DNA of 64,000 bases from an uncultured Chloroflexia bacterium. GTDB lineage: Bacteria; Chloroflexota; Anaerolineae; CG2-30-64-16. The notes beneath the pieces are model-generated. The model was not told the DNA's origin. It did no database searches and saw nothing but the letters and a program-made list of their open reading frames with translations. How positions within the stretch are numbered: position 1 is the stretch's first letter; every line of letters begins with the position of its first letter. This document shows positions 1 to 64,000 of the stretch, one piece after another. The stretch covers positions 128,001 to 192,000 of the forward strand of contig CAWEMM010000009.1 in assembly GCA_963810095.1 (NCBI GenBank). The letters are read 5' to 3'. The position numbers and the translations under genes are program-made.

Positions 1-261
1 GGGATCCACGCCGTCGCGCGGGTAGATGGCGATGATCTCGAGCGGCTCGGCGAGGCCGGCGAGGGTCTGCCGTGACTGCTCAGAGAGCGTAAAGACTTTC
101 CCGGCCGTCATGTCAAACGCCCAGGGCACGCGGAACGCGATCAGTGTGGCGAGGGCTGCGATCGCGACGACCAGCACCACGACAATGAGCGAGGTCAGCA
201 CGAAGCGTCGCTTCTGGGCCGGCACTGCGCCGGGGTTAACTGTCTTCACGTCTTTGGTCAT
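1..261 (-). CDS. N-terminal part of a GldG-like ABC accessory membrane protein (runs off the window start)
   Basis: ATG at 259-261 overlaps the stop of the upstream permease; reads MTKDVKTVNPGAVPAQKRRFVLTSLIVVVLVVAIAALATLIAFRVPWAFDMTAGKVFTLS, i.e. a TM helix followed by the D-x-T-x4-(F/Y)TLS motif typical of GldG; follows GldA/GldF-like genes. Confidence 0.7.
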   Translation of the reverse strand, partial: MTKDVKTVNPGAVPAQKRRFVLTSLIVVVLVVAIAALATLIAFRVPWAFDMTAGKVFTLSEQSRQTLAGLAEPLEIIAIYPRDGVDP

Positions 262-962
262 GCCAAGCGCCTGCGGTCGAGACTGACGACGGCCAGGCAG
301 AGAAATACTGCCGCAAAGCCGATGAAATACACCACCGGGCCAGGCCGGAAGATGCCGCGGATGAACTCGTCGTACTGGCGGGTCAGCGCCAGCGCAGACA
401 GGACCTGCGAAACGACCGGGATCTGGAGGCTGCGGCCCACCGAACCCGCCAGCACCAACCCCACGAGGGCCCCGAACGAGAAGATGGCTGCGGTCACGTA
501 ATTGTCGGCCAGCGAAGACGTAAAGGTGCAGACGGCAATGAAAGCCGCGCCGAGCAGGAAGAAGCCGATGTACGAGCCGGCGATGGCGCTCATGTACGGG
601 AAACCGTAGATCTTGAGCATCACCACGTAGACACCAGTCACAGCCAGCGCCGCCAGGAAGACAAAGCACGCGGCCAGGTACTTACCGAGCACGATTTGGG
701 TGCTCGACACACGGGAATTCAGCAGGAACGGCTCGATGCCAAAACGGCGCTCGTCCGCGAACATCTTGATCGTCAATACGGGAAAGATCATGAAGGAGAT
801 ATTCGAGAACAGCCCGAACATGCCGTTGAGGTCACCACCACCGCCGATCAGGTTATACGTGGTGAAGATGACGCCCGAGAGCAGCAGGAAAATCCCCATG
901 AAGATGAACCCGAACGGCGTCGAGAAATAGCCTGCGATTTCTTTCTTCAGTATGAGAATCAT
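258..962 (-). CDS. ABC-2 type transporter permease (GldF-like)
   Basis: Six hydrophobic segments; ADERRFGIEPFLL and IVLGKYLA motifs of ABC-2 permeases. Confidence 0.85.
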   Translation of the reverse strand: MILILKKEIAGYFSTPFGFIFMGIFLLLSGVIFTTYNLIGGGGDLNGMFGLFSNISFMIFPVLTIKMFADERRFGIEPFLLNSRVSSTQIVLGKYLAACFVFLAALAVTGVYVVMLKIYGFPYMSAIAGSYIGFFLLGAAFIAVCTFTSSLADNYVTAAIFSFGALVGLVLAGSVGRSLQIPVVSQVLSALALTRQYDEFIRGIFRPGPVVYFIGFAAVFLCLAVVSLDRRRLA

Positions 963-1005
963 CGTCTCGCATGTCTCCGGGTGCGGCGGCGCGCTGCACC
1001 GCGCA

Positions 1006-1947
1006 CTACGCTGTGACTTCCAGGAAAATCTCTTCGAGGGCGTTGCCCATCGAGCGGAGCTCTACGATCGGCATATCGCGGGCTGCCAGCCGTCGGAATA
1101 TCGCCTCTCGCACCGCGTTGTCGACCGTGCCGCTCACCATGAAGCGGCTGTAGCCGTCCGGTTCGCCGGAAGGTCCTTCGATGGCTCGAACCTCACTCAC
1201 ACCGGGCGTACTGCTCAGCACCTGGGCCACCTCGGCGGCGGGCCCCTTGACCCGGATCGTGAAGGATTTGCCGCCGCGCTCCAGGTTTTCGATGCTGTCG
1301 TCGAGAATCAGGCGCCCGCCGCTGATAATCAGGACCCGCCGGCAGATCGACATCACCTCGGGCAGGATGTGTGAGCTCAGGATGACGGTGTGATCGTGCG
1401 ACAGGCCCTTGATCAGGTCACGCACCTCGGTGATCTGCTTGGGGTCCAGCCCCACCGTGGGCTCGTCGAGGATCAGTACGGGCGGAAAGCCGATCAGGGC
1501 CTGCGCCAGGCCAACCCGCTGCCGATACCCCTTCGAGAGGTTCTTGATCAACCGGCCCTTGACATGGTCGATCGCGGTCATTTCCATGATCTTGCGGATG
1601 TGGGCGGGGCGCTCCTTCGAGTGAACGCCCCGGACCCCGGCAAAGAAGGCCAGGTAGCTGCTCACGTCCATGTCCGGATAGAGCGGCGGTATCTCGGGCA
1701 GGAACCCCACTTGGCGGGCGGCGTCCCTGGGCCGGGCAACCGCGTCGACGCCTTCGATGCTGATCGAGCCGGCGCTGGGCAGCATCTGGCTGGCAAGCAT
1801 CTTGAGGATCGTGGTCTTGCCGGCGCCGTTCGGACCCAGCAGGCCCACGGCGCCGGACCCCGGTCCGCCGCTTTCGATGCAGAAGCTGACGTTCATCACG
1901 CCCGGCTTGTCGCCGTAGTACTTGGTCAGCCCCTTGACTTCAATCAT
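1006..1947 (-). CDS. ABC transporter ATP-binding protein (GldA-like)
   Basis: Walker A GPNGAGKTT, signature LSKGYRQR, Walker B LILDEPT, H-loop SSH. Confidence 0.93.
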   Translation of the reverse strand: MIEVKGLTKYYGDKPGVMNVSFCIESGGPGSGAVGLLGPNGAGKTTILKMLASQMLPSAGSISIEGVDAVARPRDAARQVGFLPEIPPLYPDMDVSSYLAFFAGVRGVHSKERPAHIRKIMEMTAIDHVKGRLIKNLSKGYRQRVGLAQALIGFPPVLILDEPTVGLDPKQITEVRDLIKGLSHDHTVILSSHILPEVMSICRRVLIISGGRLILDDSIENLERGGKSFTIRVKGPAAEVAQVLSSTPGVSEVRAIEGPSGEPDGYSRFMVSGTVDNAVREAIFRRLAARDMPIVELRSMGNALEEIFLEVTA

Positions 1948-1981
1948 GAAGATGCTCCGGTGACTGGGTTGCCACGACCGC

Positions 1982-3529
1982 TTATGCCTGGAACCACTTC
2001 TGGACGAGCCCGGCCTGCGCGTCGTATGCGGGCTTGAGCGTCGGGTAGAGCGAGCGGTAGGTCTGGTAGAACTCCTCGTACTGCGCCACGTTCCTACCGA
2101 TCGGGTTCGTGCAGCTGACGATCTTGACGATGCTGTCGCACGCCTCGCCCACCGACCGGTAGGCGCCTGCGCCCACTGCGGCCATAATCGCTGCCCCCGC
2201 CGACGGGCCTTCCTCGAGGTTGGTCGTTACGACCGAGGCATTGAATATGTCGGCCTGCATCTGGCGCCACAGTTCGCTCTTGGCCCCGCCACCCGACGCA
2301 CGGACCTCGTCAACTTGGACGTCGAACTCGCGGAGGATTTCGATGGTGTCGCGCAGTGAATACGTAACACCCTCCATCACCGAGCGGCAGATTTCGCCCA
2401 GTCCGTGCCGGTAGGAGAGGCCGAAGAAGACGCCACGGGCGTTTTCGTCGGGGTAGGGCGTGCGCTCGCCGTTCAGGTAGGGGAGGAACAGCAGGCCCTC
2501 GGCGGTCGGCTGGGACTGCGCCGCCAATGCGGTCATCACGTCGTAGACGTCTTTGCCCTCGGCTGCCAGCGCGGCCTTGGAGTCCGCGAAGACGGTATCG
2601 CGCAGCCACTTGAAGGAGCCGCCCGCGGCGAGCGTGCAGCCGAAGAAGCTCCAGGTGTTGGGCGCCGAGTGGCAGAAGGCCAGCGCCGCCCGGCGCTGCC
2701 GGTCCGCAATCACCTTGTCGGTGACCGCGTACACGACGCCCGACGTCCCGATCGTCGCGGAGACGACGCCGGCACGGTAGACGCCGTTGCCGATGCCCCC
2801 CGCGGGCTGGTCGCCCGCGCCGCCCACAACCGGGATGCCGGGTCGCAGTCCCAGATGATCGGCAAGCCCGGGCCGCAAATGGCCCACGACGTCGCAGGAC
2901 TCGTAGATGTGCTGCGGAACAATATCTTTCGGCAGGTCGCACGCCTCGAACATCTCGTCCGACCAGGTGCGCTTCCCCACGTCCATCAGGAACGAACCCG
3001 ACGCGTCGGTCACTTCGACGCTCGGCTCTCCGGTGAGAACCAGCTTGACGTAATCCTTGGGGAAGAGCACCATGCGGGTCTTTTCGAAGATGTCCGGCCG
3101 GTGCTTCTTGACCCACATGAGCTTCGGCGCCCAGTAGCCGGTCAGGCAGTAGTTCGCCGTAATATCGAGCATCGGATCGATGCCCAAGCGCGCTTCGATG
3201 ACATCACGCTCTTCCGTCGCGCGTTGGTCGAGCCAGATCATGCAGTTGCCGATGGGTTCGAGGTCCTTGTCGAGCATGGTATTGCCCAACATCTGCCCGG
3301 TGAGGCCGATGGCCGCAACTTCCGCCCCGCGGCCGCTCTTCGCCACGGCTTCGCAGATAGCATAGTCGCACGCGGTCCACCACTCGTTTGGGTCCTGCTC
3401 GACCCAGCCGGGCCTGGGGGTGATCAGGTTCACTTCCTTGTAGCCCAGGCCGAGCGTTTTGCCGGCTTCGTCGATGACGATGGCCTTCACGCCGCTGGTG
3501 CCCGCATCGATACCCAGGAAACAAGCCAT
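1982..3529 (-). CDS. xylB: xylulokinase / FGGY carbohydrate kinase
   Basis: LGIDAGTSGVK, GAGDQ, FLPYLNGERTP and ASGGGAKS motifs; start chosen at MACFLGID. Confidence 0.85.
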   Translation of the reverse strand: MACFLGIDAGTSGVKAIVIDEAGKTLGLGYKEVNLITPRPGWVEQDPNEWWTACDYAICEAVAKSGRGAEVAAIGLTGQMLGNTMLDKDLEPIGNCMIWLDQRATEERDVIEARLGIDPMLDITANYCLTGYWAPKLMWVKKHRPDIFEKTRMVLFPKDYVKLVLTGEPSVEVTDASGSFLMDVGKRTWSDEMFEACDLPKDIVPQHIYESCDVVGHLRPGLADHLGLRPGIPVVGGAGDQPAGGIGNGVYRAGVVSATIGTSGVVYAVTDKVIADRQRRAALAFCHSAPNTWSFFGCTLAAGGSFKWLRDTVFADSKAALAAEGKDVYDVMTALAAQSQPTAEGLLFLPYLNGERTPYPDENARGVFFGLSYRHGLGEICRSVMEGVTYSLRDTIEILREFDVQVDEVRASGGGAKSELWRQMQADIFNASVVTTNLEEGPSAGAAIMAAVGAGAYRSVGEACDSIVKIVSCTNPIGRNVAQYEEFYQTYRSLYPTLKPAYDAQAGLVQKWFQA

Positions 3530-3610
3530 GTGTGCGTCCCTCTCTGCCATGCAGGGGCGAAGCGTTCGCAAAGTCGCGTTCGGCGGTTCGAACGCCTCGC
3601 CCCCACAATG

Positions 3611-4780
3611 CTAGGCGGCCAGCTCGAACATCTTCTCGACCTTGTTCAGGTCGTACACATCGCCCAGGCCCCACTTCTGCGCGGTGATCACGGCGTCGGG
3701 CGCCATCTTCTCGACGCCGTCTTCCGGAATCCCAGCCTCGGCCAGCGTCACAGGGGTGCCGATCTTCACGAACCACGCCTCGAGCGCGGCAATGCCGGCT
3801 TCGGCCGCGGCCCGGTCGTCGATCTCGCTGACCTTGAAGACCTCGCGCGCAAACTCGGCGAACTTCTTGGTCTTGGTGTCGAGGAAGTACCGCATGGTGG
3901 CGAGGATCGTGACGGACATCGATGCGCCATGCGGCGTATCGTAGAAGTTGCTCAACGAGTGGCCGAGGACATGGATCGTCATGTCGAAGGGGCCGAGCCC
4001 GTTCGGATAGAATCCGTTCCACGCCCACGAGGCGGTCCACATCATCTGCGCACGCGCTTCTTTGTCCGCAGGATCGACCAGCAGGCGATCCATGCACTCC
4101 ATGATCGTGCGGATACTTGCCTGGGAGTAGTGATCCTGGAACGGCGCCCAGTCGACGCTGTGCCCGAAGTACGCTTCGAGCAGGTGCGAGATGATGTCGG
4201 CCGCGGAGTAGGCGGTCTGGCGCAGGGGGATCGTGTAGGTTAGCTCGGGGTCGAGGATTGCGACCTTGGGGCGCATCAGGGGGCTGCCGAAGCCGTCCTT
4301 CCGCTGGAGCTCCATATTGGACATGACGGAAACGTTGTTGAGCTCCGAGCTGGTCGCCGGAATCGTGACCACTGCGATGACAGGCAGTGATCCGGTAATG
4401 GGCGCAGCGCCGACCGCCAGGTCCCACGGGTCGCCGTCGTACATGTACCCGACGCCGACGAACTTGGCTTCGTCGATAACGCTGCCGCCGCCCAGCGCGA
4501 TAATCACGTCGGGCCGGTTTTCTCGGGCGACCGCGAGAACATTGCGCGCATGTTCCACCGTCGGGTTGCTCTTGACGCCGAAGCACGCGATCAACTCGAC
4601 GCCGGCCGCCCCGCAACTATCCGCAACCTTCTGGTAGAGGCCCAGTTGCTTCACCAGGCCCTCGTCGTATGAGAGCAGGAGCGCCTTCTTGCCGAAGCCG
4701 GCCGCAACCTCTCCCACCCTGGCTACCACACCCTCGCCAAAAATCGCGTTGGTTGGCATCGAGAACTCAAAAGGGTACAT
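3611..4780 (-). CDS. iron-containing alcohol dehydrogenase (BdhA/YqhD-like)
   Basis: ALGGGSVID, TIPATSSE, ILDPELT and GHSLS...PHG motifs. Confidence 0.88.
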   Translation of the reverse strand: MYPFEFSMPTNAIFGEGVVARVGEVAAGFGKKALLLSYDEGLVKQLGLYQKVADSCGAAGVELIACFGVKSNPTVEHARNVLAVARENRPDVIIALGGGSVIDEAKFVGVGYMYDGDPWDLAVGAAPITGSLPVIAVVTIPATSSELNNVSVMSNMELQRKDGFGSPLMRPKVAILDPELTYTIPLRQTAYSAADIISHLLEAYFGHSVDWAPFQDHYSQASIRTIMECMDRLLVDPADKEARAQMMWTASWAWNGFYPNGLGPFDMTIHVLGHSLSNFYDTPHGASMSVTILATMRYFLDTKTKKFAEFAREVFKVSEIDDRAAAEAGIAALEAWFVKIGTPVTLAEAGIPEDGVEKMAPDAVITAQKWGLGDVYDLNKVEKMFELAA

Positions 4781-4834
4781 GCTGCTTTTCTCCTTCGTCG
4801 GGTCTAGCGTTATTCACTTGTTCGGACCGCGCTG

Positions 4835-5743
4835 CTAAGCGCGTGCCGCGCTTTGGTCTTTGTAGATGCGTTCGGGAAGGCCCGGCACGTCGGCCCGGCC
4901 CACAAATATGCCGCCCGCGCCGCGTTCGAAGTCGGCGTCGCCTTCCGGCAGCCAGAACTTGGAGGTTGCCACGTAGAGGTCGCGCATGTCTTCGCCGCCG
5001 AAGCCGGGGCAGCAGACATGCTTGACCGGGAGATCGAGGTTCTTGACGCGGGTATAGTCCTGCAGGCTCCACACCGAGATGATCCGCTTGTCGCTCCAGT
5101 GGGCCACATAGAGGTGATCGTTCACATCCAGCGCGGCCCCATCCGGCATGTCCTCGAACTGGATGACCACCTGGGGCTCGCCGCTGGGGCCGTGCTCCAC
5201 CGAGTAATCCCACCGCAGGAGGACCTTGTTCCAGGTGTCCACGACGTACATGCCCGCGTCCTTGCTGTCGAACAGGATCGTGTTGTACTGCACGACCTTG
5301 TCCACCAGCGTCACGACGGCGCCGTCCACGTCGACCATGTAGAACTTGCCTGCCATTTTGTCAGGGTCGAAGTGGGGTTCGGGGTAGAACTTCGAGACAG
5401 TGCTGGTGTAGATGCGGCCCGCGGCGTCGCAGCGAGTGTCGTTATAGCGGAACTCGCCGGTGTTCGGCTGGGGCGCCGCCACCAACTCCAACCTGCCGGT
5501 AGCGAAGTCGAGCAGCATCAGCCCGTCGTCGACGGCGACCAGCAGCCGGCCAGGAGTCTCGCAGGGGATGGCGGAGCCAATGACGCCGGCGGTAGGGGTG
5601 CATTCGTCCTTCCCCGTCTGGGGGTCGTAGCGGTGCACCGTGCCTTCGAACAAGTCGGTCCAGTAGAGCTGCTTGAGGCGGGGGTCCCAGATGGGGGTCT
5701 CCGCCAGCACGACGCGGGAGTCGATCGCCAGTTCAAACGCCAT
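4835..5743 (-). CDS. SMP-30/gluconolactonase family protein (sugar lactonase)
   Basis: LAETPIWD, RYNDTRCD and MPDGAALD motifs; RBS GAGGAGG before MAFELAID. Confidence 0.88.
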   Translation of the reverse strand: MAFELAIDSRVVLAETPIWDPRLKQLYWTDLFEGTVHRYDPQTGKDECTPTAGVIGSAIPCETPGRLLVAVDDGLMLLDFATGRLELVAAPQPNTGEFRYNDTRCDAAGRIYTSTVSKFYPEPHFDPDKMAGKFYMVDVDGAVVTLVDKVVQYNTILFDSKDAGMYVVDTWNKVLLRWDYSVEHGPSGEPQVVIQFEDMPDGAALDVNDHLYVAHWSDKRIISVWSLQDYTRVKNLDLPVKHVCCPGFGGEDMRDLYVATSKFWLPEGDADFERGAGGIFVGRADVPGLPERIYKDQSAARA

Positions 5744-5831
5744 GACAGCCTCCTCGCTGCACTTGATCGGGAGTTCATGGATAACGATCTGGAAATATGG
5801 GAACCGGGTTGAAGTATGCCGGAGGTGCAAT

Positions 5832-5890
5832 TCACATTTGTAATCTGGAATTACATATGTGAGAATAGCACGAGGAAAGCTGGCTGTCAA
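5832..5890 (-). promoter_or_regulatory. sigma70 promoter with an adjacent inverted-repeat operator
   Basis: Minus strand TTGACA (5885-5890), 17 nt, TATTCT (5862-5867); directly downstream is the inverted repeat TCACATTTGTAAT-N5-ATTACATATGTGA (5832-5862). Confidence 0.75.
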
Positions 5891-5966
5891 GTCCCAGTTT
5901 TGGGGCCTCTCGCCAGGCAACAACCTGCCGGTAGGCTGCCTAGAGGGGCGTTAGGAAAGCAGGACG

Positions 5967-7079
5967 TTACGGGGCGGGTTGCGGTGCCCGACTCAACCCC
6001 TGGACCTCGGGCTTCCCGTTCTGCCAATCCAGCCGCGCCAGGTCCATGAAGCGATACCCCGCGGCAGACCAGCTGTGGAAGAGCAACCACGTGCCTCCCT
6101 CGCGGTCGAGCACCACGTCCTGTCCGCCTGGTCCCACGATGCCTGCGCCGACGGTCGTCTCGAGCAAGGGCTCGCTCGCTTTGACATAAGGCCCCAGGGG
6201 CGCATCCGCAACCGCGTACCCGGTCGCATAGCGGGGCGTGTTGAAGCTGTTGGCCGAGTAGAAGAGATAGTACCTGCCGTCCCGTTTCCATAAGGTCGGC
6301 GCCTCAACCAGCACGCCTTCCCACGCCTTGTCGGCCGTGAGCAGCCGGGCAGGCTCGGCCGTCAGCGACATGCCGTCGGGGGCCAGGGGCTGGATGTAGA
6401 TCCAAGTCTGCCTGCCGCCTGAATTGCCGTCGTTTTTCCACAGCAGGTATGCCTGGCCGTCGTCGTCCACGAACGTCGCCGGGTCGATCGAGCCGCCCTC
6501 ACTCTCCTGGCAGATCAACGGCCGGTCGCCCGCGGGCTGGAAGGGGCCTTCCGGCTTGGGGCTGGTTGCCACCCCAATACACTGCACGCCTCCGGCCGCG
6601 CCGGCTGGCAAACGAGCGGTAAAGTACATGACGTAGGGCCCGTCTTTATGGGGGCGCCACACTTCCGGCGCCCACGCCCAGCCAAAAGTCTGCGCTGCCC
6701 AGCGCGGCAGCTTCGGCAGGGCATCGTTGAGCGTGTCCCAGTGGACCAGGTCGGCGGAGCGTGCGACCTGGATATTGTGGCCGTTGCCGTTGGTTGCGTA
6801 CGCATAGTACTGCCCGTCGACCTGCAAGGTGTCCGGATCTGGGAAATCGCGGTTGAGGACAGGATTCCGGTAAGTGCCCGGTGCGAGGGTGGGCGGGGCA
6901 GACGGCGGCTGCGAGGCCGGCGCGGCGGGGCGCTCGACCGCGCTGGCGGCGACAGGCGCGGGCGTCAGGGCCGCCGCGGCCGGGCCGGCGCACCCTGCCA
7001 ATGCAAGGGCGAACGCGAACACCAGATACAAAGGCGCCACGATCCGTGGCGGCAGACCTCTCACCTGGCCCCCGCGCAT
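5967..7079 (-). CDS. glycoside hydrolase family 43 lipoprotein
   Basis: Lipobox LAGC; NPVLNRDFPDP, WAWAPEV, SIDPATF and VEAP catalytic motifs. Confidence 0.9.
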   Translation of the reverse strand: MRGGQVRGLPPRIVAPLYLVFAFALALAGCAGPAAAALTPAPVAASAVERPAAPASQPPSAPPTLAPGTYRNPVLNRDFPDPDTLQVDGQYYAYATNGNGHNIQVARSADLVHWDTLNDALPKLPRWAAQTFGWAWAPEVWRPHKDGPYVMYFTARLPAGAAGGVQCIGVATSPKPEGPFQPAGDRPLICQESEGGSIDPATFVDDDGQAYLLWKNDGNSGGRQTWIYIQPLAPDGMSLTAEPARLLTADKAWEGVLVEAPTLWKRDGRYYLFYSANSFNTPRYATGYAVADAPLGPYVKASEPLLETTVGAGIVGPGGQDVVLDREGGTWLLFHSWSAAGYRFMDLARLDWQNGKPEVQGLSRAPQPAP

Positions 7080-7121
7080 GGGAAGATGGAGCGATCGGAA
7101 GCGGCGTCTCCCGGCCGGCGC

Positions 7122-8069
7122 TCAGGAAAAGAGAGGCTGCTCACCGGGGTCCTTTGGGCGGGCGCTGCCCAGGTAGTCCGCGATCTTTTCCAGCACGGCA
7201 GCCTCCACGGCAGCCTCTGCCGACGCCAGAAGCTCGGGGGGCAGCGCGGCCAGTGCCGCGTTGCTCGTGCGCTCGGGCAGCCCCAGGGCCTGCAGCATAG
7301 CAAGCTCGAGGTCGGTGGCGATGTTCACCTTGCTCACCCCGCCCCCCGGCAGCCGCACCGCCGCACGGATCATCCCGGCTGGCACGCCGGAGCCGCCGTG
7401 CAGCACCAGATGCACGGGTCGTGAGCGGGCGGCCCGGGTGAGGCGGCGGATCTCGGCCAAGCGGGCGAGGTCGATGTGCGGCCGGCGGACCTTATACACC
7501 CCGTGGGCGGTGCCCACGGAGATGGCGAGCGCATCGACGTCCGTTTCGGCCACAAACTCCGCGGCTTCGTCCGGCGCCGTATACAGCTCGTCGTCCGCTT
7601 CGGTCTCCACCTGGTCCGACGAGAAGATGCGGCCCAGCTCTCCCTCCACCGAGACGCCGCGGGCGTGTGCGAAGGCGACGACCTCGCGCGTCCGCCGGCT
7701 GTTTTCGGCAAGAACGCAGTCCGACCGGTCGATCATGACCGACGTGAACCCCGCCGCGATGGCTTCTTCAATCATCGCAGGGTCGCGGGTGTGGTCGAGG
7801 TGCAGCACGACGGGGACGGTAATCCTCTCGTCGCTGAGCGCCGCGTAAAATTCGCCCGCGAAGTCGGTGGGGCTAGAGTCGAACCAGCGGAGCTCGTTGG
7901 CCGAAATCTGGACGATCAGCGGCGTGGCGGCCCGTTCGCCGGCACGTAGAACCGGTCGGATCATGGCGAGGTAGCGCGGCGAGAAGGAACCCACCGCATA
8001 TTCCCCGGCTTCTGCGAGGGGCAGGACTTCTCGCAGAGTTACCACGTTCCCTTGCTCGTTTCGTTTCAC
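7122..8069 (-). CDS. class II fructose/tagatose-bisphosphate aldolase
   Basis: VLHLDH, SVMID, GTAHG, LVLHGGSG and KVNIAT motifs. Confidence 0.9.
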   Translation of the reverse strand: MKRNEQGNVVTLREVLPLAEAGEYAVGSFSPRYLAMIRPVLRAGERAATPLIVQISANELRWFDSSPTDFAGEFYAALSDERITVPVVLHLDHTRDPAMIEEAIAAGFTSVMIDRSDCVLAENSRRTREVVAFAHARGVSVEGELGRIFSSDQVETEADDELYTAPDEAAEFVAETDVDALAISVGTAHGVYKVRRPHIDLARLAEIRRLTRAARSRPVHLVLHGGSGVPAGMIRAAVRLPGGGVSKVNIATDLELAMLQALGLPERTSNAALAALPPELLASAEAAVEAAVLEKIADYLGSARPKDPGEQPLFS

Positions 8070-8338
8070 ACTAAGCTGCCTCTCGTCGAAGATTTCGCCG
8101 GCGCGCGGTCACAGCCTTTGATATCGCGGCCGGCGCCAAGCATCCCTATGATAACTGCAGGTTCCGGTATGGCGGCGTCTTGCAGATTACTTTTGCCCGA
8201 CGCCATCCTGTTGTCATTCGTGATTGTGTCGAGCGCGAGTGGTGGGCGGCTGGAATGGGGTCCCGGGGGCAGGTGGGGGGCAGGCACGCCAGAATTAAGG
8301 TCTTGCTCTGGCGTGCCTCCCCGAGGCTTCGACGGCTG

Positions 8339-8572
8339 TCAGGCCAGCGGCAGGCCGGTCTGAGCGCCCGGGGTGGACGGGTGGCTGGGCAGCACCGGCC
8401 CAAGCGGGCGGCCCGACTCCTCGCCGCTCAGCGTACTGAGGGCCTTTTCGGAAGTCCAGGCCGGCGCCGCGGGAACGACGGCGGGCCGAGGCAGCGATTC
8501 GGCGCCCATGCTCAGCGCAAGGGCGAGCAGCGCGGCGATCAATGCGGTGCGAGAGCGAGCGATCCGTTTCAT
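8339..8572 (-). CDS. small secreted hypothetical protein (77 aa)
   Basis: RBS GGAGGTGG, basic-hydrophobic signal-peptide-like N-terminus, consensus promoter upstream. Confidence 0.6.
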   Translation of the reverse strand: MKRIARSRTALIAALLALALSMGAESLPRPAVVPAAPAWTSEKALSTLSGEESGRPLGPVLPSHPSTPGAQTGLPLA

Positions 8573-8620
8573 GGTTCCACCTCCACTACTGACTCGATAC
8601 TATGTTAGACAGCTATACAT

Positions 8621-8670
8621 TCGAACATTTATATGGTCGAGAGTGTAGCGGATCGCGGCGTGTTTGTCAA
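8621..8670 (-). promoter_or_regulatory. sigma70 promoter with a palindromic operator
   Basis: Minus strand TTGACA (8665-8670), 17 nt, TACACT (8642-8647); imperfect 20-bp palindrome TCGAACATTTATATGGTCGA (8621-8640) over the predicted +1. Confidence 0.7.
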
Positions 8671-8736
8671 GAGGCAATTTGAAGCAGTTGCGGTGCGGCG
8701 GGCAGACCGCGCAGACGGGGGCAGATCAGCTGCGCT

Positions 8737-8839
8737 GGATAACGAGGGATGGAATCGCACACTGATTGAAGGGATCGGACTGATTATCACGATCTCTTTT
8801 CGGAGGGACAGTCCAGATCATTTCAATCAGTTGGATCAG
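8737..8839. repeat. dispersed palindromic repeat family B, copy 1
   Basis: Aligns with the reverse complement of 47349-47450; internal inverted repeat ACTGATTGAA/TTCAATCAGT. Confidence 0.75.
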
Positions 8840-8854
8840 ATGCTTGATGACGGA

Positions 8855-8914
8855 TTGGCGGGGGCGCTCTTGTCCCCGCCGCCCCCGACCAGGGGCTGCG
8901 CCCCTTGGAACCCC
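8855..8914. repeat. dispersed repeat family C, copy 1
   Basis: TTGGCGGGGGCGCT...CGACCAGGGGCTGCGCCCCTTGG also present at 60316-60378. Confidence 0.65.
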
Positions 8915-9150
8915 AAAGGCAACGCCGCGGATACGCGTTCGCCCGGATAGGTCATTGTACGGGGGATGATGCGGGGGCGGCAGGAACCATGCGTGTATTT
9001 GGTCGCCCTGGTGTGAGAGGCGAGCATGGTCAGGGCGGCACTGCGAGGGTCCCAACAGTCAAAAGGCGGCCGGCCGGACCTCGACAGGAAGCATGCCTCG
9101 CTTGCAGGGCCGGCCGACGATTTCGCTATGCTTGCACTGAACTAAGGAGG

Positions 9151-9780
9151 TTAGGGTCGCGTCATGCCGAGCGAAGCCGGAAAGCGCGTGTGCTCACCGG
9201 CAATCACGAACAGCATGTGCCGGTCCTCCACGGGGTGCAGGGTGCCAGAGGGAGGCGCGGGGGTCAGGTTGACGTCCCACCAGCGGCGGACGAACCACTT
9301 GAGGCTGAACACGCGGTCTTCGCCGCAGAAATCCGGATACGGATCGCGCAGGGTGATGCGGTCCTGCTCCACGTCGACGTGGGTGACGACGCTGTAGTGA
9401 CCGTAGTCGCCTACGGCAAAGTCCTCATCTTCCTCGCGCTCCTCGAAGAACCCCTGCCATTCCACGCCTGCAGGGCAGTGATGGTCGCGCACGACAGTCA
9501 CGAGGTCGTCGACGCTGGCTTGGTTCTTCCGCCACAGGCACACGCCCTCGCGCAGCCGCTCGACCGCCCGCGCCAGCTGATCCACACGCGCACCATGCAC
9601 GCTGATCGTTGCTTGCACCTGGGCCAACTCGGTGAGCCGCTCCTGGTTCGCCGAGACACCGTGATACGCGAGCAACATCTGCAAGACGGCAGGCCCGCAG
9701 TGGTATTCGGAGATCTGGCACACCCGGGGCAGCCGGGCCGGGCTAGCCGGGCTGGGAAGGGCCGTAGATGCGGCGGGCAT
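9151..9780 (-). CDS. C39-like (papain-fold) cysteine peptidase
   Basis: QISEYHCGPAVLQMLL (Q-x5-C), GHYSVV and LRDP catalytic motifs. Confidence 0.8.
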   Translation of the reverse strand: MPAASTALPSPASPARLPRVCQISEYHCGPAVLQMLLAYHGVSANQERLTELAQVQATISVHGARVDQLARAVERLREGVCLWRKNQASVDDLVTVVRDHHCPAGVEWQGFFEEREEDEDFAVGDYGHYSVVTHVDVEQDRITLRDPYPDFCGEDRVFSLKWFVRRWWDVNLTPAPPSGTLHPVEDRHMLFVIAGEHTRFPASLGMTRP

Positions 9781-10846
9781 GTTTCGTCATCAGGCTGGCG
9801 AGCACTTGCGGGAACCTGATCCCGTGGAGCTGCAGGACCTCGGTCATGGGGAGGCCCTCGGCGGGTCCGAACGCGGTGTTGGGGTTCGCGTCGATGAAGT
9901 ATGGGATTTCCGTCAGCGGGTCGATTCGTATGTCGAACTTGGCATAGTCCTGGCAGTGCAGCACGTCGAAGGCAATCCGCGCATAGGCGGACACGTCTTG
10001 CTCGACCGCCGGGGTCACCGGGCCGTAGTGGTAGCAATCCGGGTCGCTGTAGCTTTCGAAGCTCGTGAAGAGGTACTTGCGGTCCTCGCTGGCCTTGAAA
10101 ATCTTTTCGCCGCAGAACACATGCACCTGCTCGCCGTCATCGAAGACAATGGCGGTGATCTCGGGCCCGTCGATGAAGCGCTCGACGATCACCGGCATCT
10201 TGTAAGTTTCGATGAGCAGATTGGCCTGTTCCTGGGCGGCCGCGTAGCTCTCCTTCGGGGCCTCGTTGTCGATGCCGACACTCCCGCCGCTCTCGTTGAG
10301 CTTCACGATTAGCGGCAGCTGAAGGTCTTCGCGCAGGGCTGCATCGCGCCGGCTGACCAGCTGGTAGGGCGGGGTGGGCACGTCGTTCGCATTCAGCAGT
10401 TCCTTGGCCAGGTGCCGGTCGTTCCCCAGCACCAGGCCCCGCATACCTGCGCCGGTGTACGACACGCCCGCCAACTCGAGCGCTCCGGGGATAGAGGTCT
10501 GGAGGGCGTCACTGCCGCGCAGAGTGTCCACCAGGTTGAGGATCAGGTCGGGTTGGTCGACCAGAAGCTTAGCCATGAAGTAGCGGTCGGCCCGGTAGGC
10601 TTTCGCTTTCAACCCCAGCTTCTTCAGCGCGGCCACGACGTCCTTGGCGCGCTGTTCCACCTCTACCTCGGCCTCGTAGGCTTCCTTGGTCGCGAACCAG
10701 GCGGTCTTCACGTGCGAATACGCGACCGCCACCAGGCGCAGCCGCTTGAGCGCGTCCTTGTCCACTACCAGGGTCTGGCGGCGGCCGCCCTTACGGGCTT
10801 TGCGCTTGCGGGTCTCGGGGACCGGTGATGCGTCGGTCACGTCCAA
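9743..10846 (-). CDS. Ddl-like ATP-grasp ligase (atypical N-terminus)
   Basis: YTGAG, PLIVKLNESGGSVGI, VERFIDGPEIT, KFDIRI and IDANPN motifs; lacks the N-terminal GGxSxE motif of canonical Ddl. Confidence 0.8.
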   Translation of the reverse strand: MDVTDASPVPETRKRKARKGGRRQTLVVDKDALKRLRLVAVAYSHVKTAWFATKEAYEAEVEVEQRAKDVVAALKKLGLKAKAYRADRYFMAKLLVDQPDLILNLVDTLRGSDALQTSIPGALELAGVSYTGAGMRGLVLGNDRHLAKELLNANDVPTPPYQLVSRRDAALREDLQLPLIVKLNESGGSVGIDNEAPKESYAAAQEQANLLIETYKMPVIVERFIDGPEITAIVFDDGEQVHVFCGEKIFKASEDRKYLFTSFESYSDPDCYHYGPVTPAVEQDVSAYARIAFDVLHCQDYAKFDIRIDPLTEIPYFIDANPNTAFGPAEGLPMTEVLQLHGIRFPQVLASLMTKHARRIYGPSQPG

Positions 10847-10849
10847 GTT

Positions 10850-11449
10850 CTAGCCGGCCTCTCGGCAGTCGTCCGCCTGCGACTCTTCCGGCGGCGCCAC
10901 GTCGACGCGCGCCGGGACAGCGGCCGCTGCGACAACTGCGAGAATGGCCGCGTGCGCCTCGGCCACCGAGATGTGATCGACCACGGCAGCCTCCGCGCTC
11001 AAGCGGCGGCACGCGTTGTCGAGCCACTTGCGCTCGGGATTCGTGAGCGGGCTGGTCCGCCGAACGGCCAGCAGGTCTCGGATTGCACAGGGCAGCGCTT
11101 CCGCCTCGCGCGCCTGCTCGCTCAAACGCAGCCCGGCCAACCTCTGGCGGCCGTCTTCGGGCAAGCCCGCGCTTTCGGATGCCAGGGTTTCGGCGATCAC
11201 GGCCACGCTGTTGCTCAACCGCCGCAGGCCGACCATCTGCGCCCGGCGCATGGGCACGAATAAGGTGCCTTCCCCCGTGATGTCGATTTCGTAATAGATT
11301 TCAGTCGCGCCGCCCGGGTTGGGCTCGGCCAGGTGACCCATGCCTTCGTTCCGGATGCCCCGTACGACGCCAAAACCGTACTTTGGATGATAAACCGGTT
11401 CCCCTGCATGCAGCTGTTCGTCCAACCGAAACTCGGTCGAGTTCATCAC
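10850..11449 (-). CDS. CarD family transcriptional regulator
   Basis: GEPVYHPKYGFGVV and LFVPMRRAQMVGLR motifs of the CarD/TRCF RID domain. Confidence 0.8.
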   Translation of the reverse strand: MMNSTEFRLDEQLHAGEPVYHPKYGFGVVRGIRNEGMGHLAEPNPGGATEIYYEIDITGEGTLFVPMRRAQMVGLRRLSNSVAVIAETLASESAGLPEDGRQRLAGLRLSEQAREAEALPCAIRDLLAVRRTSPLTNPERKWLDNACRRLSAEAAVVDHISVAEAHAAILAVVAAAAVPARVDVAPPEESQADDCREAG

Positions 11450-11673
11450 TACCCCTTCCCAACTGCCCGGCGCGACCCTCCGAGCCCGGGGGCCAGCCTC
11501 AACGGCAGCAACGGGAGTAGTATACTACAACCTTCGTCAGCAGTCGGTACGGAGGGATACTGAAGAGTTGGCGCCAAGTGGTATGTTGATTGTTTTCCAC
11601 CCGTACGGCACCCCTGGCGGGGCCGTGGAAGCGCCTAAAGATGGCGGCACTTGCCCCAGGAGCACGCTCGTAC

Positions 11674-13046
11674 GAGAGTGTTGGATAACGTGGCAGAGGA
11701 AGGGCAAAGGCACCCTGTCGCGGCGAAGGTAGCGGTTTCAGGAGTGCTGAAGGTCGTTACGGGTGCAAAAGAGGGCGCTGGGAGGTGCGTGTGAGGCTGG
11801 CCGGGCGGTCAGTGGGCGCGCCAAAGCCAAGGGGTTAGCCGGCGCGCACGGGGGCCAGACGCTGCGTGGGGCGCAAGCGCACGCCGGTCAGCAGCGTGAC
11901 GATGCGCTTCAGGTTCAGCACCAGGGCCGTCAGCTGGGCTTGGACCCCGTAGCGCAGCAGGCCGAGGTAGCGGCAGCGGCCAAAGCCGTGCCAGCGTTTG
12001 GCCTCGCCAAACTTGCGCTCAATCTTGTAGCGTTCGGCGCGCCCGGCTTGGTATTCCGGCGAGTCCTTGAGCTGCTGCCAAGCGTCCCGGTGTTCGTTAC
12101 TCGCCGCCGTGCGGTAGTCATTCAGGGTCAGGGCCGAATGCTTGCCTTGGGCCGCAAGCCGGTAATGCAGATCGGTGTCATCGTAGGCCTTGTCGCCCGC
12201 ATAGATCTCGGCGGTGACGCCAACCTCGGCATCGTGGGCCAGCAGCTGCGGCAACTGCTTGTTGTCCGCCGCACTGCCGCCCGTCGGCTCGAGGGTCGTG
12301 ATCAAGCCGGTTTCGGCGTTGACACTGACATGGCTCTTGTAGCCCAAGTACTGCATGTCCTGCATCTGCAGCTTGCCATCCGGCCCGGTCTTGCGGCGCT
12401 TGCCTTTCTTGACCAGCTGCGCCTGCTTATCCCGCGGCGGTCGGCCCTGCGCTTGGCGCTGCCGGTCGGCATCGTTGTCCACGTCGGCCACCGTGTGCAC
12501 GCTGTCGACCACCTGGATCTTGCCCAGCTGAATCCCGGCGGCTTGGGCTTGGCGCAGCACGCTATCGCCGATGGCCTGCAACTGCTGCCAGCCGTTGGCT
12601 TCCCGCAGCCGCTTGTTGAACTCGCTCGAGCGTACTGTGATCCGGCGCCAGTTCGTCCACCGCCAGCCCGACGAACTCCTTGATCGCCAGGTTGAGGTTG
12701 GTCGCCTCCTCCACCTGCCGCTCCGAGAAGCGGTACAGATAGGCGATCACCAGCATCTTGAGGATCGTCACCGGCGGATACGGCGGCCGCCCGTCTTCCG
12801 CCAAGCCCTTGTACGCCGGCAGGAGGATCTCCGTAAAGCTGTCCCAGTCGATGACGCGGTTCAACTGCACGAGGAAGTGGTCCCGGGGCACCACCCGCTC
12901 GTAAATCGGCGCGCCAAAGAACGAGCCTAAACCTAACTGCTTGAAGTGCTTCTCGGCCATCGTTACCCTCCTGATCGGCTGCGATGACCTCATTGTAAGC
13001 ACTTCCCAAAATCACGCGAGTTTTCGGGGAGTTATCCAACACTCTC
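11674..13046 (-). mobile_element. complete insertion sequence (IS5/IS1182-like, 1373 bp)
   Basis: Perfect 16-bp TIRs GAGAGTGTTGGATAAC (11674-11689 and 13031-13046), flanked by a 9-bp direct repeat CGCTCGTAC (11665-11673 and 13047-13055); encodes a DDE transposase. Confidence 0.93.
11835..12960 (-). CDS. DDE transposase (DUF772 + DDE_Tnp_1), frameshift near 12625
   Basis: GRPPYPP...PDHSTL in one frame; VVDSVH, GYKSH, AGDKAYD and RYKIERKFGEAKRWHG in the next. Confidence 0.88.
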
Positions 13047-13060
13047 CGCTCGTACGGGAC

Positions 13061-13089
13061 TTGCACTTTCCTGTAATGCGTGATATGAT
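13061..13089 (+). promoter_or_regulatory. sigma70 promoter of the zinc-ribbon gene
   Basis: TTGCAC, 17 nt, TATGAT, with an extended -10 TG. Confidence 0.7.
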
Positions 13090-13224
13090 GTTTTCAATTC
13101 AAAGAAATCCGTGGTTCGGTTCCCGTCAGGCGATGTGTTTGCGTCTTGGACACATGCCTCGCTTGCTCCCGTGCTGATGGATAACTCGTTGAATGCATCA
13201 TCAACAGGAGTTAGCGAAACTAAC

Positions 13225-13578
13225 ATGGCAGATCAAACCCTCACTTGTTCGGACTGCGGGACGCAGTTCCAGTTCACCGAGAGCGAACAGGAATTCTACC
13301 AATCCAAGGGCTTCAGCGCCCCGAGCCGGTGCCCGTCTTGTCGGGCCGCCCGCAAGGCTGCCCGCGAAGGCGGCAGTGGTTATGGCAGCGCTTCCCGCTA
13401 CGGCGAGCGCCAGATGTACCCCGCGGTGTGCGCCCAGTGCGGTAAGGACACGCAGGTGCCCTTCCAGCCGCGTGGCGACAAGCCCGTGTACTGCTCGGAC
13501 TGCTACCGCGCCCAGCAGGGTGGCAGCAGCAGCAGCTACGGCAGCCGCAACCGCTCGGGTGGCAGCAGCCGGTACTAA
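13225..13578 (+). CDS. zinc-ribbon + CxxC-x17-CxxC domain protein
   Basis: LTCSDCG...RCPSC and VCAQCG...PVYCSDC zinc motifs, Gly/Ser/Arg-rich tail; RBS AGGAG. Confidence 0.88.
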   Translation: MADQTLTCSDCGTQFQFTESEQEFYQSKGFSAPSRCPSCRAARKAAREGGSGYGSASRYGERQMYPAVCAQCGKDTQVPFQPRGDKPVYCSDCYRAQQGGSSSSYGSRNRSGGSSRY

Positions 13579-13684
13579 GCCGGTCGCACCGCGCGAGAGC
13601 GGATCGGGCCGCCAAGGCCCGGTTCGCACGCAGGCCCCGCATTCGGGTTAAGCCCGAACTGCGCGGGCAGCTCATATAAACGAA

Positions 13685-13722
13685 GAAAGACCGGGTCCCG
13701 AACTTGGACCTGGTCTTTTTTT
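13685..13722 (+). terminator. intrinsic terminator
   Basis: Stem AGACCGGGTCC/GGACCTGGTCT followed by a T-run. Confidence 0.85.
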
Positions 13723-13760
13723 GATTCCGGTCTCAAGCTCGCAGCACATCACTCCAGCTC

Positions 13761-13816
13761 TGCACCACTAATACATCCTTTTGGGTCTCCCTCGCCAACC
13801 GACATTGCGGTATCCT
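13761..13816 (+). promoter_or_regulatory. island motif site 1 plus -10 (upstream of argF)
   Basis: TGCACCA-CTAA-TACATCC-TTTT-GGGTCT, 22 nt, TATCCT. Confidence 0.75.
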
Positions 13817-14001
13817 CTGAGAAGCAGGCCCAGCGCCCTCTGGCTGGGGGCTGTTCCGCAGGCGGCGCGATTTGCTTTTTCGCGCCTTGCGACTGAGGAT
13901 TAAGCGTCGAGGATCGGGCCGTGAGCACGGTCTCTCGGGACTCCGAACTTGGTGCGCGCGACCCTCAATCATACTTGCTACGCAGAAGGAGAAGCTCACT
14001 C

Positions 14002-15003
14002 ATGGCATTTAACCTGCGGAACCGCAACTATCTGAAAGAGCTGGACTTCACCCCGGAAGAACTCAGGTTCCTGCTCAAGCTGTCTGCCGATCTCAAGGCC
14101 GCGAAATACGGCGGCTACGAACAGCCTCGCCTCAAGGGGAAGAACATTGCGCTCATCTTCGAGAAGTCGTCGACCCGCACCCGCTGTGCGTTCGAGGTAG
14201 CGGCCTACGACCAGGGCGCGCACGTGACGTATCTTGGGCCAGAGGGCTCGCAGATCGGGCACAAGGAGTCGATGAAGGATACGGCGCGGGTCTTGGGCCA
14301 CATGTACGACGGGATCGAGTACCGGGGCTTTGGGCAGGAGACGGTGGAAATCCTCGGCCGGTATGCAGGCGTGCCCGTGTGGAACGGTCTGACGAACGAG
14401 TTTCATCCGACGCAGTCCCTGTGCGACGTGCTGACGATGGTCGAGCACAGCAACAAGCCGCCGAGCAAGATCGCCTATTGTTACCTGGGCGACGCGCGCT
14501 TCAATATGGGCAACTCGTTGATGGTGATGGGCTGCAAGATGGGCATGGACGTTCGCCTCTGCGCGCCCCGCCCACTATGGCCGGCCGACGAGCTGGTGGC
14601 GGCGGCCAGGCAGGTGGCCGCGCAGACCGGCGCCCGCCTCACGCTGACCGAGAACGTCGAAGAAGGCATCCAAGGTGTGGACTACATCCATACCGACGTG
14701 TGGGTGTCGATGGGCGAACCGAAGGAAGTCTGGGACGAGCGCATCAAGCTGCTCAAGCCGTACCAGGTGAACGCGGACGTGATCAGCAGGACCGGGAACC
14801 CGCAGGTGAAGTTCATGCACTGTCTCCCCGCATTCCATAACCGGGAGACGAAAGTTGGCGAAGACATCTACCAGAAGACGGGGCTTGATGCGCTTGAAGT
14901 GACCGACGAGGTTTTCGAGTCGGAACGGTCGATCGTGTTCGAACAGGCCGAGAACCGCATGCATACGATCAAAGCGATCATGGTCGCGACGCTCGGAAAC
15001 TGA
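14002..15003 (+). CDS. argF: ornithine carbamoyltransferase
   Basis: [30 protein letters not shown] and AENRMH motifs. Confidence 0.95.
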
Positions 15004-15133
15004 GGGCAGGGCAAACGCAGCCCTACTGACCCCCCGTATGCCGCCGGCTGTGCGAACCGCGGCCGGCGGTATGACCGCTTACCCGATTGCATCGTTCCGC
15101 CGCCGATCATTTATCTCACTGAGGAGGACAGGC

Positions 15134-15994
15134 ATGAGCCAAAGGAACTGGCTGTCGACGATGATGCTGGCAGTGCTCTTGCTGGCGCTTGTGGGCTGCA
15201 CGCCCCCACCTGCGGCGCCGGCGCCGGCTCCCACTTCCGCACCGGCGAGCAATGCAGAGCCCGCCGCGGGATCGCCGCCGGGCCAGGGCCTGCCGGGCTC
15301 GGAGTGGCAGCTTGACGCGATGTTTGGGGGGCCGGCTGCGGTGCCGGTGGTGCCCGGTAGCGTTCCAACGCTGGCCTTCGCAGAGAACCGCTATCTTGGC
15401 TTCGGCGGGTGTAACTGGTATCAGGGGCTCTTTGTCCTGCGCGGGACCAATGGTCTCCAGTTCAACGGGCCCGCGACGACGCGCTTCGGCTGCACCGCGA
15501 ATACGCCGACTTCCGTGCAGGAAGCCACCCTCATCCCCATGCTGACCAGCATCGCCAAGTACGACATCAAGGACGGCAAGCTGCGGATGTTCATGGGCGA
15601 CGACACGCTGCTGTTGACCTTTACACAGCTCCAGCCCGTACCGCTGGAGGGCACCCCCTGGTTGCTCAATTTCTACTTCTCCCAGCCGACTGCCATGTGG
15701 ACGCCGCCGCTCGTCGGCACGATGCCCACCTTGCGCTTTGAGGGCGGGCAGGTGAGCGGCAACACCGGCTGCAACGATTTCACCGGCAAGTACGATCTGC
15801 AGGGTGACCAACTGAAGATCAGCAACCTGGCGACGACGAAAAAGACTTGCGACCAGCCCAACGGCATCATGACCCAGGAGCAGGCCTACCTGTCCACGCT
15901 TCAGAGCGCGACGACGCTCCAGAAGTTCCCGCGCACGGTCCAGCTGCTGGGGAGCGACGGCCAGCCGCTGCTGATCTACAACACCGGCAAGTAA
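15134..15994 (+). CDS. lipoprotein with two META (HslJ) domains
   Basis: Lipobox LVGC; two GxxGCN...TxxxC META repeats. Confidence 0.85.
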   Translation: MSQRNWLSTMMLAVLLLALVGCTPPPAAPAPAPTSAPASNAEPAAGSPPGQGLPGSEWQLDAMFGGPAAVPVVPGSVPTLAFAENRYLGFGGCNWYQGLFVLRGTNGLQFNGPATTRFGCTANTPTSVQEATLIPMLTSIAKYDIKDGKLRMFMGDDTLLLTFTQLQPVPLEGTPWLLNFYFSQPTAMWTPPLVGTMPTLRFEGGQVSGNTGCNDFTGKYDLQGDQLKISNLATTKKTCDQPNGIMTQEQAYLSTLQSATTLQKFPRTVQLLGSDGQPLLIYNTGK

Positions 15995-16036
15995 ACCCTG
16001 GGGGGCCCGCGCTTTGCGGCGGGTAAGGAGGCGAGT

Positions 16037-16963
16037 GTGGCTAAGGACAAGAAGGACAAGAAGGACAAGAGGGACAAACACAAGGGCAAGCTCGACACCA
16101 AGCCCGAGGCCGCGCAGGTCGCGGAGCCGGGCGGCGGCGCGCCGGCCATCGTTTCCGCAGCGCCGCAGGAGGCCGGCTGGGACGACAAGCCCAAAATGAA
16201 GAAGAAGGAGTACGAGGCGGAACTGGAGCGGCTCCAGGTCGAACTCGTCAAGATGCAGGAGTGGGTGAAGGCCACGAACGCCAAGGTCTGCGTTCTCTTC
16301 GAGGGCCGCGACGCGGCCGGCAAGGGCGGCATCATTAAGGCCATCTCCGAGCGCACCAGCCCCCGGGTGGTCAGGGTCGTGGCCCTGGCTTCGCCCACCG
16401 AGCGCGAGAAGTCGCAGATGTACTTCCAGCGTTACATGCCCCACCTGCCGGCCGGAGGCGAAATGGTGCTTTTCGACCGCAGTTGGTACAACCGGGCGGG
16501 GGTCGAGCGCGTCATGGGCTTCGCGACCGAAGAGCAGGTGGCGAGCTTCCTGAAGTTTGCGCCGGCGGTGGAACGGGCCATCGTCGCGTCCGGGGTCATC
16601 CTCGTCAAGTACTGGCTTGAAGAGACCATGGAGGACCAGACCGAACGGTTCGAGGAGCGCATCCACGACTACAAGAAGATCTGGAAGCTGAGCCCGATGG
16701 ACCTGGAAAGCCACCGCCGCTGGTATGACTATTCGCGGGCGCGCGATGCGATGTTTGCGGCCACCGACTGCCCGGAAACGCCCTGGTACGTGGTGGACTC
16801 GCACGACCAGAAACGCGGCCGGCTAAATTGCATCAGTCATCTCCTCAGCCTTGTGCCCTATCACGAGGTGCCACACGAAGAAGTGGTCTTGCCGAAGCGC
16901 CAGGACAAGGGCGATTACGAGAACCCGAACCATCCATTCCGGTGGGTGCCGGCCAAATACTAA
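16037..16963 (+). CDS. ppk2: polyphosphate kinase 2
   Basis: FEGRDAAGKGG, LFDRSWYNR and WKLSPMD motifs; N-terminal KDK tandem repeat. Confidence 0.95.
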   Translation: MAKDKKDKKDKRDKHKGKLDTKPEAAQVAEPGGGAPAIVSAAPQEAGWDDKPKMKKKEYEAELERLQVELVKMQEWVKATNAKVCVLFEGRDAAGKGGIIKAISERTSPRVVRVVALASPTEREKSQMYFQRYMPHLPAGGEMVLFDRSWYNRAGVERVMGFATEEQVASFLKFAPAVERAIVASGVILVKYWLEETMEDQTERFEERIHDYKKIWKLSPMDLESHRRWYDYSRARDAMFAATDCPETPWYVVDSHDQKRGRLNCISHLLSLVPYHEVPHEEVVLPKRQDKGDYENPNHPFRWVPAKY

Positions 16964-16999
16964 GCCTCCGGTCATTACGGGAGAGGAGTTGATCCGATC

Positions 17000-19762
17000 A
17001 TGGCAGATGGCTCTCAACAATCAAAGTGGTACACCTTGGGGCCGGACGCAGTGGCCCGCGAACTCAAGGTCGACCCGGCAAAAGGGTTGAGTTCGGCCGA
17101 GGCGCAGCAGCGCCTGCAGCAGTACGGGCCCAACCAGCTTGCCGCCAAGAAAAAGGAGCCCGGCTGGCTGTCGTTCGTGCGCCAGTACAAGGACTTCATG
17201 CAGATCATCCTGATCGGCGCGGCGGTGATCAATCTGATCTTCACCCAGGACCTCCGCACGTCCGTGATGCTGGTCGTCCTCACCATCTTCAACGCTGTGA
17301 TGAGCCTGCGCCAGGAGTCCAAGGCCGAGGCTAGCCTGGCCGCGCTCGAGAAGATGATGAAGAACATCGCCCGGGTGCGGCGTGACGGCCAGGCGATCGA
17401 GATCGAGGCCGAAGCGATTGTGCCCGGCGATATCGTGCTGATGGAGGCCGGCAACCGGGTGCCTGCCGACGGCCGTCTCTTCGTCACGGCGACCCTCGAG
17501 ATCGAGGAGGCCGCGCTGACGGGCGAGAGTGTCGCCTCGCCGAAGGACACGGAGACGATTGAGAAGGCGGACGCTGCGCTTGGCGACCGCCACTGCATGG
17601 CCTACATGAACACCGCGGTCACCCGGGGCCGGGGCGAGATGATCGTCACGACGACGGGCATGGGCACCGAGATGGGCCACATCGCCGACCTGCTGAACAA
17701 GACTGAAGCGGACAAGACGCCGCTGCAGAAGCAGCTCGACCGCCTGACCATCATCATCGCCGGCATCGCCGGCCTCGCGTTTATCGTCATGTTGATCCTT
17801 GGCCTGGCGCGCGGCCAATCCTTCGACTCCGTCTTCGTCGCCGGCATCGCGCTGGCTATTTCGGCCATCCCGACCGGCCTCCCGGCGGTGGTGACGACGC
17901 TTTACTCCATGGGCACGCAGGTGCTGGCAAGTCAGAACGCGATCGTCAAGCGGCTGCCTTCCGTCGAGACGCTCGGGTCGGTCTCGGCAATCTGCTCGGA
18001 CAAGACGGGCACCCTCACGCTCAACAAGATGACGGCCCGCGAGTTCACGGTGCCGGGCCAGAACCACTACAAGGTAACCGGCGAGGGTTACAGCACGCAG
18101 GGCCAGCTGCTGCATGACGGCGGCGCAAAGATCGACCTCGACGAAATTCTGCTGCCCATGGCGCTCTGCGCAGATGCTCGCCTCGACGGGACGGACCTCA
18201 TCGGGGATCCGACCGAGGGTGCACTGATCGTGTTGGCCGAAAAGGGCGGCATCAGCGTCGAAGGGGCCCGCCAGAAGTACCCTCGTATCGCCGAAGTCCC
18301 GTTCGACTCGGACTACAAGTTCATGGCGACCTTCCATAACATGACGAATGCGGAAGGCAAGCCCGTCGTGCGCTGCTTCGTGAAGGGCGCGCCCGACGTG
18401 CTCATCGCCCGCAGTAATTCGCTGTGGGTGCCCGGCGGCCAGGTTCTCGTCGGCGACGAGGAGAAGGGCCGGCTGGCGCTGGCAGAGAACGAGCGCATGG
18501 CGAAGGCCGGCGAGCGCGTCATGGTGGTGTCGCGCCGCGACTTCGATCCCGCCACCTTCGACCCGAAGGGCCCGGCCGGCGACGGCAAGCTGCTGCCCCT
18601 CGTGCAAGACCTGACGTTCCTCGCCATGGTCGGCATCGTCGATCCGCCGCGTGCGGAGGCGAAGGCCGCCATCGCCAAGTGCCACAGCGCGGGCATCCAG
18701 GTCCGCATGATTACGGGCGACCATGCGGTGACGGCCGCGGCCATCGGCCACGAGCTGGGCATCGAGGGCAAGGCGCTGACGGGCGCGCAGTTCGCCGCCA
18801 TGAGCGACGACGACCTGAAGAAGGACCTCGACAACATCGGCGTGATTGCCCGGGTGGCGCCCGAGGACAAAATCCGGCTGGTGCGCCTGCTCCAGGAGCA
18901 GCAAAACATCGTCGCCATGACCGGCGACGGCGTAAACGATGCGCCGGCGCTGAAGAAGGCCGACATTGGCGTCGCGATGGGCATCACGGGTACGGAGGTC
19001 TCCAAGGGCGCGGCGGTCATGATCCTGACCGACGACAACTTCGCAACCATCGTGAAGGCGGTGGAGTTCGGCCGGGCCATCTACGACAACCTGGCGAAGT
19101 ACATCCGCTTCCAGATGACCGCGCTCGTCGCATTCATCGCCTCCTACCTGGGTGCGGCGTTGTTCCTCATCGCGGGCGGCGTGCCGTTCTCGCCCCAGGT
19201 CGTCTTGTGGATCAACTTCCTCGTCCAGGTGCCGATCGCGATTGCGCTCGGCTTCGACAAACCGTCACCCGGCCTCATGGATCGCAAACCGCGGCCGCTC
19301 AGCCAGCCGGTAATGAACCGGGCGCAGTGGAGCCGTGCCATCTTCATCGGCTTGCTGATGACGGTCGGCACCCTCGTGTTCGAAGCAATTGGTTCCCAGT
19401 ACGCGACGCCGCTCATGTTCACCATGGGCTTTGCGGTGTTCTCGCTGTTCAACATTGTGATGGGGTTGGCCGTGCGCAGCGAAACTGACACGGTGTTCAC
19501 CCGGGACATCTTTTCCGACCGGCGCCAGCTGGGGCTGTACGGCCTTGCCCTGCTGTTGACCTTGCTGCCCACCGAGTTGGCGTTCCTCCGCGACCGGTTC
19601 GGCCTGACCGGCCTCACCATGCAGCAATGGCTGATCTGCGCCGCGGCTGCGTTTGCCTTGTTGCTCGTCACCGAGATCATGAAGGTCTTTCTCCGGCGGG
19701 GCCGCAAGCAAGCGGCTGCGCAGGCTGAAGCCGTCCCGGTTTCGGGGCCGCAGCCCGCATAA
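17000..19762 (+). CDS. cation-transporting P-type ATPase (type IIA-like)
   Basis: LTGES, DKTGTLT, KGAPD, MITGD and MTGDGVNDAPAL motifs; IPTGL in place of PEGL. Confidence 0.95.
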   Translation: MADGSQQSKWYTLGPDAVARELKVDPAKGLSSAEAQQRLQQYGPNQLAAKKKEPGWLSFVRQYKDFMQIILIGAAVINLIFTQDLRTSVMLVVLTIFNAVMSLRQESKAEASLAALEKMMKNIARVRRDGQAIEIEAEAIVPGDIVLMEAGNRVPADGRLFVTATLEIEEAALTGESVASPKDTETIEKADAALGDRHCMAYMNTAVTRGRGEMIVTTTGMGTEMGHIADLLNKTEADKTPLQKQLDRLTIIIAGIAGLAFIVMLILGLARGQSFDSVFVAGIALAISAIPTGLPAVVTTLYSMGTQVLASQNAIVKRLPSVETLGSVSAICSDKTGTLTLNKMTAREFTVPGQNHYKVTGEGYSTQGQLLHDGGAKIDLDEILLPMALCADARLDGTDLIGDPTEGALIVLAEKGGISVEGARQKYPRIAEVPFDSDYKFMATFHNMTNAEGKPVVRCFVKGAPDVLIARSNSLWVPGGQVLVGDEEKGRLALAENERMAKAGERVMVVSRRDFDPATFDPKGPAGDGKLLPLVQDLTFLAMVGIVDPPRAEAKAAIAKCHSAGIQVRMITGDHAVTAAAIGHELGIEGKALTGAQFAAMSDDDLKKDLDNIGVIARVAPEDKIRLVRLLQEQQNIVAMTGDGVNDAPALKKADIGVAMGITGTEVSKGAAVMILTDDNFATIVKAVEFGRAIYDNLAKYIRFQMTALVAFIASYLGAALFLIAGGVPFSPQVVLWINFLVQVPIAIALGFDKPSPGLMDRKPRPLSQPVMNRAQWSRAIFIGLLMTVGTLVFEAIGSQYATPLMFTMGFAVFSLFNIVMGLAVRSETDTVFTRDIFSDRRQLGLYGLALLLTLLPTELAFLRDRFGLTGLTMQQWLICAAAAFALLLVTEIMKVFLRRGRKQAAAQAEAVPVSGPQPA

Positions 19763-19892
19763 CAGACCTGCGCCCGCCGGGGTCGCGACAGCTCCATGCC
19801 GCGGTCCCGGGGGCGCCCATCCCTGTTTCGATCAACCTGCCCAGGTTGTGAGATAGTTCGTTTGAAGCACATCTATCAAAGGAGTTGCAGTC

Positions 19893-20823
19893 ATGACCGA
19901 GCCCCAGGAACAAGAACAGGTCCAACCGGCTGCGGAGGAGCAGCCGCAAGCGTCTGAAGTGGCCCCCGTCGCCGCGGAACCGCAGGCCGTGCCCGGTGTG
20001 GGCTTCCTCGTAATGGCCTTCAACGACGAAAAGGCCGCGGATCAGGCGCTCGACGCGATGAAACAGGCCAAGAAGCAGAAGCAGTTCTACTTCGAGGAAG
20101 CTGCTGTCATCCGGCAGGATGTCAACGGTAAGGTGCACTATCACGAGACCGGCGACATGGGCAAAGGCAAGGGCGCAGGCATCGGCGCGCTCGTCGGCGG
20201 CGTCCTGAGCCTCCTTGGCGGCCCCATTGGCCTCGCAGTGGGCGCGGGCATTGGCGCGCTGGCGGGCGCGGCAGCGGCGACCAAGGACAGCGGTTTCCGC
20301 AACGAGAGCCTGAACATGGTAGGCGTCGCACTGAAGCCGGGGACCTCGGCCGTCGTGACCATCACGAGCAGCGCGTTCCTCAAGGCTGTTCAGAAGCAGG
20401 TGCCCATCGACGAGATCCGGGGGACGGTGACCAACCTCTCCGCCGAGATCTCCGCGGCCCTGGCCGAGAAAAAGGATCTTGCCATCGGCGTGCTGCTGAC
20501 CGAAACCGGCCTCGCCGTGCGGAAGATCGCCATCAATGAAGAGAGTGCCGAGGTTGTCGCCGCGGTGTTCACCGACGAAGCGGTTGTGGCGGGCGCGGCG
20601 TACGTGGACGCACAAGGCGTCGCGTACGAGGTGGTCGCAGCGACGGCCGACGGTGCGGCGATGGAAGCCGGGGTCATTACGGACGAAGGCGCGGTCATCG
20701 TCGGCGCGGTGGCCCTGCCGGCGGCGGCCGAAGCAACCGCTGCGGCGCCCGACGGCCGACGAGAACAAGGTTTCGGCCGAGAAGCCGGCCGAAACACCTG
20801 CGTCTGAAGCACCGGCGGCCTGA
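19893..20823 (+). CDS. DUF1269 family protein with an acidic repeat extension (frameshift near 20760)
   Basis: EAAVIRQDVNGKV, glycine zipper GAGIGALVGG, LKPGTSAV. Confidence 0.75.
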
Positions 20824-20871
20824 GCGTCCCGGACGTCCACCGCTCCTCACAGCATTCTGTCCAGAGCAGTC

Positions 20872-20901
20872 CTCCGCCGGCAGTTAACCCTGCCGGCGGA
20901 G
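20872..20901 (+). terminator. GC hairpin after the operon
   Basis: Stem CTCCGCCGGCAG/CTGCCGGCGGAG. Confidence 0.5.
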
Positions 20902-20980
20902 CCACCTCCACGGGCGTGTTCGCCGCCCCGTGCACCCTGCGCCGGCCCCAGCCGGGCTCGCACGGTGCCGGGCGAGGAAT

Positions 20981-21036
20981 TGCACCTTCAATACACCTTT
21001 TTGGGCCTACCGCAGTATCACCTGCGGTGGTAACCT
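20981..21036 (+). promoter_or_regulatory. island motif site 2 plus -10
   Basis: TGCACCT-TCAA-TACACCT-TTTT-GGGCCT, 22 nt (ending TGG), TAACCT. Confidence 0.78.
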
Positions 21037-21081
21037 AACCTCTGCCTAACGCGCATTTGCGCAGTTTTTGGGAGTTCCAGC

Positions 21082-21387
21082 TTGAAGCGCGGCAGTCAAC
21101 GTTTCCTTTTTGATGCACCTGGCGCCTATCGCATTCGCGTTCAGGGTCATCTTGCCGCGCACTGGACAGACATGCTGGGGGGAATGGTCATCTCGTCAAG
21201 AGGCGCCCAGGGGAAGACCGCGGTGACGACGCTCAAGGGGACGTTGATCGACCAGGCCTGCCTGATGGGCGTGCTGACCGCGTTGTACGAGATGGGGTAC
21301 ACCCTTCTGGATGTCAAGCGCCTTCCGGACCCGGTAATTCCCTTTGCGGAGACCGGCGAGGCCACAGGGCAGCGTCCGGCCGCCTGA
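21082..21387 (+). CDS. conserved hypothetical protein (YRIRVQGHL...DQACLMGVL type)
   Basis: Small ferredoxin/ACT-like pattern I recall from near MalT-like regulators (unverified); RBS GGGAG. Confidence 0.7.
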   Translation: MKRGSQRFLFDAPGAYRIRVQGHLAAHWTDMLGGMVISSRGAQGKTAVTTLKGTLIDQACLMGVLTALYEMGYTLLDVKRLPDPVIPFAETGEATGQRPAA

Positions 21388-21420
21388 GCAAAGGCTGATC
21401 ATGGAGAAAGGAGCTTCACA

Positions 21421-21858
21421 ATGACTTTTGGCCCAATCGATTTCATCGCACTTGAGTTTCCCGGTAACAACTTCAAGGGTGAAATCCTCCCCGACATCTT
21501 TGAGCTCGTCGATCGGGGCGTGATCCGCGTGCTCGACCTGGTGATCATTCAGAAAGACCCGGACGGCGCGCTGCGTGTGCGCGAGCTTCAAGAACTCGAG
21601 CCGGGCATGATGACGGTGCTCAACCCGCTGAAGGCCGAAGTCAGCCAGATGATCACGGTCGCCGACATCGACAACATCGCGGCCAAGCTCGAGCCCAACA
21701 GCACCGCAGGCCTGATGCTCATCGAGAATGTGTGGGCCAAGAAGACCCAGCAGGCGATGATCGAAGCGAACGGCCGGCTGGTGATGTTCGAGCGTATCCC
21801 GCACGACGTCGTCGAAGAAGCACTGGCCGAGATGGCCGCGCTGGCCGAGCGAGCGTAG
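21421..21858 (+). CDS. DUF6325 family protein (DUF1269-related)
   Basis: GPIDFIALEFPG, IRVLDLVII and LIENVWA motifs. Confidence 0.82.
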   Translation: MTFGPIDFIALEFPGNNFKGEILPDIFELVDRGVIRVLDLVIIQKDPDGALRVRELQELEPGMMTVLNPLKAEVSQMITVADIDNIAAKLEPNSTAGLMLIENVWAKKTQQAMIEANGRLVMFERIPHDVVEEALAEMAALAERA

Positions 21859-21951
21859 CACGGGGAAAATCTGTCTCGGTCCGAAGCGAGGCCGGCGTTT
21901 GGCGCGGACCACCCGGACCGGGAATGTTTTTGATATCAAAGGAGGTCCATT

Positions 21952-22335
21952 ATGATGCGAAGACGAGGGATGCCGTTGGTGCGCGCGGCCGCGACGACCG
22001 CGGTCGTGGCGGGGACCGCAGGAGCGGTCAGTCACCATCAGCAGCAGAAGTACCAGCAGCAGGCTTACGAGCAGCAGGCTATGTACTCCCAACAACAGGC
22101 AAGCCAGCAGCAGCAGATCGACGCTGCCCAGCAGCAGGCTTACCAACAGGGCTTGGTCGACGCACAGGCCCAGCAACAGCAGTATGCTGCGCCGCCACCG
22201 CCGCCAGCACCGGCGCCCGCGGCTCCCGGCAATGACCTGACGGCCCAGCTGCAGCAGCTTGCGCAGCTGCACAACGCCGGCGTGCTGAACGACGAGGAAT
22301 TCGCCGCAGCGAAGCAGAAGCTGCTGGCCGGCTGA
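21952..22335 (+). CDS. SHOCT domain protein
   Basis: TTAVVAGTA, Gln/Pro-rich linker, C-terminal LQQLAQLHNAGVLNDEEFAAAKQKLL. Confidence 0.88.
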   Translation: MMRRRGMPLVRAAATTAVVAGTAGAVSHHQQQKYQQQAYEQQAMYSQQQASQQQQIDAAQQQAYQQGLVDAQAQQQQYAAPPPPPAPAPAAPGNDLTAQLQQLAQLHNAGVLNDEEFAAAKQKLLAG

Positions 22336-22480
22336 AGCAGAGGGCTTAACCCTGTCACCCGTAGTTGTGCTTACAATCGGATGTTCTGTATAATGTCTTT
22401 CGGGTCTCTGGTCGCACGGCCAATCGCGTGTCGTGGGTAGTTCATCTCTCCGTTTCATAACGTTTCTAGGAGGAAAAATC

Positions 22481-23047
22481 ATGACCGCATCAGTAGCACC
22501 GTCAGCTACGTCAGTCCCCGCACGGCAGCGTCCCTGGTGGCTGACGCTGATCATCGGCATCTCTGCAGTCGTCATTGGCGCCATCTTGCTCTTCGGCACC
22601 GTGGACAGGCGCATTGATACGTACATGTTCCTGGTCAAGGCGCTCGGCCTGTACTGGGTCGTTTGGGGCATCCTGGAACTCGTGTGGATGTTCATCGACC
22701 ACAGCGGCTGGGGCTGGAAGTTGTTCATGGGCATAGTAAGCATCATCGCAGGCGGGTCGATCCTGATGTACCCGGTTGCGGCTGCGATGACTCTGCCCCA
22801 GGTCTTCGTGCTGGTGCTCGGCATCTGGGCCCTCATGGAAGGCATTATGTTGCTCTTCCTCGCCTTCAAGGGCGGTGGCTGGGCGGCCGGCATCCTCGCG
22901 GTGATCTCCATCGTGCTGGGCCTCATCCTGCTCGGCTCCTACGGCAACCTGGGCACGGGACTTGCGATGCTGTGGGCCGGTGCGATCTGGGCCTTCATCG
23001 GTGGCTTTGTCCTGATCTTCCAGGCGTTCCGCTCCCGGAAGGCCTGA
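22481..23047 (+). CDS. HdeD/DUF308 family membrane protein
   Basis: PWWLTLIIGI start and six TM helices with a repeated GxxxIIxG pattern; RBS AGGAGG. Confidence 0.8.
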   Translation: MTASVAPSATSVPARQRPWWLTLIIGISAVVIGAILLFGTVDRRIDTYMFLVKALGLYWVVWGILELVWMFIDHSGWGWKLFMGIVSIIAGGSILMYPVAAAMTLPQVFVLVLGIWALMEGIMLLFLAFKGGGWAAGILAVISIVLGLILLGSYGNLGTGLAMLWAGAIWAFIGGFVLIFQAFRSRKA

Positions 23048-23282
23048 GAGCAAAGGACTGTTCTGGAGCCTACGCTGCCTGACGACAGCGGGAGTTTCTC
23101 ATAGGGAGACACGTGGGCGGAGTGAGACCCGACGCCCGCAGTGTGAAGCCGTGTGAGCGCCCGCCAGTCAGAGCGTAAAGCCCAGAGCATGAGGCGCAGT
23201 CAGAGAGCGCCATCCTATCGTGTCTGTCAGGAGCGGCCTGCCCAAGGCCGCTCTTGCTTTATGTTCGCCGGCCCTCTCCAAA

Positions 23283-23338
23283 TACACCCAAACTACACCC
23301 AAATGGGCCTATTGTCAGGCTTACAAATGGCGTATGCT
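23283..23338 (+). promoter_or_regulatory. island motif site 3 plus -10
   Basis: TACACCC-AAAC-TACACCC-AAAT-GGGCCT, 22 nt, TATGCT. Confidence 0.78.
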
Positions 23339-23411
23339 ATTTGTGGGTGCCCTTATCGGATCGCTGCCGGGGGCATCCCATCCACACCCTATTCAGTCAG
23401 GAGGCCGAACC

Positions 23412-23729
23412 GTGTTACTCATTGGATGTCTCTTCGCATTCGCCCTCGCCGTCGCCCCGCGCGTTGTCCTGGTGCTCGCCTGGATCTTCAGCGACCGCTG
23501 GCAGATCGTCTGGGGCGGCCAGTGGCTCTTGCCCTTGTTGGGGATCATCTTCCTGCCCTTCACGACCGTCATGTACATGCTGACGTGGAAGCCGACCGGC
23601 ATCCAGGGTTGGGACTGGCTGTGGATCGGGCTGGGCGTGTTCATGGACCTGATGAAGTGGGCCCAGATCGCGGCCAACCGGAAGGGCATCCCGGGCTACC
23701 CCGACGGGAACCCCGCCCCCGTTGTCTGA
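23412..23729 (+). CDS. small membrane protein (paralog of 24901-25200)
   Basis: RBS AGGAGG; GCL...PR...LPLLGIIFLPFTTVMY...DWLWIGL shared with the paralog. Confidence 0.75.
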   Translation: MLLIGCLFAFALAVAPRVVLVLAWIFSDRWQIVWGGQWLLPLLGIIFLPFTTVMYMLTWKPTGIQGWDWLWIGLGVFMDLMKWAQIAANRKGIPGYPDGNPAPVV

Positions 23730-23849
23730 TCCGCAAACCGTCCGTCATGGGATGGCAGTGTCCGCCAGCGGTTGAGCTAACGTGGGCCGCCAGATAGCTT
23801 GCTATACTGCGGCCCACGCATGGACCCCGCCTTCAAGAAGGAGTGGCAC

Positions 23850-24425
23850 ATGGCAGGGAACTTGTTGGTCCTGGCGTTTGACGGGGAGCACACGGCCAAG
23901 ACCGTGTGGGGCGACCTTATGAAGCTCGAGGAAGCCGGCGTGGTCGACATCGAGGACGCGGTCATCGCCTGGCGACCGCCGCTCGAGGGCCCCGATCTCG
24001 CCAGCTCGATGGCGGCCACTAGCGTTTCCACCGCGTCCAGTGTCTCCACCCGCACGAACGTCTTCGATTCCTCCAAGCTGCAGATCGAACAGACGAAGCA
24101 TCCCCTGAAGAAGAAGTATGCCGGCCGCGGCGCCGCCATCGGATTCGTGGCCGGGGTCTTGCTGGGCGGCCCCATCGGCGGGCTGGTCGTGGGAGCGGGC
24201 ATCGGTGCGGTCAGCGGGTCGATGAAGGACGCGGGCATCAAGGAGGACTTCATCAAGCAGACTGCAGCCGCTTTGAAGCCGGGCACCTCCGCCATCTTCG
24301 CCCTGGGCCATGCCAACGACCCCGAGCGCCTGATGCAGGAGCTGCGGGCGTTCGAGCCCCGGGTGCTTTCGACCACCCTCGATCCGGAGAAGGAGCGCGA
24401 GCTCCGTAACGCGCTGGGCGGCTAA
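23850..24425 (+). CDS. DUF1269 family protein
   Basis: LVLAFD, IEDAVI, glycine zipper, LKPGTSAIF. Confidence 0.8.
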   Translation: MAGNLLVLAFDGEHTAKTVWGDLMKLEEAGVVDIEDAVIAWRPPLEGPDLASSMAATSVSTASSVSTRTNVFDSSKLQIEQTKHPLKKKYAGRGAAIGFVAGVLLGGPIGGLVVGAGIGAVSGSMKDAGIKEDFIKQTAAALKPGTSAIFALGHANDPERLMQELRAFEPRVLSTTLDPEKERELRNALGG

Positions 24426-24452
24426 GCTAGTCGCGGCAGAAAAGGCCATAAA

Positions 24453-24488
24453 AATCCGCATGGCGCCGTGGTGGGCCATGCGGATTTC
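24453..24488 (+). terminator. hairpin terminator
   Basis: Stem AATCCGCATGGC/GCCATGCGGATT followed by TCTTTGTT. Confidence 0.6.
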
Positions 24489-24489
24489 T

Positions 24490-24749
24490 TTGTTCTGCGG
24501 CCGGCGAGCTTCGCCATCGACGCAAACGTGAAGAATGCGACGAGCGCCAGTACGCCCACCACCGCCAGGATCGTGAGCACGAGCGACAGCCCCGGCTTGA
24601 CGCCCTTCTTCCTGAGCCAGCCTGGCAACGGCAGGATTGCGATGGTTTACCATAACCCGGCCCAGCGGGGCAAGAATAAAGGCCAGCGACCGCAGGCCCC
24701 AGAAGGGAATGACGGCGGCCGCCACTTAGGAGGGCGTCCTCTTATCCAT
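24490..24749 (-). pseudogene. truncated AI-2E family transporter N-terminal relic
   Basis: Fragments AAVIPFWGLRSLAFILAP and LPGWLRKKGVKPGLSLVLTILAVVG lie in different frames, with an in-frame stop and no C-terminal part. Confidence 0.5.
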
Positions 24750-24900
24750 AATTGCTTCTCCTGCGGAGGTTCGACTTTGCCTGGCCACGCCGGAGCGAGC
24801 AGAAACAAAAAATGGACGGGATCTCTGCAGCTCGGCTGCATCAGCCCCGTCCATACTTCTTAGTTACCCGCCGTCACCGGCGTTGTGTTCTTGGGCGAGC

Positions 24901-25200
24901 CTAGCGGCCGTAGCCCAGCCGGTTGCGGTTGCCGTAGCCACCCCCACCGTACGAGCCGATGTCAGCGAACAGGGCCAGGCCCAGCCAGAGCCAGTCAAGG
25001 CCGACAATGCCGCCGGGCGCCACGATGACGTACATCAGCGTCAGCCAGGGCACGAACACCAGGCCCAACACGGGCCAGATCCAGCTCTGGAAGGCAGAGA
25101 TGCCGGTTGCGCCGACCCAGCGCGTCGGCTGGGCGATCCACCAAATCAAGCCCGCGACGCGGGGACCGAGGAAGATCAGAACGGTGAACAAACAACACAT
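24901..25200 (-). CDS. small membrane protein (paralog of 23412-23729)
   Basis: MCCLF...PR...WPVLGLVFVPWLTLMY...DWLWLGL; RBS AGGAG. Confidence 0.75.
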   Translation of the reverse strand: MCCLFTVLIFLGPRVAGLIWWIAQPTRWVGATGISAFQSWIWPVLGLVFVPWLTLMYVIVAPGGIVGLDWLWLGLALFADIGSYGGGGYGNRNRLGYGR

Positions 25201-25293
25201 AGAGATGCTCCTGTTGGCGCGGGCCTGTTCGACAGAGCGCTCCGCTGGCAGTGGAACCCCTCGCATCGAACAGGCTGCGCGACTAGATGCGGG

Positions 25294-25947
25294 CTACGCC
25301 GCAGATTCCCAACGGTCGTACGAGTCGAGGTTGAAGCTCTGATTCTGCTTGATCTGGGCCACGATGCCGAGCACCGCCACCACGAGGAACAGGATCGCGG
25401 CGAGCGGCGAAGCGTCCAGGATCGCGCGTACCGGGTTTTCCAGCACCTGCGCGGCCGGCTTGAACATCAGCACGATCGACCCGATGATGGCCTCCGCACC
25501 CAGCACCGCTGTGCCGATGATGATCACGTACTTCTGGATATTGAACCGGATCGTCACGATCGCGAGCAGGACGCCCGCAATGATGCCGATCAGCCAAACC
25601 AGGAAGCCCATGTTCAGGCCAATGGCCAGCAGAATGCCGACGACCGCCGAATAGCCCAGCGCACCGGCAATAATGCCCACGGCCGCTATATAGAATAGGT
25701 AGGACAGCACCGCGAAGATGCCGCCGACGATGAAGCCGACGACCCAGCTGGTGATCGAAAGCAGGAAGGGGAAGTTTCCGCCGCCGATCGCCTGCAGGGT
25801 CTGTGCACCGAGGGTCAGCCCGAAGAAGAAGCCGAAGATCGGGAGCAAGACCAAGAAGAAGCGGTAGCCGGCGAAACAGAGGGCGAGGCCGAACATGATG
25901 CCGATCAGGCCCGCACACGCCAAGGTGAAGAATGACTCGTTAACCAT
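25294..25947 (-). CDS. DUF4203 (TM7S3/TM198-like) membrane protein
   Basis: LCFAGYRFF...GFFFG motif, multiple TM helices, IIIGTAVLGA. Confidence 0.8.
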   Translation of the reverse strand: MVNESFFTLACAGLIGIMFGLALCFAGYRFFLVLLPIFGFFFGLTLGAQTLQAIGGGNFPFLLSITSWVVGFIVGGIFAVLSYLFYIAAVGIIAGALGYSAVVGILLAIGLNMGFLVWLIGIIAGVLLAIVTIRFNIQKYVIIIGTAVLGAEAIIGSIVLMFKPAAQVLENPVRAILDASPLAAILFLVVAVLGIVAQIKQNQSFNLDSYDRWESAA

Positions 25948-26255
25948 GATGGTTCCTCCATTGTGACGGGTGGTAAGAGAGATGATGGATGATGAGTTTA
26001 CAAGTTATGGGGTAACTTCGATACTCAGCCTCCCTGCGGGGAGCACGCTCCCCTCATATTTTCCCGGTAGGTCTTCATCCGGGCGCTGCTTGCGGGGTCT
26101 TTATCAGGGCCAGGATCGTACAGGCTTAACCGATCCGGGGCGAAGAAGTCGCGGTTGGCATGTTGGATCGGCAGTGCGGAATGCCAGTTGTGGCCTCTTC
26201 TGCGCACTGCGAGCAGCATACCAGTGGCTTGCTGCTCGCAGTGCCTACCGGCGCG

Positions 26256-27083
26256 TTATTCCGCCCGGTCCATGAGGGCGCCGGCCGTCGCGTCCAGCGC
26301 TTCCGCCTGGCCAACCATCTCGGCACCGGCCGCGATGTCTGCTACGCCTTCCAGCGCAAGGGCCTGACCGGCCTGCACCAGTTCCTGGCCTGCCTCGAGC
26401 GCCACGGCGCCTTGCACGACTTTCTGAGCGCCCGCGGCTGCCAGCGCGTCACTCACATCGGCCGCACGCTCGGCCACGCCAACGCGCACGACGCCTTCCT
26501 CCAGCTCATCGATGCCCATCTCGCCGACGCGAGCCGCGGTCGAGGCCATCGAGGCGGCGACTGCACGGCCTGCGCCGAACTTGATGACCGTTTCGACGGC
26601 CAGTTGGTGCAGCGCATTGCTCTTCACGTCGAGGAAGTCGGCCAGCACGGGCATGTTTCGCATGGAAACGATGTCGGCCACCACGGCCAGCTGGCCGGCG
26701 ATCGCCGCAATGCCCATCGAGTTTTCGAGGTCAGATTCGCTCAGGAACCCGACCAACTCGCTCTGGACTTCCACGTCTTCCGAATGCTCGAGCAATTCGG
26801 CGCCTTGCGCAACATCGACGATGCCCGCCGCGGCGACGACGCTGCTGATCTTCGACAGGCCTTCGGCAACGGCGATTTCGTCCGCGCCACGCGTCAGCGC
26901 GGCCGCGCCCACTGCCACCGCGCCGCGGCCCAGGCTGCCCACCTCGCGGGCCGCCTCGAGCTTGTTGAGCCCTGCCTTCGCCTGGTCCAGGCCGAGAACG
27001 CCCTCCTGGATTGCGATGTCCTCGACGGCGTTGGCCGTCTCCTGCAACTCACGCTTGCCGACTGCTACTTTTTTCGCTGCCAT
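26256..27083 (-). CDS. hypothetical Ala/Glu/Val-rich helical-repeat protein
   Basis: RBS AAGGAG, coding-like bias, recurring G(I/V)xD(I/V)AxGAE units. Confidence 0.7.
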   Translation of the reverse strand: MAAKKVAVGKRELQETANAVEDIAIQEGVLGLDQAKAGLNKLEAAREVGSLGRGAVAVGAAALTRGADEIAVAEGLSKISSVVAAAGIVDVAQGAELLEHSEDVEVQSELVGFLSESDLENSMGIAAIAGQLAVVADIVSMRNMPVLADFLDVKSNALHQLAVETVIKFGAGRAVAASMASTAARVGEMGIDELEEGVVRVGVAERAADVSDALAAAGAQKVVQGAVALEAGQELVQAGQALALEGVADIAAGAEMVGQAEALDATAGALMDRAE

Positions 27084-27178
27084 TGAAAGCTCCTTAGGTT
27101 GGTGGACTTTGTTTAGGCATCGCGTACGCCCGCCAGGACCTACGCGATGCGATAACACGGATTCGAGCGGTTCCCCGC

Positions 27179-29490
27179 CTACTGGGCCGCGTATTGGAGC
27201 AACTTCTGCCCCGACGCGGCGAAGATGGTCAACTGCGAGCCCGAAACCTGGTAGGTTGCAGACTGCTGCAGCGCCGCCAGGTAAGCCTGCCCCTGGCTGG
27301 CGACGTCCTCGGGACAAGCCATGCCTGTCGTCACCGGCAACCCGACCGTCAACGTGCTCGCGGTGGCCGAGTAAGGTGCGTTGAAGGTGTTGCAGCTATC
27401 GTTGCCCGTAACCTTGCCATCGCCGCCAAACAGGGCCGTCATCGTCGTGCCCGCGATGGGCGACACCATGGCCTCCTTGCCGTTGTTATACGAGAGGAGC
27501 ACCCAGTTCTTGCCGATGATCGCGGGCGGCTGGGCGGTCGCGGTCGGTGGCGCTACTGTCGGTGGCGCCACGGTCGGTGGTGCAACCGTCGGCGGAACTG
27601 CTGTCGGCGGAACTGCTGTCGGCGGCGCGGCTACGTTCACGTACGCCTGGGCATTGCTCTGGCCGCCTGGGCCCGTGGCTGCCAGTGTGTAACTCACCGT
27701 CCCGCTTCCGGGAGGACAGTCTTGCACCTGCCCACGGATTGGCGCACCATCCCAGATCGGCGTGCCCGCGCGCGATCGTGATCAGCTGCACCTGGCCCTG
27801 CACATCCCACTGGACGTTCACGCATTGACCGGGTTGGATCTGTGCCGGCGTCACCGTGAACAGGGCGATGACGGGTGCGCTGCCGGGCAGCACGGTGATC
27901 ATGATGGCCTGCGTCTGAGTCGTGCCGTTGGTGAAGACCACTTGCAGGAAGTAGGTCGTCGTCTGCGGCGGGCATTCGGTCTGGCTGCCCTGGCCGGCGA
28001 CGCCGTGCTGCAGCGGGTCCTGTCCCTGCGCGTAGAAGTAGACGGCCGACACGTTCTGCACATTCCATGTGAATACTACGCACTGACCGGCCGTGATAGT
28101 GGTCTGACTCGCCGTGAAGCTGATCGAGGGCGACGGCGGCGACGTCGGGGCAGCGGTCGGCGTGGGCGCGACTACCTGGATGCCAACATAGACCTTGGTC
28201 CCGAAGGCCACGCCCTTGCCGTTCTTCATCTGCCAGAAGCCCTGGTACACCCCGGGTTGCGTCGGCGCTGTGAGATTCACCGAGATATCGTAGGTTGCAC
28301 CTGGCGCCACAGTGCCTTTGATATTGGTCGGCTGGCCCCCCATCTGTGCGGCGGCAGTGTTGCCCGACGCGTAGGCCAGGTAGTAGGTGCTATCCCACGT
28401 GCAGGTGCCGCTGTTGCGGATGCGCCAGCTCTTCACAAACTGCTGGCCGGGTTTCATCACCGGCGGCGCAGTCATATTCTGGTCGTCGTAGTTAAGGTCG
28501 GCCACGTACGACATGTTGTCGATGCATCCGGCCGGGGTCGGGCGAGGGCTGAACCGGGACCGTGGTCGCCGGCGGAACAACCGTCGGGACCGGCGTCGGC
28601 ACGGGTAGGATGCCGTCCGGCTTGAGCCCCAGGAATTTCTCGGCAAGCGCAGCGTACTCACCGCTTGCAACGACGTTCGCAATGGCCGTGTTGAAGACGC
28701 GGCGGAGCGACTCGGCGCCCTTTGGCAATGCGATGGCGTAGGCCTGCGGCTTGACGCCCTCGCCCACTACCTTCACGCCGCCGGCCTGCACGTACGTCTT
28801 CGCCGGCTGAGAATCGAGCACGACCAAATCCAGCCGGCCCTTCTTCAGGTCCTGTACGGCTTGCCCGATGTCCGGATAAGATCGGAGGTTCGCTGCCGGC
28901 ATCAGGTTCGTCGACACGAGCGTCTTTTCGAGATAAGTCTCGTAGACCGAGCCGCTCTGCACGCCGACGATCTTGTCGGCCATCTGCTCGACCTTAGTGA
29001 TGACGCCGATGGAGGAATCCGCGGCGCTCATCGCGACGCCGGTGCCGGTGTAGTAGATGTTGGTGAAGTCGACGTAGGGCTCGCGGTCCGGGGTGACCGA
29101 GATAGCCGCGATCGCGGTGTCGATGGCGCCGAGTTGAAGCGCGTTGTAGAGACCATCGAACGCATAGTCCTTGATCTCAACCTTGACGCCCAGTTGCTTC
29201 CCGATCTCGCGGATCAGCCCGATGTCGAAGCCGTCGAGCTGGAACCGGCTGTTGTAATACTCGAACGGTTCGTAGTCCGCCGACGTGCCTACCCGCAGGA
29301 CGCCTGCCTTCTGGATCTGAGCCCAAAGGTCCTGAGGGGGAACCGGGGTTGTTATGGGCGGTTGCGTTGCCACCGTCGCGCGCGTCGGCTCGGGGGCGGG
29401 CGCCGGGGTGGAACTGCCGCCGCATCCTGCCAGAATCGTCGCGACGACGAGGATTGCGGTGACCGCCGTCAGTAGAGAGCTGCGTTTCAT
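27179..29490 (-). CDS. multidomain lipoprotein: amino-acid SBP (family 3) + NBR1-like Ig + Ig-like + META; frameshifts near 28535 and 27760
   Basis: Lipobox LAGC; LRVGTSADYEPFEY; FVKSWRIRNSGTCTW...YQGFWQM; GNDSCN...TTGMAC; three consecutive frames join through Pro/Thr linkers. Confidence 0.75.
27541..27626 (-). repeat. 15-bp tandem repeat encoding PPT(A/V)(V/A) linkers
   Basis: GGCGGAACTGCTGTC-like units, about six copies. Confidence 0.7.
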
Positions 29491-29667
29491 GGAGGGGCTT
29501 GCTCCTTGTGTGCGGCTGCAGCCGTCCAACTCGCCGGCCGCGTCAAGTGCTCGCAGGCAGCCCTGCGAGCACACGAACAACCTTGGCAGCGCGTGCAGCC
29601 TTGATCCGCCGTGACCCGCCCGCCGCCCAGCTGTGAGCGACAGATGCGGGCACGATCGGCTTGCTGG

Positions 29668-30234
29668 TTACCGGCTCGGGTGGGCCATCTCGTCGACGCA
29701 CACCGCAATCGCCAGAATCAGCGCGTCGTCCTGTCCGGGGTCAATCTCGACGCCGTAGGTGTCGCGCAGGCGGAACCATTTCTTGGAGATCTCGGCGATC
29801 TTGTCGCGGCCTTCGCCAATGGTATATTCGTGGTCCAGGATGTTGCCCTGAACCTCGAGATCTGGCCCGCCGCGCACGTTGACGGTCCAGCGTTCGCGGA
29901 TCGGCGTGATGAGCGCTTTCTTCACCATGGCAACCCGCTGGCCGCGTGCGTCCTCGACCTCCATAGAGTCCTTGACGCGCAACATGCGCTCCTGGATCTT
30001 ATAGAGTTCCTGGCCGCGGGCGTCCTCGAGGATCAAGGTTTGGCGAACACGCAGCGCCTTGCCGTCTACCTTGTAGACCTTCTCCCCGCGATCGTTCTCG
30101 ATCCAGAAATCGTCGCCGATCGATATCATCTTCTGCCGCATCTGGTAGTGGTTTTTGCCGCCACCGCCGCCCAGTGGGCCCCCGCGGTCGTCTTGCCGCT
30201 CATCGCGGCGCTCTTCACGTGCTCCCCGACGCAT
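29668..30234 (-). CDS. LURP-one-related / Tubby C2 family protein
   Basis: YQMRQKMISIGDDFWI, KVDGK, VQGNILDHEY and RDTYGVEI motifs. Confidence 0.85.
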   Translation of the reverse strand: MRRGAREERRDERQDDRGGPLGGGGGKNHYQMRQKMISIGDDFWIENDRGEKVYKVDGKALRVRQTLILEDARGQELYKIQERMLRVKDSMEVEDARGQRVAMVKKALITPIRERWTVNVRGGPDLEVQGNILDHEYTIGEGRDKIAEISKKWFRLRDTYGVEIDPGQDDALILAIAVCVDEMAHPSR

Positions 30235-30392
30235 AATGCTCTCCTTATTCTAGGGTGTGGACCGGTGTCCGGGTTTAGGGACAAGCCCTCAGCAGAAGGA
30301 CGCTTTCAGGTGTATCCGCTCTGACAGAGGACTCAAACGGTCTTGTTCCGTGCGTGTCCCGCCAGCGCAGGAGCGCTGGAAACTACAGTCGC

Positions 30393-30448
30393 ATGATACA
30401 GCTTTGTCCCCGCTCTGGACAGACCCAAAAGGGTGTACTTGCGGGTGA
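30393..30448 (-). promoter_or_regulatory. island motif site 4 plus -10
   Basis: Minus strand TCACCCG-CAAG-TACACCC-TTTT-GGGTCT, 22 nt, TATCAT. Confidence 0.78.
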
Positions 30449-30462
30449 TTATGAGCCGGCCG

Positions 30463-31090
30463 CTACTTTTTGGGCGCGGGGACCGCGGGCAGTTGCTCGA
30501 TGGCTTTCTTGTCGAGCTTTAGGTAGACGACGTCGCCTTCGACATGGTCCACCTGCTCCAGCGGGATCGTGACATCTCGCTTGCCCCAGAAATGCCCCTT
30601 GCGCAGGACCAGGTGCGACACGACGCCGGTCGCCGGCTCGATGATCAATTCCTCCACCTTGCCGACGTCGCCGTCCGCTGCTTCGACGCGCGCGTCTTGA
30701 TGGATCGCCAGCTCGTTCAGCCCCACCTGTTCCTGCTCCATCGTGGCGTTCGACAAGGCTTCCACCATGTAGGCTGCGTCGGGCGAGGTGTAGGGGCCCA
30801 TCACGTTTGCGCCCGCCATCGAGTCGGCCAGCCTGGCCAACTGCTCCTCATCGGCCGGCACTTCTATGACGAAGGGCTCCGCGCCGGCCAGCTGGGCGCA
30901 GGTCCAGCTCAAGTCGATGCGCACAGCCGAGCTGCTTGCGATGGCCTCGACCGGGACCCGCAGCTCGAGTTCCTCGACTGCAACCACGAAGTGGGTTACT
31001 TTTCTGGTTGGCCGGTCTACAACGATCGCGGTGCTGCGACCGCCCGGGTCCGTCGGAACAAAAAACCTGCACGTTCAATGGGATATCCAT
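30463..31090 (-). CDS. PRC-barrel domain protein (frameshifted near 31000-31040)
   Basis: MDIPLNVQVFCSDG start; second barrel ARVEAADGDVGKVEELII...SHLVLRKGHFWG. Confidence 0.78.
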
Positions 31091-31165
31091 GCGTCACAGC
31101 TCCTTCTTGAGTCGGTGGGGCGCGCTCTGCGCGCGCGTCGCACTGGATCGTCGTCCACCGCTGCC

Positions 31166-31221
31166 AGTATCGCGCAGACGGCGGCCGTCCGACAGACCTA
31201 AAAGGGTGTAGTCGGGGCGTA
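31166..31221 (-). promoter_or_regulatory. island motif site 5 plus -10
   Basis: Minus strand TACGCCC-CGAC-TACACCC-TTTT-AGGTCT, 22 nt, GATACT. Confidence 0.78.
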
Positions 31222-31256
31222 TTCGGGAAGAAACGGGGATGCGCCGGTCGAGCGGG

Positions 31257-34144
31257 TCAGGAAGACGAGGCGGGCGAAGACGGCCGGATGAGCTCGAGTT
31301 CAACGGCCTGTGCCACCGCCTCACGGCGGCCGCCGACCGACAGCTTCTGGTAAATGTTGACGGTGTGACGCTTAACCGTCATGGGGGAGATGGACAACTC
31401 CTTGGCGATTTCCTTGTTGCTGAGCCGTTCGTTAAGCAACGCCAGCACTTCGAGCTCGCGTTCGGAGAGCGGCTCGATGAGCCCCGCCTGGCCGTTCTGG
31501 CCGACCTTGTGCCCCGCCGGCGCCGTGTTGAAGTCGCCGGCCTTGTTGTCTCGGAGGGCCGCAGGAGCCACGGGCGCGTTGCGCAGGGCCGGTTGGGGTT
31601 GCGGCGTCTCGCCGAAGGCCGCCAGGAGGGAGTCGACGTACTCGGCCGTCTCATCCCGGGCAGCAAGCTGGCGGAGGAGCGCTGCCATGTTGGGACCCAA
31701 GTCGACGAAGACACGGACGAGGCCGCCGCGTCCAGCCAGGCGCACGGCCTGTGCGAGGGTCTCCAGCGCCGTTGCCCGATTCCGGCGGGCGTCGTGCAGC
31801 AGGGCCTCGAGCGCAAGCGCTTCGATTCAGAAAGCGCGTGTTGTGAGTGCTCTGGAGCGCCGCGCGCAGCTCGGTTAGCATGCGCCCGGCTTCGTCCAGG
31901 CCGGCCTGCGTTCCCTTGCCCAGCAGCACCTCGACCAGCGCGAGCGGCGAGGCGTAGAAAACGGGCAGCGCAGTAGCCCGGACCGTGTGATCTGCGCGCT
32001 GGGCCCAGCTTTCCGCATCCGCCAAGCCGCGATTGGAGCAGCGCAAGGTGCGCCGCGTACGCCTCAGCGTCGCGCTCCAGGCTGGGATTACCCGCTGCGG
32101 TTGCATGGGCGTACACGAGCGCCACGACGGCCCTCGGCACGTTCGGGCAAGCCCTGGGCCTGGTAGACGGATGCGAGACCAAACCCACTCTGCATCACGA
32201 CCAGCGCATAGGCTTCATGGCGGCGATCGAGAACGAACGCGAAGTGTTCCTCGGCACCGGTAAGGTCGTTAAGCGATGTAGCGTCCGCATCCGAGATAGA
32301 AGTCCGCGCGGGTTAGGCTGTCGGGAAGGTCCGCGTCGCGGGCCGCCGTCAGCAGGCGGTTGGCGGTCTGAAGCAGGGTTGCGGGATCGGCTTCCATCCA
32401 GTAGGCTGCGCACAGGATCATGAGCAGGCGTCCCTGGGCAGCGCTGCCGTGCAGCCTGTCGTCCTGCAACGCGTTCTCGAGCACCGCCACACCCTCTTGC
32501 AGCCGGCCTTGCATCTGGAGTGCGCCAAGGTAGTATGTGAGCGCCGCCGCACCGCGCATAGCCCCACTCGCGCGGAACGAGGCCGAGCGCACGCTCGGCC
32601 AGGGCGAGCGTGCGGGACGCATCCCCTGACCAATAGGTGACCTGAGAGCGCAGGGCGGCGATCTCCCCCTGCAATTGTCGCGCAACTGTCTCGGATGGCG
32701 GGCACTGCTCCATGGCCGCCTCGATTTCGTCGAGGCACACGGCCAGGTCGGATAAGTGGAAGCGGCCGTGCAGCGTCCATGCCTTCAGCATCATCATTTC
32801 GGGCCGGGTGTCGACCAGCCGTTGTGGCGCAAGGCTTAGCCAGTGTTCCAGTTGGCCGAATTGCTCCCGGTTCAGCATCTCGTGGCGGTGCTCCTGCACC
32901 ATCTGCACCACTGCGTCCTCGTCGCCTGCCGCAAGCGCGTGTTGGATCGCCTCGGCCACCAGGCCATTCTGTGCAAACCACGCACTGGCTCGCCCGTGCA
33001 GCGCGGCGAGTTCGCTTGCGTCGCACCGCCGTTCAAGCTGGCTGCGCAGCAGCTTCTGGAACAGTTGGTGATAACGATACCAGTTACCCTGCGCATCGAG
33101 CGAGAAAGTGAACAGGTTCTGTGCCGCCAGCCACTCGAGGTACGCCTGACCGTCCCACTGTGAACCGGCCTGCCCGGCCACCGCGTCGCAAAGCGGCCCG
33201 GAAAGCCGCGGCAGGATCGAGGTCGTCAGGAGAAACTCGTAGGTGGCAACGGGAATGTGCGCGAACACTTCGTTCAGCAGGTAATCCAGGACATAGCGGC
33301 TATTTACCGCCAGCTCGGGGCTGGAGACATCGCCGCCCGCGGTCAGCGCCAATGCGGCGAGCCGCAGACCGGTAACCCAGCCCTCGGTCCATTCTGCAAG
33401 CGAATTGACGGCTGGCGCATCGAGCGGAACGCCGAGCGTCTGCTCCATGAATGCGGCGATCTCGGCCGGCGTGAAGCGCAGCTCGCGCACCCGGATTTCT
33501 GCCAGCTCGCCCCGTGCCCGCAGCGCATGCAGCGGGATCCGTGGGTCTTGCCGCGTGCTGATGACAAGGTGCAGGCTGCGGGGAGGGTGGCGCAGGATCT
33601 CGCCGAGCAGCGAGTGCACCTCTTGGCCCTGGACGTTCTGATAGTCGTCAAGCACCAGGACAAAGCGTTGTGGCGCGCCGGGTTCAGAGTCCTCGGCCAG
33701 GCGGTCAAGATCATTGGCGAGTGCGGTGACAAACGAGGCGAGCGGCGGACGAGCGGGCGCCTGGAGCAAGCTTAAGGTATCGGCACACGAGTCGGGATAC
33801 AATGAGCGCACACTCGCGACGAAGTATCTGAGGAACAGGGTCAGGTCACTGTCGCTTTCGTCGAGCGACAACCAGGCGTTGGGAAATGGGGCGGCGCTGA
33901 GCCAATCGCTGAGCAGCGTGGTCTTGCCGAAACCCGCGGGCGCACAGACGAGCGTGAGGGTGCGCTCGATATTGCGGTCGAGAGTGTCGCGTACACGCTG
34001 CCGGCGGATCAGGTCGCCCGTGGCGCGGGGGCGATACAGTTTCGTCCGCAGTAGATTTAGCGGTAGCGCTTTGCCTGCCAAGAGATTCCATCCAGTGCTA
34101 CGGGATTCGGTCGGGAACACGGCGGCAGTGAGTTGCCGCATCAT
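31257..34144 (-). CDS. MalT-like (STAND ATPase-TPR-LuxR) transcriptional regulator; several frameshifts
   Basis: LRTKLYRP, APAGFGKTT, LVLDDY, TEGWVTGLRL, WYRYHQLF; C-terminal LSERELEVL...SNKEIA...TVKRH LuxR HTH; start uncertain. Confidence 0.88.
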
Positions 34145-34436
34145 CCTAGCACGACCGGCCAGGAATGGCAAGCGTGCATGCAAGAGACTGCCTCGCACGA
34201 TTTTGGTTCAGCAAAATACGCTGTAGCACCAACCCTTGACGGCTCCCGCTCTCCGCCTGGCGGCGGTGCCCGAGCGGCCTTGCAGGACTTAGCATCTCTT
34301 CATCCGGGATTAATCACGCTAGCCATCTGTCCATTGTAAGAGTGAGACAAATCGACTATCATGGAGGCGCGACCCACGCGAGTTTTGACGCGTACGCGTC
34401 ATGCGCCGGGCAGGGCGCCCACGGAGGTAAAGTCAC

Positions 34437-35678
34437 ATGCCCGATTCAGCCCCAACTACCGTCGACCAGTCTCGGGAAGCCTGGCGGAATCTTTGGACCA
34501 AAATCGCAAGCATCACCCCCAAGCAGGCGGGGCGGCTGGCGCTGGCGCTTGGCGCTGTCGCAGTTGCGGTCTGGGTCGCAGTCGCCTCCTGGCCCGCGCT
34601 GCTGCCATTCATCGTCGGTGGGGTGATCGCATATACGGTGCTGCCGCTTGTCAACGCGCTGGACAAATTCTTGCCCCGGTTCGTGGCCTCGCTGCTCGGG
34701 GTGCTATTTGCCGTTGCTGCACTGGTCGGGCTGGCCTACGTGATCGTGCCGCCGCTCGTGACCGAGCTTCTGCGACTGATCGACGCTCTGCCCGACGAGG
34801 CTCAGATCCAAGCAATCTCGCAACAGATCGCGGCGGCCCCTCGGTTCATACTGCTTCCACGGGTTGTCCAGGTGCAGTTGCTCGACATCGTCGCCAACAC
34901 ACTCGGCCGGCTGCAGCCAGCGGCCGAAAGTATCCTGCCCTCGCTTCTGAGCGATAGCCCGATTCTGACGCTCGTCAACACCTTCAGCAACGTGCTCGGC
35001 CTGATCGTGCTGCCCACCTGGGCGCTTTCGTTGCTCAAGGATCAGCCGCGTGCCTGGCCGAGCGTCGCCAACGTGCTGCCACCCGGCATGCGCCGGGATG
35101 CCCGTGCGTATGTGCGCATTCTGGACAACGCCTTCGGCACGTTCTTCCGCGGGCAAATCATTGTTGGCTTTGCGGTCGGGCTCGCAACCTACGCCGGCTT
35201 GTACCTGCTCGATCAGTACACCGCGATCGATATCCGGTACAAGCTGCCCCTCGCGGTGTTGGCGGGCTTTCTGCAGCTGATTCCCGAAGTCGGGCCGATG
35301 CTCAATATCATCGGCACGACGCTGCTGGCCCTGCTCGCTCTTGGCCGCCTGCCCGCGCTCGAGGTCCTGCTGCTGTACCTCGGCATCCAGTGGCTCACGG
35401 GGAAACTGTTGGCCGATCGCTACTCGAACAGATTGCTCGACGCACACCCCGCGGTGCTCGTGATCGTGATCGTCGCACTAACCCAGCTCGGACCCTTATG
35501 GTTTTTCCTCGCTGCACCGCTTGCCTCGGTGTCGCGGGACATGTGGCGATACACCTACGGCCGGCTCAGAGAGCCGAGTTTGCCCGCGGGCCTCTTGCCT
35601 GCCCAGCGTGATGCCTATCAGCGTACTCTCGAGCAGCAAACAGCCCGCCCGCTGCCTGCTGCTTATCGCAGGCGCTAG
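34437..35678 (+). CDS. AI-2E family transporter
   Basis: LPFIVGGVIAYTVLPLV, FFRGQ, LIPEVGP, HPAV and FLAAP motifs. Confidence 0.85.
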   Translation: MPDSAPTTVDQSREAWRNLWTKIASITPKQAGRLALALGAVAVAVWVAVASWPALLPFIVGGVIAYTVLPLVNALDKFLPRFVASLLGVLFAVAALVGLAYVIVPPLVTELLRLIDALPDEAQIQAISQQIAAAPRFILLPRVVQVQLLDIVANTLGRLQPAAESILPSLLSDSPILTLVNTFSNVLGLIVLPTWALSLLKDQPRAWPSVANVLPPGMRRDARAYVRILDNAFGTFFRGQIIVGFAVGLATYAGLYLLDQYTAIDIRYKLPLAVLAGFLQLIPEVGPMLNIIGTTLLALLALGRLPALEVLLLYLGIQWLTGKLLADRYSNRLLDAHPAVLVIVIVALTQLGPLWFFLAAPLASVSRDMWRYTYGRLREPSLPAGLLPAQRDAYQRTLEQQTARPLPAAYRRR

Positions 35679-35704
35679 ACCGAAGGCCCCAGGAGGAAGG
35701 AATC

Positions 35705-36793
35705 ATGGCGAACAACGATACGTACGAGATTGATCCGAACACACTCCAACCCCAGCTCACCCAGGCGCGGGTGCCGCTGGATGAGGCGGGCGATGCATTG
35801 ATGGTGCGCGATGCCAGCGGCCGCATTCCTATCGTGGTGATACCGAAGCGCACCAGTCGGGTGAACCCCTGGCTGGTCCTGGCCGGCGCGGCCGCCATCG
35901 TGGCGGGCGCAGTCGCGACGGCCAACTACGATACGGCGCTGTGGGTTGGTATTGCGCTCCCCGCCGGCGCCTTATTGATCTTTTTTGGCCTCTTCCAGGC
36001 GTTCAGGGTGATGGTGCCCGAGGGTGCGAACGCCCTGTTGTTGCGCGGGGGCAAGTACTACAAGACGCTCGACAGCGGCATGCACTGGGTTCTGCCCTAT
36101 TACCCGGTCTCGCACCTGATCACTCGCCGCGTCATTCCGTTCGATGTGCCCGCCTATGTCAGCCCCACGGGTGACAATGTCCCGGCCACAGTCGACACGC
36201 TGGTCATGTTTCATATTGCGGACCCCTACAAGTTCGTATACCGAATCTCGGCCGACGACTTCGATCACGTCTTTCTCGCGGCCTGCCAGGATGCCTTACG
36301 CCAACTGGTGCGCTCCATCCCCTGGCACGACGTGCTTAACCTGAGCCAGGCAAGCACGGCCACCCTGCGCGCGGCTATCGCCGCCGACGTCGACGACTAC
36401 GGCGTCGAGGTCGACAGGGTCAACATCACCTATGCGGCGCCCCCCCTGGACTTCATGAAATCACAGGAGATGCGCGAGCTCTGGACCGTGCAGAAGGCCG
36501 AGGTGGGCCAGCGCCAGTTGCTCGAGGTGGAGCGGGTGGAGCAGGAAGCCGCGGCGGAGGCGCTCCGCCTTCAGAGGCTGCAGGAGCGGCTCGAGCACTT
36601 CCCCGAAGCAACCCGGTGGGAATGGGAAGGCGTCAAGCTCGAAGTGGCCCGCTCGCTGGCCGGCAACACCCGGGCGTTTGTACAGCTCGGCGAAGGCACC
36701 GATATTGCGCGGGCGTTCGTGGCTTCTGAGTTGATGGCTGGCAATCGGGTCGAGGATGCCGCGCTGGCGGCGAGCAAGATTCCGGCGGAATGA
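35705..36793 (+). CDS. SPFH/Band 7 domain membrane protein
   Basis: Two TM helices, then VPEG...GKY...LDSGMHWVLP and YGVEVDRVNI. Confidence 0.82.
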   Translation: MANNDTYEIDPNTLQPQLTQARVPLDEAGDALMVRDASGRIPIVVIPKRTSRVNPWLVLAGAAAIVAGAVATANYDTALWVGIALPAGALLIFFGLFQAFRVMVPEGANALLLRGGKYYKTLDSGMHWVLPYYPVSHLITRRVIPFDVPAYVSPTGDNVPATVDTLVMFHIADPYKFVYRISADDFDHVFLAACQDALRQLVRSIPWHDVLNLSQASTATLRAAIAADVDDYGVEVDRVNITYAAPPLDFMKSQEMRELWTVQKAEVGQRQLLEVERVEQEAAAEALRLQRLQERLEHFPEATRWEWEGVKLEVARSLAGNTRAFVQLGEGTDIARAFVASELMAGNRVEDAALAASKIPAE

Positions 36794-36809
36794 GCCGGGA
36801 GGGCCGGGG

Positions 36810-37190
36810 CTAACGGTCGTGCTTCGCCGCCGTTTCGCCTAGCACCCGCCGGCAGGCCGCAAGGAGCGCGTCGGGCGGGTCACCCTTGTAAACAAAATCG
36901 TCTGCCCCAACGGCCAGGGCCGGTTGTCTCGCTTCGGGACGCCGGCCCATTATGATTAACTTGGGGGCCGGTGCCCGTCCACGGCGGCCGCAGAGTAGCG
37001 CAGGAGCCGGCCGCCCCGGCAAGTCCCAGTCGAGCAGCACCAGGTGGGGCCGAAAAATGCGCAGTTGCTCGACCAGGCTGTCGAGATCAAGGCATTCCGC
37101 GACGATGACGGGCCCCGGCTCCTGCGAAAGCAGGACGTGCAGCGCCGAGCGCACTCGGATGTCCCCGTCAGCTACGAGTATTCGCATCAT
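36810..37190 (-). CDS. single-domain response regulator
   Basis: RILVAD, PHLVLLDWDLPG, GADDFVYKG; no output domain. Confidence 0.82.
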   Translation of the reverse strand: MMRILVADGDIRVRSALHVLLSQEPGPVIVAECLDLDSLVEQLRIFRPHLVLLDWDLPGRPAPALLCGRRGRAPAPKLIIMGRRPEARQPALAVGADDFVYKGDPPDALLAACRRVLGETAAKHDR

Positions 37191-37220
37191 CTGAACGCGT
37201 CTTCCAGCCCTTCGCCATTA

Positions 37221-37328
37221 GAATCTATCCGGAAATGCTCTGGCCGGTCTCGTACGCCAGCTTCGCTGGCGCCCGGGCCAGACGGGGCACGGTCAGAAAC
37301 CGGCCCCGGCTAATACTCGGATAGATAC
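37221..37328 (+). mobile_element. MITE-like element A, copy 1 (108 bp)
   Basis: Ends GAATCTATCCG...CGGATAGATAC, flanked by TTA on both sides; homologous to 47466-47573 and 60637-60746. Confidence 0.8.
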
Positions 37329-37344
37329 TTAGGAAGCTGCACGC

Positions 37345-37412
37345 ATTGTAAGAGGATGCGCAGGCGCGGACAACCTGCGTTCGTTTAGTGGGTCACTGGA
37401 TGAACGTTTAGT
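37345..37412 (-). promoter_or_regulatory. promoter with motif class II (ACT-N12-AGT-N5-ACT-N3-CGAACG)
   Basis: Minus strand: motif, then TTGTCC, 17 nt, TACAAT; same architecture at 39928-39995. Confidence 0.6.
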
Positions 37413-37515
37413 GTGGGGAGCCTATGGTCTGGACGGGGGTGCCAGGTACACCACCGGGGAGAGGCTTCAGCCCGTCTAGCCGGCCGAAGTCTCCACGACG
37501 TTGCCCGGCCCGGCG

Positions 37516-38157
37516 TCAGTCCAACAAACCGTGCTTAACCGCCAGCGCCGCAGCTTCGGCGCGGTTTGCTGCGCCGAGCTTGGCCAGGATTGCGCTGACG
37601 TGAAAGCGGACGGTCGAGAGCCCGAGGTACAGCTGCTTGGCAATCTCCTGGTTGCTGCGCCCCTGCACGACCAGTGCCAATACTTGACGCTGGCGGTCGG
37701 TCAGGTCTTCGATCAACTCGGGCCGCGCACTTTGGGCTTGGATGAGGGCCTGGGTTGCAGCTCGGTGCAGGGTGGATTGGCCCCGGCTGGCACTGCGCAC
37801 GGCTTGCGCTAACTCGTCAATCGCCACATCCTTCAGCAGGTAGCCGATCGCCCCCGCCTTGAGCGCATCCCGCACCAGCTGGGCCTCGTGAAAGCTGGAG
37901 AGCACGAGCACCTGCGTCGTCGGGTTCTGCTCCCTGATTTTCCGCGTCGCAGCCGAACCGTCCATGCCCGGCATCATCATGTCCATCACCACCACGTCAG
38001 GACGGTGCATATCACAGAGGCGGACTGCCTCGTCACCGTTGCTGGCTTCACCCACGACGCAGATATCGTCAAAGGCCCCCAGCGCGAAGGCAATGCCGCG
38101 CCGTACGACGGGATGATCGTCGACCACCAGTGTCCGAACCAGGTTGTTGTCATACAT
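37516..38157 (-). CDS. NarL/LiaR family response regulator
   Basis: VVDDHPVVR, PDVVVMD, GYLLKD; LuxR HTH LTDRQ...SNQEIA...TVRFHV. Confidence 0.93.
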   Translation of the reverse strand: MYDNNLVRTLVVDDHPVVRRGIAFALGAFDDICVVGEASNGDEAVRLCDMHRPDVVVMDMMMPGMDGSAATRKIREQNPTTQVLVLSSFHEAQLVRDALKAGAIGYLLKDVAIDELAQAVRSASRGQSTLHRAATQALIQAQSARPELIEDLTDRQRQVLALVVQGRSNQEIAKQLYLGLSTVRFHVSAILAKLGAANRAEAAALAVKHGLLD

Positions 38158-39838
38158 GCAGGTCACTCCTCCTGCGCGGTCGATAGCTGACGCGCACCTC
38201 GGTGCCCCGTCCCGGTGCGCTTCGGACGGTCAGTTTTGCCCCCATCTGTCTGGCCCGCTCCTGCATAATGCACAGGCCCATCTGGCCCTCTGCCCGCGCG
38301 TCAACTTCGAACCCGCAGCCATCGTCTACAATGGCCAGCCGGACCTCCTGCGACCGGGCCCGGTAGTCGACTTCAACGTGCGAGGCGGCAGCATGCTTCA
38401 CGACGTTGCTGAGCGCTTCCTGGGCGATCCGATAGAGGGCTAGCTTCACATCGGCCGGCGGTTCCACCTCTGCCACGGCATCGGTCATCACGGGGATCAG
38501 CAGTCGGGTCGCGGCAGCCTCCCCCAGCTGGCGTATCAGATCGGGTAGGGGCTTTTCGATCAGCGCTGCGGGACGCAGCTCCATGAGCAGCATGCGCATC
38601 TCTGCCAGTGCGCCGCGGGTCCACTGCCGCAATTCTGCCAGTGCCGCCCGCCCCGCAGCGGGATCACGCTCCCACACCCACGGCAATGCCTCGGCCACCA
38701 CGCTCGCGGAGAAGAGGGTCTGCGTGACCGCGTCATGCAGGTCCCTGGCGATGCGGCTGCGCTCATTTTCGATCGCGGTCTGTTCGGCGCGCTTGCGGAG
38801 CTCCGCATTGTCCACAGCCAGGCCGATTTGGCGGGCAAAGAGGTAGTTAAGCTCCACGTCGCCCTCGTCAAGGTCGTGCCGGTCGCCATGGTAGACGGCC
38901 AGGTAGCCGTAAAGCCTGTCTGCACACTGGATCGGCGTCGCGATCAGGCTGTGGGCGGGCGAGGAAGGCACGTGGGAAGCGCCTGGGGATGCCTGCGCCG
39001 CGTCCACAAGGGGGGTGTGGGTCACAACCACCCCCCGCGGCCGTGCCAGGGCTTGCGCCAGGACCGCCGGCGTGAGGACCTTGTCGATCGTCCCCTTCCG
39101 TGGGGGCCGCGCTTCAGACCCCGCCACGAGCACCGGGTGATCCCAGCCCTCCGCGACGGAGTAGATGGCGGCAGCCGAGCCGCCCGAGGTGGCGCGCACA
39201 CGCTCCACCATCGCATCGAGCGCATCATCGATGTGCCGTCCCGAGCTGGCAATTGCCAGGAGATCGGCCACGGCTTCCGCCGTGCGCTGACGGCTCTCGG
39301 CCGCAGCACGCGCGGTCTCTGCCTCGCGACAGGCGGATTCCGCCGCCTCCTTCGCTGCGCGCAACTCCGCCTCATTCAGCTTCTGCTGCGTGATGTTCTC
39401 ATGGGACACCACCACGTGGCGCGCACCGTCAAGCTCGAACGCCGTGACCTGCTGGAGGAAGTGGCAGCCGCCGGGGGTGTCGCATGAATACTCCACGCGG
39501 TAGGAGGCAGTCGAGCCCTGCAGCACCCCCCGGATGCCGCCTGCGATATTGGCAGTGCCCGGGTCGCTCTCGGCAGCCCGGTCAAGCGCTGCCAGATAGT
39601 TGAAGCCAACGCCATGACGGGGCCAACGCAAGCCGTTCTCGTCCGCATAACGGCGCCAAGGGTCGTTAACGGCAACGATGACGCCGCGGGCATCGAGCAC
39701 TGCCACACTGATACCCAACGCGCTCAGCGCCGAGGCAAGCGCAGGCGCAGGTGCAGAGAGCCTGCCGTTACCGCCCTCGAACGCGGCCGGCCGGCTGGGT
39801 TTGTGTTGGCCCGGCTTAAAAATGACTGTTGCGCTCAT
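38150..39838 (-). CDS. PAS/GAF sensor histidine kinase (HisKA_3)
   Basis: ERSRIARDLHDAVTQ, QEALSNVVKHA, DDGCGF, GLCIMQERA; no TM segment seen. Confidence 0.92.
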   Translation of the reverse strand: MSATVIFKPGQHKPSRPAAFEGGNGRLSAPAPALASALSALGISVAVLDARGVIVAVNDPWRRYADENGLRWPRHGVGFNYLAALDRAAESDPGTANIAGGIRGVLQGSTASYRVEYSCDTPGGCHFLQQVTAFELDGARHVVVSHENITQQKLNEAELRAAKEAAESACREAETARAAAESRQRTAEAVADLLAIASSGRHIDDALDAMVERVRATSGGSAAAIYSVAEGWDHPVLVAGSEARPPRKGTIDKVLTPAVLAQALARPRGVVVTHTPLVDAAQASPGASHVPSSPAHSLIATPIQCADRLYGYLAVYHGDRHDLDEGDVELNYLFARQIGLAVDNAELRKRAEQTAIENERSRIARDLHDAVTQTLFSASVVAEALPWVWERDPAAGRAALAELRQWTRGALAEMRMLLMELRPAALIEKPLPDLIRQLGEAAATRLLIPVMTDAVAEVEPPADVKLALYRIAQEALSNVVKHAAASHVEVDYRARSQEVRLAIVDDGCGFEVDARAEGQMGLCIMQERARQMGAKLTVRSAPGRGTEVRVSYRPRRRSDLHV

Positions 39839-39872
39839 CCGCAATCCATCGCATAATACAAAAGTCGCATGC

Positions 39873-39928
39873 AGTATCGGACCCGGGGCGATCATTCACA
39901 AGACCCGAAAGGGTGCAAAAAAGGAGTA
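39873..39928 (-). promoter_or_regulatory. island motif site 6 plus -10 (upstream of the kinase)
   Basis: Minus strand TACTCCT-TTTT-TGCACCC-TTTC-GGGTCT, 22 nt, GATACT. Confidence 0.75.
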
Positions 39929-39995
39929 CTGGCCTTTGATATAGTATGGGACTGGCCGAACGGTTGTTGTCAGCGCGCGACCGGCTGCTTATGTT
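39928..39995 (+). promoter_or_regulatory. promoter with motif class II upstream of the HdeD-like gene
   Basis: ACT-GGCCTTTGATAT-AGT-ATGGG-ACT-GGC-CGAACG-GTTG-TTGTCA, 17 nt, TATGTT. Confidence 0.6.
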
Positions 39996-40085
39996 CCTGA
40001 GGGTCGTTCCGCCAGCCGCGCCGTCAGTGCTCAGTGGGCGGGTTTTGTGCCCGTGTCACCTGATTTTTATCTCGAGGAGACACAC

Positions 40086-40698
40086 ATGACCGCAGAGGTG
40101 AAATCGAAAGCGACCCAGGGGGCTAAGCAGGCTGCGCCGTGGCGCAGAGGCATTCCCTGGGGCATCGTGCTGGCTGAGGGCATCGTTCTCTTGGCCGTAG
40201 GACTCTTTCTGCTCTTCGCCCCTCAACAGTCCGCACGCATCGTCGCCGAGATCCTGGCCGTCGTCCTAGGCGTCACCGGAGCGATCCAACTGATCGCTGC
40301 GCTGCGTGCGAAGCAGGAGGGACGGCTGGGCGAACTGAACACCCTGCCGCGGCGCCCTCGGCCTTGGCGTTGGCGCACTCATCCTGTTTCTTCTGCTGAT
40401 CAACGCGCTGTCCTTCCAGGCCGGACAGATCATCCTTGGCCTCGGTGCGCTGGCATACGGCGGTATCGGCCTCTACCTGGTCTATCTGACGCGTGAAAGC
40501 GGCGTGCGCCTCTTGCCGGCGATTGGCAACAGCCTCTGGGTGTTGTTCGGCGCGTTGCTCCTGATCGGCGCGGCCGGCAGCACACTCTTTACCTGGGTTG
40601 CCCAGTTGATAAACCTCGTCCTGCTCTTGGGCGGACTCTTCCTGATCGTCTGGGCGTTCGTCATCCGGAATGGCCGGAAATCTACCCCAGTTAGTTAG
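40086..40698 (+). CDS. HdeD/DUF308-like membrane protein (frameshifted near 40345)
   Basis: PWGIVLAEGIVLLAVG...GAIQLI; hydrophobic reading continues in another frame to the stop at 40698. Confidence 0.7.
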
Positions 40699-40739
40699 CA
40701 CAGGCGCCCGCGTCTCACCCGGAAAGGAGAACAGGTCAC

Positions 40740-41339
40740 ATGGAAGGCATCAACGTCGTCTGGGGTCTTATTGCCATTGCTGCAGGCATCTTCGTTTGCG
40801 TCTACGGCAACCTGCTCTTTCGCTTCGTCATCGCAGTGCTCGGCTTCATGATCGGCTTCTGGCTGGTCATGGCGCTCCTGCCCATGTCGAATGCCGCGCT
40901 CCAGGTCGTCCTCGCCATCATCGTCGGCGGCGCGTTCGCAGGCATCCTCTACAGCCTGTTCCGGCTGGCGCTGCACATCGCCGGCGCGCTGCTCGGCGCG
41001 GTCCTGGTGATGGTCGTCCTGGCCTTAATCGGCTGGGTCGGCGGGGGGAACTTCGGCGTCTTCAGCTGGATCCTCGTCATCGCGGGCGCTGCGGTCCTCG
41101 GGTTCTTCGGGAACCGGCTGGGCAACGCGATCATTCCTCTCGCCACGTCCCTCGCAGGCGCTGCGGCGGTCGTCGGCGGCATCAGCCGCCTCTTCATGGC
41201 GAACCTGGGCGTGGACACTGCCGACCCGATCAAGGTCATGTCGAACGGTTTTGCCTTCGTCCTGTTCCTGATCATCGCGATCATCAGCACGCTCGCGCAG
41301 TTCCAGATCGCCGACCTGCGCCGGCGGCTGTTGCGCTGA
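40740..41339 (+). CDS. DUF4203 membrane protein
   Basis: VCVYGNLLFR...GFMIG, LATSLAGA; paralog of 25294-25947. Confidence 0.8.
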   Translation: MEGINVVWGLIAIAAGIFVCVYGNLLFRFVIAVLGFMIGFWLVMALLPMSNAALQVVLAIIVGGAFAGILYSLFRLALHIAGALLGAVLVMVVLALIGWVGGGNFGVFSWILVIAGAAVLGFFGNRLGNAIIPLATSLAGAAAVVGGISRLFMANLGVDTADPIKVMSNGFAFVLFLIIAIISTLAQFQIADLRRRLLR

Positions 41340-41447
41340 TGCCAGTCCGGCGGCCGTCGTCTCGCATTTCGTGGGCTACCCGGCGGAGTGTGTGAGGCGG
41401 CCAGGCGGGCCGGCTACCGTCAATCTAACACAACTTGGAGGTTGGGT

Positions 41448-41921
41448 ATGTCGAACCTGATAGTCATCACTTTCCCAAATGTGGACGACGCGGATAAGGC
41501 CCGCGAGGCCCTCAAGTCCCTGAGCGGCGAGGGCTTGGGCCGCATCGAAGATTCTGCCGTCATCGTCAAAGACGCCGAGGGCAAGGTGAAGGTGCACGGC
41601 CAGGCCTCGAGCGGCGCAAAAGGCGGCGCGGCGGTTGGTGGGCTGCTCGGGCTGGTCATCGCGGGCATTTTCCCGATCGCAGGGATCGTGCTCGGCGCAG
41701 CGGCCGGCGCCTTCATCGGCCGGTCGTTCACCGACCATGTGGACAAGAAGTTTGTCAAGGATGTCGAGCAAGCGATGGCTCCAGATTCGTCGGCGCTCTT
41801 CATTCTTGGCAAAGGCAGCCCGGATGCCGTGGCCGCGGCCTTGCGCCCCTTCGAGGGCACGCTGTACCACACCAATATGGACGAAGAGAAGGAACAGGTG
41901 CTGCGCGACGCCTTGAAGTAG
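41448..41921 (+). CDS. DUF1269 family protein
   Basis: MSNLIVITF, IEDSAVIVKDAEGKV, glycine zipper, PDSSALF. Confidence 0.85.
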   Translation: MSNLIVITFPNVDDADKAREALKSLSGEGLGRIEDSAVIVKDAEGKVKVHGQASSGAKGGAAVGGLLGLVIAGIFPIAGIVLGAAAGAFIGRSFTDHVDKKFVKDVEQAMAPDSSALFILGKGSPDAVAAALRPFEGTLYHTNMDEEKEQVLRDALK

Positions 41922-41936
41922 CCGGCGCTGCCTTTC

Positions 41937-41976
41937 ACGACAACACGGGCGGCCCAGCGGCCGCCCGTGTTGTCGT
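41937..41976. terminator. perfect 18-bp hairpin between convergent genes
   Basis: ACGACAACACGGGCGGCC-CAGC-GGCCGCCCGTGTTGTCGT. Confidence 0.6.
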
Positions 41977-42016
41977 TCCGTTACCCCGCGTGCGGATGTG
42001 AACCCGCCCGCACCCA

Positions 42017-43297
42017 CTATTGCGGCCCGGCCAGGACCTTCCGCCGTTCCCGCATCTCCGGCCCCTCCACCATCTCCTCGAGCGGACCTTGCGCCCCTGC
42101 AAGCCGGCGTGCATACCAGACCGATAAGGGCGTGGCCGACAGGCCGTGGGCCACCACGCTGAGCAGAATCGTCCAGGTGGCTGCGGTGATCAGGGTTTCG
42201 ACAGGCCGAGCGGCTTCCGTGAACATCTCGAACGCCATCAGGGTGAAAACGACGGAGGCGAGGCCGCGGGGGCCAAACCACCCCATGAGGCCGACCGTAT
42301 CACGGCGGAGGCGGGTGCCGACCAACGCGATCGCGACGGGAACCATGCGAATCACCGTGAGGCTGAGCACGGCGTAAACGACGGGCCGCCAACTGGTCGT
42401 GTTGGGGATCACCTTCGTGACCAGCACAGCGCCGAAGACGCCCCACACCAGGAGCGAGAGAAACGAGCCAAGCGTCTCGGTGAACTCGGTAGACTCGACG
42501 AGTTGGTCGCGGGTCGTGGCCCGGAATACGATGCCGCCCGCAAAGGCGGCGATGAAGCCGTTGCCGCCGATTGCAAGCGAGCCGAAGTAAGCGGCGAGCG
42601 CCAGGCCCAGGATGGCAAGCTGTTCGGAAACGCCGCTCGTCCATTCCCGCCGGGTCGCGTATGCCAGCAGCTTGCCGCCGGCGAATCCGACCACCACCGC
42701 CGCAACGAGGGCCAGCAGAATCTCGATCAGGGCGTGGCTGAGCCAGGCGCCCGACCCCTGGCTCTCGGTCGTCGCGGTTGCGAACGCAAGAAACAGCAGG
42801 ACGAACGGTGTGGCAATGCCATCGTTCAGCCCGCTCTCGATGTTCAGCGCGCGCCGGATGCGCACGGGCACCCGGGGATTGTTGAAGATCGGCAGCCCGA
42901 GTGCTGCATCGGTGGGCGCAAGGATCGCGCCCAGCAGGCAGGCGAAGGCCAAGCCCTCCTGGGGCATCAGGAGCAGCGCGGCGGCCGCGCCGGCGAAAAT
43001 CGTCAGCAGCAGGCCGGTCGTGAGCAGCCGTGCAGGCAGGCGAGCGTCGCCACTGACCTCCCGCAGCTTGAGGGTCGACGCGTCGGCGAAGAGCAAGAGC
43101 GCCAACGTGATTTCGGTCAGGGCCTTCATCGATTCCGTCTGGGGCGAGATGGGCAGCAGGTCGGTGACGCCGCTGCCGAGCACCACCCCGATTGCGACGA
43201 AGACCATTGGCATGGTGATGGACCAGCGGCCGAGCTTGTTCGCGAGCGCGGCGTAAAGGACGATCAGGGCAGCCAGCACGGCGAGGCCTGTAATCAC
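42017..43297 (-). CDS. cation:proton antiporter (CPA1/NhaP-like)
   Basis: LAPTDAALG, ESGLNDG and WFGPRGLAS motifs. Confidence 0.9.
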   Translation of the reverse strand: MITGLAVLAALIVLYAALANKLGRWSITMPMVFVAIGVVLGSGVTDLLPISPQTESMKALTEITLALLLFADASTLKLREVSGDARLPARLLTTGLLLTIFAGAAAALLLMPQEGLAFACLLGAILAPTDAALGLPIFNNPRVPVRIRRALNIESGLNDGIATPFVLLFLAFATATTESQGSGAWLSHALIEILLALVAAVVVGFAGGKLLAYATRREWTSGVSEQLAILGLALAAYFGSLAIGGNGFIAAFAGGIVFRATTRDQLVESTEFTETLGSFLSLLVWGVFGAVLVTKVIPNTTSWRPVVYAVLSLTVIRMVPVAIALVGTRLRRDTVGLMGWFGPRGLASVVFTLMAFEMFTEAARPVETLITAATWTILLSVVAHGLSATPLSVWYARRLAGAQGPLEEMVEGPEMRERRKVLAGPQ

Positions 43298-43483
43298 GGC
43301 GGCTCCTCCTCTTCGCAACACCAAAACGCAGGATTTTGAGGGAAACGATCACGAAGTGGGGCGCATTATAGCGCATTAGCCAACCGTGTGCACGGTGGAA
43401 GCAAACGCAGGCCCCGCGGGTGGTTCACCGAGGGGCCTGCGTGCCGCCGGATCTTCAGGTGGCAGAGCCGTGCTGCCTCGTGC

Positions 43484-44663
43484 TCAGTCCCGGCCCGTCT
43501 TCATGACGACCTTGAGGCAACCGTCCTCTTTATCGTTGAAGATCTTGTACATCTCCGGCGCCTCGTCCAACCGCGGCCGGTGCGTGATGATGAAGCTCGG
43601 GTCCAGCTTGCCCGTCTGGATCAGCTCCAGCAGCTTGGGGAAATACCGCTGCGGGTGCGACTGCCCCGTGCGCAGCGTGATCCCCCGGTTCATCAGCGAG
43701 CCCATCGGCACCTCGTTCACCAGCCCCATATAGTCGCCGATGATGGAAATGTTCCCCCCGCTCCGCACCGCCATGATCACCTCGCGGAGCGGCGTCGCCC
43801 GGTCCGGCATCAGGCGCGTCGCGGACGCCACCCGGTCCATCGCGGCGATCGGCCCGTGCCCCACCGACTCCATCCCCACCGCGTCGATGCACGCATCCGG
43901 CCCCCGGCCTGCGGTCAGGTCCATCAGCGCTTCCGCCAGGTCCGCGCCCTCAAAGTTCACCGGGATCACCCCCGAGTGGTCCATCGCGATCCGCAGGCGG
44001 TAGGGCTCCTTCTCGATCATCAGGATCGTCTCCGCGCCCATGTGCCGCGCGCTCGCGGCCGCGATCTGCCCGATCGGCCCGCCGCCCCAGATCGCCACCA
44101 CCGTCCCCGGCTTGATGTCGGCCATCTCCGCGGCCATCCAGCCGGTCGGGAACACGTCCGTCAGCAGGATCACTTGGTCGTCCGTCAATCCCTCCGGCAC
44201 CTTCTGCGGGTTCACGTCTGCGTAAGGCACACGCGCATACTCCGCCTGCCCGCCCGCAAACCCGCCCGTCAGGTGCGAGTAGCCGAACATGCCCGCGGTC
44301 GCATGGCCCCACGCCTTCTCCTGCATCCACGCGTTCGGGTTCGAGTTTTCGCACGCGCTCGAACAGCCCCGCCGCGCACGCATTGCACCGCCCGCACGCG
44401 ATTGGGAACGGCACGATCACCCGATCGCCCTTCCTGAGCTTCTTCACCGCGGGCCCGATCTCGACCACCTCGCCCATGAACTCGTGGCCGAGCACGTCGC
44501 CCTTCTCCACGCCCATCATATAGCCGTTATACAGGTGCAGATCCGACCCGCAGATACACGTCGAGCTGATCTTGACGATGCAGTCTTGCGCGTTGATGAT
44601 CTTCGGGTCCGGCACTGTCTCCACGCGCATGTCCTGCTTGCCCATCCAGACGGTCGCCTTCAT
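43484..44663 (-). CDS. zinc-dependent alcohol dehydrogenase (frameshift near 44365)
   Basis: ICGSDLH, LGHEFMG, ACGRC, GGQAEY, DVFPTG and GGGPIG motifs. Confidence 0.88.
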
Positions 44664-45382
44664 TGCTCCACCTCCTCCGTCCGCTCGCTGCGGGCGCGCT
44701 CGTCGCGCTTGACGCCGGTGGTGCCCATGCTGCTGCCCGGCCGCATCCTGTCGCCCTGGTAGTCTGTCGTGGTCCGCACGTTGCCCTCGAGGCCGCCGTC
44801 CGTCCGGATGTTGCCGGCATCTGGGATGTTGCCGGCATTTGGGATGCTACCGGCATCTCGGATGCCGGCCCCCTCGGGGATCTTGTCACTCGGCTGTGCC
44901 GGGTGCGGCTTTCCGTGGATCGACGCATCCGAGAAGAGCACCTCGCCGGTCTCCAGCACCTGCTTCAGGCTGCGCAGGTCGTCGTACACCTGCCGCTTCG
45001 GGTCCTCACCGAACAGCCCAGCCACCGCCTCGCCGAGCTTGCCGCCCGGCACCTCGTAAACCATCACCACGCGGACCTCGGTGCCCTGGTCGCGTGGGGC
45101 CTTCTTGAAGGTCACGCGGCCGCCATTGGGCACCGTCGCCTCGTCCACCGACTGCCACGCGATCATCTCGTTCGGCTGGTCCTCGACGATCTCCGCGTCC
45201 CACTCGACCGTGCCGCCGCCGAAGGGCGCCTTCGTGGCCCAGTGCGAATGCGTGTTGTCGATCACCCGCACGTCCTGCAGGTGCTGCATGAACTTCGGCA
45301 GGTTCCGGAAGTCGCGCCAGTAGGCGTACACCTCCTCGGGCGACTTGCGAATAGTTATCGCTCGCATCAACTGCATGGTCAT
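44660..45382 (-). CDS. SRPBCC / polyketide cyclase family protein
   Basis: VYAYWRDFRNLPKFM, EWDAEI and DLRSLKQVLETGE motifs; tail contains an 18-bp tandem repeat (44807-44870). Confidence 0.88.
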   Translation of the reverse strand: MTMQLMRAITIRKSPEEVYAYWRDFRNLPKFMQHLQDVRVIDNTHSHWATKAPFGGGTVEWDAEIVEDQPNEMIAWQSVDEATVPNGGRVTFKKAPRDQGTEVRVVMVYEVPGGKLGEAVAGLFGEDPKRQVYDDLRSLKQVLETGEVLFSDASIHGKPHPAQPSDKIPEGAGIRDAGSIPNAGNIPDAGNIRTDGGLEGNVRTTTDYQGDRMRPGSSMGTTGVKRDERARSERTEEVEQ

Positions 45383-45588
45383 ACTCCTCAACTCAAACTC
45401 GTCACTTAGCTAATCTGTATGTGGTGAATTCTCTACTGACTAATGCAACTATAAATGTGAACCCAGGTGAGGGCTGTAGGGCGTAGTCCCATGCGCGGCA
45501 GCGGGCTTGCCGTAGCGCCGGGGGCTCGTGGTATACTCCCCCTCCGTGGCGTGGGCCGGCGGAATGGCTGCCCGCGCGGGGAGTCTCT

Positions 45589-46407
45589 ATGCTTAACGTT
45601 CGCAAGTCCGCCCGTCCGCTTTGGCCCGATTTCGGCCCGTCGCAGGACTGGGCCAAGCCGTTCTTGCGGATCGGTCACGGTGGCGCCGCGGCGCACGCAC
45701 CCGCGAACACCCTCCGGTCGCTGAGCCTCGCACTGTCGATGGGCGCGGACGTGGTGGAGTTCGACGTGCGCCCGTGCCAGGACGGCCTCGTCTTGCTTCA
45801 CGACGAGACGCTTTCCGGGCCCGGCCGCGCACCCATCCTCGTCCGGGAATGCGCGCTGGAAGCGCTGCGTGCCGCGTGCCGGGAGGGAGACGAACCGCTC
45901 GCGGTGCTGGCCGATGCGCTGGACCTGGTGAAGGGCCGCGCGTTGATCAACCTGGACATGAAGGCCGAGGGCTGCGAGGAGGCCGTGCTCGAGCTGTTGC
46001 GGGCAAAGGGAATGCTGGGGGACACGCTGATCAGTTCGCTGATCCCCGACAGTCTTCGCCGTATCCGGGCGCTCGAGCCCGCAGCTTTGACCGGCTATTC
46101 CTACCCGGAGGACAAGCGGGGGGCGTCACAGAAGGGCTATCTGAAGCCGGTCGTTGGTGGCGCGGTGGCAACGATGCGCCGGGCACTGCCCTATCGCCTC
46201 CCGCGCATGATGGCGTACGCCCAGGCCAACGCCGTCATGCTCTACCACAAAGTCGTCTCGCCGGGCGCCGTGCGAGCGGTGCATCGCCGGGGCGGGAAGG
46301 TCTTTGTGTGGACGGTCGACGATGCGGCGCAGCTCGAGCGTTTCAGGAGCATGGGCGTAAACGGCGTAGCGAGCAACCATCCCGAGTTGTTCGGGGTGCG
46401 TGGATGA
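45589..46407 (+). CDS. glycerophosphodiester phosphodiesterase
   Basis: IGHGG...PANTL, VEFDV, LHD, NLDMK and VWTVD motifs. Confidence 0.85.
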   Translation: MLNVRKSARPLWPDFGPSQDWAKPFLRIGHGGAAAHAPANTLRSLSLALSMGADVVEFDVRPCQDGLVLLHDETLSGPGRAPILVRECALEALRAACREGDEPLAVLADALDLVKGRALINLDMKAEGCEEAVLELLRAKGMLGDTLISSLIPDSLRRIRALEPAALTGYSYPEDKRGASQKGYLKPVVGGAVATMRRALPYRLPRMMAYAQANAVMLYHKVVSPGAVRAVHRRGGKVFVWTVDDAAQLERFRSMGVNGVASNHPELFGVRG

Positions 46408-46417
46408 AGGTCCCACC

Positions 46418-46458
46418 CCCGCGGCCCGCTCCAACCGCCGGTTGGAGCGGGCCGCGGG
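46418..46458. terminator. perfect 19-bp hairpin between convergent genes
   Basis: CCCGCGGCCCGCTCCAACC-GCC-GGTTGGAGCGGGCCGCGGG. Confidence 0.6.
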
Positions 46459-46475
46459 AGCGAGCTGCGGTGCTG

Positions 46476-46760
46476 TCAGTACTGGCGGGTTTCCACGACC
46501 TGCGCGATCCGGGCCCGCGGGTTCGTCATGATACGCCCCTGCACCTGCGCCCACACCTGGCGCATCGCCTCCAGGAGCCCGCCGGCTTCGCTCTCCGTCG
46601 CGAACTCCAGGTCAATACTGACGTGATTCGGATCGTCGACCGCTCGCGTAATCCAGTAGCGTTGCACCCCCGACCGGGCGCGACCCACGGGGTCGCTGTC
46701 GAAGGCATTCTTCCACCCGTCGAAGTCGGGCACAGGATGCTCGATGTGCAAGATGTACAT
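46476..46760 (-). CDS. small dimeric alpha/beta-barrel-like hypothetical protein
   Basis: HPVPDFDGWKNAFDSD...DDPN motif; co-operonic with the SnoaL-like gene. Confidence 0.75.
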   Translation of the reverse strand: MYILHIEHPVPDFDGWKNAFDSDPVGRARSGVQRYWITRAVDDPNHVSIDLEFATESEAGGLLEAMRQVWAQVQGRIMTNPRARIAQVVETRQY

Positions 46761-46765
46761 CGAGC

Positions 46766-47194
46766 CTATCCCCTGGCCGGCTCGCGCCGCCCCATCAGCC
46801 CCAACTGTTCCAACTGGGCGAACAGGTCGGGCACGCCCCAGTGTTCCACGATCTTCCCATCATGAACGCGCGCCAGGTCAAACACGTCGATCTCCATGGG
46901 CTTGCCCGTCGGCGGGAAGGGGCCGAGTGGTCCGCGGTGCGTTCCCCGGGCCGTGAAGTGGCACCAGACGAGTTCGCCGTCGACGGTCGCATGCCGGTGC
47001 GTCACGCTGAAGTCGGGGAAGGCAGCGTGCAGCATGCGGATGCACTCCTTGGTTCCTTCCCGGTTGCGCGGCTGGATGTTGTATTGGTGCTCGATGAAAT
47101 CGGCCGCGACCAAGTCGTCGATCACCTGTAAGTTGCCTTGTCCGAATCCTTCGTCAATCACCTGCCAGAGCACTGCCTTCCGTTCGTCGTCCAT
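46766..47194 (-). CDS. SnoaL-like ester cyclase
   Basis: AFPDF, RGTHRG, PPTGK and GKIVEHW motifs. Confidence 0.88.
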   Translation of the reverse strand: MDDERKAVLWQVIDEGFGQGNLQVIDDLVAADFIEHQYNIQPRNREGTKECIRMLHAAFPDFSVTHRHATVDGELVWCHFTARGTHRGPLGPFPPTGKPMEIDVFDLARVHDGKIVEHWGVPDLFAQLEQLGLMGRREPARG

Positions 47195-47348
47195 TTGAAC
47201 TCTCCTTGTATGAGATTCGATCTATGGAGCAGAATACCAGCCGAACGGCAGCCTTTCATCGGCGGCAGTACTCACATTTTCGGATGCCTCGCCCTTACAC
47301 GACCGGGGTTTTGCTGGGCGCACCTGGTATCTGATCTGAAATGGGACG

Positions 47349-47450
47349 CTGATGCAATTGATTGAACTGATCCGCACTGTCCGTTGGGTAAAGATCTTGA
47401 TAATCAGTCGAATCCGTTCAATCAGTGTCCCATCTCATCCCGCGTTGTCC
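47349..47450. repeat. dispersed palindromic repeat family B, copy 2
   Basis: Reverse complement of 8737-8839. Confidence 0.75.
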
Positions 47451-47465
47451 GGCAGCGCGGGGTCA

Positions 47466-47573
47466 GTATCTATCCGAGAATTCGCTGGGGCCGATCTCTG
47501 ACCGTGCCCCGTCTGGCCCGGGCGCCAACGAAGCTGGCGTACGAGCCCGGCCAGAGCATTTTCGGATAGATTC
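47466..47573 (-). mobile_element. MITE-like element A, copy 2 (108 bp, inverted)
   Basis: GTATCTATCCG...CGGATAGATTC, flanked by TCA and TTA. Confidence 0.8.
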
Positions 47574-47606
47574 TTATCGCCCGCGGGGGTTGAAGGCAGG
47601 AATGGG

Positions 47607-50596
47607 CTAGTCCGGTCCGAGGTTTTCGACCACCCACGCGGCGAGCTGGACCCGGGAGGCCAGCCCCAGCTTAGCGAGGATATTCGCCACGTGCCGCTCC
47701 GCGGTGCGCTCTGAGATGACCAGCCGTTCCCCGATCTCGCGGTTCGAGCTCCCTTGCGCCACCAGTCTGGCGACACTGCGCTCGCGCCGGGTCAGGCCGT
47801 GGTGCGCCAGCGAATCGGCGCGGCGCGGCGTCGGCGGGGGAGGGCTGGGTAAGGTGGCAAACGCGCTGGCCGCGAACGCCTGCACGCCGAGCCCCTGCAG
47901 GCAGGCTGCTTGCCAGCTCTTCGACCAGCGCCCGGGCACGCGCGAACTCAGCCTGCGCGGTCTTCCGCTGCTTCGCATATCAGCCGCAGCCTGCCCAACT
48001 CGGCGTGTGCGCGCCACAACAGCCCTCGCCGGCCCTGGGATCGCGCACCGTCCACCGCGGCATCCAGCGCGCGCGCCGCGTCGTCCGTTCGCCCAAGCAT
48101 TGCGTAGACCCGCCCGAGCAGCAGCGCGAGTCGCGGCACGGCGGCCAGGCCCAGGCTTTCAAGATGAGGGGTCGAAACCAGCAGGGCCTCGAGCGTCGCC
48201 AGCGCCTCCTGGGCCTGGCCGGCCGCCAGCTCGATCTCGGCGCGCACGCACAGTGTTTCCCGCTCGATCCTGCCGCCGGCCCGGGTTGCACCGGTCAAGA
48301 GCCCGCCCACCAGTCGTTCCGCCTCCGCAAGATCGTCCGCCCGGCTTCGAGCCACCAGCGCCTGGCAAAGCGCTGCGGCCGCGATATCGCCAAAGAAGCG
48401 CGCCCCCGCCTGTTGAGCCTGGTCCCATGCGCTGCGCAGCCGGTCGACTGCTTCGTCGTAGGCCATCAACTCGATCAGGATGGCGGCGATCATCCGCTCG
48501 GACGCGCCGATGCCTGCAACGTGTTCGAGTCGCCGTGCAAGACGGAGGCTGTCGTCGAGGTAGGCCAGTCCGCGCCCGTACTCCCCCAGAAGCCCGTAGA
48601 AGCCGCCCAACAGCCCCAGCGCCTGGGCCTCGCCGCCCAGCCAACCCATCGTCCGCGCAAGCCCGAGCGCTTCCTCGCCGAGGCCCGCCAGCCGTTCGGC
48701 TTCCAGGGGGGGACCTACCTCCGTTTCAAATCGAAGCGGCAGCAATAGGTGAATCGCAGCGTGGAAGACCACGGATCGCTCGTCCGCAGTTCGGGCGAGG
48801 GTCAGCGCTTGTTCCTCGCAGGCCGCGCCGGCCAGCACATCGGGCAGGTTGTAGTAGCAGACGCCCATGAGCTCCAGGGTGCCGGCCTGCCCGGCCGGAT
48901 TGCGGGCGGATGCGAACGCGGCCAGCGCGGCCTCGTGGTACGGCAGGGCGCGATCAGGCTCGTCCAGGTTCAAGTGAACGTTGCCGATGCGATTCAGCGT
49001 TTCGGCCTGCGCAAGCGGGTCTTCCAGGGCCTCCGCCGCGTCGAGCGCGCGCTCGAACCAGGCGAGGCTCCGCGCGTAATCGCGTGCCGACCAGAGGTAA
49101 CCCAGTTTGAGGAGCGCCCGCCACACCTCGCGCCGGTGGCCCGTTTGCTCGGCGGCCTGCAGCGCGGCCGACAGGTCCCCCTCGGCGGCTGCGAACTCGC
49201 CGACCCGCTCGAACAGTTCCGCCCTGGCCAGCAGAAGGTCGGGCGGAGGTTTCTGCTTCAGCTGAAGGGCGCAATCCAGCGCGCGCGTGTATTCGGCCAG
49301 CGCCTCACGGGTCGCGTCGAGCCGCTGCGCCTGTTCGCCCGCCAACCTGGCCAGCGGGAGAGCCCGCTCCCACTCGCCAGCCGCGTAATAGTGGTAGGCC
49401 AACTCGGCCAGCGGGGCAGACTCCGTGCTGTGGATCTGTTCGAGCGCACGGGCGACCTGCCCGTGCAGGCTGCGGCGCTCGCGGCCGAGCAGCTCGGCCC
49501 GCGCTGCCTCCTGCAGCAGTGGGTGGCGGAAAGTAAAGGCATCCGGCCGCTCTTCGACGATGAAGCCGGCGGCCACCAACTCCTTCAAGCGGGCGACCAA
49601 CTCGTTTTCGGGGAGCCCGGCAATGGCGGCCACGAGTTCGAAGCCAAAGTCGCGGCCCGCGATCGCGGCTGCCTGCAGCAGCCGTTTTGCCTCCGGCGTC
49701 AGCTCGGCCCCGCGCCTCTGCACGGCATCCTGTATGCTCTTGGGCACCCGCAGTTCGCGTGCCAGCTTGCGCGTCCAGACCCCGTTCGCCAGGTAGACGG
49801 CGCCCGCGCGCGCCATGTCTGCCGCCAGTTCTTCGACGTAGAACGGATTGCCGGCCGAGAAGGCTGCCACCGCGTCCACCACGTCCGAACCTACGGGTGC
49901 ACCGCCGAAGCAGAGTTCCAGGAGCGCCGCGATTTCGCCGCGTGCGAGCGGCTCGAGCACGATCCACTGTGTGAGCTGCGCCCGCCGCAGCGTCAGAACG
50001 AGGTCTGCCAGGGGCGCCGGGAGCTCGCTGGCTCGGTAAGTAGCTATGACGAACGCCCTGTGGCCCTCCAGGTGCCGCACGAGGAACCGGACGAACGCCA
50101 GTGTGCCCTCGTCGCTCCAGTGAAGATCTTCGAAGACGAGCAGGAGGGGTTGCCGGGCTGCAAGATCGAACACTAGCTCCGCAGCAGCCTCAAACAGCCG
50201 GCGCTGCCTGGCCGCCGGATCATCGCCGTCGCCGCGGGTTTGTTCCGGGCGCACGTCGGCAAGGCCCGAAACCAGCGTGCCGAGGCTGCCGGCGTGCCGG
50301 GCGAAGAGTGGGGCTTCGTCGGGAGAGGCGGCCGCCAGAAGGCGGTTGAGGGCGCCCTGCAGCGGCGCAAATGGAATGGAGCGGTCCTCTTCATAGCACC
50401 GGCCCTCGAGTACGTAGCCCTCGAACTCTGCCCGCAGCTCTGCCACCAGCCGCGTCTTCCCGATGCCGGCCTCGCCTTCGATCAGCACACAGCCGCCCGC
50501 ACCGCGCGCGGCTTCGTCCGCTGCCTGGCTCAGCCGCTGCAATTCATCGGCCCGGCCAATCAGCCGGCGCGATCTCCTCGAATCGTTCACTGTCAT
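47607..50596 (-). CDS. AAA_16 ATPase-TPR-LuxR transcriptional regulator (frameshift near 47900-47950)
   Basis: [27 protein letters not shown]; LuxR HTH LTRRE...SNREIG...TAERHV in another frame. Confidence 0.88.
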
Positions 50597-50741
50597 ATCT
50601 CTGCCCGCGCATCTACGCTATGCTGCTCTACTGGCTGCTAATGTAAGGAATGTTGCAGTACGGGGATCACGCTGACGCGTTCATGGTGCGGGCGGCGCTG
50701 AGGAAGGCGGACGGATCGGCCAGGCCCGACCTTGGAACGGG

Positions 50742-51341
50742 TTATCCTGGCTCCGGACCCTGGCGATCGAGGTACTCGTATCCGTAGCGGCCATCGTCCC
50801 CCAACTCCAGGTCTTCGAGCGGGGAAAACTCGTCCCGGTACAACTCGAGCAGCCCCGCAAGCCGGGCGCGGTCCGCCATTCCGGCCGCTTGCGCCTCCAC
50901 CGGCTCGTGCGGCCGCTCGCCCGCGACCTGGGCTAAATACGTTCGGATTGCCCTGCCGGTATAGGGGTCGACGGGCAACTGCAGCGCAGCGTCTCCCGTA
51001 ACCCAGACGTACTCTTCCGCTTCGTCGTTCAGCCGCACCTCGCCGCCCTCCGTGCGGCACGCATAGTCGAAGAAGATGAAATGGCCGGGCCGCCAAAATG
51101 CGGGGTCGAAGATGAATTCCTGGGTGAGCAGCAGGTGGACGTCGTAAATCGTCAGCCCGGTCTCCTCCATAACTTCCCGGTGCAGGGCGGCTTCGAGCGT
51201 TTCGCCCAACTCGACGTGGCCGCCGGGCACGACGTAGCGGCCGCCCCATTTGTGTGAGCGTAGCAGCAACATGCGGCCGGCAGGATCGACGATGAGTGCG
51301 CCGACCGTCGCTTCGGGGTACCTCTGCGCGGGTTTCATCAT
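50742..51341 (-). CDS. NUDIX hydrolase
   Basis: Nudix box GGHVELGETLEAALHREVMEETGL. Confidence 0.9.
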   Translation of the reverse strand: MMKPAQRYPEATVGALIVDPAGRMLLLRSHKWGGRYVVPGGHVELGETLEAALHREVMEETGLTIYDVHLLLTQEFIFDPAFWRPGHFIFFDYACRTEGGEVRLNDEAEEYVWVTGDAALQLPVDPYTGRAIRTYLAQVAGERPHEPVEAQAAGMADRARLAGLLELYRDEFSPLEDLELGDDGRYGYEYLDRQGPEPG

Positions 51342-51389
51342 TTCAGCTCCAGTTTGATGTGGCGCCGGCCGGCGGTCTACGCCGGGTGC

Positions 51390-52658
51390 TCAGGCTAGGG
51401 GTAGTTTCGAAGTCAGCGCGTCCGTTACGTCCTGTCCGGCCGCATGAATGGCCGGGGGCCGCAGCGCGGGTTCCTTCATCCGGCTCACCAGCAGCAGGCT
51501 TACGAGCAGCAGCGCGGCGGAGAGCAGCAGCGCGGGCGTAAACCCACCGCTGCCGCTCTTCATCGCCTCCATAACATACACGAAGATCACCGACGCTTGC
51601 CCGAATAGCTGAATCAGCCCGTTTGAGGTTCCTTCCGGCGTCGGGAAAGTGATCTCGGCCGCGTACTGCATTCCGATGGGGCTCGTACTGACGAGGAAGA
51701 AGCCGAGCACAAACGCCGAGACGACCATGACCGGGAAGGCGCCGGCGAACGCAAGTCCGATCAGCCCCGGAATCGCGCCCGCGAACCCGACCGCCATGTA
51801 GCGCCGGCGGCGGTGCTGCCTGTCAGAAAACGGCGGAATGACGACCGCACCGATGATGCCGCCGACAAGCATGGCCGCGCCGAGCGTTCCTGCATCCGTC
51901 GGCGTGAAGCCCCGCGGCCTGACGATCCCCTCGATCCAGGTGGTCACGCCGTTGAAGATGCCCATGCCGATAAACGAAATGAGCAGGTATAGCCAGAACG
52001 AGCCGACGGAGAAGGCGTGCCTGTACCCGTCGAGGATCAGGGCGCGCACCTCCAACCCGGCAGGGGCAGGCGGCGTCGGCGGGCGCTCACGCGCGAAGAC
52101 GAGGAACGAGACGGCCGAGATGGCGGCCATGAAGCCGTACGCCAGTTGAACGCCGGAGATGGGGATTTTTTCGATCAGGAGCGGCGTGAGGACCATGCCC
52201 AATGCCGTCCCGACGAGGTTCGCCAGCGTCACGAGCCCGACGGCGGTGGCCCGTTCTTCGTTCGGGAACCACTGGGCGGGCATCTTTGTCCACGCGTTGA
52301 GCAGGAACGGCTGGGACGCCGCGATTCCGACGGTGGCCGCCAGCGCCAGCGCATAGTTCGCCCCCGCCAGGCCGCGCGCGATGCCGAACGCGGCCATCAT
52401 AAGCGCGCCGGTGCTCACCGCCACCCGGAAGCCGTACTTGTCGATGACCCAACTCACGGGGATGGATAAGGGGATGAAGGCGACCATAAACGACATGGCG
52501 AAGAGCCCGATTTGAAGGTCGCTGACGCCGTAATAGTGTGCGGCCGGACCCGTGATCGGCGCGTAGGAAATCCAGAGCGTCTGGATCGTCAGGTTGACGG
52601 CCATGAAGACCGCCAGGACGACCCAGCGGTAGCGATAGAGCGTGAACGGTTGGGGCAT
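51390..52658 (-). CDS. MFS transporter
   Basis: About 12 TM helices; IDKYGFR, WFPNEERATAVG and EITFPTPEG (FLVCR-like). Confidence 0.9.
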   Translation of the reverse strand: MPQPFTLYRYRWVVLAVFMAVNLTIQTLWISYAPITGPAAHYYGVSDLQIGLFAMSFMVAFIPLSIPVSWVIDKYGFRVAVSTGALMMAAFGIARGLAGANYALALAATVGIAASQPFLLNAWTKMPAQWFPNEERATAVGLVTLANLVGTALGMVLTPLLIEKIPISGVQLAYGFMAAISAVSFLVFARERPPTPPAPAGLEVRALILDGYRHAFSVGSFWLYLLISFIGMGIFNGVTTWIEGIVRPRGFTPTDAGTLGAAMLVGGIIGAVVIPPFSDRQHRRRRYMAVGFAGAIPGLIGLAFAGAFPVMVVSAFVLGFFLVSTSPIGMQYAAEITFPTPEGTSNGLIQLFGQASVIFVYVMEAMKSGSGGFTPALLLSAALLLVSLLLVSRMKEPALRPPAIHAAGQDVTDALTSKLPLA

Positions 52659-52825
52659 ACCGCGTCTCCAGACTTGGCCTATGCGATGGGGTGGAGGCAG
52701 GCTTCCATCTTACCACCGGCCTGCACTTGACCCTACATCAGACGATGAGATAATTCGCTCATGTCCGCTAACACGCCCCGCGTGCGCACCGACTCGCGGA
52801 TATGTACCTTATTGGAGGCGACTTG

Positions 52826-53719
52826 ATGACGAACTACCACGCAACCGATGGCAGCGGCCGCGCGCCGAGGATGGAAGTCTTCCAGGCGACCTGGGCCTTG
52901 CGCGACCTTCCCGGCGGTGCGGACCCGTTCGACCTGCGGGAGGCCTTGGCCTTGGCCCGCGGCGACGGCTTCGCCGGCGTGATGCACTGGGTCGAGAGCG
53001 AAGCGGATTTCGCGGCAGTCGACGCTATCCAGCAGGCCGGTATGCTCGCCGGCGTGGGGTTCCCGGTGCGTGACATGACGACCGCGGCGGCGGTGGCCCG
53101 CGGAGCGTGTGACAGGGGCGTGGCGTTTCTGAACGCGCAGGTTTACGATGCCTTCACGCCCGACGCGGAAGCCATCGGCAAGCTGGAAGCGCTGTACGAG
53201 CTGTGCGACCGCTTAGGGGTGCCCCTGTTCATCGAAACCCACCGGGGCATGATCACGCAGGACCTCCTGCGCACCGTCGAGTACGCCCGCCGGGTCCCGC
53301 GCATCCAGTTTACACTGGACGCCTCCCACTACGTCCTGGCCGGAGAGATCAGGCAGCCCGACCAAGCCCCTGCGTTCAACGCCGCGCTGTCCGAGATCAT
53401 CGCGGCCAGCGCGTCCCTGCACGCGCGCGTGTCGAACGGCGAGCAGGTGCAGGTCGACGTGGGTGACGGCGCCGGCCCGCTGGTACGCGACTACATCGGA
53501 TGGTGGAAGGCTGCTTATCGACACTGGCTCGACCGGGCGGGGCAAGGTGATTTCTTCCCGTTCGTCTGCGAGCTCGGTCCGCGCCCTTACGCCATCATCG
53601 CGCCGGCCGGAACCGCGCTGCCGGCGGGTGTCGAGCTATCGGACCGCCGAAGCCAGGCATTGGTCCTTAAGCGGATCGCAGAGGATATCCGGCGCGAAGT
53701 CGACCTCAGCCGCGCATGA
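52826..53719 (+). CDS. sugar phosphate isomerase/epimerase (xylose isomerase-like TIM barrel)
   Basis: IETHRG, LDASH, LHARVS and CELGP motifs; RBS GGAGG. Confidence 0.8.
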   Translation: MTNYHATDGSGRAPRMEVFQATWALRDLPGGADPFDLREALALARGDGFAGVMHWVESEADFAAVDAIQQAGMLAGVGFPVRDMTTAAAVARGACDRGVAFLNAQVYDAFTPDAEAIGKLEALYELCDRLGVPLFIETHRGMITQDLLRTVEYARRVPRIQFTLDASHYVLAGEIRQPDQAPAFNAALSEIIAASASLHARVSNGEQVQVDVGDGAGPLVRDYIGWWKAAYRHWLDRAGQGDFFPFVCELGPRPYAIIAPAGTALPAGVELSDRRSQALVLKRIAEDIRREVDLSRA

Positions 53720-53721
53720 AG

Positions 53722-53766
53722 GGCTGCGTGTCTGCGTGCCAGCTCTCGGCGCGCAGACACGCAGCC
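53722..53766. terminator. hairpin between convergent genes
   Basis: Stem GGCTGCGTGTCTGCGTGCC/GGCGCGCAGACACGCAGCC. Confidence 0.55.
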
Positions 53767-53772
53767 ACACAG

Positions 53773-54069
53773 CTATCCGCCGGCAATCGAGCCAATGATC
53801 CAAAACGGCTCATCGCCCGACGCCACCTGCTCGGGCAGCGGCGTATCGGGCGGTTGAAGCGATAGGTCCTTCTTGCACGCGAAGAAACGCATCAGGGGCC
53901 GGCGCTCCTTCGTGACGTGGTCGCGGATCGTCCCCTTCAGCACCGGGTACGCTGCCTCGAGCGCGTCGAGCACCGACCTCTGTGTCACAGCGCCCTGCAC
54001 GTCGAGCTCGACCTCGCGGCCGGTGTTGGCAATCAGCCGCAGCGGCTGAGGCAAAATCACTCGGATCAT
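53773..54069 (-). CDS. MoaD/ThiS family ubiquitin-like protein
   Basis: [11 protein letters not shown]...LEAAYPVL...IAGG with a C-terminal diglycine. Confidence 0.85.
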
Positions 54070-54082
54070 GTAGCGAGCCCTT

Positions 54083-55198
54083 TTACTGGATCGTCTGCAC
54101 CTCGACGGACAGCACCGACGGCAGCGTCTCCGCAATGGCGCTCCACGTCTCGCCGCCGTCCGGCGATGCGAAAACCTGTCCGCCGGTCGTCCCGAAGTAG
54201 ATGCCGCACTCGTCCAGGTCGTCGACCGCCATCGACTCGCGCAGCACGTTGACGTAACAGTCCTCCTGGGGCAGTCCTTTCGTCAACGCCTCCCACTCGT
54301 TGCCCCCGGTCTTGCTACGGTAGACCCGCAGCTTCCCTTCGGGCGGGTAATGCTCGCCGTCGCTCTTGATGGGGACCACGTAGACTGTCTCCGGTTCGTG
54401 TGTGTGGACGGCGATCGGGAAGCCGAAGTCGCTCGGCAGGTTGCCGCTGATCTCGTACCACCTGCCGCCCGCGTCGTCCGTGCGCATCACATCCCAGTGC
54501 TTCTGCATGAAGAGCGTGTCGGGCCGGGCCGGATGCATAGCGATGCGGTGGACGCAGTGGCCCGTCTCGGCCTCCTGGTCGGGCAGGAACTCGGATCGAA
54601 GGCCCTGGTTAATCGGCAGCCAGGACTGGCCGCCGTCGTCGGTTCGGAACGCGCCCGCAGCCGAGATGGCGATATACATGCGCTTGGGGTCGGTGGGGTG
54701 CAGCAAGATCGTGTGCAGGCCAAGGCCGCCTGCGCCCGGATGCCACGTGCTCGCCGAAGGATGCTGGCGCAGCGCGGCGAGCTCGTGCCAGCTCTTGCCG
54801 CCGTCCGTAGTCTTGAACATGGCCGCGTCTTCCACGCCCGCAAAGACCGTATCCGGATCCGTCAATGACGGCTCGAGATGCCAGACGCGCAGAAATCCCC
54901 ACGGGTGCGGCGTGTCGTCGTACCACAGATGTGTGCCCGGCTCGCCCTCGTATGTGAACTCATTGCCGACCGGTTCCCAGGTCTTGCCGCCGTCGTTCGA
55001 CCGCTGCATCATTTGCCCGAACCAACCCATGGATTGGGCCGCGTAGATGCGGTTGGGATCGACGGGCGACCCCTTCATGTGGTAGACCTCCCAGCCGCCG
55101 AACAGCGGGCCCTCGATCTCCCAGGTCCGCCGCGTGCCGTCCGACGTCAAAACAAACCCGCCCTTGTGCGTTCCTACCAAAACACGTACACCGGTCAT
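54083..55198 (-). CDS. BNR/Asp-box beta-propeller protein (sialidase/Ycf48-like)
   Basis: Repeated [24 protein letters not shown] and SPDGGETW Asp-boxes. Confidence 0.88.
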
Positions 55199-55309
55199 CA
55201 CGAACTCCTTCTCTGATCGTCTGCCGCAATCTGCGGCGCTCTCCGGCAAAGGCGACGATCGGCCCCTGAGGCAGATCGTCGCATGGATGTAACTCGCGGC
55301 GAAGGCCGG

Positions 55310-55668
55310 TTACAATGGCGCGCATTCCTTAATCGGGCGCACCTCGATGCAGCCAAGCCGCAGCGGCGGGATCTTCGCCGCAACCCGGATCGCATCGTTC
55401 GAGATCACGAGCTTCGATCAGAAAGAATCCGCCCAGCTGCTCTTTGGTCTCGGCGAACGGTCCGTCGGTCACGGCGAGCTTGCCGTTGCGCATGCGGATT
55501 GTCGTCGCCGTCTCCGTCGGTTGGAGCGCTTCGGAGGCGAGGAACTGGCCGCTGTCCGTTCAGCTCCTCGCCGTACGCCACGGCCTCGCCCGCAATGCGG
55601 AGGTAATCCGCCTCGGGCAAGGCCGCGGCCTGCGCCTCATCGTAGTAGATCAGGCAGAGGTATTTCAT
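55310..55668 (-). CDS. YciI/DGPF family protein (frameshifted)
   Basis: MKYLCLIY...[16 protein letters not shown]...IEVRP across frames. Confidence 0.75.
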
Positions 55669-55670
55669 CG

Positions 55671-56575
55671 CTAGCGGCGCTGTTGCTGCGCCACTTGCTG
55701 CGCGCTGCCGCTCTTCCTGCTCCCGAACCTCCGGCGTGTACTCGGGGCCGAAATCTTCTTCGCTCGCAACCTGCCGGATGCGCAGCTCGACGTCGCCGTT
55801 CTTCCTTCGGCCACCGCTTCGACAACTCGACGATTTCGTCCAGCGACTTCGCCTGAAACACGCTGAACCCTGCGACCAGTTCCTTCGATTCCGTGAACGG
55901 GCCATCGATCACGCTGATCTTGCCGTTCGAGTAGCGCACCTTGGCGCCCTTCGAGCTGGGCTGCAGCCCTTCGCCCGAGAGCAGCATGCCCTTCTCGATC
56001 GCCTCGCCCGTGTAGGCGCCCATCGCGGCCAACATGTTCCTCGGTCGGCAGGACGCCCGCCTCGGTCTGCGCATCGGCCATTACGAACCCCATAAACTGC
56101 TTGAGGCCCTTCTGCGGCTGTACGCTGGGCGCCGCACGCTCGGCCGCCTCGGCCTCGCCGCCAGCCCGACTCGTTCTCGTTGACCGGGAAGTCTTCCAGG
56201 TCGAACAACTGCCGCACTTCGATCTCGCCGGTTCCGTCCGCCGAGCCTGCCTGCGGACCCGCGACCTGCTCGACCGTCCGGAAGCAGCGCTTGGCCCACT
56301 CCACCGCCTCGTCGAGCGAATTGGCCTGGATGATCCAGTACCCGCCGATCACTTCCTTGGCCTCGGCAAAGGGGCCGTCGGTCACCGTGGCCTTGCCGTT
56401 CTGGATCCGGATCTTCGCGCCCTTCGAGCTCGGGCAGGAGGCCCGCGGCATCGAGGAGGGAGCCGGAATCGATCAATGCCTGGTTGTACTGCCCCATCGC
56501 CTCGAAAAGCTTCGTATCGGGCATCGCGCCCGCCTCGGCCCGCTCGTCGTTCTTGATCATCATCATGAAACGCAT
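55671..56575 (-). CDS. tandem two-domain YciI/DGPF protein (frameshifted)
   Basis: Two PSSKGAK...DGPF(A/T)E(A/S)KE domains joined across frames. Confidence 0.75.
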
Positions 56576-56658
56576 CTTATCACCTCACGTTTTTATTAGT
56601 CTGGCACTTCAATAGTCGTTGGACACGGCCCCAAATCGACAAACTGGCCGGCGAGTTT

Positions 56659-57960
56659 TCAAAACTCGTCGATGGAGACGCACCCTTGCAGCTCCGTCAG
56701 CCGTCGTCGCAGGTAGCGCTGCTCTGCGTCCTGCTGCGTCAGCGCCAGCGCCCGCTCGTAGGATGCCTGGGCCTCTGCGACCCTGCCCAACCGCCGGCAC
56801 AGGTCGGCCCGCGCGGCGTGGGCCAGGTGATACTTCGCCAGTCCGCCGTCCTCCAGGATTTCGTCCACGAGCACGAGGCCCGCCTCGGGCCCCTGGGCCA
56901 TCGCGACGGCCACGGCCCGGTTCAGCGCGACGACCGGCGACGGCGCAAGTTCGGCCAGGCGATCGTACAAGCCGCACGATCTCGGTCCCAATCGGTGCCC
57001 GCCGGGCTGTCGGCCTGGTCGTGCGTCGCGGCGATTGCGGCCTGCAACGTGTAGTGGTCGTACCGGCCGGAAGCGCAGCGCCGCGCGCGCACCAGCCCGA
57101 CGCCCTCGACGATCTGGTCCCGGTTCCACAGCGACCGGTCCTGCTCCTCCAGCGTCACCAGGTCGCCTGCCGGCGAGGTCCGCGCGGCCGCCGCGCGTCC
57201 TGCAGCAGCATCAGCGCCAGCAGCCCCGCCACCTCCGGCTCGGGCAGCAGGCCGAGCAGCAGCCGGCGCCAGCCGGATCGCTTCGGCCGAGAGATCGGTC
57301 CGGGTGAGCGCCGTGCCCGAGGATGCCAGGTAGCCCTCGTTATACACCAGGTAGATCACCTGCAGCACGGCATCCAGTCGATCGGGCAGTTCGTCTGGCT
57401 CGGGCACCTGGAAGGGAATGCCCGCATCGCGTATTTTCGCCTTTGCGCGCACGATGCGCTGGGCGACCGTCGGCGCGCCGGTCAGGAAGGCCCGGGCGAT
57501 CTCCTCGGTCGTCAACCCGCACACCTCCCGCAGCGTGAGCGCTACCCGGGCGTCCTGAGGCAGGGCAGGATGGCAGCACATGAAGATCAGCCGCAGCTGG
57601 TCGTCCTCGACGCCCTCGCTCCGCCGAGCGTCCGATCGGGGCTGCCCGCTGCCTGCCGCGCGCCTCGAGCCGCTCCGCCAGGTCGTCGAGCGGCGTGTCG
57701 CTGCGCGACCTGCGGCGGAGCGCGTCGATGGCCTTGAAGCGGCCGGTCGACACCAACCAGGCGCGCGGGTTGGCGGGCGTCCCTCCTGGGGCCACTGCCG
57801 GGCGGCCGCGGCAAAGGCATCCTGCAGCGCATCCTCCGCCAGGTCGAAATCGCCGAGCAAGCGGATCGAGCGTCGCGAGAATCCGGCCCGCTTCCGCCCG
57901 GTACAGGCGATCGAGCTCGCCAGAGATTTCTGTCGCATAACGCGTCGCAACGGGTTTCAT
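56659..57960 (-). CDS. ECF sigma factor with a C-terminal TPR extension (ECF42-like; several frameshifts)
   Basis: LLGDFDLAEDALQDAF, DDQLRLIFMCCHPAL, EEIARAFL, YLVYNEGY and SPVVALNRAVA motifs. Confidence 0.85.
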
Positions 57961-58044
57961 TAGCACTATTGTACCATATTGGTGTCAAGAATGAGAAGTT
58001 CTCGTAAACACGAATTGGAGGCGCGGCCGGCGGCCGCGCACACT

Positions 58045-58161
58045 TTAGCGCCGGCGGCGCACGAAGAGGTTGGCCAGCAGCGTCAACGCCGCGCTGGCAA
58101 GCAGCGAGATCAGGATGCCCCAGGGCGTGCAGCCTAAACCAAGGATGATCAACTCGTCCAC
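58045..58161 (-). CDS. putative small membrane peptide
   Basis: ILGLGCTPWGILISLLASAALTLLANLFVRRRR with GGAG upstream; start uncertain. Confidence 0.4.
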   Translation of the reverse strand: MDELIILGLGCTPWGILISLLASAALTLLANLFVRRRR

Positions 58162-58536
58162 ACTCCGTTCGACACATACTCCCCTCGCGGGACGCACCAC
58201 AGCGGCGCTCGGCCCACCCGGGCCTTGTACCATAACCAACGCTGCGGCCGCTGTCGGTAGTCCCGAACACCACGCCGAGAAGATTCAGCTTTGTGTGGAC
58301 GATGCTTTCGGGGGGTCGTGCGCGCCAAGGACTGCGAGCGATGGGGCCTGGAGCGCTTCGAGGCTCTCGAGCGAGGTGAGTTTCCGGCTTGGGGCTCCGA
58401 GCGGGCTAAGGGGTGATGCGAGGGCGGAACGGCAGAGGTATCTGTTCCCTTACGCCGGGCCCCACGCGCCGGCCTCCCGGGCCTCGCTGCTTGCGAAACC
58501 CGGGAGGCCGGATCAGACCAGGTGTAGGGGCAGGTG

Positions 58537-59666
58537 TTACTTGTTGCGCGATCACGAACTTGGTGACGTACTCGTCGTAGTTGCCGTCGCTGCGCACGAC
58601 ACGGAGGCGCAGGGCGTGCTCGCCGTTGGGCAATCCGGCCGTGTTCAGTTTGTAGCTAACGTTGCCGGCGTCCTCGCCCAGGGCCAGGAAGATCGCCGCA
58701 TTCGCGTCGCCACCGGGCAGCAGGTCGAGCTGCCACTTGCTGAAGTTCGGGTCATTAGCATGCCCATGATCTCTACGGTTCCGGAGACGGACGCACCGTC
58801 TTTCGGGGCGGTGAGGCCGTTGCTCTTAGCGGCTGCGGCCGCCGGCAGCCGCGGCGGGGGCAGGATGACCGAGTCGATGACGTGGATCACACCGTTCGAG
58901 GCCATGATGTCGGTGGCGACGATGTTTGCGCCGTTGATCATCGGCTTGCCGTCCATGATCGTGAAGGTGACGGGCGAGCCCTGCAGCGTCTTGGCGGTCA
59001 GGCCGTCCTTCACAGCCGCGGCCTTGACCTCGCCGGAAAGGACGTGGTACAGCAGGATGTTGGACAGTGCCTTCGGGTCCTTGAGCAGGCCCTCGACGGT
59101 GCCGGCGGGGAGCTTGGCAAATGCCTCGTCGGTCGGAGCGAAGACGGTGAAGGGGCCCTTGCCCTGGAGAGCGCTCACGAGACCGGCGGCCTGAACGGCT
59201 GCAACGAGGGTCTTGAACTGGCCGGCGCCAATCGCGGTGGCGACGATGTCTTTACCGGCCGCCGGCTTTGCCGGCAGGCAGAGCGCTGCTGTTCGCAATG
59301 GTAAACTTGTTCACGTACTCGTCGTAGTTGCTGTCGGTGCGCACGACACGGAGCCGCAGGGCATGCTCGCCCTCGGGCAGGCCGACGGTGTTGAGCGAGT
59401 AGCTGAAGTCGCCGGGCTTCTCGCCCAGGGCCAGGAAGATCGCCGCATTCGCGTTGCCGCCGGGCAGCAGGTCCAGCTGCCACTTGCTGAAGTTCGGATC
59501 GCTGGCGTAGCCGGTCACATCCACAGTGCCCTTAACGCTCGCTCCGTCTTTCGGGGTGGTAATCCCATTGGCCATTTGTGCACCCGCCGCGAGGGGCAGG
59601 CTCATGAGCAGGATCGCGACGATCGCGAACATCGATAATCTTCGACCCGAACCGCTTGAACGACAT
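58537..59666 (-). CDS. secreted fasciclin (FAS1) protein flanked by two near-identical Ig-like domains (frameshifted)
   Basis: [16 protein letters not shown] and [11 protein letters not shown] motifs; duplicated PKDGASV...[10 protein letters not shown]...LRLRVVRxDxNYDEY domain. Confidence 0.8.
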
Positions 59667-59920
59667 TGAGGAACTCCTTCTTCTTCTGGTTGAACGCCCG
59701 TTGCTTTGGCGCTGTTCGTTATTGACAAACATATGTATAAGGTATGTACAGGGTTTCTTCTGTAGTCTACCTCCCCATTGCACCCATCACGGCCTGAGTT
59801 CCGCGTCGCAGCCGTGTTTTGAGCGCACGCGGGTGTGCAGACAGGTGGTATAATCAAGGCAGGTGCGAGCGGTCACTCGGTTAGCAGGTCTCGTAGAGTC
59901 GCCACGATGGGGAGGCTGAT

Positions 59921-60244
59921 ATGAGAAGCACGTTCTTCACCGAGTTGGGAGAAAACGTCCGGGCGTTCTTGAGGGCGCCGTTTGAGCAGCTGCCGCCGCA
60001 ATATGGCGACACCGTTCCCCCCGAGCTCCGGGTGTTTGAGGCGCAGGCTGAGGAGGCCTTCGAGCATCCCGCGAGATGGGCGAGGCGCCCCACGCACATG
60101 ATGCGAGCAGCAAACCCGTCAAGGTCGGCAGCGGCCCAAGGCCTTTGGCATCCGAGTAGCCGCGGGCGAGGTCTACCACGCGGCAGGGTTACAAAGAGTC
60201 GACAACCCCTCTTTGTGACGCTGCGCGTCCCGGTGCTTTTGTAG
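59921..60244 (+). CDS. hypothetical protein (3' end uncertain)
   Basis: RBS GGAGG; extended -10 TGGTATAAT at 59846-59854. Confidence 0.45.
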   Translation: MRSTFFTELGENVRAFLRAPFEQLPPQYGDTVPPELRVFEAQAEEAFEHPARWARRPTHMMRAANPSRSAAAQGLWHPSSRGRGLPRGRVTKSRQPLFVTLRVPVLL

Positions 60245-60272
60245 CTAAACTGATCGCAATAGGGTTGCGCAT

Positions 60273-60295
60273 GTAGGGCGAGCTTTAGCTCGCCC
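60273..60295 (+). repeat. REP-like GTAG palindrome
   Basis: GTAGGGCGAGC-TTTA-GCTCGCCC. Confidence 0.5.
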
Positions 60296-60315
60296 GTGCT
60301 TAGCTGAAGGACTGG

Positions 60316-60378
60316 TTGGCGGGGGCGCTGTGGCCAGCCGGCCCTCGACCAGGGGCTGCGTCCCTTAGGCATCACCCC
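60316..60378. repeat. dispersed repeat family C, copy 2
   Basis: Similar to 8855-8914. Confidence 0.6.
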
Positions 60379-60636
60379 ACAAGGTCACGCTGTGGGCACA
60401 GGTTGCCCGGTTAAGTCACAGACGGGGGATGAAACTGCTGGACGGCAGGCACCATCCTTCGACTTCCTCCGCCTGGCGTGCGCTGCGATCATTGCTATGC
60501 CCTTCGCTGCCAGGGATCCAACCGTGTAAGCGCACGCAGGCATCCTGTGCGGAGCGTTGCCTTTGCGGTCAGGGGCGATGCAGTCGAAGCGGACGCCGGG
60601 ACATGCGGCGGCCAGCTTTCTCCTTGGTTGCACTTA

Positions 60637-60746
60637 GACATCTATCCGAAAAGGGTTCTGGCCGGTCTCGTACACCTAGCTTGGCCGGCGCCCCGGCAGA
60701 CGGGGCACGGTCAGAGACCGGCCCCAGCTAATTCTCGGATAGATAC
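60637..60746 (+). mobile_element. MITE-like element A, copy 3
   Basis: TTA-GACATCTATCCG...CGGATAGATAC-TTA; the right TTA is the stop codon of the glucosidase gene. Confidence 0.8.
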
Positions 60747-62457
<1,711 letters not shown>

Positions 62458-62576
62458 CTACGAATTTCACGATCAGCACGAATTATACGAGTGATCGACC
62501 TGAGCCGAAAAGTGGGCCGATGCGGAGGGCTGGATATCGTGGACGAAGGCAGGCGCGCAGGCCGGCGCGAAAATAA

Positions 62577-62644
62577 GAATCCATCCGAAGAATCGCTGGG
62601 GCACGGTCTCTGACCGTGCCCCAGCTAATTCTCGGGGGGTGAAC
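62577..62644 (+). mobile_element. MITE-like element A, short or internally deleted copy 4
   Basis: TAA-GAATCCATCCG, perfect hairpin GCTGGGGCACGGTC-TCT-GACCGTGCCCCAGC, then TAATTCTCGG...TTA (stop of the adjacent gene). Confidence 0.6.
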
Positions 62645-63115
62645 TTACTCGGAAGGCGACCCGGCCGGCGCGAAGGACAGACGGCCCAGGTGCAGGTAAT
62701 AGTGGACGCTGGCCTGGAGCAGGGCCGCGCCGATCCCGGCGTAGAGGACGGCCAGGTAGGGACGTGGTATCCCCGAATGGCGCAGGAGCATGCCGCCGCT
62801 CATCATGACCACGATGATCAGCCAGCCCTTCCACGCCTGGAACGCGAACGCGCAAGCCCGCTCGTCGTATGCCATGATGCGGTCGATGTTCTTCTTGGCG
62901 AGTTTTGAGAAGCCGAAGAGGTTGATCACGACGGAGATCGCGAGGCCAAGGAAGCCGAGTGCCAGGGCGATCTTGGTCGCCGGGTGGGTCACCCAGTTCC
63001 AGGCATAACTGCACAGCAGGATGCCGACCGCGCTCCACATGAGGCCGGCCAGCGCCAGCAGCCAGTTGCGGGGCACCACGGGATTAAAGCGCGCGACAAA
63101 AGTGCGCCAGTTCAT
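62645..63115 (-). CDS. conserved hypothetical membrane protein
   Basis: Four TM helices; LAGLMWSAVG, KNIDRI and YAGIGAALL motifs. Confidence 0.75.
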   Translation of the reverse strand: MNWRTFVARFNPVVPRNWLLALAGLMWSAVGILLCSYAWNWVTHPATKIALALGFLGLAISVVINLFGFSKLAKKNIDRIMAYDERACAFAFQAWKGWLIIVVMMSGGMLLRHSGIPRPYLAVLYAGIGAALLQASVHYYLHLGRLSFAPAGSPSE

Positions 63116-63549
63116 AGCTATCTCGGTCCTTTGGGTTCGATTGCACGCCCGCAGTTGCCCGCGCCGTGGTGCTGCTGGGAGAGGGATCCAACGTGCAGGC
63201 CCAGTATACCCGAACCCCGCCAAACCGAGAACTTCGCCCGGCTTCTCGCCGAGCGACTGCTACACACTACATGGGGCGCGACACCACCCGCCGCCAAGAC
63301 CGTCGCCGTCCTGCGGTGAAGGTCCGGCCCCCCATCAGGATTGCCATGGCTATGGCAATGATAATGCCTAACACCAGCACGCCGCTCTCCGCGGCTGAGC
63401 CTTCGCTTTTCACTGTCCGCCTCCCGGTTACGCGATCGCGGTGCGTGCGACCGTGACCTGCGCCGCAGCCGAAGCCCGCGCAAACTCAACTTCTTCTGAT
63501 TATAGTCTTGTTTGTCACTCTTCTTCCGGAGGATCGCTTCCCAAGGAAC

Positions 63550-63584
63550 AAAAGGCCCCGCCGGTCGCAGTGACCGGCGGGGCC
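63550..63584 (-). terminator. intrinsic terminator
   Basis: Stem GGCCCCGCCGGTC/GACCGGCGGGGCC followed by TTTTG on the minus strand. Confidence 0.75.
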
Positions 63585-63608
63585 GCTCGGCCCGGGCACC
63601 CTTGCCTG

Positions 63609-64000
63609 TTAGTCTTCGTTCGGATTCCGCCCCCGGATCCAACGCCAGAGCAGGCGCAGCACGATCAGCCCGGCCGCGAGCGATGCGAAAACGTAGCTGA
63701 CCACTGCGATTCGCACGATGAGCGTCCAGAACGACCCTTCCATGCTGCCCACCGCGATACCGGCCGTCACGATAGCAGAGCCGATGACCAGGCCGACCAG
63801 CATCATGGCAATGACGGCGAGCCGGCCGAACCGGTTAAGGGTGACGACCTCTTTCGAGATGGCCGACGTGTCGACGTAGACTTCAAAACGTCCCTTCTTG
63901 TACTGCGTCAGCCAGCCCATCGTGGCTTCGCTCAGGCTGGGCAGGTTGCTGCTCACCTCTCGGGCCACCATATTGAGGGCCTGCTTGGCCACCTTGTTGA
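63609..64000 (-). CDS. C-terminal part of a membrane protein, probably an AarF/UbiB (ABC1) kinase
   Basis: Helix, then GRFEVYV, then two TM helices, which is typical of UbiB C-termini; truncated by the window edge. Confidence 0.55.
   Translation of the reverse strand, partial: NKVAKQALNMVAREVSSNLPSLSEATMGWLTQYKKGRFEVYVDTSAISKEVVTLNRFGRLAVIAMMLVGLVIGSAIVTAGIAVGSMEGSFWTLIVRIAVVSYVFASLAAGLIVLRLLWRWIRGRNPNED

Follow-up and report, generated by a model that had tools for sequence, protein, structure and literature searches.

A recurrent promoter element in an uncultured Chloroflexota genome is probably the operator of a MalT-like activator

Introduction

Which regulator acts at a 28-bp element that recurs in front of six transcription units in one stretch of an uncultured Chloroflexota genome? 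To our knowledge, transcription control in these bacteria is almost unexplored. The first-pass annotation of the window (the whole stretch of DNA analyzed, 64,000 nt) proposed that the element marks an undescribed regulon under a LuxR-type activator, most plausibly a MalT-like protein encoded among the sites. Here, we examine the element, its distribution and its linkage to regulator genes in the genome under study (G000), in a sister genome (G001) and in the genomes of further relatives (other G-numbers), and we weigh the candidate regulators against one another.

Results

Six copies of the element in the window

We recovered all six proposed copies, with position and strand as annotated. Every one lies between ORFs, points at the next gene and carries, exactly 22 nt further on, the −10-like hexamer that had been claimed for it:

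13761..13788 (+): site 1, TGCACCA-N4-TACATCC-TTTT-GGGTCT; −10 box TATCCT at 13811-13816
20981..21008 (+): site 2, conserved in G001; −10 box TAACCT at 21031-21036
23283..23310 (+): site 3; −10 box TATGCT at 23333-23338
30421..30448 (−): site 4; −10 box TATCAT at 30393-30398
31194..31221 (−): site 5, 36 nt past the stop of the MalT-like gene; −10 box GATACT at 31166-31171
39901..39928 (−): site 6, 28-mer identical in G001; −10 box GATACT at 39873-39878

The consensus of the sites is TACACCC-N4-TACACCC-TTTT-GGGYCT, and each differs from the consensus originally printed at 2–4 of its 24 specified positions. Scanning the window with the consensus returned 2 of the 6 sites at ≤3 mismatches and exactly these six at ≤4, and allowing ≤5 added none. 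As to whether such a pattern might recur at random, neither the reversed pattern nor 200 shuffles gave a single match in the window at ≤4 mismatches, and a matrix run over the window scores the six sites at 40–47 and the next best match at 13. The six sites are real and non-random. Their three half-sites start at motif positions 1, 12 and 23, that is, 11 bp apart in the order direct, direct, inverted, as first described, and the same layout is found in the ACAC-type sites considered below.

The genes behind the sites, by ORF position and Pfam family, are the operons that the first-pass annotation had named:

13921-15003 (+): ornithine carbamoyltransferase (Pfam), operon behind site 1
15038-15994 (+): META gene (Pfam), operon behind site 1
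16037-16963 (+): PPK2 (Pfam), operon behind site 1
17000-19762 (+): P-type cation ATPase (Pfam), operon behind site 1
19893-20807 (+): DUF1269 gene (Pfam), operon behind site 1
21082-21387 (+): small ACT-like protein of an unannotated family, operon behind site 2 (21082..23047)
21421-21858 (+): DUF6325 gene, operon behind site 2
21952-22335 (+): SHOCT gene, operon behind site 2
22433-23047 (+): DUF308 gene, operon behind site 2
23228-23256: terminator-like hairpin after the site 2 operon
23343-23729 (+): membrane ORF behind site 3 (gene set 23343..25698)
23799-24425 (+): DUF1269 gene behind site 3
24468-24863 and 24883-25698 (+): two ORFs without a Pfam family behind site 3
29668-30234 (−): LURP-one-related gene (Pfam) behind site 4 (gene set 27486..30234)
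28492-29580 (−): solute-binding protein SBP_bac_3 (Pfam) behind site 4
27486-28682 (−): N_BRCA1_IG-domain protein (Pfam) behind site 4
30463..30987 (−): PRC-barrel gene (Pfam) behind site 5
38150-39844 (−): GAF-GAF-HisKA_3-HATPase_c kinase, two-component operon behind site 6 (37516..39844)
37516-38166 (−): NarL-type response regulator with a GerE HTH, two-component operon behind site 6

Gaps between the ORFs of the site 1 operon (13921..20807, +) measure 34–130 nt, and the gene order behind site 4 is the same in G001. Two start codons deserve comment. The GTG of the membrane ORF behind site 3 lies 5 nt past the −10 box, so that this gene is either leaderless or starts later; with the listed ATG at 39895, the kinase ORF would extend across the −10 box of site 6, and its true start is therefore probably 39844.

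The small ACT-like protein matched nothing beyond noise in Pfam at E ≤ 1, nothing in a PDB sequence search at E ≤ 1 and only unnamed clusters in an Atlas search. All 7 of its copies in G000 sit in units linked to LAL genes, the group of regulators to which the MalT-like gene belongs. Complex prediction with the C-terminal part of a LAL protein (from G034; 564 aa, 31-row alignment) and the ACT-like protein (19-row alignment) gave no call (score 0.00).

Placement of the element relative to the promoter

The spacing from the element to its TANNNT or GATACT box is exactly 22 nt in 6/6 window sites, and TANNNT follows at 22 nt in seven independent genome matches. A generic sigma-70 scan of the five sites inside 13500-31500 found no −35/−10 pair at any of them, which fits activator-dependent promoters, and the originally proposed placement of a class II (MalT-type) activator is supported. 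With the −10 hexamer placed at −12 to −7, the center of the palindrome would fall near −42.5, and the 3' end of the site would abut the absent −35 box, 34–36 nt ahead of the predicted start. At two paralogous promoters elsewhere in the genome (C4:2263 and C12:7982), the first gene begins with an ATG placed exactly 7 nt past the −10 box, consistent with a leaderless mRNA from the predicted start. The three half-sites lie on one helix face: TACACCC, a second TACACCC 11 bp on and an inverted GGGTCT past a T-rich 4-bp spacer, of which the second and third together form the palindrome ACCC-TTTT-GGGT.

The fixed distance to a downstream hexamer without a recognizable −35 box could also be expected if the element were the upstream part of an alternative-sigma promoter, or a small repeated or mobile sequence, but either is highly improbable: the hexamer is of the housekeeping TANNNT type, the element contains a dyad and a phased direct repeat, its copies show linkage to LAL genes and covariation with the HTH these encode, and conservation between copies stops at the 28 bp and the −10 box, which leads us to reject the repeat or mobile-element reading.

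Sites across the genome and in relatives

We built a matrix from the 28-mers of the six window sites, leaving out the −10 box, and scanned the genome at a score cut-off of 14. The scan returned 24 further matches, 7 of which have TANNNT at exactly +22, where ~0.06 would be expected at the background rate of 0.0026 per position; for a second matrix, LAL-adjacent sites formed part of the training set. The regulon had been drawn as the six promoters of the window, but the genome holds about 18 such sites or promoters, spread over several contigs. Those outside the window precede paralogs of the window targets (DUF6325-SHOCT, DUF1269 and PPK2-ATPase), and the same families stand behind sites in relatives.

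Comparison of five orthologous promoters between G000 and G001 gives a clear footprint. The motif is identical at 121/140 positions (86%) and all 28 bp are conserved, whereas the −10 box is identical at 22/30 positions, the spacer at 48/110 and the flanks at 42–44%. Elsewhere, identical 17-mers that match the core pattern are unrelated repeats: one sequence occurs 11 times in G013, and G017 has 6 copies, 5 of which lie at contig ends.

Linkage to LAL genes

Seven of the 11 LAL genes in G000 have an adjoining site. Conversely, 5 of the 18 strong sites lie ≤500 bp from one of the 11 LAL genes (random mean 0.13, maximum 4 in 2000 permutations), and none of the 18 lies that close to any of the 23 NarL-type regulator genes. 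The succession of LAL stop codon, site and −10 box is repeated in G004, G025 (4/4 best LALs), G027, G034 and G041, and LAL genes of other genera and families also adjoin such sites, although the compared genomes are related, incomplete MAGs and thus not independent. The expected co-occurrence of motif and MalT-like genes is therefore borne out by physical linkage and by tracking across genomes, with the syntenic locus of G001, which has no LAL gene, as the exception. A locus search with the LAL N-terminus in genome contigs yielded 9 loci, none with a convincing site.

The sequence of the site also varies with that of the recognition helix. Among LAL C-termini with the helix T-x-K-G-H-x-R, 11/15 are followed by an ACAC-N4-GTGT-CT site and a −10 box, and 0/15 by the ACCC type; among those with T-x-K-R-H, 2/20 are followed by the ACCC type under a strict palindrome rule, and 0/20 by the ACAC type. 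Sites of either type follow 0/48 of the other GerE proteins. The half-site change that accompanies the other helix is symmetric, with ACAC in place of ACCC. The remaining sites of LALs with the KRH helix, found by matrix, are more degenerate than the strict ACCC palindrome. LAL paralogs on C5 and C12 carry the same core helix and adjoin sites whose second half differs (TGACTC..GGCGCG), indicating that a simple helix-to-site code is incomplete.

The LAL gene of the window

These results point to a MalT-like LAL protein as the regulator, and the best placed is the one encoded in the window itself:

31257..34198 (−): MalT-like LAL regulator gene with an AAA_16 STAND NTPase and a GerE/LuxR HTH (~31311-31472), recognition helix SPMTVKRHTVNIYQK

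We consider it likely that a MalT-like LAL activator, most probably this one, uses the 28-bp element as its operator. With regard to the original assignment, the MalT-like LuxR-family protein stands as the best candidate for the binder on the grounds of linkage and covariation, but its gene is not the single ORF (31257-34144) that had been annotated: 1-nt insertions at 31828, 32027, 32137, 32274 and 32552 break it in the assembly.

These five frameshifts fall within 725 bp, while a nearby 920-aa ATPase gene is intact, and they raise the alternative that a LAL protein binds the sites but that the window copy is a decaying pseudogene, the regulon being run in trans by a paralog. G000 has eleven LAL paralogs. 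One of them, at C7:584546, would be a candidate for this role; it is intact (943 aa; AAA_16, TPR_MalT and GerE; helix SPMTVKRHASNIYRK) and matches the NCBIfam MalT model over positions 2-893 of 903 (E 7.5e-112) with 375 bits, below the equivalog cut-off of 537, and is accordingly MalT-like rather than MalT. Moreover, G001 lacks a LAL gene at the syntenic locus yet keeps sites and targets; the most similar LAL protein that it has (59% identity, helix SPATVKRHTVNIYQK) is encoded elsewhere without a site behind it. However, independent environmental contigs from 4 public DNA runs in 3 studies have exactly one letter fewer at each of the five places, and with these letters removed the gene becomes one open frame of 981 codons. 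Other genes of the same assembly are split as well, and the ortholog in G004 is intact, with an identical recognition helix and a canonical site behind it. We regard this alternative, including a pseudogene confined to the strain, as unlikely.

The two-component system as a rival regulator

The GAF-GAF kinase and NarL-type regulator behind site 6 suggested a DosS/DosR-like system, in which the response regulator (37516-38166) would bind the motif, regulate its own operon through site 6 and control the other five promoters. Several observations favor it. The regulator carries a GerE HTH, the site in front of its operon is the 28-mer shared without change by G001, and both other genomes of the genus with the canonical motif encode close orthologs (81% in G001; 70% and 62% in G004). 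A regulator paralog and a LAL gene form one unit behind a site in G004, and the persistence of sites in G001 without a syntenic LAL gene suits this reading too.

Co-occurrence tests, however, demoted it. Of the 23 NarL-type regulator genes in G000, only this one lies ≤3 kb from a strong site, and none lies ≤500 bp away. G007 has a 70% ortholog, its helix the same as in G004, and yet 0 core-motif and 0 model matches, whereas G034 has a canonical site directly after a LAL stop and no match to the regulator at E ≤ 1e-50; G041, G042 and G025 have motif matches, but their best regulator matches (52%, 50% and 48%) are at paralog level. The covariation of helix and half-site among LALs would be left unexplained, and the homologous regulon in Actinoplanes depends on MalT, according to the accessible part of that report (PMC7567727). 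We thus regard control by the response regulator as quite improbable; the DosS/DosR-like system is more likely a target than the regulator.

Discussion

Our results support a model in which a LAL activator, built from a STAND ATPase, a TPR sensor domain and, at its C-terminus, a LuxR/GerE helix-turn-helix, would control about 18 promoters through a shared operator. By analogy with MalT, an LAL protein activated by inducer and ATP would multimerize, fill the array of sites cooperatively and recruit RNA polymerase carrying the housekeeping sigma factor. The predicted regulon would combine membrane and stress genes about which little is understood (DUF1269, DUF308, DUF6325-SHOCT, PRC-barrel and LURP-one-related) with PPK2, P-type ATPases, ornithine carbamoyltransferase, sulfatases and the GAF-kinase/NarL two-component system.

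Related arrangements are known for other GerE-family regulators. Boxes of the lux and tra type are dyads bound near −42.5 by the HTH of LuxR and TraR in class II activation. Unlike those proteins, the regulator considered here has no autoinducer-binding domain, is a STAND protein of ~940 aa and is predicted to use a third, direct half-site. DosS/DosT-DosR (DevS-DevR), which governs the dormancy regulon of mycobacteria, resembles the system behind site 6 in its GAF-GAF-HisKA_3 kinase, NarL-type regulator, stress-type targets and site upstream of its own operon. The DosR box is of the GGGAC-N-GTCCC type, with G-runs outside the dyad, whereas here they lie inside it, and the presence of the NarL-type regulator does not follow that of the motif from genome to genome (G007; G034, G041, G042, G025). 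The closer likeness is to MalT of E. coli and Klebsiella, which shares the domain order (with a full-length NCBIfam match for the intact paralog) and the arrays of three or more sites including direct repeats, although the box there is GGGGA(T/G)GAGG and the targets are maltodextrin genes. Active MalT binds cooperatively as an oligomer, as described in the accessible part of one study (PMC10427625), and in the available portion of another (PMC7567727) its proximal box is quoted as lying at −34.5 to −35.5, where it takes the place of the −35 element.

The strongest precedent comes from Actinoplanes sp. SE50/110, for which the available portions of Droste et al. 2020 (PMC7567727) describe a 'maltose-regulated large genomic region' containing MalT (ACSP50_3915). 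As reported there, MalT activates 40 of the 51 genes of the region through TCATCC-N5-GGATGA at ~17 promoters, and the operator overlaps the −35 box, with its 3' end 34.4 ± 1.0 nt from the transcription start. Its genes include those for SHOCT, three DUF1269, AI-2E, DUF308 and OTCase as well as two MalT-like genes, and related strains also have ppk2. As far as that text extends, both islands contain a gene for a MalT-like LuxR-family regulator, both have a palindromic site that overlaps or abuts −35 at many promoters (17 there, about 18 here), and both share SHOCT, several DUF1269, DUF308, an AI-2E transporter, OTCase and, through the related strains, ppk2, compared by family names only. The proposal of an undescribed regulon cannot be upheld in this respect, since a MalT-like activator with a −35-overlapping palindrome and a similar gene island was already described (PMC7567727, in the part available).

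There are also clear differences. The host phylum here is Chloroflexota, and the operator sequence is different: in place of TCATCC-N5-GGATGA, the consensus has ACCC-TTTT-GGGT together with an extra upstream direct half-site. The GAF-kinase/NarL system, P-type ATPases, sulfatases and DUF6325 appear only here, relative to the accessible account of Actinoplanes, and the sites extend over several contigs. That account bases regulation on genetics and transcriptomes (malT deletion and overexpression; PMC7567727), whereas we infer it. A literature search did not find the exact motif in print; the motif strings ACCCTTTTGGGT, TACACCCTTTTGGG and ACCCAAAAGGGT led only to unrelated eukaryote and virus papers. 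In the excerpts retrieved, DUF1269 with regulon gave only unrelated Streptomyces work, Chloroflexi LuxR regulons nothing relevant, and LAL binding sites led to Streptomyces studies of SARP-LAL and PAS-LuxR regulators, whose sites are of other types. The system is probably the Chloroflexota-type counterpart of the Actinoplanes region with a rewritten operator. Because the kind of regulator, the promoter layout and the gene set are already described there, to judge from the part available, we regard it as a real but distant new example rather than a new kind of system, and it reveals no new mechanism.

More tentatively, LAL genes of this bacterial class could be radiating as self-contained units, each made up of the LAL gene, an operator after its stop codon and a target operon, with a readable code (TVKRH for ACCC-N4-GGGT and TVKGHNR for ACAC-N4-GTGT). 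The ACT-like protein, very often the first regulated gene, might bind a ligand and serve the STAND activator as a feedback partner, and one unit would have grown into the ~18-promoter regulon within an old stress-gene island shared with Actinomycetota. We view this scenario as possible but doubtful.

In summary, our analysis supplies a testable operator, a promoter geometry and a candidate regulator for about 18 promoters. Several families of unknown function, among them DUF1269, DUF6325, SHOCT, DUF308 and that of a new small ACT-like protein, join PPK2, P-type ATPases and ornithine carbamoyltransferase in a single set predicted to be co-regulated, and the same gene set answers to a MalT-like activator in Actinoplanes, as far as the accessible report goes. 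The symmetric change of the half-site with the change of recognition helix provides a simple handle on the specificity of LuxR-type HTH domains.

Results

The first-pass annotation had described six copies of a 28-bp element of the type TACACCC-N4-TACACCC-TTTT-GGGTCT, intergenic, co-oriented with the downstream gene and at a fixed distance from a -10-like hexamer, and all of these features were borne out. The window has a G+C content of 64.5%, and the sites differ from the idealised consensus at 2–4 positions. A consensus scan recovered two of them at up to three mismatches and exactly the six at up to four, with no matches at up to four mismatches in a reversed-pattern control or 200 shuffles. 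Matrix scores were 40–47 for the six sites and 13 for the next-best match in the window. When compared with the ORFs, all six sites were intergenic and oriented toward the next gene, and the hexamer followed after exactly 22 nt in every case. A generic sigma-70 scan found a -35/-10 pair at none of the five sites within 13500–31500.

Sites in the window, with start or range, strand, sequence and -10-like box
Site 1: 13761, +, TGCACCACTAATACATCCTTTTGGGTCT, TATCCT
Site 2: 20981, +, TGCACCTTCAATACACCTTTTTGGGCCT, TAACCT
Site 3: 23283, +, TACACCCAAACTACACCCAAATGGGCCT, TATGCT
Site 4: 30421-30448, -, TCACCCGCAAGTACACCCTTTTGGGTCT, TATCAT
Site 5: 31194-31221, -, TACGCCCCGACTACACCCTTTTAGGTCT, GATACT
Site 6: 39901-39928, -, TACTCCTTTTTTGCACCCTTTCGGGTCT, GATACT

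Just upstream of site 1 lie transposase fragments (DDE_Tnp_1, DUF772) and a treble-clef zinc-finger protein (11835-13002, -, and 13111-13578, +). The GTG of the first ORF after site 3 (23343) is only 5 nt past the -10 box.

The consensus at up to four mismatches had 8 matches in the whole source genome (G000), compared with 0 in the control. A first matrix, built from the six window 28-mers alone without the -10 box and cut at a score of at least 14, gave 24 further matches in this genome, 7 of which had TANNNT exactly 22 nt downstream; about 0.06 would be expected, because the background is 0.0026 per position. With a second matrix, 18 sites scored at least 20 among 12.26 million positions. 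The sites outside the window stand before genes paralogous to the targets within it. Some sites adjoin a gene for a MalT-like protein with a STAND ATPase, a TPR sensor and a C-terminal LuxR/GerE HTH (LAL).

Sites elsewhere in the source genome, by contig
C9:40439, C15:35545, C12:7982: before DUF6325-SHOCT
C7:597034: before DUF1269
C9:3374: weak site, before PPK2 and a P-type ATPase
C7:595833: before a sulfatase and PIG-L
C5:12554: before a pyridine-nucleotide-disulphide oxidoreductase with a rhodanese domain
C4:2263: a split copy of the same type of rhodanese oxidoreductase gene lies farther down its unit
C4:4352: LAL-adjacent, followed by a 635-aa neurotransmitter-gated ion-channel ligand-binding-domain protein (C4:2369-4276, locus L005)

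A sequence-only model from 15 sites, run on 31 relatives at E<=0.1, had 17, 9 and 8 matches within the genus (G000, G001 and G004, respectively), weak matches in G025 (2) and G013 (1), and none in the other 26 relatives. A family-wide model search (37 genomes, E<=0.01) added G034 (3), G041 (1) and G042 (1). Contig C3 of G001 shows synteny with the window, and five of the sites are retained there before the same genes; across these five promoter pairs the motif is identical at 121/140 positions (86%) and the -10 box at 22/30, with 48/110 for the 22-nt spacer and 42% for the flanks. A repeat element is out as an explanation, since all copies have the 28 bp and the -10 box in common and nothing else. 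The motif is a genome-wide, conserved cis element. Separately, 17-mers resembling the core motif occur in G013 (GTCACCCTTTTGGGCCT, 11 identical occurrences) and G017 (TAGACCCTTTGGGGCCT, 6 occurrences, 5 of them within ~100 nt of a contig end); these look like an unrelated repeat or IS ends.

Two proteins with a GerE-type HTH are encoded near the sites.

31257-34198, -: LAL
37516-38166, -: NarL-type response regulator, in an operon with a GAF-GAF-HisKA_3 kinase behind site 6

Of the two, the LAL is the more probable binder. Eleven LAL paralogs were found in the source genome by tblastn. Seven of these adjoin a site of the motif type, which in six cases directly follows the stop and is co-oriented and in one case is divergent. 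Of the 18 strong sites, five have a LAL gene no more than 500 bp away, against a random mean of 0.13 and a maximum of 4 in 2000 permutations. Across the LAL loci compared, a site adjoins the LAL in 7/20, and the order LAL stop, site, -10 box, target recurs in relatives.

Relatives with this order
G004:C125
G025 (different family): all four best LALs
G027: two LALs; G004: one more LAL
G034:C10 (different genus): TACATACTCAATACACCCTTTTGGGTCT starts ~20 nt past the LAL stop and is followed by the small ACT-like protein (see below), DUF6325 and SHOCT
G041:C232; also G041:C708 (by coordinates)

The response regulator is the alternative candidate for the binder: it too has a GerE-type HTH, and its kinase-regulator operon sits behind site 6. 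However, none of the 18 strong sites is within 500 bp of any of the 23 NarL-type regulator genes in the source genome. A 70% response-regulator ortholog is encoded in G007, yet this genome gave 0 core-motif matches (control 1) and 0 model matches, whereas G034 has the motif but no response-regulator match at E<=1e-50. G041, G042 and G025 have motif matches, but their best response-regulator matches reach only 52%, 50% and 48%.

Some observations count against the LAL as the binder. G001 lacks a LAL in the interval from the AI-2E gene to the PRC site; its closest LAL (59%) is encoded on a different contig, and no site follows it. The sites by the C4 and C5 LALs differ in the second half (TGACTC..GGCGCG), although the C5 LAL has the TVKRHTVN core in common with the window LAL.

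Covariation between recognition helix and operator also bears on the choice. A second LAL subfamily has the helix LALDT(V/I)KGHNRR(I/L)F instead of ISPMTVKRHTVNIYQ (G000 C9:88274-91174 and C9:19724-20332, outside the window; loci L097-L110). Directly 3' of the stop, in more than 10 genomes of the class, is the operator CAACACC-N4-CAACACC-AAA-GTGTCT, with TATAGT-like boxes 22–23 nt past it. The dyad is thus ACAC-N4-GTGT rather than ACCC-N4-GGGT, a symmetric change in both arms that leaves the three-half-site layout as it was. When one fixed rule was applied to all helix classes, KGH-helix LALs had the ACAC type in 11/15 cases and the ACCC type in 0/15, and KRH-helix LALs had the ACCC type in 2/20 and the ACAC type in 0/20. 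Neither type was found with the other GerE proteins (0/48), including those of response-regulator type (0/4). Taken together, linkage, co-occurrence and covariation indicate that the earlier assignment of a LuxR-HTH, MalT-like regulator is probably right. At C15:7800-8094, another LuxR-type C-terminus is followed by a different palindrome, TCACCACATGTGGTGA, a TATCCT box and a small-protein copy, which suggests further operator classes.

The intact paralog on contig C7 (943 aa) has AAA_16, TPR_MalT and GerE domains and matches NCBIfam MalT over positions 2-893 of 903 with 375 bits, the equivalog cut-off being 537. Genes for a PAS protein and a GAF-HisKA_3 kinase lie divergently beside it (C7:582301-588400, L091), and the gene after it encodes an ion channel and has no motif site; G001:C32 has the same LAL-plus-channel pair. 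The best named genome match to the window LAL is a Caldilineaceae MAG (45% identity). Paenibacillus tarimensis (CP166298.1, L087) encodes a distant LAL homolog (32%); ~1.2 kb past the end of its matched N-terminal part, near the expected end of the gene, is a weak sequence resembling the site, with TATGAT (score 12.8), which may be chance.

The window LAL reading frame changes five times in the assembly, through single extra bases at 31828, 32026/7, 32137, 32274 and 32551/2, none within a long homopolymer run. At each of these positions, one letter is missing from contigs of public DNA (four runs, three studies) compared with this region at >=90% identity; only one other indel is among those listed for the 10 kb compared. 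Removing the five letters gives a single open stretch of 981 codons, and the LAL gene is therefore intact in environmental relatives. In the window copy, the extra letters stem either from an assembly error or from a lesion of the strain; split genes also occur elsewhere in this assembly.

A small, unannotated protein of 85–105 aa, with the invariant pattern Y..I...G.....W.....G ... L.G...DQ..L.G, is very often encoded by the gene that comes first after a LAL-linked site. All seven copies in the source genome lie within LAL-linked units.

Copies of the small ACT-like protein
Window 21082-21387
C4:2177(-), C5:10572(-), C12:7896(-), C9:21255, C9:92536, C15:8094
Elsewhere: L154:2119-2394 and many other loci

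The family has no Pfam and no PDB sequence match; its AlphaFold model (pLDDT 84) shows a fold of the ferredoxin-like, ACT-like type, for which the Foldseek matches are only weak (E ~1e-3).

Discussion

With the hexamer placed at -12 to -7, position -35 would be taken by the 3' T of the site, and the dyad would be centred near -42.5, with transcription predicted to start 34–36 nt past the site. This placement agrees with the distance of 34.4 +/- 1.0 nt determined for the MalT motif in Actinoplanes sp. SE50/110 and with the -34.5/-35.5 of E. coli MalT boxes, both as given in PMC7567727. At C4:2263 and C12:7982 the first-gene ATG is exactly 7 nt past the -10 box, which suggests leaderless mRNAs starting at the predicted position; a leader may be lacking from several of the regulon's transcripts. 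Active MalT is described as forming an oligomer that depends on ATP and inducer, with DNA-binding domains that bind cooperatively to arrays in promoters (PMC10427625), and three half-sites on one helical face would fit such binding.

The Actinoplanes regulator is reported to activate 40/51 genes of its region through the operator TCATCC-N5-GGATGA, which at 17 TSSs overlaps the -35 box (Droste et al. 2020, PMC7567727). Table S3 of that paper includes a SHOCT protein (3900), three DUF1269 proteins (3901, 3908, 3912), an AI-2E transporter (3909), two MalT-like LuxR regulators (3915, 3917), an ornithine carbamoyltransferase (3922) and a DUF308 protein (3940), and ppk2 is noted in the corresponding regions of related strains. 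Compared by family names, the window has the same families: OTCase, PPK2, DUF1269 (two), SHOCT, DUF308 (two), AI-2E and the MalT-like gene. The operator sequence, one of the features that mark the Actinoplanes type, differs, and so does the phylum. We found no published description of the motif string or of a Chloroflexi LuxR regulon. The earlier suggestion of an undescribed regulon thus stands only in part: the motif is new, whereas Actinoplanes already provides a known example of the system and of much of its gene content.
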